Shown here: positions 1-28,618 of the stretch, piece by piece | How the letters are laid out: every line of letters begins with the position of its first letter | How positions within the stretch are numbered: the first letter of the stretch is position 1 | Source of the DNA: Reclinomonas americana ATCC 50394 | Lineage: Eukaryota | DNA length: 28,618 bases | Assembly: GCA_048213135.1 (NCBI GenBank) | Contig: PS015022.1 | Span: 62,001 to 90,618 of the forward strand | Direction of reading: 5' to 3' | The notes under the pieces: model-generated | Database searches by the model: none | What the model saw: the letters and a program-made list of their open reading frames with translations, nothing else | Told to the model about the DNA's origin: nothing | Program-made: the position numbers and the translations under genes

Positions 1-1
1 C

Positions 2-214
2 GTCAGCTACCAGCAGCTGCCGCCGCAGGCACCGCCGAGTGCACCAGCGTACTACCCGGCTGCTCCGCCGCCATATCCGTATGCCGGCCCGCCGCAGGGA
101 CCGCCACCGGGCTACAATGCACCGCCGCCGTACCCGGGCAACATGGGCTACGCACCGACGGCACCTGCGCCTCCGGGATACGGTGGCTACGGCACGCCGG
201 GTGGTAAGCAGTGA
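2..214 (+). CDS. 3' end of a gene encoding a Pro/Tyr/Gly-rich low-complexity C-terminus (partial, runs off the window)
   Basis: Frame 2 reads VSYQQLPPQAPPSAPAYYPAAPPPYPYAGPPQGPPPGYNAPPPYPGNMGYAPTAPAPPGYGGYGTPGGKQ to TGA at 212-214. It contains PPPY motifs and lies tail-to-tail with the next gene. Confidence 0.65.
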   Translation, partial: VSYQQLPPQAPPSAPAYYPAAPPPYPYAGPPQGPPPGYNAPPPYPGNMGYAPTAPAPPGYGGYGTPGGKQ

Positions 215-306
215 GGAAGGGGAGTGAGAGAGAGATGTCGATCGCGCTCGTTGTTTTTGTGATACTAAAGTGACCACGTGAGCCGATGATGATCTGTACA
301 GCTACT

Positions 307-2271
307 TCATTCTTCATGCAACCCAAGTCGTACACGGTGATCGAATTCGTCACTCGGCAGCTGATCTCCGCGCGACTCATCGGCTCCGATGAGCGGCGTG
401 CGATCGTGTAATGCGAGTGGTGCTGGTGGTGACGGCGATGCTGCTGCTGCTGCTGGTGTGCCATTGCGAGACCGACTCTGTGCCATGCCCATCTCCAGCA
501 CCTCAATGTCGCCGAGCAGCGGTCGATTGAAGTCCTTGCGTCCCTCTCGCAGGTTGCGCTCAACCTTGTGCTCGGGCGCCAGTCGCGGTTTGTAATCTAC
601 GTGGACAAACGCTCGCTCCACGTCGTTCATCGCCTGTGGCGGGTGGTGGGGTCAGACTGTGCAAGCTGCGCACAAGTGGTGGTTCACGGTGTACCTCAAT
701 CCGATGCTGGACGAGCAGTGCAATGTCGTGCGACTCGGCCACCGTCATCTCGCCTGCAACGAGACGGGTGAGGAACGAAAAAAAGAGTGGTCTCTCCTGA
801 GTGTGACAACCCACCAGGCAACACCAGGTCGACCTCCACGACAATCCTGCATGCATCATGTCAACAACAGCTGGTTGCAACCCTCCGGCTCATCGCCACT
901 CAACTTTTCGCCAGCAAAGTACGCCACAATGCGATCCACGGGCGACTCGTCCATGTCGGCAAACACCTCCTGTTGCTTCACCAGCTCCTCCACTTCACGC
1001 ACGAATTCTGGGTCCGCAATGTGGCCGGCGATACGCCCGAGTGCCTCGTTTGCCATGTGCAGCCACGAGAAGAGAATCTGTCACGCAGCAGTGAGAGAAT
1101 AAACACACTGGCAGCGGATGGAGAGCAGCAGTGCGCACGTAGAGCGATATGGCCAGGGCTCCGATCGGATCCACGAACCAAAGGAAGCGCACCTGTGCGC
1201 CAATTGAGGCAGTGGCGATGGCCACGCTGTTGCTGAAGACGTCGTTGCGGTGGTCGGTGGCCAGCAACAGAGCCGAGCCACTGTGCCTGCACATGAAGAG
1301 AAGCGACTGTCGTCAGTGGCGACCTGATGAAGTCGCACTGTGGGCGTCGTGGCGCAACTTGCCGAGCCGGCGACAGTACAGGAACAGAAGGAACTTGGCG
1401 GCAATGGCCGCGCCCAGGGAAATGTATGTCGCCAGGTCCATGGTGACCAGCGCCGGGTTCTTGTGATACCAGCCGTCCCACAGATCACCAACGGCCTCCT
1501 TGATGACTGCGTGGGGAGGTGTGAGCCGCGAGAGGAGAGAAGTACAAGATGCGACCGACCTTCGAGATTGACCATTGACATAATGGCGGCCTGCACGAGC
1601 GTGTCGTGAGTGTAGGAAGGGAAGGGAAGGGAAAGAGGGGAAGGGGAGGGAGAAGAGTGCGGACCGTGACCATCATCCCGAGCGTCTCGTATCGCGATCG
1701 GCCGACAGGGAATCTCTCCGAGTGGGTCACCATCTTGCGACTTGTCCAGAACACCACTGGTGTGGAGGAGTGGTGGAGGAGATAGGCGGAGAGTGGGGTC
1801 AGCAGGCTGGTGAGATGAGAGGAGACAAGGAGAGAAAGGCAAAGATTCGAACAGGCGGTGGCTGATTGATGAAGATGCAATGCAGAAACACGCACCGACT
1901 TGACTGGTGAGGTCGACAACCGAGTCGCCCAAGCTGGCCAGCACCGACACGGAGCCAGAGACGAGATACGCGAAGAGCTTGACGCCCATTAGACCAACTG
2001 TTCATGCACACGAGTGGATCAGCGCAGCGCAGGTGCGTGTGCGGAATAGATCATGGAGAAGGCGAGAGACGGAACTGTTGGTGAGCAGTGACACCAGCAC
2101 CACGCGACTCACGCGCACCGAGAGGCGTGCGTGGAACTCTTCATCGGCCTCCTTGATTGGTACATTGGCTGTGTGTGATTCTCTCGGTGGTGCAACGACG
2201 GTCAGTTCGCGGTCGGCTGCGTTGACAGGGTGACTGCTTCTGTCGACAACATTGTCGGTGCGGTCTCCCAT
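307..2271 (-). CDS. Cation diffusion facilitator (CDF) metal transporter, Mn-CDF/MTP-like; ~10 exons
   Basis: Spliced translation gives VSLLTNIGLMGVKLFAYLVSGSVSVLASLGDSVVDLTSQ (TM1-2), RFPVGRSRYETLG, LATDHRNDVFSN (TM5), WFVDPIGALAISLYILFSW, IVVEVDLVLPGEMTVAESHDIA and DVERAFVHVDY. These are hallmark motifs of Mn-CDF proteins. ATG at 2271 is inferred; TGA at 309-307; 9 GT-AG introns. Confidence 0.92.
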
Positions 2272-2396
2272 CGACCACGAGGAAGAGAAGGAGGGACAAT
2301 GCATGTCCGAATATTCGATTGGTTTTCGAGAAACAGGCGACAACTTTGTGGTTGCAGCTGCGATACCAGCATGCAGCCTCACTAGTGGACTTCTGC

Positions 2397-2413
2397 AAAA
2401 AAAAAAAAAAAAA
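2397..2413 (+). repeat. Poly(A)17 tract in the divergent intergenic region
   Basis: Direct reading of the sequence. Confidence 0.9.
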
Positions 2414-3116
2414 GGGGAAAGAGTTGAATTCGAAGTGCCGGAAGCTGGAATTCGTCATTAGCGGATTCCGAGAAATGGAAACGATCCACGCAGCTGCTGC
2501 TTGCCCCTGGTTTCCGATTGGCCCTGCTTGTTTTTTTAGTGTCCTGTTGTACCCAGTTGCATGGGCTTCGGATAATAGATGCCATTGAAGCTCGAGCTCG
2601 CTGCGGCCTCCTCGGAATCGGTGCGATTTTGCCTTCGATCAGAAAGCCATCTGCACCCGGTCATGCTTTCCGAGGTGCCGGAGTGTAGGCGGAGATCTCA
2701 TACTTTCCGACTTCACAACCCGCGGTTCCGGGTCCTGCCCTTGGCCGATTGCGCATGTCGCATGCAGCTCATCAGCGAATTCGAGTTCCAGCTTGCCAGC
2801 GAGCGATCGACACACAGCACGCAAAGCCGGCTACATGCTGTCCACAGTGACGAATACTACAGTACGTTGGCCCCCTTTCCCAAGTGCCTGGCCAGCCGCC
2901 AGCAGCGTCACAGCTTCGGATTTGGCAGTCGTCGACGTCAACTTCGAACACGTGCATCCACTCACCACACACACCTCCCACACCGCATAATACACCATCC
3001 TCAACTTCCATTTCACCTCCTGCCGTTGAAGTGTCGCTCCGTACGCCACACTTACGTCGAATCGTCGCGGGACGATCAACGCATGCCTTTTAGACATCGA
3101 CACAGACAACAACAAC

Positions 3117-6100
3117 ATGTCGACAGCCGCCGCCGCCGCCGCTGCCGCCGCTGCTGCTGGCTCGTCGCCTGCCTTTTGTGTCGTTCTCAGAGTTGCGTAC
3201 ACCACACACCTCTCTCTCTGCACACACACACACAGACACGCAATCACATGTGTATTGAGGTGTGCGCGTGCCATGGCACCACCAGCAGCACCGTTTCACC
3301 CTCTCTCTCTCTTTCTCTCTGGGACTCACACGCACCTTGTTGCGCAACAGGCCAAGGGCAAAACCCGCGGTGCTGTGGCCGTCTACCCTCCATATGACGT
3401 CACGGTGGAGAGACCCGGAGAGGAAGAGCCACTGGCGTTCCGATTTGCACGAGCTCTGCCTCCGCGAACACCACAGGTCGACTCTCCCTCTCACTCTCGC
3501 ACACACACACTCGCCACTCGTTTCCATATCTCACTGCTCGCGACACAGGATGCACTCTTTGACACGGCGGTGTGTGATTTGGTGGACGAGGCTCTCCACG
3601 GGTTTGATGTGACTGTGCTTGTCTATGGAGCAGCCAAGGTGTGTGTCTGTGTGTCTGCCTGGCGTTCCCTGCGCACTCCCTCATTGTGTGCATGCAGTCG
3701 GGCAAGTCGTTTACGGTGTTTGGCAATCTGTACGATGCCGACGACGCCGGCATTGCACCGCGCATTGTCACGCACTTGTTTAGCGTGTTGGAGGCGAGTT
3801 GGGAGATCTACGCACAGTTGTCAGTGGTGCTCTTGTGTATTGACTATAGCATGCGCTGTGTGTAGGACAAGTATGGGTCGGTGCGCCGCTCAGTCAGCGC
3901 ACCGCCACCGTACGAGGTGACGGCGTCGCTGTTGTCGATTCGCGACGAGTCTCTGGAGGACTTGTTCTTGGCGAGTGTGCCGACAGATGTGTTGCCGACG
4001 GTGGCCACCGATGCAGCGAGTGGAGCACGCACGTTGAGTCGATTGCTGTCATCGACTGATCGACAGTTGTTGTCATTGACTCACAAGTTCTGTCACAGCC
4101 GTCCTCGCAGCGCTTCTGGTGGTGGTCTGCGCGTGCGAGGCAGTGTCTCGCAGGGCTTTTATGTGGACAATCTGACGGAACGACCTGCTATCAACGCACA
4201 AGCCGCTGTGCAGTTGCGTCAGATCGCTCTCATCCCACTGCGTGTCCTCCGTCTCACTCGTCGACAGAGTGCTTGCCGAGGCGCTGCTGCGCAGTCGTGA
4301 CGGCCACCTAGTGTACACTGTGTCGGTGACACAGCGTGCGCTGGAGGCCGCCAAGAAGCCGCTCTTGTCGCGCATTCGATTGGTGGATGTGACGGGCGAT
4401 TGTCACTCGAAGGACAACAAGGATGCGTACGCTGTGACACGCGTGCTCGCCGCACTCTCGCAGCCGGGTGGAGTCCCGGTGTCGCTGGCCGCTGTTCCGT
4501 TCCGCGAGTCCAAGCTCACTTGCGTCCTCCACCAGTCGTTTGGTGGCAAGTGCAAGACGGTTTGCGCCGCCCTGTCGTCCACGTTGCGTGTGTGCCGTGC
4601 ACGTGCTCACAGACTTGGGTGACTGGCAGCGATTGATCGCCTGTGTGGACACCGAGTCGGCACAGGCCGCCGAGTCACTGCTAACGGTGCAGGTGGCCGA
4701 TCGTGCGCAGTGGATTCAGAACAAACCCGCCGTGATGTACCTGGAAGATGTGGTGGCCAGCAGCAGTGGATCGTCGTCGGCTGGACCCGAGTCGCACGCT
4801 CTGGTGGCGGAGCTGGCAGAGAAGCTGCGTGCGGAGCTCGAGTCAGAAAAGGCACGACTCGTGGAGGAGAACAAGCAGTTGCAGAGTCGCGTTATGCAGC
4901 TGGAGGAGGCAGCGTGGATGACACCCGACGCACCCGACACCTCCAACATGGAACGAGAGATTGCACAGCTGCGAGAGCAACTCGCACAGTCGGAGCAGGT
5001 GTGTAGTGGTGTCGACGCGCTTCCTTTTTGATTCCAAGAGTGCACGTCTCACGCCGTCATGTCGTCGTCGTCGTCGTGCACAGGCTCGACTTGCGTCGGA
5101 GCGTGCGCTGAAGCACGAGACGACCAATCAAGCCGTGCTGGTGGCCGCCGAGTCCGACAAGGTGATGGCGGTGACGCATTCGCTGAAAGAGGCAGAGACA
5201 CGTGCAGAGCAGGCCGCAGCCGAGACAGCCGCGTTGCGACGCCAGTTGGACACGCAGGCGGCTGACCGCACTCGCATGGATGGCCAGAAGAGGGAGCAGT
5301 TGCAGGTCGAGAGCGATCTGGCTGAGGCTCGTCAGAGCATTGTGAAACTGCAGCAGGAGAATGGTGCGTGCATCTGTGTGCGCCCCAAGCATGCCCTGCG
5401 TGCCAATGCCCTGACACCATTTGTGTACTTGTAGCACGCATCGAAACCGAGCTGGCCACGGTCAAGTTCAAGGCCATGCGTTCCGAGTCTGCGCTGGCCG
5501 AGGCGGCTGCACAGACACGCTCGCTGGAGAGTGAGAACGAGAAGCTGAAGAAGCTGGCAGAGCAACTGAAGGCGCGCGTGGATGAGTCGGAACGGAATGC
5601 GGAGGAGGCATTCGCCGCTGCGATGCGTTTGCCCGGGCTGGAGGCGGATCTGGCCGCGGAGCGCGCCGCTGTGCAAGACCTCAAGGCACAGGTGCATTCT
5701 GAGCAGGAGCTGCGAAAGGCGGCCGAGGTGGAGACGCAGGTTGGTGTGATCCCCCATTGCGGAATCGTCAGCTCTTTCGCCCCCTTCTCTCTGCTCAACG
5801 CACCCCTGTCGCACCGCAGAAACTGACCTCGGCCTCTGACCACAATCGACCGCTGCTCGATCAACTCAACGCGGACATCGCACGTGAGCGGGCGTCGGTG
5901 AAGCAGTTGACCACCGAGTTGCAGACGGAGAGGAATGCTCTCGAGGAGGCCTGGGCGCAGCTGTACGCTGCCGAGGCTGAAGTCAAGACGCTGCGTGATC
6001 AGGTGCAGGAGCTGGTCGACGCCAAGGTGGAGCTGGCCAACGAGAAGCAGCGCTACGCTGAGCTGCATCGCGCTCTGGATGAGGAACGAGCAGCGCACAA

Positions 6101-8547
6101 GGGCACCACCTCGCAGACCACTGCACGCAGTCAGCAGCTGTTTGACGACAACCAACGAGTTGCGTTGCTGCTGTCTCTTTTCTTTGATTGAGCGCACATG
6201 CACTCACGCCCTTCCTGTCCTTTTCGCTTGCGTCGCACAGTTGCAACACCAGGTGGAGGCGGCGGAGAGGACAGTCACGGAGGCACAGCGAGAGGCCGAG
6301 ATGCACCGCACGTCGGCGACGCAGCTCGAGCGGGAACTTGGAGTCGTGCGTCGCTCGGCTGAGCAAGCGAGTGGCGAGCTGAAGGCGGCACAGGCACACA
6401 TTGCGCAGTTGGAGGCGGAGGTCAGCAGCGCTGATGCACGCACCAAGGATCTGGAAACGCGCTTGTCGTCGCATGCCAGCAGCAAGGACGAGGTTGCTGG
6501 CGAGCTGGCTCGTGTGCAGGCGGAACTTGCCGAGGCACGGCGCGTCAACAAGGAGACCTCCGCCAAGGCCGGCAGCGCCGATGTGCTCAGCAGGCAAATC
6601 ACGGAGCTGGAGGCGCAAGTCGCGTCGCTGCACAGTCGTTTGGCCACGCAGGAGAGCGACTTGATTAGCTCGCGTACCGAGTTGTCGGAGGCGCAGCGCA
6701 AGGCTCGTGCCGCTGACGTGCAGGCTGCGCGAGTGCCTGAACTGGAGGCACAAATCACTGCACTGCAGGCTCGCGTACCGCCTCCGTCGCCCGGTGGTGG
6801 TCAGTCGGAGAGCTCTCGTGTGGCCGCACTCAAGGCTGAGCTGGAGGACGAGATCACGGAGCGACAGAATGTGGAGCAGGAGCTGGCGGCGGCGCGCGAC
6901 GAGATTGACGAGTTGCGAGAGCAGCTGGCCAGCGAGAGTGCCACACGACTGCCGCCGCGCCAGAGCACAGGCGACAGTGGTGATGGCGAGGCTGAAGAGC
7001 TTCGCATGCGAGTGGAGGAGCTGCAGGCCGACGTGGGTGAATTGCAGCGCATCAATGAGGAGCAGCAGGCACTCATGCAGCAGCTGACGGAGGAGCGCGA
7101 TCAGCTGGGCGAGGATCTCGAGTTCTTCAAGGACAAGAACGAGGAGCTCAAGTTGCAAACATCGACGGCCGAGAAGCGCAGCAAGCGACTGGAGGAGCAC
7201 TTGTCGTCGGCACTCAACCGTGTCACCGACTTGGAGAGTGCTGCACTGGCGCACGAGGCGCAGAAGAAGCAGGTGGCGTCGCTGGCGGAGGAGTTGCAGA
7301 CGGCACAGACGCGTATTCGACGTTGCGCGCATGTGTGTGTCGATGCGTGTTGCGCTGCGTATCTCACTGTTGTTCTTGTGGGGTGCAGATTTGGAGAGCA
7401 CAGCACGCGATCTGGACCAGGCGAACGCGGAAATGGCAGAGGAGCTCGGCAAGCTGCGAGTGGAGAAGAGACGGCATGCCGACCAGGTGCACCACGACGG
7501 CTCTGGCGCAGCGACTGCCGCCGGTGCCAACAAGGACGAGGTGGTGACACTGCGTCGCGATCTGGCGGTGCTGCGTGAGAGCCACACGGCAGTGCACGAA
7601 AAGTACGCGGCGCTCAAGAGCCAGTCGCAACAGCTGCAGGAGCGACACGACGCCCTGCAGGCGCAGTGTGCAGAGCTGCAGAGCAAGCTGGACGAGGCGA
7701 TGGCACGAGTGGCCGAGTTGGAGCAGCAAGTGGGTGACATGTCGCAAGGACGCACGGTGACCGAGGCGGCGTCGGAGGCCGAGAAGCGCACGCTGGCGCA
7801 ACGATGTGCCGACTTTGACCGGTTAGTGTCGGTGCAGCGCGAGACCATTCAGCGTCTGGAGGAGAACCACAAGAAGCGCGAGGAGGAGCTCAAGGCCTCT
7901 GTCGACGACTTGCGCCGCGACTGCGACTTTGCCAAGGAGGAGGCGCGAGTGGCCAACATGCGGTGCGAGGAACGAAGTTGCGGCGACAGCAGCAGATGGG
8001 CGAGATTGATGTTGGCGACTTGTGTGTGTGTGTGTGCTGACACTCTCTGTGTGCAGTTGTGCAGCTGCGCGACGTGACGGACAGATACCAGTTGATGCAG
8101 GAGCAAATTGCCGCCATGAAGTCCGCCTTTATCGAACAGGGCCAGGTGCTCCGTGCGCAGAAGCGGCACTTGCAGTCGCACATTAGCAAGCAGGAGCGCG
8201 TGAACCAGCTGCTCGAGGGCATGGGCAACAGCACCGTGAACCGCGTGCTGAGTCCGGAACGTGAGCGACCGCTGTCGGCACGGCCGAGCAGCACGCATCA
8301 CATGCTGGTCAATTCGGGAAGGCACTCGCCAAAACCAGCGCCGTCCTCCTCCTCGTCTTCATCGACCACAGCCAGCGGTGCCGTCACTGCCCGATCGCGC
8401 TCACGCTCACCGAACCCGTCCAGCTCGGCAGCCACCTCGGCCCGCTCCTCGGCGTCGTCGGCATCCGTCGCCTCATCCACAAGGCGAACGATCGGTGCCG
8501 GCAGCTCGACCGTGACACGAACCGTCACGTCGGCCCGCCGCAAGTAG
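3117..8547 (+). CDS. Divergent kinesin-like protein: N-terminal motor-like domain, long coiled coil, Ser/Arg-rich tail; ~14 exons
   Basis: Spliced motifs GFDVTVLVYGAAK|SGKSFTVFG (P-loop), GIAPR, GFYVDNLTE, IRLVDVTG, VPFRESKLTCVLHQSFGGKCKT|RLIACV and ESLLTVQVADRAQWIQNKP. These are followed by E/Q/A/L-rich heptad sequence over ~4790-8220 and TAG at 8545-8547. Confidence 0.88.
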
Positions 8548-8753
8548 GAATGCTGGAGGGGGGAATGAGAAACAACACCCTGAATGAATCGCGCATCACA
8601 ATGTTTTTTTGTGTTTGTGTTTTTAATTTGCAGCAGCGTGACGGGTTGATGGCGGCTGGGTGATGAGGGGGCAGAGCGTGTGGAACGGAAGGTCCCCTCA
8701 CGACACACTTTTCAAATCGTCCCATGGGAGAGTGAAAGGCAAGGCAACGAGGA

Positions 8754-9392
8754 TTACTCCAGGTCGTCAATCGTCACTTCCACCTCGACGCCCGGCTCGA
8801 TCGAGATCGACGTCTGTTCCACGCAAGCAAATAAGCCACAAGCGAGACACGTCTCCGCGAGCACGACAAACAACACGCAACAATCTTGCGGACAACGTCG
8901 GGGACCGAGTACAGGCGGATGACGCGCTTGTGGATCTTCATCTCGAAGCGATCCCACGAGTTGGTACCGTTACCGCAAGGGCTCTTACGGGTGGTGATCG
9001 ACAGGTTCTTGGTGGGAATGCGGATCGGGCTGCATGAACACACACGAATGAGCATCATGACACCATGAACGGCTGAGATCTCTCTTTGTCAACTCACCCC
9101 TTGACCTGCAGCTGCTGGTCCTTGGCGCGGGTGATGAGCTCCGAGCACACTGCACATGGGAAAACAGTCAGTCTTCTCTCTCTCTCTCTGGTTTCCTGCC
9201 ATGCCCTCAACACGCACCCTTCTCCAGCGCGCGCACAATGCGCGACGTCAGAGTGATGGTGATCTTGTGGACCTGCAGAAGCACACAATCATCAGTGACT
9301 GACTGGAGAGTGTGGGGAGACAAGAGTGAGAGAGGAGACAGCACCTTCGCGGCCGGGATATCCTCAGTGACCTTCTTCGGGGGAACCGCCAT
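8754..9392 (-). CDS. RPS20: 40S ribosomal protein S20 (uS10); 5 coding exons
   Basis: MAVPPKK...|[104 protein letters not shown], which matches the eukaryotic RPS20 pattern closely. Confidence 0.97.
8814..8881 (-). other. RPS20 intron with +1-shifted donor (ATT|GTTGCGT...CAG|ACG)
   Basis: Junction fixed by conserved RPS20 sequence [13 protein letters not shown]. Confidence 0.88.
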
Positions 9393-9801
9393 GGTTGTGA
9401 TGCGTCAGGGTGCTGCGTGTAGAAGAGTGAGTGAGCGTCACATGCACATCGCCGACTTGCTTTCCGCGCCCGTGTGTCTGACATCTTCCACGTGCTCTCT
9501 TTGTGCTCAGTCACTCGCTGGCCAGCCACCACACAACACGCAAGTGTACACAACACAGAGAGAGAGTGCGTGTGTGGAAGTGTGCGACATGCGCATGTGC
9601 CACTCGCGTGAACACCAACAGCCGAGTGCCCTCTCATTTCTCGCTCGCACACAAGACACACAATGCGCGCGCCATACACATGCTTGCCGAGCACATGATA
9701 GAGATGCGGCCCCCGCTCTCACCTGCTTGCGTAGTGACAATAGGAGCCAATAAGCGACGAGCGAGCAGCAATGTCCACATTGATCAATCACTTTTATCAC
9801 C

Positions 9802-11804
9802 ATGTTGTCGACTGTTGCGTGCTCACCAGTGACGCGTGTGTACATGTGCATGCATTCATGCGCGTGTTATGTGTGCGGAAGAATTGAGCGCGAGCGAGTG
9901 AGTGCTGACATGTCGCGCTTGTGTTTCTCTCAGGTGTTGCGGCGCATGGTCGGCGCCCCCTCCATGACTGGTGCGCCTTGCTTGCTCTCGCACTCTGTGT
10001 GCATGTCTGTCTGCTCACTTCTGTGTGTGTGCGCGCAGGTTTCATCAGGTTTTTTGCTTCTCTCTTGTGTGCGCACTGTAACCCATGCATGACACTGTCT
10101 CTCTCTGCGTGCGTGATAGTCGCCCGGCTCCGTTTGTGATGGCACAGCGTGTCGCGTTGACTCGCGTCTTCTCCACGGGAAAGGGTGCGTCTCCCAAGCC
10201 ACACTCTGGTCTCTTTCAGCGCTCATGTCGATGATGTATGCAGAGCTCAACATTGTCGTGCCTTCCATGGGAGACTCGATCTCCGAGGGCACTATTGTCG
10301 AGTGGCTGCGCAGTTGCGTGAGTCATGTACGCACAGAGACAGGCACAGGAGGACACAACACACACACACACACACACACATACTCGTACACGCACGCACC
10401 CTTGCAAACACACACACACGCCACACCTATGCACATGGAGCGGTCGTTCTGAGTGAGCATGCAGAGCCCGGCGATTCCATTGCCGAGGACGAGGTGCTGG
10501 TGCAGCTCGAGACTGACAAGGTGGCGCGAGCTCGTCCTCTTTCTCCATCGTTCGTGCCGTCTCTCACTGCGTGTGCGTGTGAGTGAAGATCACGGTGGAC
10601 GTGCGTGCGCCTCAGGGTGGCACCGTTGTCAAGACGCTGGCGGCCAAGAATGATACCGTGTCGGTCGGACAGGTGATTGCGGTGTTGCAGACGGGTGCGG
10701 CTGGTGCTGGTGCGTCGATTCGTGTGTGTACAGTGTGTGGTTGAGAGAGAGAGAGAGAGAGAGAGATTGACACCGTACACAGCCAAGCCTGCTCCTGCTG
10801 CTGCTGCCGCCGCCCCGGCTGCCAAGCCTGCTGCTCCCGCTGCTGCTGCGGCGGCTCCGGCGGCTGCCCCTGCGAAGCCTGCTGCCCCGAAGCCGGCTCC
10901 GGCGCCGACTGCTGCTGCGCCGGCTGCCAAGTCGACTGACGAGCTGCAGGAGCGTCGTGTGCCCATGTCCAAGATGCGCAAGCGCATTGCCGAGCGCCTG
11001 AAGGAGGCTCAGAACACTTATGCAATGCTGACGACGTTTAACGAGGTGCGTGTGTCTCTCTCAACACACACACTCTCTCTCGTTTCCGTTTTCCCCACTC
11101 ACTCTCCGCACGAAAAAAAGGTGGACATGAGTGCGGTGATGCAGCTGCGCAACGAATTCAAGGACGTGTTTGAGAAGCGCCACGGTGTGAAGCTCGGCTT
11201 CATGTCGGCCTTTGTGTACGCCGCGTGCATTGCGCTGCAGCGAGTGCCGGCGGTGAATGCGGTGATTGACGGCGACGATGTGGTGTACCGCGACTACTGC
11301 GACGTCAGCGTGGCAGTGGCGACTCCAAAGGGCCTCGTGGTCCCCGTGATCCGCAACGCCGAGAAGCTGTCGTTTGCCGGCATCGAGAAGGAGATTGGCA
11401 GACTGGGCGAGCTCGCTCGCGTCGGCGGTCTGACGATTCAGGATGTTGCGTGCACGCGCGTGTGTGTGTGTGCGCCCTGCATTCCCTCCCTCCTCCTCCT
11501 CATCTCCTTCATCGACTAAATGCAGATGCAAGGCGGCACCTTCTCCATCTCCAACGGTGGCGTGTTCGGCTCTCTGATGGGCACACCCATCATCAACCCG
11601 CCACAGTCGGCGATTCTCGGCATGCACGCCATCAAGGACCGCGCAGTGGTGGACGAGAAGACCAAGCAGGTGGTGGCCCGACCCATGATGTACATTGCGC
11701 TCACCTACGACCACCGATTGGTCGACGGCCGCGAAGCCGTCACCTTCCTCAAGACCATCAAGGAGATCGTGGAGGACCCGCGCCGCATCGTGCTCGACAT
11801 CTAA
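9802..11804 (+). CDS. DLST: Dihydrolipoamide succinyltransferase (E2 of 2-oxoglutarate dehydrogenase), mitochondrial precursor; ~10 exons
   Basis: Arg-rich presequence (MLST|VLRRMVG...RVFST), lipoyl domain [42 protein letters not shown] and an Ala/Pro/Lys linker. The catalytic domain reads [23 protein letters not shown]...[32 protein letters not shown]...[21 protein letters not shown] at 11802-11804. Confidence 0.96.
10313..10464 (+). other. DLST intron with +1-shifted donor (A|GTTGCGT...CAG|AG), containing (CA)n
   Basis: A phase-1 junction restores EWLRKPGD of the lipoyl domain; the nearby GTGAGT at 10318 gives the wrong frame. Confidence 0.85.
11445..11525 (+). other. DLST intron with +1-shifted donor (GAT|GTTGCGT...CAG|ATG)
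   Basis: Restores [15 protein letters not shown]; in-frame TAA inside the intron. Confidence 0.88.
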
Positions 11805-11919
11805 ACCAGGCATTCTTCGGAACGTCGCTTCACGTCGCGATGTCGAGAAATGAAAAGGTCCTGCTCGCGGCAGTCCGTTTTCATGTCGGAAATCCACTTC
11901 TCTCACTCTCTGTCGCGCG

Positions 11920-14900
11920 ATGTCGTTTGCGCGGATCGAAGAGCAGTTTCGGAAGGTAGATGCCGACGAGCAGCGAGTGCGCGAGTACTTTTCTCCAGTA
12001 ACCTCCAATCAGAAAGTCGTCAATCGCTCCCGACATCGGTTTGCTTCACTGTCACATGCTGTTTTTTCCCTCTGGTTTATGCTCATCTCTGACCTGTTGA
12101 CAGCTACATCAAGTTCCTCAATGATGAAGAGAGGTGAGCAGTCGTCTGTGTGCGTGTGTGTGAGCGTTTGTGTCACTGACAATCAGCAACAGTCGCGCAG
12201 CTCGAGCGATCGAGTCGTCAGCGCAGAGTGATGAGGAGGCAGTCAAGCTGCAACGTGTGCGAGCGTTGCGTCTCTCTCTCACACTCTCTCTCGCTCACAG
12301 ACTGTGTGTGCGTGTGCGCATTCGTCTCACACGGTATTGCGCACGACATTACAGGCTGAAGATTGCCGGCGCCAAGGCACGCCCAGCACTCACAGTGCGT
12401 AAGGCCACATTGGGTATACACAGATGCGCACTCCCCTGACTCTTTGTCTCCATCCGACACAGGTACTGGCAGCGAGACTGAAGCAATTCACTGAGAATAT
12501 CGAGGAGCATGTGGAGACTGAGTCTCGTGACACGCTGCTGGAACGCCTCGGTCGCCTCGAGTCGATCATCAAGCTGACGAGTTTGAACAAGGCTGCTGTG
12601 TTGCGTGATGCATGTGGTCCGTCGGGCGCTTGCTCGGTTGTGTGCCGCTGACATTCTTCGTGGCACGCTGGGCAGCGATTCGGTGGCGAGTGCTGTTGGA
12701 GCGGGCAAGCCGGCCGCGGCACCGGCGATGCATGGAGGTCCGCCACAGCCGCCTGCGGGGATGGCCGGTCAGGGGGATGGTGCAGGCTCTGAGGAGACGT
12801 ATCCGCTGCCGGAGTTGTTTGATGAGCGGCGACGAGTTGCGCCGCAGTGATCAGTTAATTGTGTGATCGATTGTTCAGGTGATTGAATGGCGACCGCTTG
12901 TGCAGGTGGGTGCTGCACGACAGACAGCCGCAGTGCCGACGATGCAGTCGCGAGCGCGACCACCGGCACCGCCCAGCACGCTGTCGGCCGGCTCCACTCG
13001 CTTCGGCATGCAGTTGCCTGCGTCGCCGTCGAGGACACCGGGTTCGTCGGCGGCCACCACACCGCTCGGATCGGCTCGCGATCGTCGGGGAAGCGGCAGT
13101 GGTGGCAGTGCGCATCCTGTGGTGGAACCAGTGACCGACGAGAATCGCGAGGTGGTCGAAGACTTGCTGGTGCTGAATCCGCCTGTCGTTGTCATGTCGG
13201 TCGGCCACCAGCGCATGTCCAGCACCGGCAGCGCTCTTGGTGGCGCCGACGATCGTGCAGTGCCTACCGCAACGACTGGATCGACTCCGACGTCGTCAAC
13301 CACGCCGTCTGCAACCACCACTGCACGACAGCGCTCACGGACAACCATTGCAGCCGCACCGCCTCCAACCCAACAGTCGCTGCTTCTGGTTCGCCAAGGG
13401 AGCCTGCAGCATCGACGACGGTCATCGCTGCACGGCCTGGTGCGTGCCTTCCACCTTGTTGTTGTCCCATGCTTGACTCTTGAACTGACCGCAGTCTGTG
13501 ACAGCGGCCGATGCTGCCGTTGCAGGCCACGCTCGATGTTGGCGACATGCCGACTGACCGCTCCAATCTGAGCAGCCGGTCATCGATGATGGGCATTGAT
13601 GGCTCGCTGTTCAACCTGCAGATCAAGGTCACTCGCTACGCGTCACTCGCTTTGTTGCCGTTGCGTGATGTGTCGAAACGTGATTGGTGTATCCCGTGCT
13701 GAAACCAGACTCTGTGCTGCAGTCAACTGCCCGACAAGTTCGCCTTCATCTCCAACACGGGCGACACGATGCGTGCCCTGTCACTCAGTTTCTCCGGCGA
13801 TATCTCTGCCAGCGGTGGTGCTGCTGCAAGTGGCAGTGGCGGTGGTGGTGGCGGCCAGGGATCGCGTCCACCATCGCGCTCAACCTCGCCACAGCAGCAG
13901 AAGCGCGCACAGAGTGCCGGCCCCGGAGCGCAGCGCCCCGGAACCTCGTCACTCAATCGACCATTGAACAAGTATCACAAGGACTATTACAAGCTGCTGG
14001 TGCGCGACTGTGCACGATGCAATCGCGAGTGGAAGATGATTGACTGACGAGCTGACACTGTCTGGTGTGTGCAATAGCTGCAACTTGAGTCGACCGCGCC
14101 CAACATGGAGAGATGGCTGGCAGATGTAACCATTCGGGACCTCGATGACACAAGAGAGTCTGGGCGTGCCTCGTTCTCTCGACTGAAGGTGCGTGCACGC
14201 GTGCGTGAGGGATGAATATGCAGAAGCAGTGTGTCACTCTGGCTCCCTGCCCGCCACAGATCAACAAGAACAATTGTGTGGTGTTCAAGGAGGCGCACGG
14301 CCCATTCTTGAATCCAGTTGGTTCGTGTGTTGGACGAGTTAGTTTTTTTGCGATTCCACGAGATGTGTTAATGGGGGCGTGTGTTGTGCAGATTTGCTGC
14401 GGTCCGTCAACACGCCGGAGCAACTATTCGGGCACACTCTCAGCATCGAAGTGACGGTCACGTTCCCCAAGCGACTGAACACGATTGAGACGCGCGTGAC
14501 TCTCTCTGGTGTGTTGAGCATGTGCCTTGCTCATGCCACTTTATCACGTTCTGATTTTCATGGAGGCGCAGATGTGGCCGGTGAAGATGTCAGCGAGGCG
14601 CGGTCACCGTCGTTTGCCATGGCCGGTGCGGGCCATCGCATACACAACGACAGTGGCAGTGAGGACGACGAGGCTCTGTTGGCGTTTCCGGCGCACAGTC
14701 GATGGGCGAACGCTATTGTGTCACTGAGGGTGAGTTGGGCGGTGCGAGGAAGAGAATAAGAGTGTTATCATACGCAAGACCCTCACACTTATGCAGGAGT
14801 CGCAGCAGCCGAGAGAGGGAGCAGCGCCGTTGAGCAAGGTAACATGCCCACACGGACATCAAATACAGTACACCATGAATGCTCACCCTTCTGTGCAGGA

Positions 14901-15919
14901 TGTGTCTTTTGTGATTGACGACGCTCTCCGACATCAAGTGTCGTCGATGCTGCACGTCACTGGTGAAATGTCGGCGTGGACTGACGGAACCGACAGGTGT
15001 GGTCCTAGTGCGTGCTGAGGGAGGTTCAGAGTGTTGCCGCTGAACAAAGTGGTTGTATACCAGATCACCATCTCCACCGGGAAAGATGACGGCATCGACG
15101 AGGATGGGGCGGCGGAGTAGAAGTAGCAGTGGCCATGCGCGAGGTGAGCCATGTTTTGGATAACGCATTCTTTCAAGATGATACTCACTCTTCTCCACGT
15201 CCCCGCACAGCTCGATCAGCGGCGGAGCGACGAAGACAGCAGACCGAGTACGAGTGGAACACAGAGCAGGACAAGCAGCTGCGGCGCAAATAGTTGTGTG
15301 CTGATGTGGTGCTGAGATTTTCATTGGCGCACACCAGTTGGTCTTACCGCGCTCCGCGCAGTACCGACGTGTTGCCGGTGTTTGCTCGACCACTGATTCT
15401 TGGACGACCGTCAAGTGCTCTGCTGGCACCACCGGACGCGCGCATGTTTCGTAGCCGCTGTCGCATCCGTCCTCGTTGTTGCCACTTGCTCACCCCTCTC
15501 CCCCCCGCACACAGCCTGGGACGAGTTGCCGATCGACCGCAGAGTGCTGCGCATGTGCCGTCTCGCTCGCGGTCACCGTCCCTCAATGCGCGTTCACGAT
15601 CGGTCTCTGCCCTCGGTCATCGACCTCCACTAGGTACCGCCCGACGCAGACAACCACCACCCTCTCTGTGCACGCCACTCACGTGTATTCTTTGCGTGCA
15701 GGCATGACAGGTCTCGCAAGCAGCGGAGACATGAGACCACCATCGCGACCGGCGAGTCCGGCCGATGCATGGGAGGCAACAGTAATGTCGCCATCGCCAG
15801 CAGCGACACCCGCAGCTGCAGCCGGTGGTGGTGGCGGGCGATCGATCTCGCCCGACGTGGTGCGACCGGCCTCGTCCAGCATGCGACCACATCGCGACGC
15901 ATCCGTGCGGTGGGAGTAG
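11920..15919 (+). CDS. Large multi-exon hypothetical protein (~20 exons) with helical N-terminus and Ser/Pro/Arg-rich low-complexity segments
   Basis: Open segments can be joined in consistent phase through ~19 GT-AG introns from ATG 11920 to TAG 15917-15919. I recognise no family motif, so several junctions are uncertain. Confidence 0.6.
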
Positions 15920-16083
15920 TGAGCAAGTACAAAGAGAGGGAGAGAGGATCACACGTTTGTGTGGGTGCGCGTGCAGAACCCCGCGCCTCAGCTGTAGAAG
16001 ACATGTAGCATTCGTTGTTGTATTGTTTGTTCGTCGTCGCCCCAACTGTGCTTACACGAGACCACAACCAGGCGAAGCGCGCA

Positions 16084-16913
16084 TTACTGGCTCACAACTG
16101 CAGATGCAACAAGGATGAGAGCAGTTCGTTGACAACGGCGACAACAGCGACAGCCAACGCAACTCGACAGGTAGATGCCCCACACGAAGGCCACCATGTT
16201 CGAGAACAAGACGCGGAAACGCACCGGCACAAAGCTGCACACACAAGTGAACAACCAAGACTTGAAACTGCATGCAGTGCACGAGCGCACGAACCGGAAG
16301 TTGATGAGCTGCGCCACAGGCCACAGCTTCCACCCGGCAAAGATGGTGGGGATCACTGTGGTGGCCAGCGTGCGCGGGATATCACCCGGTCGCCCATCCG
16401 CCGCCGCCATGAAGCTGAAGAACGCCGAGGTCATAAACAGCGCAAACAAGGTCTGATCGACCGCCAGCTTGATCATCATCTGACGAAAGAAGAGGCAGCA
16501 CGAGTGAGCACAGACATGCAACTAACACTCTCTCTCTCTCTCTCTTACCTTTCCACTGCCTACATAACGCTCGAGTAGCTTGTGCCAGTGATGCACCAGC
16601 ACACCAGCAATGGCTCCCCACGTGCCAAACCTCAGAGTCTTGCCAAAGGCAAACGACCACACACGACCAGCACGCAGTGCAGCACCGCGCTCAAAGCCCA
16701 CTTGCGCAATCACATTGGAGAGCACAGACAGAGTCGCGGATGTGAGAGACTGCACACACGCGAGTGAGTGTGTGTGTGTGAATGAGAGCCAGTGTGTGTG
16801 TGTGTGTCAACTGATACCTTTGTGAGGATGGGCTTGTGCTCCAGAGACTTTTCGTAAAAGCCGAGGATGCGTCGCCACAGTGGCACCGATCGTTCTTCCT
16901 TGCTCAACGCCAT
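16084..16913 (-). CDS. Mpv17/PMP22 family membrane protein; ~5 exons
   Basis: YEKSLEHKPILTK|SLTSATLSVLSNVIAQ, HHWHKLLER, KLAVDQTLFA, GWKLWPVAQLINFR|FVPVRFRVLFSNMVAFVWGIYLS are the family signatures. Confidence 0.93.
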
Positions 16914-17037
16914 TACACAGAAGGGGGAGGAGGAGTTCACTGTCGCAATCGCTCGATGTCCGCTCGATCGGAGAATTTTGGTGACGGACAGGACCACAAG
17001 TGGCAACGTAGAGGAGAGAGAGAGAGGCACGTAGAGA

Positions 17038-19305
17038 TCAGACGCGATCAGCTGCAGCGCCACCACTGGTGAAGTCGGCGGAGGCTGTCGGTGCGTGGCT
17101 GCGCGTGGCCACAGGAGCAGCACTGGCGGCGGTCATTGGGGAGGTGCGAGTGGCGACGGCGACGCCACTGGGTGAGGCTCGTGAGCGTGGAGAGGCGGCT
17201 GCGTTGAGCTGGTTCGTGAGACGTTCGGCTTCGCGCTTGCAGCGATCGCCGAGCTGCGCCTTGAAGCGCTGCTGCTCGCTCTGCCAGAAGCGGTCGTCGC
17301 GGAAAACGTGCGGCTCGCACAGGTAGCGGCGGCGCACGTCGACGAGGCACGGTACGACCATCAGCTTGGCCAGCAGGCGGCTCAGTGACCTGCGATTGTG
17401 AACGTGAGGACAATTCTTGTCGACAATACTGGTGGGTCCGGAGACGGTACGCAACGCCCACAGGTTTCGCCACTCGACGAGCTCGCTGACCTTGTCGTCG
17501 TCCATGTCCAACGACGGCGGCAGCACGGAGCCGTCAAAGAGGCGACCGTCCTCCCACTCAATCTCAGTCCGGGTCTCCGACGCCTGCCACGGATCAAAGA
17601 GCGCCACGAAGAGGTCGCCCTTGATGCCAGCCGCTCCGCGTTGCATGAACCAGTGCGGCGAGGAGACAAACGAGCGCAACACCTGCACGAGCACCTTCTT
17701 GCGTGCCGGAGTGAGTCGGTCGTCCTGATAGTCGTCGGCGTTGCCGCCGGCTTCCTGCGCTCGAGAGGAGAAGCGTGAGAAGGAAATAGGAGGCGAGGGA
17801 ACGAGAAGAGGTGTTCTGACAGCACCAGCATCTGCTCGATGCGGCCGACGAGGGCGTCGCAGGTGCCGGTGATCATGTTGTGCGCGTCGGCCACTGATGG
17901 CGAGTGTGTGAGACTGCAACTTTCCCCAAAAAGAATAAGAGAGTGAAGCAGTGCCACGAAACAAATGCCGTCGATGAGCCGCTTTGCGTTCTTGCGCTCC
18001 GCCGACAGCATCGGGTCCTGCTCGAGATCGCGGTTGGAGCTGGACATTGACCCGCGGCGCAGCTGCGTGCCCTCCAGCGTGGTGAGGTCGTGCAACAGCT
18101 GCGGCACCGTCTGCTTGGCGGGGATGAAGCGCTCGACCACCGCCGCGAAGCCGGCCTTCAGACGCGTCAGCTGGTCCACTTGCGGCGTCCGGGAGAACGT
18201 GCCGTACTCGACCAGCGCACCAGCGTAGCGGCGGATAATGACCTCGCGGTAAAAGTACTGCAGGCAGGGAGGAAAGTAATATCAAACAAACACAAGGGTA
18301 ATGCAGTGCAACAGCAACCGACCTCCATGAACAGAGTGAACTCACTGTGCGAGCAGGAGGCAAACATGAGAGGCTACACGTGGAGGATTAGGGCGTTGCA
18401 ACAGAGACGCACTCGCGCTCCATCTTCTTGTTGCTGTCCAGATCAAACTGCGTCATGATGCTGTTCACATGGACGGCGTCAATGTGGTCCACCAGCGCCT
18501 TGGTGCTGGCCTCGGTGATCGGCAACGGCGCCGCATCGCGCATGTGATCTACGTACGAACTTAAACGAGCAGCTCAGCAGCTCAGCAGCAGCACACACAA
18601 CGCGCACCCGTAAGCCGCTCCCGGAAGTGCTGGATGAACTCGTCCGGCTCAATCGTTCCCTGCGCATGATCGCTGTTAGTGGCCGAGGGTGGAAAAGGCT
18701 GAAGGCAGAAAAAGCGAACACGCGCCGACTTGTCTGTATCAATCTGTGCAAAGAAGTCGTCGAGATCCTGCTGCCAGCCGGGCGTACGGAAGCGCAGCTC
18801 CACAATCGAGACTAGTGTAGCCCACGCAACATAAAAACACAAGCACATGGGATCCGAGGAAAGACCGAAACGCAACTGCACCACTCGACATACGCGCTCG
18901 CCGCATGCTGCAACTGCACATCCAGCAGGTGCCGCTGGAAGAACGGCAGAGGCACGAACGTCGGAACTGTTGTACACCACGTGAGCAAACAGACACGTGC
19001 GTTGCTGTGAGAGAGACGCAACTGTGTCCATCTCTCTTGACCTCCAACAGCTTATAATCCGGCCACGACTCCACGGGCAGTCGCTGCACACGACGCGGAG
19101 CAGCTGCACTCATGGCCACACCCACAGGCGACAGCACTCCACTGCCTCCACCTCCACTGCCACTCTCCTGAGAGTGCGAGGTGCGCCGATGACGAGTGGC
19201 CGAGAGAGGCGCCTCATAGTCGACATACGCCGCGTCCAGTGCCGTCAGAGGCGCAACACCCGCGCTGAATGGCGACTGCCACTCAGACGTGCAACAGTTG
19301 CCCAT
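17038..19305 (-). CDS. EF-hand calcium-binding protein with N-terminal MGNCC dual-acylation motif; ~9 exons
   Basis: Starts MGNCCTSE. Splicing reconstitutes a canonical EF loop FAQIDTDKS|GTIEPDEF and a second, degenerate loop FDLDSNKKMERD|EF. The C-terminal half is unrecognised. TGA at 17040-17038. Confidence 0.75.
18660..18725 (-). other. GC-AG intron (TCG|GCGCGT...CAG|GGA)
   Basis: Only this donor yields the 12-residue EF loop DTDKSGTIEPDE. Confidence 0.75.
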
Positions 19306-19399
19306 CTCTGAGACAGACTGACACAAGCGACGACGGATTTCGCGAGCAACTAAGTGTGCTTTTAGTTGTTGGTTAGGCGCGCGCCTTTTTGCCCGCCAG

Positions 19400-20546
19400 A
19401 TGGGCGGTTGCTGTAGTCACGACAGCAAGCCGCCTGCGCACGGAGAGGCGCCTATAGGTGCGCAAGGTGTGCAGGAGGGGCCCACGCGGTTGACACCGAG
19501 CTCCGGGACGCCGAGTGGAGCTGGTCTTGTGCAGCCGGTGCCTACGCGGCCCTCGCCGACAATGAAGAAGCACGAGTGGCAGGAGGATGATGGCGATGCA
19601 GAGGTTAAGAGTCACTCTCAGTCGCTTGTTGCGCAGAGTGATTACGCGTGTGATCCCGCGCAAGTGGTGCGTTGTTCATTTGCCTGTCGCTCACGCCTCA
19701 CTCGCTAACAACAACCGTGGTGTTAGACGCTGGTGCAGTCGGAGAACAGTTGCGCGCGCTGCTCTCTGTCTTCTCACACCTGTCTTGCTCACCACTGTTG
19801 TATGTAGTCTATGTGCGGTACTTGGCGCGTAAGGTGCCGACGGGTCTGCTGGCCAGCGAGGCCGAGCAGCAGGCGTTGGTGGATGTCACAGATTTCCTTC
19901 GTTGCGCCATTCTCTTGTTGTTGCATTTTCGTTGTGGGTTTGTCATGGTGTTGGTGTGTGCAGGTCGTTTGGTGCAGAAGCATCTGAAGAACGGCAAGGA
20001 GGCGGGGCGTATCATCTTCCGCGAGTCGCAAAAGGCGCTGGATGACTCGAGTGCGTCTTGTGTGCCTTGTGTGCTGCTGCTGTTGTCTTCGCACATAATG
20101 TATGCGTGTGCAGCGGATCCGCTGGTTGACTTGCTGCGCTCGCTGGGCGAGTCGGAGCGTTTGGCTGCGCGTCCGGAGAACAAGCGTGCGTCTGTGCGCA
20201 GAGTGAGCGTCTTGGCGGATGTGTTGCGCTTATTGTGTTTTCGTGCAGTGCCGCTCATCTCGTTTGGCGTGTTCTACCTGCTGTACAACGAGGCGTTTGA
20301 CAAGATCTTTGCGGCGTACGAGCAGTACGTCAGTGAGCACCCCGGCACCACCTTCAATCGCACTGTGTGCACGTACATCAAGAGCGTGCTGCAGCTGCGC
20401 ACCGAGATGAAGTTCAAGCCGAGCGTGCACACGGATCTGAGCACTGTGCTGAGCACGTACGCTCGCCAGGGCGAATTCCGAGCGCCGGCATATGTCGGCC
20501 TTTCGCTCCGCACCGTGGAGTTGCTGCGTGTTGCCGGTATGTATTG

Positions 20547-20579
<33 letters not shown>

Positions 20580-21400
20580 CATGTCGGAGGTGCTTTTGCT
20601 ACTCAACGGGTTGGTGGCGCAGACCGCATGGTGGCTGTGTGGATGGACGATCACAAGACGGAGGCCGACGCGGTGGCCCGGTCGTACACGACGACGGTTG
20701 GTTTCCGCCTCTGCCACACGCGTTCCTTTCTATGTTCGTTCATTGATGCTGATGAGTTTGCGTAGGACGAGACGAATGTGCCACACAACCTCCTCTTTGA
20801 TTTGTTCCAGCGGGCGTGGGATGCGTACAACCGCCGCGAGGTTCAGAGTGAGTACGAGACCGCGCTGTGCCAGTTGCCGCTGACGGCGGAGTCGTCTGAG
20901 GTTGGCGAGCCGGTGACCTGCTGGCTTCATGCCGACCTGGTGGCCAAGCCGAGCCCCAAGAGTCGCCACGCCCTGACCGACAAGGTGTGCCAGATGTACC
21001 ACAAGACCGACGAGCAGATTCAATTGTTGCCGATGAGGTGAGGTTGCTGGCGCGATCTTTGCCTATTGCGTTTCCTCACCGTTGTGCGTGCGTGCGTGAC
21101 AGCAAATTTCACGACTTGCTGTTCGACTTGGTGGCGATGCCGATTCGCGTTTTCATCGTCAACGTGTCTGCCTGGTTCGACGCCGAGATGAGTGAGGCGT
21201 CCTCGTCGTCGTCGGTGGACTCGGATACGTGGCACACCGTGCGCCAGCAGGTGGACAACGCCGTCGTCAGGTACATCAAGGGTGGACAGCTGGCCGAGCT
21301 GCTGGAGAGTCTCAAGCATCCTCCACGCGCCGACCCAAGTCCGCGTTACCACCATTCACGCATCTTGCACAGCAGTTCCAGCAGCACCAGCTCCCAGTAA
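19400..21400 (+). CDS. Hypothetical helical protein with N-terminal MGGCC dual-acylation motif; ~9 exons
   Basis: MGGCCSHDSK start; 8 GT-AG introns join the open segments in phase to TAA at 21398-21400; no family recognised. Confidence 0.7.
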
Positions 21401-21511
21401 TACTGCAACCAATGCAACGGGATCTCCAGTGTGTGTGCAATGATGCGAATGCAATTAAAAAAAACAGAGTGCGTTACTGTACATTTTTCCACCCCCCCTC
21501 CACTACGTGTG

Positions 21512-23371
21512 TCACACGGGATCGCTGGATCTCCGCCGAGCCTCTGGCATCAAGCGCTCACGTCGCAACACATCTCCGAGTTCCCGCGCGCGCAGCGCCA
21601 CCATCGGGTCCTCGTGTCTTGCCAGCGAACGCGACATGTCAACTGCTGTCGCCAGCAGTGGTGGCGGGCAGTAGGTGCGCACCACATCGCCATCGGCCAG
21701 CACGTTGCGAAGGAGCCAGAGAGAAGCCGACAAGAGAACGAACCTTGGTTGCCTTCTCGCTGGTAATAGTGGTGGAGGTGGTGGTGGTGGTGGATTCGAA
21801 GGTAGTGCTGGTGGTGGTGGTGGTGGCATCGAGACGGGCGGTGGTATGGGCGGAGGAGGCGGAGGTGGCCCAGAGGATGATTCTGAGGCGCTGGTAGTTG
21901 TCGTGGTTGTGGTTGTGGTTGTGGTGGTCTCCGTGGACCTGCCAGGCGACTGGCAAAACTCGACCATGCGGTCGACAAAGGACGACTGCAGCAGAATCAT
22001 TTGGTTCACCGCGTTGCCCTCTGTCGCAGACAAAGGCACACTGCTATGAGTTCACAGCAGTATTTCATCTTCATCACCAACGAATTTCAACAGACCAACA
22101 AAGGCCGCCAGCGCAGTGACGGCAGCTCGCCGGTGGCTGAGCTTCGTGTCCGCCAGTCGGATCAGAGTCTCGCCAATGTTGCTCTCGCGTAGCGCGTTCT
22201 GGTAGAGGCAAGAGATGGCCCGATCCTTGGCTGTACAATCGGCCAGAATCGCCATGTTGCCGACCAGTCGGCAGGCGGCTAGCTGCGCGCACACACCACA
22301 ACGAGATCAGTGCACGGCCGCACATGCATCACTGTGCAGGATTTCGTGCACGCAACAGATACGTGCGTGTCGGCTTCGTAGAGCAGCAGCGGCACGATCA
22401 GCTCCTGGAATGCCGCCTGCAGCATCGCATCGACGACTTTCACCACTCCGCGCAACAGCGTCGTCAGGCTGTCGGCCAGCGACATGGCCACTTCGCGATG
22501 GTCCGTCGCTCGAGCGTGCTCATGCAGCAGCTCGGCGACCGTCTCCAGTCTGCGTGCTTCCGCACCTAAGTGGCCTGCTTCTTGATGACGCAGATAGACA
22601 CAGACACACACACACCTCTCCAGTGCCACCGCTGCGTTGGCTGCATGCCCGATTAGCAGCGTCTCTTCGTCCACCGACTGGTTCAGCCGCTCAGTGGCCT
22701 CGACGCAATAGCGGGTGACTTGCGCATCGACGGCCGACGGCAACTTGAACGCCATATCGACAAACTATGATGCCTTGGAGTGAGTCGGCGATCCCAGCAG
22801 CGTCTGCGCAAGGATCGCACACCTGGTGGAACTCAATAAACTGCTCCTGAAAGTACTCCATCTTCTCGCGTGCGTGGCCCGCCGTGCACCAGACGGCGAA
22901 TCGCTGCCACGAAGAGCGTTCCCGATCCGCCGACTTGCTCAGCCAGTCAAACATGGCCTGGCCGAGCACCTTGCGACAATCGCCTGGCGCCAGCACCAAA
23001 CAGACCGCACATCAGTAGATCAACGGAGCAAGCAGCACACCTGCACCACATGCAATAAGCGGACCTGTGATGGTAAAGTTGCGCAGACGATCAATCGCCG
23101 GCAGCAGCAGTGAGACATCCCTTCGTTGCACCACTGTGGTCTCCACCAGCACATGGATCAATGAGGTCCGCAAAGAAGGCTCGCTGTGGTGCGAGGCATG
23201 CTGCACGGCCGATCGATGCGCCAGACTGTGCATGTGTGAGAAGAGGAAGATTCGACTTCTTTGCAGTGTGTGAGGTCACCTGTCATCGTCGGCGCTGTCG
23301 TCGTAGTCATCATCATCGTCATCGTCGTCGCGGTTGCCACTGGTGGGCGCACGAGTGGCGCTCGCCGACAT
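21512..23371 (-). CDS. Hypothetical ARM/HEAT-like helical protein with acidic N-terminus and Thr/Pro-rich insert; ~7 exons
   Basis: MSASATRAPTSGNRDDDDDDDYDD start. Segments LAACRLVGNMA, RRAAVTALAAF and SASLWLLRNVL resemble ARM helix-3 patterns. Poly-Pro at ~21765-21875. The fold assignment is inference. Confidence 0.6.
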
Positions 23372-23565
23372 TCCCGACAAGAGTTGTCCTTTGGCGATCA
23401 CAATGACGAAGGGAAGGAACGTCGACGGCCTCAAGCCAAGTCAAGGCGGGCCATAGAGCTTTCTCTATGGAGCCACTGCTGCGCTGCGTCTATTTCCTCT
23501 CACAGACTCCAGCAGGCAGAGGCGATTTGCATAAGAAGATAAGCCCATGTACTGATGGCTCAACA

Positions 23566-24360
23566 TCATCTGCCCACCTCGGGCGTCGTCTCGCGCATGA
23601 CCTGCGCCACGCGCGGCACCTGCAGCTGCTTCCGCACAATCTCCATGACCATGATATCGTCGCTCTGGTACACATCGTCGAGGTGCGTGTTGGGGATGCG
23701 CTGCAGCGTGAATCCATGCTCGGAGCGCAACTCGCGGAAAAACGCCATGTCGCCTGCCGACGTGCCACTGCGCAGCTCATACGCCAGATAGATGGTCGCA
23801 TTTGCGTTGCTGCCACACAACGCCAACAGTGTTGTCATTAGTGGACGCCATCCGGCCTCGTCTCCACCGTAGACGCAATCGGAGGCGAGAATAACATCGA
23901 AACCGCTGTCGCCTGCCAGTTGTCTGGCCTGCTCCTCGTCGCCCCACTCCAGCGCCTGCACGCGTGTGTTGCGACACGCATTCGCCTCTGCGTTGTGACG
24001 CAGCAATGGCAGACGCCGTGGGCGATCAGTGAGCACCATCTCCTTGGGTCCAAGTTGAGCTACAGTGCGCGTGTGAGAGCAATGTGTGCATCGACCGGAA
24101 GCAGCCCACTGTGACGCACCGACTGCGATGCCGACCAGTCCGCACCCTGCGCCCAGCTCAATGCACCGCTTCTCGGAGAAGAAGCCGAGCGGGAAGCGCG
24201 TGGTGCCACTGCACTTCTCAAAGAACTTGCTGAGCACCAGTGACGAGTCCCAGCAGGTGTCGCCGACGTCCTCTTCAGCCTCCTCGCCCTCGCATGCAAT
24301 GCCGCCTTGTGCAATCACCAGCTCGTGGCCAAAGAACTCCACGCGACGCTCACTGCTCAT
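23566..24360 (-). CDS. METTL21/Methyltransf_16 family protein methyltransferase; 2 exons
   Basis: VGDTCWDSSLVLSKF, motif I KRCIELGAGCGLVGI, VLTD, VQALEWG, FDVILASDCVY, IYLAYELR; one in-frame GTGCGT...TAG intron. Confidence 0.93.
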   Translation of the reverse strand: MSSERRVEFFGHELVIAQGGIACEGEEAEEDVGDTCWDSSLVLSKFFEKCSGTTRFPLGFFSEKRCIELGAGCGLVGIAVGASQWAASGRCTHCSHTRTVAQLGPKEMVLTDRPRRLPLLRHNAEANACRNTRVQALEWGDEEQARQLAGDSGFDVILASDCVYGGDEAGWRPLMTTLLALCGSNANATIYLAYELRSGTSAGDMAFFRELRSEHGFTLQRIPNTHLDDVYQSDDIMVMEIVRKQLQVPRVAQVMRETTPEVGR

Positions 24361-24539
24361 TGTCGAGAACAAAAGTTCTGTTGGAAGTGAAGTTGTCCTG
24401 TGCGGACTTTCTTGTGTTTGCCGCGCTTCTCCGTCGTTGGAGCATTGACTGTGTGTCGACGCGTGTGCTCATCTACACGCGGGAGTGCATTCAACCGCAG
24501 CGAGCAAGAGATACGTGAGGCAGTGCAAGTCGGGTGGAA

Positions 24540-27500
24540 ATGGCCCGCTCAAGTACGTTTTTTGTGCACACTTTGACCGCACACTTTCACACACGCGCGC
24601 GCACATTCCCTCACGCCACAGTGGACGCAGATGTGCAGCGGAGAGTTGTGACAGCAGTGATTGTGCTGTCACTAATGATGATGATGATGATGATGTTGGC
24701 GGCGGCTCCAGGAGTAATGGGACTGCGACATCGAACCTCGCGCAGTCATCATCAGAAACAGCAACAGGAACAGCAGCATGTGTCAATGGACCAAATGGGC
24801 GCTGTGTCAATGGCAGGCGACACTGGTGATGACGGCATGAGTTGTGTTTGCGTCAGCCGAAGCCCAGATAGTCTCCCGCCACGTGGCGATCTCACTTGTT
24901 GTCTTGTCGCGCACGCAGTGGATGATGTGTTTGATGTGATTGTGGAGCAGCGTGAGGGCGATGGAAAGTTTGTGGTGATCATCGATGGTTCGTCTCTCTC
25001 TCTGTCCGCGCGAGTGTGTGTGCCACGTGGATTTGCTGAGGTGTTGTGACGTGGTGCAGGCGAGGAGCTGCAGTTGCCGGAGAGCTTCCAGCCGCAGGTG
25101 GATCCGGAGACGGGCATGATTATGCTGTCGGAGACGGAGATGCAGCAGGTGGAGACGCTGGTGGATACGATGCAGCGGGCGTTGAGAAATCTGGAGCGGG
25201 CGATTGCGGATAATGAGGTGTTGCATGACGGTGGTGGTGATTCGGCGCCGCCACCCACCACCACGAGTGAGCTTCCGGCTGGTCAGCCAGCGGCAGAGGG
25301 AGCGACGGTGCAGGCTGGTGATGAGCCGGGGAAGGAGGGCGAGGGCGAGGAGCCAAAGGAGGAGGAAATCGAGGTGCCGAAGGATCTGTACGGGCAGGCG
25401 GAGGATGCGCGGTCGAATCGCGAGTTTGAAAAGTTGAGTCGCCCTTTGCATGCGTCGGTGTACTTGACTCGGTGGCTGATGATGTGTTGCGGCAGGGCGG
25501 TTGAGCTGTTGCAGCGTGCGGTGGAGACGGAGAACTCGACCGACGCGCAGCTGCGTCTCGGCCTTATGTACGAGGTACGGTCGCATGGCGATGTGCGACA
25601 GGGGTCGATTGCATTCCTCACTTGCGTGATGTGCAGTACGGCGAGGGAGTGCAGCAGAATTGGACGCTGGCGGCCGACCATTTCGCCAAGGCCACCAACA
25701 AGGGCAACCCCAAGGCGATGCACGAACTCGGCTTCTGCTACATCAACGGTCTCGGTGTGCCGCGCAATCTGGGAGTGGTGAGTGCTCTCCTTCGTTGCTC
25801 ATGCGAGTCTTTCTCTCTCTCTCTCTCTCTCTGTCGCTCTCTCGCTCACCGAGCATCTATTGTAGGGCCTGTTGCATTGGCATTTCGCCGCACGAGCAAA
25901 GAACGTGCCGGCATCGCTGGCCCTCGGCCACCGCTACATGTATGGCATCAATGTGGAAAAGTCGTGCGAGAGTGCGGCACCGTACTATCGTGTGGCTGCC
26001 GAGCAATGTTGCGAGCAGAGTGTTTTTCTATGTGCGTGTCGGTGATGCTGACCCGAGGGATCGTGATGTGTGCAGCGGTGTTGCAGCACATGGCTCAGGA
26101 GAGCCACCCGTACGACCTGATTGATCTGATGAACCCGGTGGCCATTCAGGAGAAGGAGCGCGAGTCGGATCTCATTGAGCTGTACGAGTACTCGGCGGCA
26201 AAGGGCGACACCAAGGCACAGGTCTGCTTTTCCGTGCATCTGAACCCCTTCTCATTGTCGAGTTCCGGCTGCCTGACACGCGGCTTCGTCACAGTTGTAC
26301 CTGGGTTACGCCAACCTGCTCGGCTGGAACGGTCTGCCGCAGAACCGGCCCGCAGCCGTGGAGTACTTTGAACAGGCTGCAGCTGGCGGCGATCCTGGAG
26401 GTCACGCCGCTCTCGGCCAGGTGTTTGTGCAGGGCTTGGGCGTGAAGCAGGACAACAAGACTGCGCACGAACATTTCAAGAAGGCCGCCGATGCTGTGCG
26501 TCACGCCATTGTGCTTTCGTATGTGATTGTCTGCCTCAGCTCTGACATGCTTGTATTCGCCACTGCAGGGCCACGCTGGCGCGCAAAATGGACTGGGTAC
26601 GTGACTCGTCGTCGTCGAGGACTGCACGGTGAATGCATGCTCATTGTTCGTTGCTCTGCAGGCTACCTGTACTTGAATGGTCTCGGCGTGCCAAAGGATC
26701 CGGAGCGTGCTCTGCGCTACTTCCGCGCCGCTGCCGAACAGGGCAACCCCGAAGGTCAGTTCAACTGCGGCTTCATGCACCACCACGGACACGGAACGCC
26801 GGTCAACCACGCCATGGCCTTCCAGTACTACTCCAAGGCGGCGGCACAGGGACAGGATCTGGCCACCTTCCAGATGGCGGAAATGTACCTCAACGGACAG
26901 GGAGTCACGCGCAGCTGCTCACAGGCACTCAAGCACTACAAGAAGATGGCGGAGAAAGGTATCGTGTGTACACGCAGTATTGTATGTGTTGTCGAGGGGC
27001 TGTGTGTGTTCACTCGTGATGTGTGCTCTGCCAGGCACTTGGACCGATCTGATTGACGATGCCTATGCGTCGTACATGGACGGTGACTACACCATGGCGC
27101 TGCTGGACTATTTGCACGGCGCCGAGCGCGGGTACGAGGTGGCGCAGAGCAACGTGGCTTTCATGTTGGAGCGCCGTCTGGGAGTCGAGGCCATCTTTGG
27201 TCCCGACCCCATGGCCACGGAGACTGCCGTGGCGGCGCTGGCTGCCGAGCGGAAACAACTGGAGGATGCCAATAAGGCCGCCAAGGACAGTGGCGAGCAA
27301 CAGGCACAGCAGCAGCAGCAGCAGCAGCAGCAGCAAGTGGTCACGCAACAGCAGGCCACGGAGCTCAAATTGGCGCAGCAGGCCGCAGCTGACCGTGAGT
27401 TCGCCATTGACCGCCTCGCGCTGCAGTGGTACTCGCGTGCTGCCATGCAGGGACATGTGAAGGCGAACTTGAAGGTGTGTATATGCCGTTTACTCCCGCA

Positions 27501-28316
27501 GACTCCACGCATCCCTTGTCTGACGTGCAATCTCGTAGGTGGGCGACTTCTTGTACTACGGCAAGGGCCACGAGGTGGACTTGCCGCTGGCCGCCGAGTT
27601 CTACCGACGTGCCAGTGAGCTGAACAGTGACGCGGCCACGTGGAACCTCGGTTTCATGCACCAGTACGGAATTGGCCTGCCCAAGGTGTGTGTGTGGCTG
27701 TAAAGGGAGTGTCCATCAAGCTGCAGCTGCTCACTGCTCTTGTCTACATGCGCAGGACCTGCATCTGGCCAAGCGCTACTACGACCAAGTGGTGGCGGCC
27801 GGTGGCACTGGCGTGGTGCCGGCGTACTTGGCCCTGTGGGGCTTGTGGTTGCAGTCGACTTGGGAGTGGGCGGTGGCACTGTGGGAGAATGGCGACCCTT
27901 CGTTGCTGACGTCGCTCTCGTGGTGGCGCGTACAACAGACGGCACTGTGGTCGACCGTGATTGAGCCGTGGCTGCGGTCGTGGGACAACACAGCACTGGT
28001 TTTCTTCTCGGCGCTTCTCATTATGCTGGTGTTTACGCGCGTGACCGTCGGCGTGCTCTGCTGCCTCAATCCGTTCACGTGGAGACGACGGAAGAACCGC
28101 AGTGCGGAGGGCGACGCATCACAGGCGGCGGCCGACCGCATCCGCCTCGAAGACTTCGAGTTGAACGTGCAGCGGCGCAGACCACCAGCCGCCGACGGCG
28201 TGGAGGTGGTCGACGAGCAAATCGTCGACATGCCCCACGCACCGGCCGCCGATCAGGAAGACGCCGTCCCTCGTGAACGGCGTCCACACCACCACGCCGA
28301 GGGCGATGTAGAATGA
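24540..28316 (+). CDS. SEL1L: SEL1L/Hrd3-like ERAD component (signal peptide, Sel1-like repeats, C-terminal TM); ~14 exons
   Basis: Multiple SLR repeats (AQLRLGLMYE|YGEGV, AMHELGFCYINGLGV, LALGHRYMYGINVEKSCESA, GQFNCGFMHHHGHG). Also the Hrd3-type motifs GAERGYEVAQSNVAFML and DLHLAKRYYD, and a TM segment ALVFFSALLIMLVF. TGA at 28314-28316; start exon inferred. Confidence 0.88.
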
Positions 28317-28465
28317 GAGCACGCACAGTCGCAAGAAACCCACACAAAAAATGAAGAATGCATACGTAGTTGTATGTGATCGATTGGTCGGGCCTGCAAT
28401 CAAACCTCGAAAGGATGGCAGGTGAGTGCGTCACCTCGCGGCTCATTGCATGTCTCACACAACAC

Positions 28466-28467
<2 letters not shown>

Positions 28468-28519
<52 letters not shown>
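28468..28519 (+). repeat. (CT)26 microsatellite
   Basis: Direct reading. Shorter (CA)/(GA)/(GT) runs occur in many introns, e.g. ~10358-10381, 10743-10766, 20553-20579. Confidence 0.95.
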
Positions 28520-28524
<5 letters not shown>

Positions 28525-28618
28525 GTACGACGTACCGACCACGACCGACCGACCGACCGACCGACCGACCGACCGGACCGGACCGGACCGGACCGGACCG
28601 GTACCGGACCGGCCGGTC
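28520..28618. repeat. Degenerate TACG > (GACC)n > (GGACC)n low-complexity end of the window, probably low-quality sequence
   Basis: The repeat unit drifts progressively straight after a long dinucleotide run at the sequence end. Confidence 0.6.

Follow-up and report, generated by a model that had tools for sequence, protein, structure and literature searches.

Does this locus use a second class of 5' splice sites, and if so, how are these sites read? For the 28.6-kb stretch of DNA from the genome of one intron-crowded eukaryote that was analysed here (the window), the initial annotation had proposed that, interleaved with the usual donors, many introns start with GT-T and carry the G/T core at +6/+7 and not at +5/+6, and it listed 28 such sites. 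GT-T was found on the strand given for each of them (28/28). The motifs were GTTGCG at 19 sites, GTTGAGT at three, GTTGTGT and GTTTCGT at two each and GTTCCGT at one; GTTGCGA was found at one site among the 28 and GTTGCGG at another. All splice junctions discussed in the following were modelled from genomic DNA. In these models the displaced G/T core was borne out by position counts and by three junctions fixed with protein profiles, and the second donor class was confirmed as real, making up about one quarter of the modelled introns in the window.

The genes were parsed with a gene finder that was trained on the same window and used coding potential, the acceptor signal and intron length, the donor information being restricted to GT. 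This donor-blind parse recovered 19 of the 28 listed sites, and 25 of 28 were recovered with a two-component donor model, which was itself derived from the parse's own first pass; 3192+, 12836+ and 15446+ were recovered by neither. In the donor-blind parse GTTGCGT was picked at 9 of 17 sites compared with 111 of 2028 (5.5%) other sense-strand GT sites (odds ratio 19, p = 1e-7), and GTTNNGT without G+5 at 14 of 33 (p = 9e-10); the control heptamers GT[ACG]GCGT were picked at none of 11. A two-component mixture established on the 120 donor-blind donors separated nnG/GTGnG (61%) from Ann/GTTGCG (39%; the slash marks the junction), with the same split from three seeds, and the second-class motif held 3.25 bits compared with 2.1 bits for the canonical one. 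When non-donor GT sites were sampled instead, a component of the Ann/GTTGCG type appeared in 0 of 20 samples. Of the 26 second-class donors, 19 have one or more open-frame alternatives within 60 nt that combine G+5 with a YAG acceptor.

Protein-family profiles could be applied to three sites, and the GTT junction was the top-scoring one at all of them (3/3). For 8881- in the uS10 gene it ranked first among 27 open-frame junctions by 11.8 bits with a profile of 71 homologues, and the alignment across the junction was gapless; a TT...AGN alternative scored 1.6 bits lower. In the DLST gene, for which a profile of 85 homologues was used, 11445+ ranked first among seven alternatives by 10.4 bits and 10313+ was the best of 20 with 557.0 bits, the runner-up reaching 553.4 (margin 3.6) and a GTGAGT 5 nt downstream 552.2 bits. 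That the test works follows from the recovery of canonical junctions in the same two genes (9217-, 9097-, 11046+ and 10521+). The profile scores thus place the predicted junctions at the three conserved sites 8881-, 11445+ and 10313+ exactly.

The share given initially, 28 of about 94 introns or about 30%, is close to our own: 25 of 93 confident introns (27%) are second-class in a set from which one spurious antisense gene was dropped and in which introns of 45-140 nt with a YAG end were kept. With the learned donor model and before filtering the number was 26 of 110 predicted introns, and in the donor-blind parse it was 19 of 97. As had been described, second-class and normal donors are intermingled on both strands, and the introns of the second class occupy all three phases (5, 11 and 9). 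The figure of 9 of 11 genes proved too low, as at least one second-class donor was predicted in 11 of 11 modelled multi-intron genes, counting 22356-, a likely extra member missing from the first list. The sites are compiled in Table 1.

Table 1. Predicted second-class donors in the window. Blind, donor-blind parse; learned, parse with learned donor model; alternatives, open-frame junctions; sequence, claimed motif present in the DNA.
Motif	Position	Strand	Gene or region	Support	Remarks
GTTGAGT	898..904	-	CDF (cation-efflux) gene	learned only	junction ...AGEK/IVVEVDLVLP
GTTGCGC	1352..1358	-	CDF gene	blind	no alternative with G+5 and YAG acceptor within +/-60 nt
GTTCCGT	2069..2075	-	CDF gene	learned	no canonical alternative; next exon begins at Cation_efflux profile position 10
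GTTGCGT (claimed)	3192..3198	+	kinesin intron 1 (159 nt)	sequence	stretch stop-free in 3030-3917 frame
GTTGAGT	4033..4039	+	kinesin motor region	blind	0/27 alternatives canonical
GTTGCGT	4213..4219	+	kinesin	learned only	blind took GT 5 nt downstream, acceptor shifted
GTTGCGT	6159..6165	+	kinesin coiled coil	all three parses	
GTTGCGC	7322..7328	+	kinesin coiled coil	learned only	blind took GT 9 nt upstream
GTTGCGG	7977..7983	+	kinesin coiled coil	blind	less certain: nine canonical-looking alternatives in GT-repeat
GTTGCGT	8875..8881	-	ribosomal protein uS10/S20e gene	profile, blind	
GTTGCGT	9814..9820	+	DLST gene 5' part, N-terminal presequence region	learned only	
GTTGCGT	10313..10319	+	DLST lipoyl domain	profile, blind	
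GTTGCGT	11445..11451	+	DLST catalytic domain	profile, blind	
GTTGCGT	12265..12271	+	orphan gene 11920-12850	blind	
GTTGCGT	12600..12606	+	orphan gene 11920-12850	blind	
GTTGCGC (claimed)	12836..12842	+		sequence	both parses end gene at stop 12848-12850
GTTGCGT	13660..13666	+	gene 13511-15633	learned only	no canonical alternative
GTTGTGT	15293..15299	+	gene 13511-15633	blind	
GTTTCGT (claimed)	15446..15452	+		sequence	parses prefer GTs at 15451, 15460
GTTGCGT	16157..16163	-	Mpv17/PMP22 gene	all three parses	Pfam Mpv17_PMP22 match in an upstream exon
GTTTCGT	17956..17962	-	orphan gene	blind	only 3 alternatives
GTTGCGT	18870..18876	-	orphan gene	blind	no canonical alternative
GTTGCGT	19016..19022	-	orphan gene	all three parses	
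GTTGCGC	19749..19755	+	gene 19562-21897	blind	only 3 alternatives, 0 canonical
GTTGCGC	19901..19907	+	gene 19562-21897	blind	
GTTGCGT (likely, ambiguous)	22350..22356	-	Methyltransf_16 gene	learned	blind took in-frame GTATCT 6 nt upstream
GTTGTGT	24841..24847	+	Sel1-repeat gene	blind	
GTTGAGT	25433..25439	+	Sel1-repeat gene	blind	
GTTGCGA	26008..26014	+	Sel1-repeat gene	all three parses	

Comparison of the two classes gave the consensus (C or A)AG/GTGCGT for the usual donors and A/GTTGCGT for the second class. Among the 25 second-class donors T+3 is present in 25, G+4 in 23 and C+5 in 20; position +5 otherwise holds A (3) or T (2) and never G, which the class definition excludes. A new observation is that the exon-side preference appears to be displaced too, as judged from position -1. 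G at -1 occurs in 0/25 second-class donors compared with 40/51 canonical ones, and perfect GTGCGT donors carry it in 8 of 12 cases (p = 1.3e-5 against the second class), while A at -1 was found in 13 of the 25. In the donor-blind set A at -1 was enriched as well (10/19 compared with 12/67 non-donor look-alike sites, p = 0.0055); the depletion of -1 G relative to non-donor GTTNHG sites did not reach significance in this set (1/19 compared with 10/67, p = 0.44), significance being confined to the contrast with canonical donors and to the enrichment of A, and positions -2 and -3 showed no clear shift in the second class (n = 25). The remaining donors without G+5 mostly carry AG before GT.

That no real class exists, the list reflecting a bias of hand modelling together with chance copies of GTTGCG or an assembly artefact with a spurious T after GT, is very improbable. 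About 18 GTTGCGY are expected by chance in the window, but 36 were counted, compared with 18.4 +/- 4.5 in 100 shuffles, of which none (0/100) reached 36. Relative to the gene strands GTTGCGT occurs 17 times in sense and once in antisense orientation, the corresponding numbers for GTGCGT being 30 and 26, and the 17 sense copies are composed of 13 predicted donors and four intronic copies, with none in 17.4 kb of exon. A modelling bias is opposed by the donor-blind enrichment and by the three homology-backed junctions. An extra T within introns would leave every reading frame intact, but an overcalled T would also keep the -1 G at the canonical 78%, and its absence from all second-class donors argues against such an artefact. 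The predicted second-class introns start with GT, end with CAG or TAG and keep the frame open in 25 of 25 cases; CAG/TAG acceptors were likewise found in 51/51 canonical introns. The median length is 69 nt (canonical 68 nt), and the CTNAY branch motif (CT[CGA]A[CT], 8-50 nt from the 3' end) is present in 19/25 compared with 35/51. A mobile, introner-like intron family might be suspected from the shared 7-base start and from 14 bases common to 12265+ and 19022-, and introns of the minor spliceosome (U12-type) were considered along with it; both are extremely improbable, since branch motif, length and acceptors are the same as in canonical introns. An all-against-all blastn search of the 93 introns turned up no second-class family, the matches being confined to microsatellites (14-21 nt), and the GTTGCGT start is unlike the U12-type donor motif. 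Non-conventional or intermediate introns of the Euglenozoan kind were ruled out by the GT-YAG borders and by an end pairing no different from canonical (duplex energy of 5' with 3' end -7.7 for the second class and -8.8 for canonical introns, p = 0.09).

In our view these are probably genuine U2-type GT-AG introns with a second frequent 5' splice-site motif, most likely read in a +1-shifted register. Placed side by side, the main motif (C or A)AG/GUGCGU and the second motif A/GUUGCGU show a single difference, the replacement of the usual +1 G by U. In the second class the cut would be moved upstream by one base, to the GU that this U forms with what is the -1 G in the main motif. The snRNA that is the first to read the motif (U1, standard or variant) probably pairs one base out, and the exact cut would be set later by the sole available GU via U5, U6 and Prp8. 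We infer both the pairing partner and this two-step mechanism. Pairs were counted against the U1 5' end given in PMC4856993, a standard sequence from which that of this organism may differ: the +1 register was best in 20 of 25 second-class donors with five ties, and the canonical register was best in 45 of 51 canonical donors. The mean pair count of the second class was 6.5 in the shifted and 4.0 in the canonical register. In predicted duplexes with the standard U1 end the second class reached -1.6 kcal/mol, random GT sites -2.9 +/- 2.1 and canonical donors -6.2. As the second class is predicted to pair more weakly than random GT sites, a shifted standard U1 would leave the conservation of UUGCGU unexplained.

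This last point bears on a different reading, according to which the same donors are recognized by a dedicated snRNA variant, for example a second U1 with a 5' end complementary to CAGUUGCGU; in the candidate variant an A would replace the C opposite the displaced U. We regard such a variant as conceivable, though on the whole unlikely. The U1 5' end ranks with the most highly conserved sequences of any RNA, which counts against it, and no snRNA gene was found within the 28.6-kb window. The stronger conservation of the second-class motif compared with the canonical one and its weak predicted pairing with the standard U1 end speak in favour of a variant, as does the good discrimination by a hypothetical, fully complementary 11-mer (-10.3 compared with -5.0); an 11-mer fitted to the canonical motif discriminates poorly (-6.3 compared with -5.8), but nearest-neighbour energies leave out U1-C and other proteins. 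The variant would require more than one U1 sequence in the cell, for which human variant U1 snRNAs are a precedent (PMC3561869, PMC10870369), transcribed and processed human variant U1 genes being recorded in PMC3561869. Alternatively, U1 might pair in the canonical register with a bulge formed by the additional U at +3 (or +2). One-nucleotide bulge registers at these positions are established in human (Roca et al., 2012, according to PMC4856993), and like the human bulge sites the intron side here resembles the consensus with one inserted U, being read equally well as GU + U + GCGU. With a bulge, however, position -1 would still pair and a canonical-like -1 G would be expected; unlike in human bulge sites, the exon side is out of the canonical register. 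The enrichment of A and the lack of G at -1 favour the +1-shifted register, as do the pair counts, and a bulge is decidedly unlikely. Also clearly unlikely is a reading in which the U6/U5 stage and not U1 is chiefly responsible for recognizing the motif, with G+6/U+7 pairing with the U6 ACAGA box across one extra spacer base and the missing -1 G representing a known trade-off in which exon-side strength is exchanged for strength on the intron side. The AG before GT in most donors lacking G+5 fits such a trade-off, but perfect GTGCGT donors have an equally strong intron side and keep -1 G in most cases, so that the trade-off alone cannot produce its complete absence, and the invariant T+3 and the -1 A would be left unexplained. 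For the STAT3 tandem donor a one-base displacement of the U6 register has been proposed, in the opposite direction (PMC11162779). As there, the distance from the cut to the putative partner G of U6 C42 differs from five bases; in STAT3 it is one base shorter, which concerns one regulated site and is backed by experiments (PMC11162779), and here it is predicted to be one base longer.

The preferred reading, a +1-shifted register, has a counterpart in human, where shifted (+1) U1 pairing was described by Roca and Krainer (2009; cited after PMC4856993 and PMC11162779), and the initial likening to these rare sites was apt. As in the human sites, GU would be kept as the cut while the snRNA pairs one base downstream, and the test oligonucleotide shown in these sources likewise carries A at -1 and consensus G/U at +6/+7. 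The human shifted sites are rare, any non-canonical register being estimated for about 1.5% of human 5' splice sites (PMC11162779), whereas the class described here comprises about 27% of modelled introns and occurs in every gene. Unlike the human sites it has its own tight consensus, UUGCGU, for which only weak pairing with the standard U1 end is predicted. The NN//GURAG (U6-type) class was ruled out as an identity for these donors, since G at +5 is found in 0/25, by class definition, and GTTGCG in 19/28 of the listed sites; in that system G+5 is present in both classes, while here +5 is C in 20/25 and the G lies at +6. Unlike in the NN//GURAG system, strong canonical donors here retain -1 G. 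As in that system, two separable donor classes occur in one genome, and one of them lacks the exon-end G and depends on the intron side.

The window, of 28.6 kb with a G+C content of 0.56-0.63, is densely filled: about a dozen genes, encoded on either strand, contain roughly 100 short introns. The genes that could be recognised are listed in the table, and several orphan genes accompany them. A scan of the window with the Rfam families, including those for snRNAs, gave no match at E<=1. Two low-complexity stretches lie within it, a run of about 17 A between the CDF and kinesin genes (2398-2414) and, near its 3' end, a long (CT)n tract after which come short repeats of the CGGT type (28440-28500).

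Recognised genes of the window with their positions
Gene product	Position	Strand	Remarks
Cation-efflux (CDF) transporter	307-2271	-	Pfam on exons
Divergent kinesin	3117 to about 8660	+	long coiled coil
Ribosomal protein uS10/S20e	8757-9392	-	complete, four introns, 120-residue product
DLST (E2 succinyltransferase of 2-oxoglutarate dehydrogenase)	about 9800-11804	+	
Mpv17/PMP22 protein			
Methyltransf_16 protein			
Sel1-repeat (SEL1L/Hrd3-like) protein			

Protein searches returned no near-identical counterpart of DLST or uS10. The best match of DLST was 84% identical, and the third exon of uS10 (49 residues) reached at most 78% identity among the representatives of a library of 1.8 billion proteins. 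Since 78% is low for uS10, this value points to a lineage whose close relatives have not been sequenced. The top matches with readable names came from plants and a jakobid transcriptome, and the 80 metagenome loci retained in a scan with a DLST exon did not exceed 67% identity. Homologue searches with a kinesin exon and with a CDF exon found nothing, nor did a PDB sequence search with the latter. Two NCBI-sourced DLST records among the matches carry about 40 residues of the catalytic domain twice in tandem, which looks like a gene-model error and inflates their match score. The antisense "genes" at 10564-11383 (-), opposite DLST, and 16175-16456 (+), opposite Mpv17, were rejected as shadow ORFs of a G+C-rich genome; the former was left out of the final counts, and the latter (282 nt, intronless) falls below the 300-nt cutoff.

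The initial annotation had proposed, besides canonical GTGCGT/GTGAGT-like donors with G at +5, a second class of 28 GTTGCGT-like donors with G and T at +6 and +7. All 28 sites indeed read GT-T on the strand assigned to them, 19 of them GTTGCG. The heptamer GTTGCGY occurs 36 times in the window compared to 18.4 +/- 4.5 times in shuffled sequences. As about 18 copies are thus expected by chance, a hand modeller could easily over-read the motif, which raises the question of whether the sites are real donors. An exon-chain gene finder learned its codon usage, its acceptor matrix and the composition and length of introns from the window itself, with the dinucleotide GT as its sole donor information. 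This donor-blind parse is crude, many canonical donors being misplaced and many junctions wrong until a two-class donor model was used, and it picked 19 of the 28 sites. Among 2045 sense-strand GT dinucleotides within gene spans, 120 of which were picked, GTTGCGT was chosen in 9 of 17 cases compared to 5.5% of the remaining GT (odds ratio 19, p=1e-7). The main motif GTGCGT was less strongly enriched (9/30), and the control heptamers GT[ACG]GCGT, with another base at +3, were never chosen (0/11). A two-component mixture fitted to the 120 donor-blind donors separated nnG/GTGnG (61%; the slash marks the cut) from Ann/GTTGCG (39%), with the same outcome from three seeds; when non-donor GT were sampled 20 times in equal number, no such component arose. 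The motif is moreover strand-biased, with 17 sense and one antisense copies of GTTGCGT as against 30 and 26 of GTGCGT. Thirteen of the sense copies are predicted donors, four are intronic and none falls within 17.4 kb of exon. One of the intronic copies is 3192+, a donor in the initial annotation, and another follows a predicted donor at a distance of 6 nt.

For two well-conserved genes the junctions could be scored against protein profiles of 85 DLST and 71 uS10 homologues, thereby considering all open-frame GT...AG alternatives within 45-60 nt. The uS10 donor 8881- (GTTGCGT) ranked first of 27 junctions by 11.8 bits, with a gapless alignment over the junction, and the GTT-type DLST donor 11445+ ranked first of seven alternatives by 10.4 bits. 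At 10313+ in DLST the second-class junction came out best of 20 (557.0 vs. 553.4 for the next), with 552.2 for a canonical-looking GTGAGT five bases downstream. The canonical junctions 9217- and 9097- of uS10 and 11046+ and 10521+ of DLST were likewise recovered, so that the GTT type makes up three of the seven resolvable junctions of these genes; two further junctions sit in variable regions. Per-exon Pfam coordinates were too sparse for the kinesin and CDF junctions except for the canonical 3639+, which is contiguous (profile position 83, then 86). Two DLST introns, 10521-10588 and 11046-11120 (+), end in AAG (GTGAAG and AAAAAAAG) and not in CAG or TAG; the profile of DLST ranks both junctions first, with margins of 10.1 and 6.9 bits.

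A parse with the two-class model, learned from the first pass, gave 110 introns, of which 58 have G at +5 and 26 belong to the GTT type, the other 26 having donors of neither kind. It recovered 25 of the 28 sites, the exceptions being 3192+, 12836+ and 15446+, and 22356- is likely to be an additional member according to this model. The initial annotation had put the second class at 28 of about 94 introns (about 30%). That the class is frequent was borne out, and the modelled figure is 25 of 93 (27%), counted over introns of 45-140 nt ending in YAG after removal of the spurious DLST-antisense "gene". The use of all three phases was confirmed in the modelled introns; the class is not confined to nine of 11 genes as had been stated, all 11 modelled multi-intron genes holding at least one such donor. 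For seven of the 26 second-class donors there is no open-frame alternative with G at +5 and a YAG acceptor, and for 20 no GTNNGT alternative exists.

Apart from their start, second-class introns match the canonical ones. Their median length is 69 nt (canonical 68 nt), their acceptors are CAG or TAG, and a CTNAY motif roughly 20 nt upstream of the 3' end was found in 19/25 and 35/51, respectively. G+C content, folding energy and end-to-end pairing did not differ between the classes. Many introns contain (GA)n, (CA)n or (GT)n microsatellites, which account for the sole intron-to-intron blastn matches, and past the first seven bases the second-class introns have no other sequence in common. Because of this overall agreement they are classed as ordinary U2-type introns, and neither as introner copies nor as U12-type introns nor as introns resembling the euglenozoan non-conventional ones.

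The two classes differ on the exon side as well. Canonical donors, (C/A)AG/GTGCGT, have G at -1 in 40 of 51 cases, whereas second-class donors, A/GTTGCGT, lack it throughout (0/25) and have A in about half of the cases (13/25). Perfect GTGCGT donors keep the G (8/12, p=1.3e-5 vs. second class), and the difference is therefore not the usual trade-off between exon and intron strength. In the donor-blind set, A at -1 is again enriched over non-donor look-alikes (10/19 vs. 12/67, p=0.0055); the depletion of G (1/19 vs. 10/67) is not significant there. CAGGTGCGT and CAGTTGCGT are one base apart, the cut moving from after CAG to after CA. The new point would thus be a displacement of the exon-side consensus along with the intron side, which is the pattern predicted by a +1 shifted register, with U1 pairing one base downstream. 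In the rare shifted-register sites of human, as described in PMC4856993 and PMC11162779, U1 pairs in this way and the cut stays at GU. Scored against the 5' end of U1 as given in PMC4856993, which may differ from that of this organism, the number of pairs was highest in the +1 register for 20 of 25 second-class donors, with five ties, and in the canonical register for 45 of 51 canonical donors.

An extra T overcalled in the assembly would also turn GTGCGT into GTTGCGT, but it would leave G at -1 in 78% of the donors, and the observed 0/25 excludes it as the cause. The same argument makes a bulged U unlikely, since the remaining pairing would be canonical and G at -1 would likewise be retained. 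Other positions of the cut fare no better: with a cut one base downstream (TT...AGN), YAG acceptors no longer preserve the frame and the uS10 score drops by 1.6 bits, and a true donor at the GT of +6/+7 requires a 5-nt frame change and is absent among the best profile alternatives. The shifted register, deduced here from sequence statistics, is less well matched by predicted duplex energies, which are those of naked RNA and ignore proteins. With a standard U1 end they amount to -1.6 kcal/mol for the second class, -2.9 +/- 2.1 for random GT of the window and -6.2 for canonical donors. UUGCGU is more conserved than the canonical motif, and a hypothetical partner complementary to CAGUUGCGU separates second-class donors well from background (-10.3 vs. 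-5.0), whereas a single U1 fitted to the canonical motif does not (-6.3 vs. -5.8). Such energies lend some weight to the proposal of the initial annotation that a dedicated snRNA variant reads the second class, which we consider possible but rather improbable. Equally improbable is the wider scheme of two 5' splice-site specificities in the major spliceosome, in which, alongside the usual U1, an extra U1-type snRNA or other small RNA complementary to CAGUUGCGU would mark roughly every fourth intron, the cut would lie one base off the pairing geometry, and recognition and choice of the cut would be uncoupled genome-wide. If G+6/U+7 were to pair with the ACAGA box of U6, six bases, not five, would separate the cut from the G:C pair. 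According to PMC11162779, a U6 register displaced the other way has been put forward for one human site.

Non-canonical U1 registers are already known as a class of mechanism. The 5' splice site is read twice, by U1 and subsequently by U5 and U6 at the catalytic centre, and the 5' end of U1 is normally near-invariant. To our knowledge, uncoupling of the two readings is known solely from a few rare or engineered human sites. If the shifted register is true, the genome would be a natural test bed with high numbers, about a quarter of its introns having the motif one base off the cut, and it would reveal how the cut site is set, whether U6 ACAGA pairing tolerates six instead of five bases and whether the U1 5' end has diversified. 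Gene finders trained with a single donor matrix will mis-model about every fourth intron of this organism. The rarity of shifted registers in human, as assumed by the initial annotation, agrees with PMC11162779, where all non-canonical registers together make up about 1.5% of sites; here, in contrast, a shifted class with a consensus of its own comprises about a quarter of the modelled introns. No report of a genome with a shifted donor class at a quarter of its introns was found among the matches listed in searches of the running text of open-access papers, and GTTGCGT, GUUGCGU and GUUGCG as whole words occurred there in one unrelated preprint only. The intron borders of diplonemids, given in PMC12621601 as (G)/GTATG or non-GT-AG, are unlike the GTTGCGT class.

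Some individual donors deserve mention. Those at 9338-9344 (-) and 17819-17825 (-) read GTGCTGT, i.e., GTGC + T + GT, with G and T at +6/+7, and may represent a further displaced register whose additional base is at +5. The kinesin intron parsed at 4543-4612 (+) deletes the peptide GGKCKT. With a donor at 4560 (+) instead, the upstream exon ends in ...SFGGKCKT and matches positions 199-298 of the Kinesin profile. Read by eye, an intron 4560-4629 (+) joins this exon in frame to RLIACVDTES; its donor is GTTTGCG with G at +5, and the GTTGCGT at 4583 then falls within the intron.

Follow-up and report, generated by a model that had tools for sequence, protein, structure and literature searches.

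A G at the last exon position (-1) and the strength of the intron side compensate for each other at 5' splice sites, which gives two donor classes, AG//GU and //GURAG. Shifted-register 5' splice sites were proven experimentally in humans, e.g., ACA/GUCAAGUAU (the slash marks the cleavage site), by Roca and Krainer (2009), as described by Tan et al. (2016, PMC4856993), and according to the latter paper the validated non-canonical registers jointly make up 1.5% of 201,541 human sites. Bulge registers between 5' splice sites and U1, at +2/+3 and +4/+5, are attributed in PMC4856993 and PMC9311317 to Roca et al. (2012), and human variant U1 snRNAs (vU1) with altered 5' ends are the subject of PMC3561869 and PMC10870369.

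The DNA analyzed here, a 28,618-nt window of Reclinomonas americana ATCC 50394 contig PS015022.1, was the whole sample for the donor counts. It contains a predicted class of shifted donors strictly tied to the -1 base and displaced by one base, in the exon as well as in the intron. This GTT class is real and probably a new variant of shifted-register splice sites, and we consider it fairly probable that the window holds a second common U2-type GT-AG donor class whose whole recognition signal lies one base off the cleavage site.

Gene models were re-derived independently with a dynamic-programming finder, in which donor scores came from intron-side bases only and the exon -1 base was unused, and the output was hand-corrected to the final models. 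The resulting 11 models, each running from ATG to stop without an internal stop, contain 95 introns (94 GT-AG and one GC-AG). Donors with T at +3, G at +6 and no G at +5 (N/GTT..G) were classed as shifted; they number 31 of the 95 and occur in 10 of the 11 genes. An intron was called obligatory when its retention would shift the frame or introduce a stop. The shifted donors are listed by position in the window and strand.

898..905 (-), a/GTTGAGT, gene A (cation-efflux family), phase 2; 58-nt intron, obligatory; junction gap-free against 18 homologues
1352..1359 (-), a/GTTGCGC, gene A; obligatory; gap-free junction
2069..2076 (-), a/GTTCCGT, gene A; obligatory, no same-phase GT within 30 nt; gap-free; junction residue I in a hydrophobic column
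3191..3198 (+), a/GTTGCGT, gene B (kinesin-like); 159-nt intron, in frame, stop-free, not obligatory
4032..4039 (+), c/GTTGAGT, gene B; in frame, no stop; model-based only
4212..4219 (+), a/GTTGCGT, gene B; obligatory, no same-phase alternative
6158..6165 (+), a/GTTGCGT, gene B; obligatory, no same-phase alternative
7321..7328 (+), c/GTTGCGC, gene B; obligatory
7976..7983 (+), a/GTTGCGG, gene B; obligatory, no same-phase alternative
8875..8882 (-), t/GTTGCGT, gene C (ribosomal protein uS10/S20); obligatory; uS10 alignment
9813..9820 (+), t/GTTGCGT, gene D 5'-terminal region (modelled presequence or 5' UTR); low confidence
10312..10319 (+), a/GTTGCGT, gene D (dihydrolipoamide succinyltransferase); obligatory; lipoyl domain gap-free against 20 homologues
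11444..11451 (+), t/GTTGCGT, gene D; obligatory; gap-free; following exon begins with M
12264..12271 (+), c/GTTGCGT, gene E; in frame, no stop
12599..12606 (+), t/GTTGCGT, gene E; obligatory
12835..12842 (+), a/GTTGCGC, gene E; obligatory, no alternative
13659..13666 (+), c/GTTGCGT, gene E; obligatory
15292..15299 (+), a/GTTGTGT, gene E, low-complexity C-terminal part; an in-frame TAG ends in the donor G; obligatory, no alternative
15445..15452 (+), t/GTTTCGT, gene E; in frame, no stop
16157..16164 (-), a/GTTGCGT, gene F (Mpv17/PMP22, by Pfam); in frame, no stop
17449..17456 (-), c/GTTGCGT, gene G; in frame, no stop
17956..17963 (-), t/GTTTCGT, gene G; in frame, no stop
18595..18602 (-), c/GTTGTGT, gene G; ambiguous, same-phase tandem donor g/GTGCGCG 6 bases upstream
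18870..18877 (-), a/GTTGCGT, gene G; obligatory, no alternative
19016..19023 (-), a/GTTGCGT, gene G; obligatory, no alternative
19748..19755 (+), a/GTTGCGC, gene H; obligatory, no alternative
19900..19907 (+), c/GTTGCGC, gene H; in frame, no stop
22350..22357 (-), t/GTTGCGT, gene I; obligatory
24840..24847 (+), a/GTTGTGT, gene K (Sel1-repeat protein); in frame, no stop
25432..25439 (+), a/GTTGAGT, gene K; in frame, no stop
26007..26014 (+), t/GTTGCGA, gene K; obligatory; same-phase t/GTGCGTG 24 nt downstream

The heptamers were GTTGCGT (15), GTTGCGC (5), GTTGAGT (3), GTTGTGT (3), GTTTCGT (2) and three further singletons. All 31 shifted introns are of the U2-type GT-AG form, and their removal leaves an open frame in all 11 models. 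Their acceptors (-3 base C in 28 of 31, T in three) are like those of the remaining introns, and the median length is 69 nt against 68 nt in the others. The U12-type 5' end has the consensus RTATCCTT; no shifted heptamer resembles it, and a minor-spliceosome identity was rejected. At two shifted donors, 18601 and 26008, a good normal-type donor lies nearby in the same phase, and neither alternative yields a shifted donor preceded by G. The first intron of gene H has a frame-compatible alternative, gag/GTTAAGAGT at 19604 (135-nt intron), which would be a shifted-looking donor after G; the preferred model uses g/GTGCGTTG at 19667 (60-nt intron).

The last exon base before the shifted donors was A in 16, C in 7, T in 8 and never G, whereas 55 of the 64 remaining donors had -1 G and 9 did not (Fisher exact test, 0 with and 31 without G versus 55 and 9, p = 2.8e-17). 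The association held in obligatory introns only (0 and 20 versus 46 and 6, p = 7e-13) and in genes A, C, and D only, those checked against homologues (0 and 6 versus 12 and 1, p = 2.6e-4). An earlier note on this DNA had described 28 shifted donors (A16, T7, C5) between 904 and 26014 and about 8 of about 66 other donors without -1 G, and had proposed a contingency test of this kind on transcript-verified introns; run on the introns of the gene models, the test bore out the rule, and the outermost shifted donors are those at 904 (-) and 26008-26014. The 38 donors starting with GTT split perfectly by the -1 base, 31 after non-G being shifted and seven after G, including the four already noted at 5740, 14321, 20697, and 24988, not being shifted.

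5739..5746 (+), g/GTTGGTG, normal-register GTT donor after G, not shifted
4560, 14321, 16294 (-), 20697, 24988, G-preceded GTT donors in the normal register, not shifted
10049, g/GTTTTTT, follows G, not shifted

After exons not ending in G, shifted sites outnumbered normal ones 31 to 9. In 24 of the 31, the donor lies in phase 1 or 2, where -1 is the first or second base of a codon (phase 0 versus other, Fisher p = 0.025), which agrees with the earlier idea that the extra T belongs to exons that cannot end in G; against it, five of the seven phase-0 exon-end codons (AGA, CGA, ACT, CGA, and TCT) have a synonymous form ending in G.

The composition around the shifted donors followed the normal pattern with an offset of one base. 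On the exon side, -1 of the shifted class (A16, C7, G0, T8) resembled -2 of the others (A31, C10, G9, T14; chi-square p = 0.16; A 52% versus 48%) and differed from their -1 (p = 1e-13); its -2 resembled their -3 (p = 0.81) more closely than their -2 (p = 0.07). The last exon base thus corresponds to the '-2' slot and the base before it to the '-3' slot. On the intron side, the GCGT block occupies +4 to +7 in place of the normal +3 to +6, one base later relative to GU, with G in 28, C in 25, and T in 24 of 31 at +4, +5, and +7, compared with 34, 25, and 37 of 51 at +3, +4, and +6 of normal donors.

Set in eight slots, the normal A-G/G-U-G-C-G-U and the shifted A/G-U-U-G-C-G-U may be read as the same octamer with U for G in slot 3; the sole GU of the shifted form would begin one slot earlier, and cleavage would follow the GU. 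Intron G+1 would then sit in the slot of the normal exon -1 G, and the last exon base in the '-2' slot, in which A is preferred and G uncommon. This preference for non-G would account for most of the absence of G, which is thus mostly expected when G+1 fills the -1 G slot. The earlier proposal that G+1 replaces the -1 G agrees well with the displaced exon-side composition, and the complete lack of G loses some of its surprise against the '-2' slot. A modest deficit remains, normal -2 being G in 9 of 64 against 0 of 31 here (P(0/31) = 0.009, Fisher p = 0.028). Selection would be the best reading of this residual deficit, and of the T being missing behind exons that end in G: next to -1 G, the T-less site matches the consensus completely and differs by a single intronic base, so that a shifted site after G would never be the better state. 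We infer that the 5' end of an ordinary or variant U1 may read the displaced signal in the shifted register that rare human sites have been proven to use, and that cleavage would be set later at GU.

Pairing with the standard U1 5' end (AUACUUACCUG, PMC4856993), which may not be that of the host, was predicted with ViennaRNA. By these nearest-neighbour energies, which take no account of pseudouridine or U1 proteins, the shifted donors were the weakest class in any register (mean -1.75 kcal/mol, compared with -7.0 for normal donors with and -2.7 for those without -1 G), the GCGU block pairing poorly with standard U1. G+1 paired with C9 in the minimum free energy duplex at 8 of 31 shifted sites, at this low mean strength, and no A-U10 pair is gained at the 15 of 31 with C or T at -1. 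In silico removal of the extra T strengthened the duplex at 31 of 31 sites; the compensation suggested earlier is thus only partly supported, and not through the ordinary U1 5' end, since the T improved the predicted duplex at none of the 31. Simple pairing energies did not predict the 31-to-9 excess of shifted sites after non-G exons either.

Such weak predicted duplexes are what would be expected if the GTT sites had no special recognition and simply drifted in where -1 is not G, by T-insertion bias or shared intron ancestry, with the likeness between the shifted -1 and the normal -2 reflecting coding composition. The sample is small, and unused GTTG[ACT]G[TC] motifs on both strands are likewise poor in G at -1 (7 of 43). 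We nevertheless regard drift as unlikely: conservation of the intron block is higher in shifted donors (G 90%, C 81%, and T 77%) than in normal ones (67%, 49%, and 73%), which suggests selection, the strict motif preceded by A on the sense strands is used as a donor at 14 of 16 occurrences, and drift would hardly give the perfect -1 split of the 38 GTT donors. Visual inspection revealed no sequence common to the introns outside the donor, and this speaks against a repeat family.

The extra T could also be tolerated as a bulged U at +2 or +3 in the normal register, G+1 pairing with C8 and U with A7, followed by pairing of GCGU. Judging from spliceosome structure, U6-type pairing to G+6 and U+7 after U1 exit would need a bulge in any case, and five other donors in the window look bulge-like.

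9338..9345 (-), g/GTGCTGT, GT block one base late through an extra base after +4, -1 G
10521, 15634, 17825 (-), 26959, further bulge-like donors, the extra base following +3 or +4

These five all have -1 G, the opposite of the GTT class (5 of 5 versus 0 of 31, Fisher p = 2.7e-6), so only the GTT form obeys the -1 rule. Bulge registers including +2/+3 have been validated in human cells according to PMC4856993, but with a bulge, -1 would still lie opposite U1 C9, and a preference for -1 G and -2 A would be expected to persist; in fact, 0 of 31 sites have -1 G, and the exon pattern had moved by one. Nor does a bulge explain why, after non-G exons, sites with the T are three times as frequent as those lacking it, and on these grounds a bulge is quite unlikely as an explanation for the GTT class.

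The models themselves could be wrong. The donors are known from sequence-based models alone, the donor model of the finder had a shifted component, and at least one false shifted donor was produced, at 4494; it was replaced, from the kinesin motif, by g/GTTTGCGCC at 4560, and the Pfam kinesin domain then covered exon 4269-4559 to its last residue. Some same-phase GT lies within 30 nt of 18 of the 31 shifted donors. On the other side, complete open reading frames were obtained in all 11 genes only with these donors, 20 of the 31 introns are obligatory, nine of them lacking any same-phase GT within 30 nt, and the earlier by-eye list was nearly identical. The other 11 are in frame and stop-free, so their support comes from the gene models alone. 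Six shifted junctions are gap-free against homologues (10313 and 11445 in gene D; 2075, 1358, and 904 in gene A; 8881 in gene C), some of which bear transcript-type source names (MMETSP, Trinity). In gene C, residues 1-49 of exon 4 align with uS10 chains, stopping 18 residues before the chain C-termini, and exon 5 encodes 19 residues. The junction residue is M in 19 of 20 homologues in gene D and lies in a column hydrophobic in 16 of 18 in gene A, which fits GT-AG cleavage and not cleavage one base later. Upstream of the 26007..26014 donor, a SEL1L match reaches within two residues of the exon end; homology comparison of the exon downstream gave no match. Wrong models or a spurious assembly T hiding normal donors are therefore very improbable, and random sequencing error is implausible, as argued earlier, because an erroneous intronic T would ignore the last exon base, yet the T is absent after all 55 G-ending exons.

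A more specific and rather improbable reading would be that there are two major U2-type donor classes and that the shifted one is read by a dedicated component, likeliest a second U1 with A (or G) instead of C at position 8. In predicted energies, a hypothetical U1 with A (or G) at position 8 made the T favourable at 30 to 31 of 31 sites, compared with 0 to 3 of 31 for U1s retaining C8, and a hypothetical GC-adapted U1 retaining C8 gained from it at three sites only. For a non-G exon end, the GTT site with the position-8 variant (-4.25) beat the T-less site with ordinary U1 (-2.7); for a G exon end, the T-less site with ordinary U1 was best (-7.0 kcal/mol). If such a U1 exists, G+1, U+2, and U+3 would pair with its positions 9, 8, and 7, and together with ordinary U1 it would reproduce the observed -1/T rule in these energies. 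Human vU1 offers a parallel, since a further U1 altered at its 5' end could recognize an additional donor class, modelled here with hypothetical sequences only.

In comparison to the AG//GU and //GURAG classes, the window likewise pairs a weak intron side with an AG exon end (-1 G in 12 and -2 A in 10 of 13 such donors) and a lack of -1 G with a near-perfect intron side. Those classes differ in the strength of the two halves and not in register, whereas in the window the intron half is shifted by one base as well. As in the bulge registers, one extra nucleotide stands between GU and the block, and the five late-block donors, e.g., g/GTGCTGT, fit them; the GTT class, never with -1 G and with exon preferences moved by one, is unpredicted by a normal-register bulge.

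The closest counterpart is the human shifted-register site as presented in PMC4856993, which likewise has GU, an extra pyrimidine and the consensus block one position late. In the human example ACA/GUCAAGUAU, the exon also ends in A and not G, and as proposed here, G+1 replaces the -1 G opposite U1 C9 and cleavage remains at GU. Half of the window sites differ from it in having C or T at -1, and the GCGU duplex is weak with standard U1, unlike the six consecutive pairs of the human example (PMC4856993). The human register is proven experimentally; the one proposed for the window was read from sequence. The frequency differs as well, with 31 of 95 donors shifted here against 1.5% for all non-canonical human registers (PMC4856993), so that about one-third of the introns in this window would use a register that in humans is known only from rare sites.

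A strict link between shifted donors and a last exon base (-1) other than G was confirmed in the window. Donors were classed from intron bases alone, the shifted class being of the form N/GTT..G (the slash marks the exon-intron boundary), typically starting GTT(G)CGT in place of GTGCGT, with the GCGT block one base late.

Table. Donor classes and the last exon base
Class; definition; n; base at -1
S (shifted); T at +3, G at +6, not G at +5; 31; A16, C7, T8, G0
N (normal); G at +5; 51; G43, A4, C2, T2
O (other); neither S nor N; 12; G11, A1
GC-AG; GC donor; 1; G1

Across the 95 introns of the window, -1 G was present and absent in 0 and 31 shifted donors versus 55 and 9 of all others (Fisher P = 2.8e-17). 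The corresponding counts were 0 and 20 versus 46 and 6 (P = 7e-13) for the 72 obligatory introns, whose retention would shift the frame or bring in a stop, and 0 and 6 versus 12 and 1 (P = 2.6e-4) for the homology-checked genes A, C, and D only. The earlier note had counted 28 shifted donors (A16, T7, C5, and no G) and about 8 of about 66 other donors lacking -1 G, close to the 31 and the 9 of 64 re-derived here. It had also described donors starting with GTT as mostly keeping the normal register after G, which was borne out: among 38 such donors, all 31 after a non-G base were shifted and none of the 7 after G was. Shifted donors were present in 10 of the 11 modelled genes, the remaining gene having one intron.

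The analysis was based on the window sequence (eukaryotic nuclear DNA, GC about 0.59, carrying eleven genes, distributed over both strands, and numerous short introns), self-built gene models, and homologues. Genes were called with a custom-written dynamic programming finder, and every gene was then checked by eye and corrected by hand; signal-free gene finding merged genes and chose spurious introns and was dropped as too noisy. In later versions of the finder, donors were scored from intron-side bases only, so that the exon -1 base had no influence on any call. The final models comprise 11 complete ATG-to-stop open reading frames with 95 introns, 94 GT-AG and one GC-AG. During hand correction, finder introns at 322, 2862, 8308, 8544, and 21959 were judged false, as was a shifted donor at 4494, the true donor being g/GTTTGCGCC at 4560. 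The first intron of gene C (the S20 gene), which is in frame, and small exons of gene E were added, and introns of genes J and H that were too long were shortened. For the first intron of gene H, the donor g/GTGCGTTG at 19667 (60-nt intron) was chosen over gag/GTTAAGAGT at 19604 (135-nt intron), which, if used, would be the sole shifted-looking donor after G. The region 3817-3897 of gene B is ambiguous, and t/GTCAGTGG at 3820 was placed among the normal donors lacking -1 G.

Six genes were assigned by Pfam on a single exon:
Gene B, kinesin motor
Gene C, ribosomal S10/S20
Gene D, 2-oxoacid dehydrogenase acyltransferase (DLST)
Gene F, Mpv17/PMP22
Gene J, lysine methyltransferase Methyltransf_16
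Gene K, Sel1 repeats

Gene A carries conserved motifs of its homologues and encodes what we take to be a cation-efflux (CDF) protein. No annotated proteins of this genome matching exon 6241-7320 (query for longer proteins) or exon 27037-27474 were found, and an Rfam search of the window gave 0 matches. The closest relatives of the DLST exon were only about 70% identical. Metagenome relatives comprised two loci with an overall identity of about 30% and GC of 0.49 and 0.42, which made a comparison of orthologous introns useless. The models and window ends showed these further features:
1-213 (+), end of another gene entering from the left edge, its C terminus rich in Pro, Gly, and Tyr, with TGA near 213, converging on gene A
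3117-4630 (+), gene B, kinesin-like motor whose P-loop region, YGAAKSGKS, is divergent; a coiled coil of about 1,100 residues comes after the motor
19305 (-) and 19400 (+), starts of the divergent genes G and H, separated by about 95 nt; the proteins begin MGNCC and MGGCC (MG.CC), presumably an N-myristoylation/palmitoylation start
21744-21959 (-), gene I, in-frame Thr/Pro-rich low-complexity stretch, read as coding in preference to the 216-nt intron called by the finder
28463-28618, right window end, a long (CT)n run, then (CCGA)n and (CCGGA)n-like short repeats

Twenty of the 31 shifted introns are obligatory, and 9 of these 20 have no other same-phase GT within 30 nt; the other 11 are in frame without stops and thus rest on the models. 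The DLST alignment of 20 homologues, some bearing transcript-type source names, was gap-free at the shifted junctions 10313 and 11445 and likewise at junctions 10521 and 11046, and the CDF alignment of 18 homologues was gap-free at the shifted junctions 2075, 1358, and 904 and at the six others. In the S20 gene, exon 4 aligned end to end with uS10 chains, ending 18 residues before their C termini, and exon 5 encodes 19 residues. GT-AG cleavage gives M at one junction, as in 19 of 20 homologues, and I at another, where the homologue column holds V/I/L/F/W in 16 of 18 and S in none. On these residues, a cut displaced downstream by one base at both ends (TT...N), which would put S in place of that I, was rejected. 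Close to each of the donors 18601 and 26008 lies a good normal-type donor in the same phase; at junction 26008, the upstream exon matched SEL1L in PDB and the downstream exon had no match there. Tandem same-phase donors, 6 or 12 bases apart, of which either or both may serve, were seen at three places:
10710/10722 (+)
14189/14201 (+)
18607/18601 (-)

In the shifted donors, the signal is moved by one base on the exon side and on the intron side alike. On the intron side, G at +4 (28/31), C at +5 (25/31), G at +6, and T at +7 (24/31) repeat the pattern of class N at +3 to +6 in sharper form. On the exon side, the -1 composition of shifted donors (A16, C7, G0, T8) resembled the -2 composition of the others (A31, C10, G9, T14; P = 0.16), and their -2 resembled the -3 of the others (P = 0.81), compared with P = 1e-13 for -1 against -1 and P = 0.07 for -2 against -2. 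Written in slots, both classes share one octamer, A-G-(G or U)-U-G-C-G-U, with the cut falling before the GU that is available. In shifted donors, the last exon base occupies the -2 slot, where A is preferred, and the intron G+1 fills the -1 G slot, as the earlier note had suggested; the lack of -1 G is thus mainly predicted by this shift. A residual depletion of G was found, as the frequency of G at -2 of normal donors (9/64) gives a probability of 0.009 for 0/31 (Fisher P = 0.028); unused motif copies on both strands were preceded by G in 7 of 43 cases.

The additional T had been proposed to compensate for the missing -1 G in the pairing with U1. Each site from -4 to +10 was folded against the U1 5' end AUACUUACCUG, as printed in Tan et al. 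With nearest-neighbour energies, which leave out pseudouridine and U1 proteins, and with this published U1 sequence, from which the organism's own may differ, the mean duplex energy was -7.0 kcal/mol for class N with -1 G, -5.85 for class O, -2.7 for class N without -1 G, -1.75 for shifted donors, and -2.79 for shifted donors with the T removed in silico. The T-less form gave the stronger duplex with the standard U1 5' end in 31 of 31 shifted sites. Of the earlier note's interpretation, the register shift is supported, and compensation by pairing with ordinary U1, in its simple form, is not. A hypothetical GCGU-adapted U1 keeping C8 gave the same direction, the T helping in 3 of 31 sites only, and the T was favourable only with a hypothetical U1 having A at position 8 (30 to 31 of 31 sites). 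Since shifted donors outnumber normal donors after non-G exons by 31 to 9, something beyond simple compensation is needed. A second, variant U1 with a non-C base at position 8 might read the shifted class, an idea suggested by these duplex predictions with a hypothetical sequence and one that we consider unlikely. The bulging of one U from a normal-register duplex is contradicted, as it predicts that -1 G and -2 A are still favoured and shifted donors show neither, and as five other donors, in which an extra base after +3 or +4 makes the downstream block one base late, have -1 G in 5 of 5 cases versus 0 of 31 for the GTT donors (P = 2.7e-6).

The five late-block donors read GTGCTGT (twice), GTATCGT, GTACCGC, and GTGGCGC:
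9344, 17825 (-)
10521, 15634, 26959 (+)

They keep -1 G, unlike the GTT class, so that some sites of the window are apparently true bulge-type ones, and these five are candidate bulge-register sites. Of 13 donors with a weak intron side (class O list), 12 had G at -1 and 10 had A at -2, and the nine unshifted donors without -1 G were mostly perfect GTGCGT; the pairing of a weak intron side with an AG exon end is classical exon/intron compensation.

Shifted donors were enriched in phases 1 and 2 (24/31 versus 33/64 of the others; P = 0.025), where the -1 base is fixed by the amino acid. This excess agrees with the view that the T accompanies an exon that cannot end in G, but 5 of the 7 phase-0 shifted donors could end in G synonymously. 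With -1 G, a T-less site would be the full consensus, one intronic base change away, and the missing T after G-ending exons fits a simple optimum argument.

Other unusual splice sites were observed in genes G and D:
18660-18725 (-), gene G, probable GC-AG intron, tcg/GCGCGTGT...GCGCAG
10581-10588 and 11113-11120 (+), gene D, ends of two introns in AAG, not CAG or TAG

Splicing of the GC-AG intron gives the protein DTDKSGTIEPDEF, presumably a regular 12-residue EF-hand loop by its spacing; with the GT six bases further in, the loop would be two residues longer. Both AAG-ending junctions were gap-free against 20 homologues.

Splice-site models and gene finders presume that the donor motif lies in a single register relative to the cleavage site, and out-of-register recognition is documented for a small fraction of human sites only. 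If a third of a genome's donors were displaced by one base under a strict -1 rule, register shifting could be a mainstream form of 5' splice-site definition. In that case, thousands of natural sites would serve to separate U1 binding from the fixing of the cleavage position, and gene predictors for the lineage would need a two-register donor model; our own finder miscalled several donors. Should a variant U1 be responsible, this would exemplify an intron population split by the duplication of a spliceosomal RNA.

In the literature searched, supplements aside, papers on human registers were found, and none described a genome with abundant GTT(G)CGT or shifted donors. According to PMC4856993 and the review PMC9311317, suppressor U1 in human cells proved that 5' splice sites can pair with U1 in shifted and in bulged registers; PMC4856993 gives ACA/GUCAAGUAU as a shifted-register example oligonucleotide and puts all validated non-canonical registers together at 1.5% of 201,541 human sites. 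The shifted class of the window has the same anatomy as the human shifted register. It differs in making up 31 of 95 donors and in a block whose pairing with standard U1 is poor.

Follow-up and report, generated by a model that had tools for sequence, protein, structure and literature searches.

The window analysed here, a stretch of 28,618 nucleotides of contig PS015022.1 from Reclinomonas americana ATCC 50394, carries a ribosomal protein gene and a 2-oxoacid dehydrogenase E2 gene whose introns use two kinds of 5' splice site. Three named introns in these genes, like others in the window, begin with GTTGCGT, the donor of what we refer to as class 2; the ordinary class-1 donors have G at position +5 (in the donors below a slash marks the cut).

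8754..9392, minus strand: RPS20 (uS10) coding region, 120 amino acids, five exons, PF00338, exon joints seen in the contigs of run X1
8814..8881, minus strand: RPS20 intron 4, 68 nt, phase 0 after an Ile codon, class 2
9802..11804, plus strand: DLST-type 2-oxoacid dehydrogenase E2 gene, 411 amino acids, PF00198, presequence-like N-terminus
9814..9933, plus strand: additional DLST class-2 intron, act/GTTGCGT, phase 0, from the gene model and a loose end in X1
10313..10464, plus strand: DLST class-2 intron, 152 nt, phase 1 inside a Lys codon
11445..11525, plus strand: DLST class-2 intron, 81 nt, phase 0 after an Asp codon
17390..17455, minus strand: class-2 intron of a neighbouring gene, donor GTTGCGT at 17455, joined in X1, not in the gene model

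The RPS20 product is closest to an EST-derived protein of the jakobid Histiona aroides, with 98 of 120 residues identical, which on this single gene points to a probable histionid jakobid; the remaining RPS20 introns (9344-9273, 9217-9150 and 9097-9030) have ordinary G/GTG donors. In our gene model DLST has nine introns, three of class 2 and six that follow an exon-final G; the three 5'-most of the nine come from that model without homology support. DLST probably begins at 9802, in which case the plus-strand interval 9802-10184 contains those three 5' introns as well as a micro-exon of 10 nt (10039-10048), and only about 410 bases separate its start codon from that of RPS20, the two genes lying head to head. 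Neighbours include a kinesin with a long coiled-coil tail (3117-8549), a Methyltransf_16 lysine methyltransferase (23566-24360) and a Sel1-repeat protein (24810-28311), and several neighbouring genes bear class-2 introns. The window contains 18 copies of GTTGCGT where 7.1 would be expected, a count that none of 100 shuffles reached, and 14 of the 18 words are predicted donors. The last part of the window, 28470-28618, consists of (CT)n followed by low-complexity runs of the ACGT, ACCG and GACC type, and looks like a sequencing or assembly artefact.

The original prediction placed introns at 8881-8814 in RPS20 and at 10313-10464 and 11445-11525 in DLST, and held that conserved protein sequence fixes their junctions to the base. 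All three introns are present at these positions and all read GTTGCGT...CAG (att/GTTGCGT in RPS20; gca/GTTGCGT and gat/GTTGCGT in DLST); the peptide TIQD/MQGGTF spans the last of them as had been claimed, and the other peptides are likewise as described. We scored every GT/GC-AG pair within 24 bases of each junction, and versions with both ends slid, on family HMMs built from 102 uS10 and 93 E2 homologues, with the window's own proteins left out. The named junctions rank first of 31 alternatives in RPS20 and first of 77 and 33 in DLST, ahead of the next-best GT/GC-AG pair by 5.4, 6.1 and 6.6 bits respectively. The residue after each junction is family-typical (Thr in 84 of 102 uS10 proteins, Lys in 41 of 93 and Met in 78 of 93 E2 proteins), and the Histiona uS10 protein reads VVRKITSI across the intron-4 point. 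Over non-canonical versions in which both ends slide by one or two bases the lead is only 0.6-2.9 bits, and protein conservation alone thus sets length and frame, whereas the last base needs the GT-AG rule or RNA. The three junctions have the best family-profile score at every site, and the claim that protein sequence by itself fixes them to the base is slightly overstated.

Intron-less contigs from a close relative bear on the same junctions. No run recorded as RNA is listed for 8500-12000, and one public run, X1, contains part of the stretch. These contigs, from one study in public run X1, are 85-99% alike to the window; that they derive from RNA is a guess, and the relative's own introns are unseen. 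RPS20 is joined exactly from 8813 to 8882, with zero ambiguous letters, at the predicted junction. At the first named DLST intron the X1 contig leaves at 10312, shows A rather than G after that base, and resumes with AG and one substituted letter; the piece before the last named intron stops exactly at 11444. A loose end before 9934 resembles 9780-9813, across the additional DLST intron at 9814-9933. In the neighbouring gene the X1 joint falls at 17387-17454, and read with the cut moved by +2 it gives CT..AC. A single 2044-nt X1 contig runs across an Mpv17/PMP22-family gene and its upstream neighbour (16164-18751, minus strand), either through read-through or through an assembly join.

The named introns are best read as ordinary GT-AG spliceosomal introns of an abundant second donor class, W/GTTGCGT, that accounts for about 25% of introns. 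The class counts are estimates from a self-training HMM gene model, run on 451 kb of the 108-Mb assembly with 144 kb held out, which makes visible errors in the window. Stretches that did not look eukaryotic, eleven of 60 (L017-L019 and L041-L048), did not enter the model, nor did L039-L040, which is probably an allele of contig C429. The assembly looks diploid, with locus pairs 89-98% alike, and also contains bacterial-looking contigs; the first 30 kb of the window's own contig (L017-L019, C14:1-30000) differs from the remainder in having 66-68% GC and neither microsatellites nor intron words, as a foreign element or a misjoin would. GTTGCGT is also over-represented across 212.5 kb (114 against 44), and among the donors called by a motif-blind model, with no donor rule beyond GT, no heptamer was more frequent (101 of 1165). 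When G/TT was allowed at equal prior, reading frame picked /GTTGCG 88 times, G/TTGCG seven times and GTTGC/GT four times among 627 introns, and the same three cuts stood at 17:1:1 among 143 held-out introns. A two-class mixture assigns 28% of introns to class 2, with T at +3 in 96%, G at +4 in 88%, C at +5 in 90%, G at +6 in 97% and T at +7 in 79%. By rule, 573 high-confidence introns divide into 146 of class 2, 355 with G at +5 (class 1) and 72 that are neither, and class 2 makes up 30 of 127 held-out introns (53 loci of 87, short or duplicate ones dropped).

The two classes differ sharply on the exon side. Only 11 of 146 class-2 donors follow an exon-final G, compared with 323 of 355 ordinary donors, and in the held-out set the counts are 1 of 30 and 66 of 72. 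Phase-0 introns after residues without a G-ending codon are correspondingly frequent in class 2 (21 of 65 versus 10 of 182), and the exon-final G is avoided even where the codon permits it (6 of 43, with 16 expected). Phase-2 introns are also commoner in class 2 (44 of 146 versus 50 of 355, p=1e-4), and U is present at +7 in 116 of 146 class-2 donors. The contrast in information content, 7.8 against 2.2 bits, is partly circular. At the 3' end no class-specific signal was found, and acceptor profile, CTNAY-type branch words, distance and length do not differ between the classes. Class-2 introns did not cluster within genes (p=0.34), nor were they clearly enriched near AT-AC introns (23 of 75 versus 232 of 1019). 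Set against known intron types, class 2 has the GT-AG ends and, in sequence words, the branch and acceptor of U2-type introns; it departs from the U2-type donor in having no +5G by definition, a -1G in just those 11 cases, and a median predicted duplex with canonical U1 of -1.4 kcal/mol. It departs from U12-type introns in both donor (GTTGCGT rather than RTATCCTT) and branch (CCTTRAC in 0 of 146). What it does resemble is the shifted register of certain human sites, with the consensus displaced by one base and the cut at the first GU. The GCGT of class-1 donors recurs in the class-2 donor, displaced by one base.

The genome holds three U1 loci, one canonical (AUACUUACCUG) and two identical copies (L001 and L002) of a variant with the 5' end AUACGUAACUU; the variant copies look like alleles, with flanks 93-97% alike. 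Positions 3-9 of the variant are complementary to GUUGCGU at all seven bases, through six Watson-Crick pairs and one G-U, and with the named donors it can form 7-9 pairs. The variant keeps the 70K loop, the U1A loop, the Sm site and the terminal stem, folds well (z -2.85), and matches RF00003 over its full length (E 2.7e-14, 64 bits; the canonical copy scores 63.7, both below the 69.5 cut-off). A CCACAA element lies at -61 to -71 in nine of 11 snRNA loci, the variant U1 included; the upstream region of the canonical U1 is masked. Predicted duplex energy is better by more than 1 kcal/mol with the variant in 143 of 146 class-2 donors, with medians of -9.0 for the variant and -1.4 kcal/mol for the canonical U1, while among class-1 donors the canonical U1 wins 212 of 355 and the variant 22. 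For the three named donors the variant gives -10.2, -10.1 and -9.4, and the canonical U1 -1.4, -2.1 and -0.6. The original prediction called these donors shifted; the consensus is indeed moved by one base, although that word overlooks what probably underlies it: a further U1 gene whose 5' arm has been rewritten, and not a one-base slip of the standard U1. It had also proposed that donors of this kind in highly expressed, essential genes, properties assumed from the gene names, are spliced efficiently. The RPS20 and DLST junctions do sit at such donors, and retention of either named DLST intron would, by computation, cut DLST to 110 or 343 of its 411 amino acids. Together with the rigid consensus, the matching variant U1 and the relative's spliced contigs, this truncation suggests that the named donors are strong, constitutive sites, and efficient splicing of the three introns is plausible.

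Overall, we believe that a dedicated U1 paralogue, the variant U1, probably reads class-2 donors, with the cut before the G, a reading that draws on sequence complementarity. The variant U1 snRNP would commit class-2 donors, and its C9, normally the reader of the last exon G, would read the +1 G of the intron. All seven contacts would thus lie inside the intron and leave the exon end free, and a free exon end would explain why class 2 follows A, T or C and is used at codons unable to end in G, such as those at the three named introns (Ile, Asp and the first base of Lys). The 3' end would be read as in ordinary introns, to judge from the shared acceptor, branch words and length. U1 finds the donor and does not alone fix the cut, a job shared by U1, U5, U6 and Prp8, and in the standard register the ACAGA box of U6 pairs with donor positions +5 and +6. 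Canonical U6 in this register mismatches class 2 at +5C and +6G, whereas in a +1 register it pairs with +6 and +7. All three U6 copies are canonical, and a genome search returned no U6 with an altered ACAGAGA box, two extra pattern matches not being U6. The least certain step is the hand-over, in which the single U6 type would probably pair with +6G and +7U, one donor base being looped out and the cut staying at /GU; at the rare human shifted sites the U6 hand-over must likewise keep the cut at /GU. At the same time, U1 pairing alone does not account for the whole donor profile: the perfect complement GTTACGT occurs once among 146 class-2 donors, and at +4 there are 15 T and one A (p=0.002 against class-1 +3). 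The variant also pairs tolerably with G/GTGCGT donors, and the division of labour between the two U1 types may therefore be partial.

Another account would leave the canonical U1 to read class 2 in a +1 shifted register, with the variant U1 silent, redundant or a general reader of GCGT donors in both classes. A shifted register is established in human, in the portion of the source available to us (PMC4856993); here the canonical U1 averages about 6.4 pairs on class 2 in that register, which also counts against the variant-U1 reading, and the variant's G5 fits the +4C of class-1 donors as well (163 of 355). The canonical duplexes predicted for class 2 are nevertheless very weak (the -1.4 kcal/mol median), while A8 and G5 of the variant match +2U and +5C exactly, and a silent gene sits poorly with an intact structure, a promoter element and identical copies within flanks 93-97% alike. 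We consider this account improbable. Far less credible, and already largely refuted, is the idea that the true cut is G/TTGCGT, a UU donor, or that the extra T is an assembly error, in which case no second GT class would exist. G-TTGCGT does align with G-GTGCGT, the protein margins against a +1 slide are small (0.9-2.9 bits), and the motif-blind model chose G/TTGCG in seven of 99 cases; but G/TT with an unchanged acceptor shifts the frame, the X1 contig joins RPS20 unambiguously, and an inserted T would neither remove the exon-final G nor create a matching U1 gene. The GCGT word displaced by one base, for its part, suits a reader shared between the classes, and this counts against the model considered below.

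That model proposes a hybrid spliceosome, in which the variant U1 and ordinary U2 assemble on the intron and the tri-snRNP brings an altered U6atac that pairs with +5C and +6G in the normal register, class 2 deriving in part from GT-AG minor introns. It is compatible with the variant-U1 step and differs from the preferred reading at catalysis. The only U6atac found has ACCGAGAGA in place of the AAGGAGAGA of the Rfam consensus:

L085:1501-1632 (G000:C392:96657-96788) and L086: U6atac with A13C and G14C relative to the Rfam consensus, allele-like copies, 37.8 bits (cut-off 33)

Human suppressor experiments, as described in the part of the report seen, pair U6atac positions 14 and 15 with +6 and +5 (PMC4980772), so that G14C calls for a G at +6, as in class 2, and A16 would form a pair with the +4T of a GTTTCG subclass. 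The helix-I arm of this U6atac can pair with U2, and the altered RNA mismatches the genome's own minor introns. These introns (RTATCCT...CCTTRAC) number 79 genome-wide against 15 in the control and are almost all of AT type, 62 of 79 beginning ATATCCTT and three GTATCCTT (counted by hand, alleles included; for example L096-L114). The excess of phase-2 introns in class 2 points the same way, as does a GT-AG U12-type intron (GTATCCT donor, CCTTGAC branch) at the position of RPS20 intron 4 in another eukaryote (L157:6148-6456). Against this, C13 mismatches +7U, with which the consensus A13 would pair, so that the altered U6atac gains only two pairs; the CCTTRAC branch is absent from all 146 class-2 introns; and U4atac was not found in the genome. 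A canonical second U6atac may be absent from the assembly or lie outside the candidates scored (45 of 3871); none was found, and L137 gave no Rfam match. An excess of AT-AC introns is known elsewhere, from what we saw of a study of Blastocystis (77%; PMC10639083), and the argument from ancestry comes down to one position in one locus. Among eight related loci the RPS20 position holds a U12-type intron in one (L157), a U2-type intron in two (L160 and L162), and no intron or diverged sequence in five; the metagenome contigs searched for RPS20 gave eight distant loci, none jakobid-like. U11 is present, and its G6 mismatches the class-2 +6G; U12 is a weak candidate at 26.5 bits. We regard the hybrid model as unlikely, although it is the alternative we take most seriously. 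Its full form, a third, chimeric spliceosome (U1 paralogue, U2 and G14C U6atac) serving about a quarter of introns in a class seeded by former GT-AG minor introns, the RPS20 intron among them, with the major and AT-AC minor systems still in place next to it, would be slightly less likely again. Two candidates examined in this connection were set aside: a U4atac candidate, found by promoter and complement, had no Sm site, pairing no better than shuffles and no Rfam match, and minor-like introns with RTATCG donors (115 against 57 in the control) lay in many cases on bacterial-looking contigs and were not intron-like.

The variant-U1 reading has precedents for most of its parts. Roca and Krainer reportedly described, in 2009, a small number of atypical human 5' splice sites at which standard U1 pairs in a register shifted by +1. 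In the parts of the sources available to us, U1 at such sites pairs one position downstream (cited in PMC4856993), and, as here, GT is followed by a consensus lying one base into the intron while the cut stays at /GU; unlike the human sites, class 2 comprises about a quarter of introns and is matched by a U1 paralogue with compensatory changes. Entamoeba has the U1 5' arm AACAAAC for GUUUGUU, and Mastigamoeba ACGUAC (bioRxiv 10.1101/2022.06.08.495308). These too, in the text consulted, are arms rewritten for atypical donors, the Mastigamoeba change being the variant's G5, although each species has a single U1 candidate and donors of one type, in the canonical register. In R. americana, by contrast, the genome has both a canonical and a variant U1, and its two donor classes stand in different registers. 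The same preprint mentions, without details, standard and modified U1 in Physarum. The diplonemid S. specki has an alternative U1, both U1s fitting the canonical logo comparably (PMC12621601), and Fritillaria borealis has non-canonical introns and two U1s with identical 5' ends, a dedicated U1 not being the route taken, as its authors note (PMC13326754); they share two U1 genes or unusual donors with R. americana, and in the parts of these reports we saw neither has a donor class matched to a variant. Two major donor classes, AG//GU and //GURAG, are set by U5 versus U6 pairing (PMC11732430, seen in part). Class 2 shows a similar trade-off between exon-side and intron-side information; unlike those classes, it is a discrete group with a U1 of its own and with neither -1G nor +5G. 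Physarum polycephalum has expanded, transformed minor introns (bioRxiv 10.1101/2020.10.12.336362), and 'hybrid' introns with proposed hybrid spliceosomes have been described (PMC11347168). As far as the portions consulted go, the former resemble class 2 in being a large second class with a co-evolved snRNA and a changed phase bias, and the latter share the idea of mixing major and minor snRNAs. Physarum, however, keeps U12-like donors and has changed the branch and U12, whereas class 2 has a donor other than RTATCC, a U2-like branch and a U1 as its matching RNA, and exists alongside a separate set of textbook AT-AC introns, U11 and a U12 candidate. Within the literature covered, which lies mostly outside subscription journals and was seen in part, there was no report of GTTGCGT donors, of jakobid U1 variants, or of a pair of U1 genes each matched to an abundant donor class, Physarum and S. 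specki being nearest.

Two codes for the start of an intron thus seem to operate within one cell. If each of two U1 genes does serve an abundant donor class of its own, this would go beyond the co-evolution of a single U1 with its donors in Entamoeba and Mastigamoeba. The organism also has a very large natural collection of donors with neither -1G nor +5G; a U1 paralogue matches them while U6 is unchanged, and this combination makes the hand-over step directly testable. In practice, annotation with standard gene finders will put about a quarter of this lineage's donors in the wrong place.

Some further observations concern the splicing machinery at large. A genome search for paralogous proteins that might serve two machines returned only two allele-like loci each for PRP8 and U1-70K, and in the one exon compared PRP8 hardly differs from the solved protein; an exon-by-exon search gave no match to U1C and is uninformative. 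The variant U1 pattern had no match among metagenome contigs, a set that may lack near-identical genomes. CCDC84/CENATAC-like matches occur at two places, and matches to PF05971 may be bacterial. There are two clearly different U2 types, scoring 114 and 85 bits (L014:1501-1699 and L015/L016:1501-1717), with the same normal branch-pairing sequence. The CCACAA element precedes the variant U1, both U2 types, U4, U5, U6, U6atac and U11, and is likely to be a promoter element of snRNA genes in this lineage.
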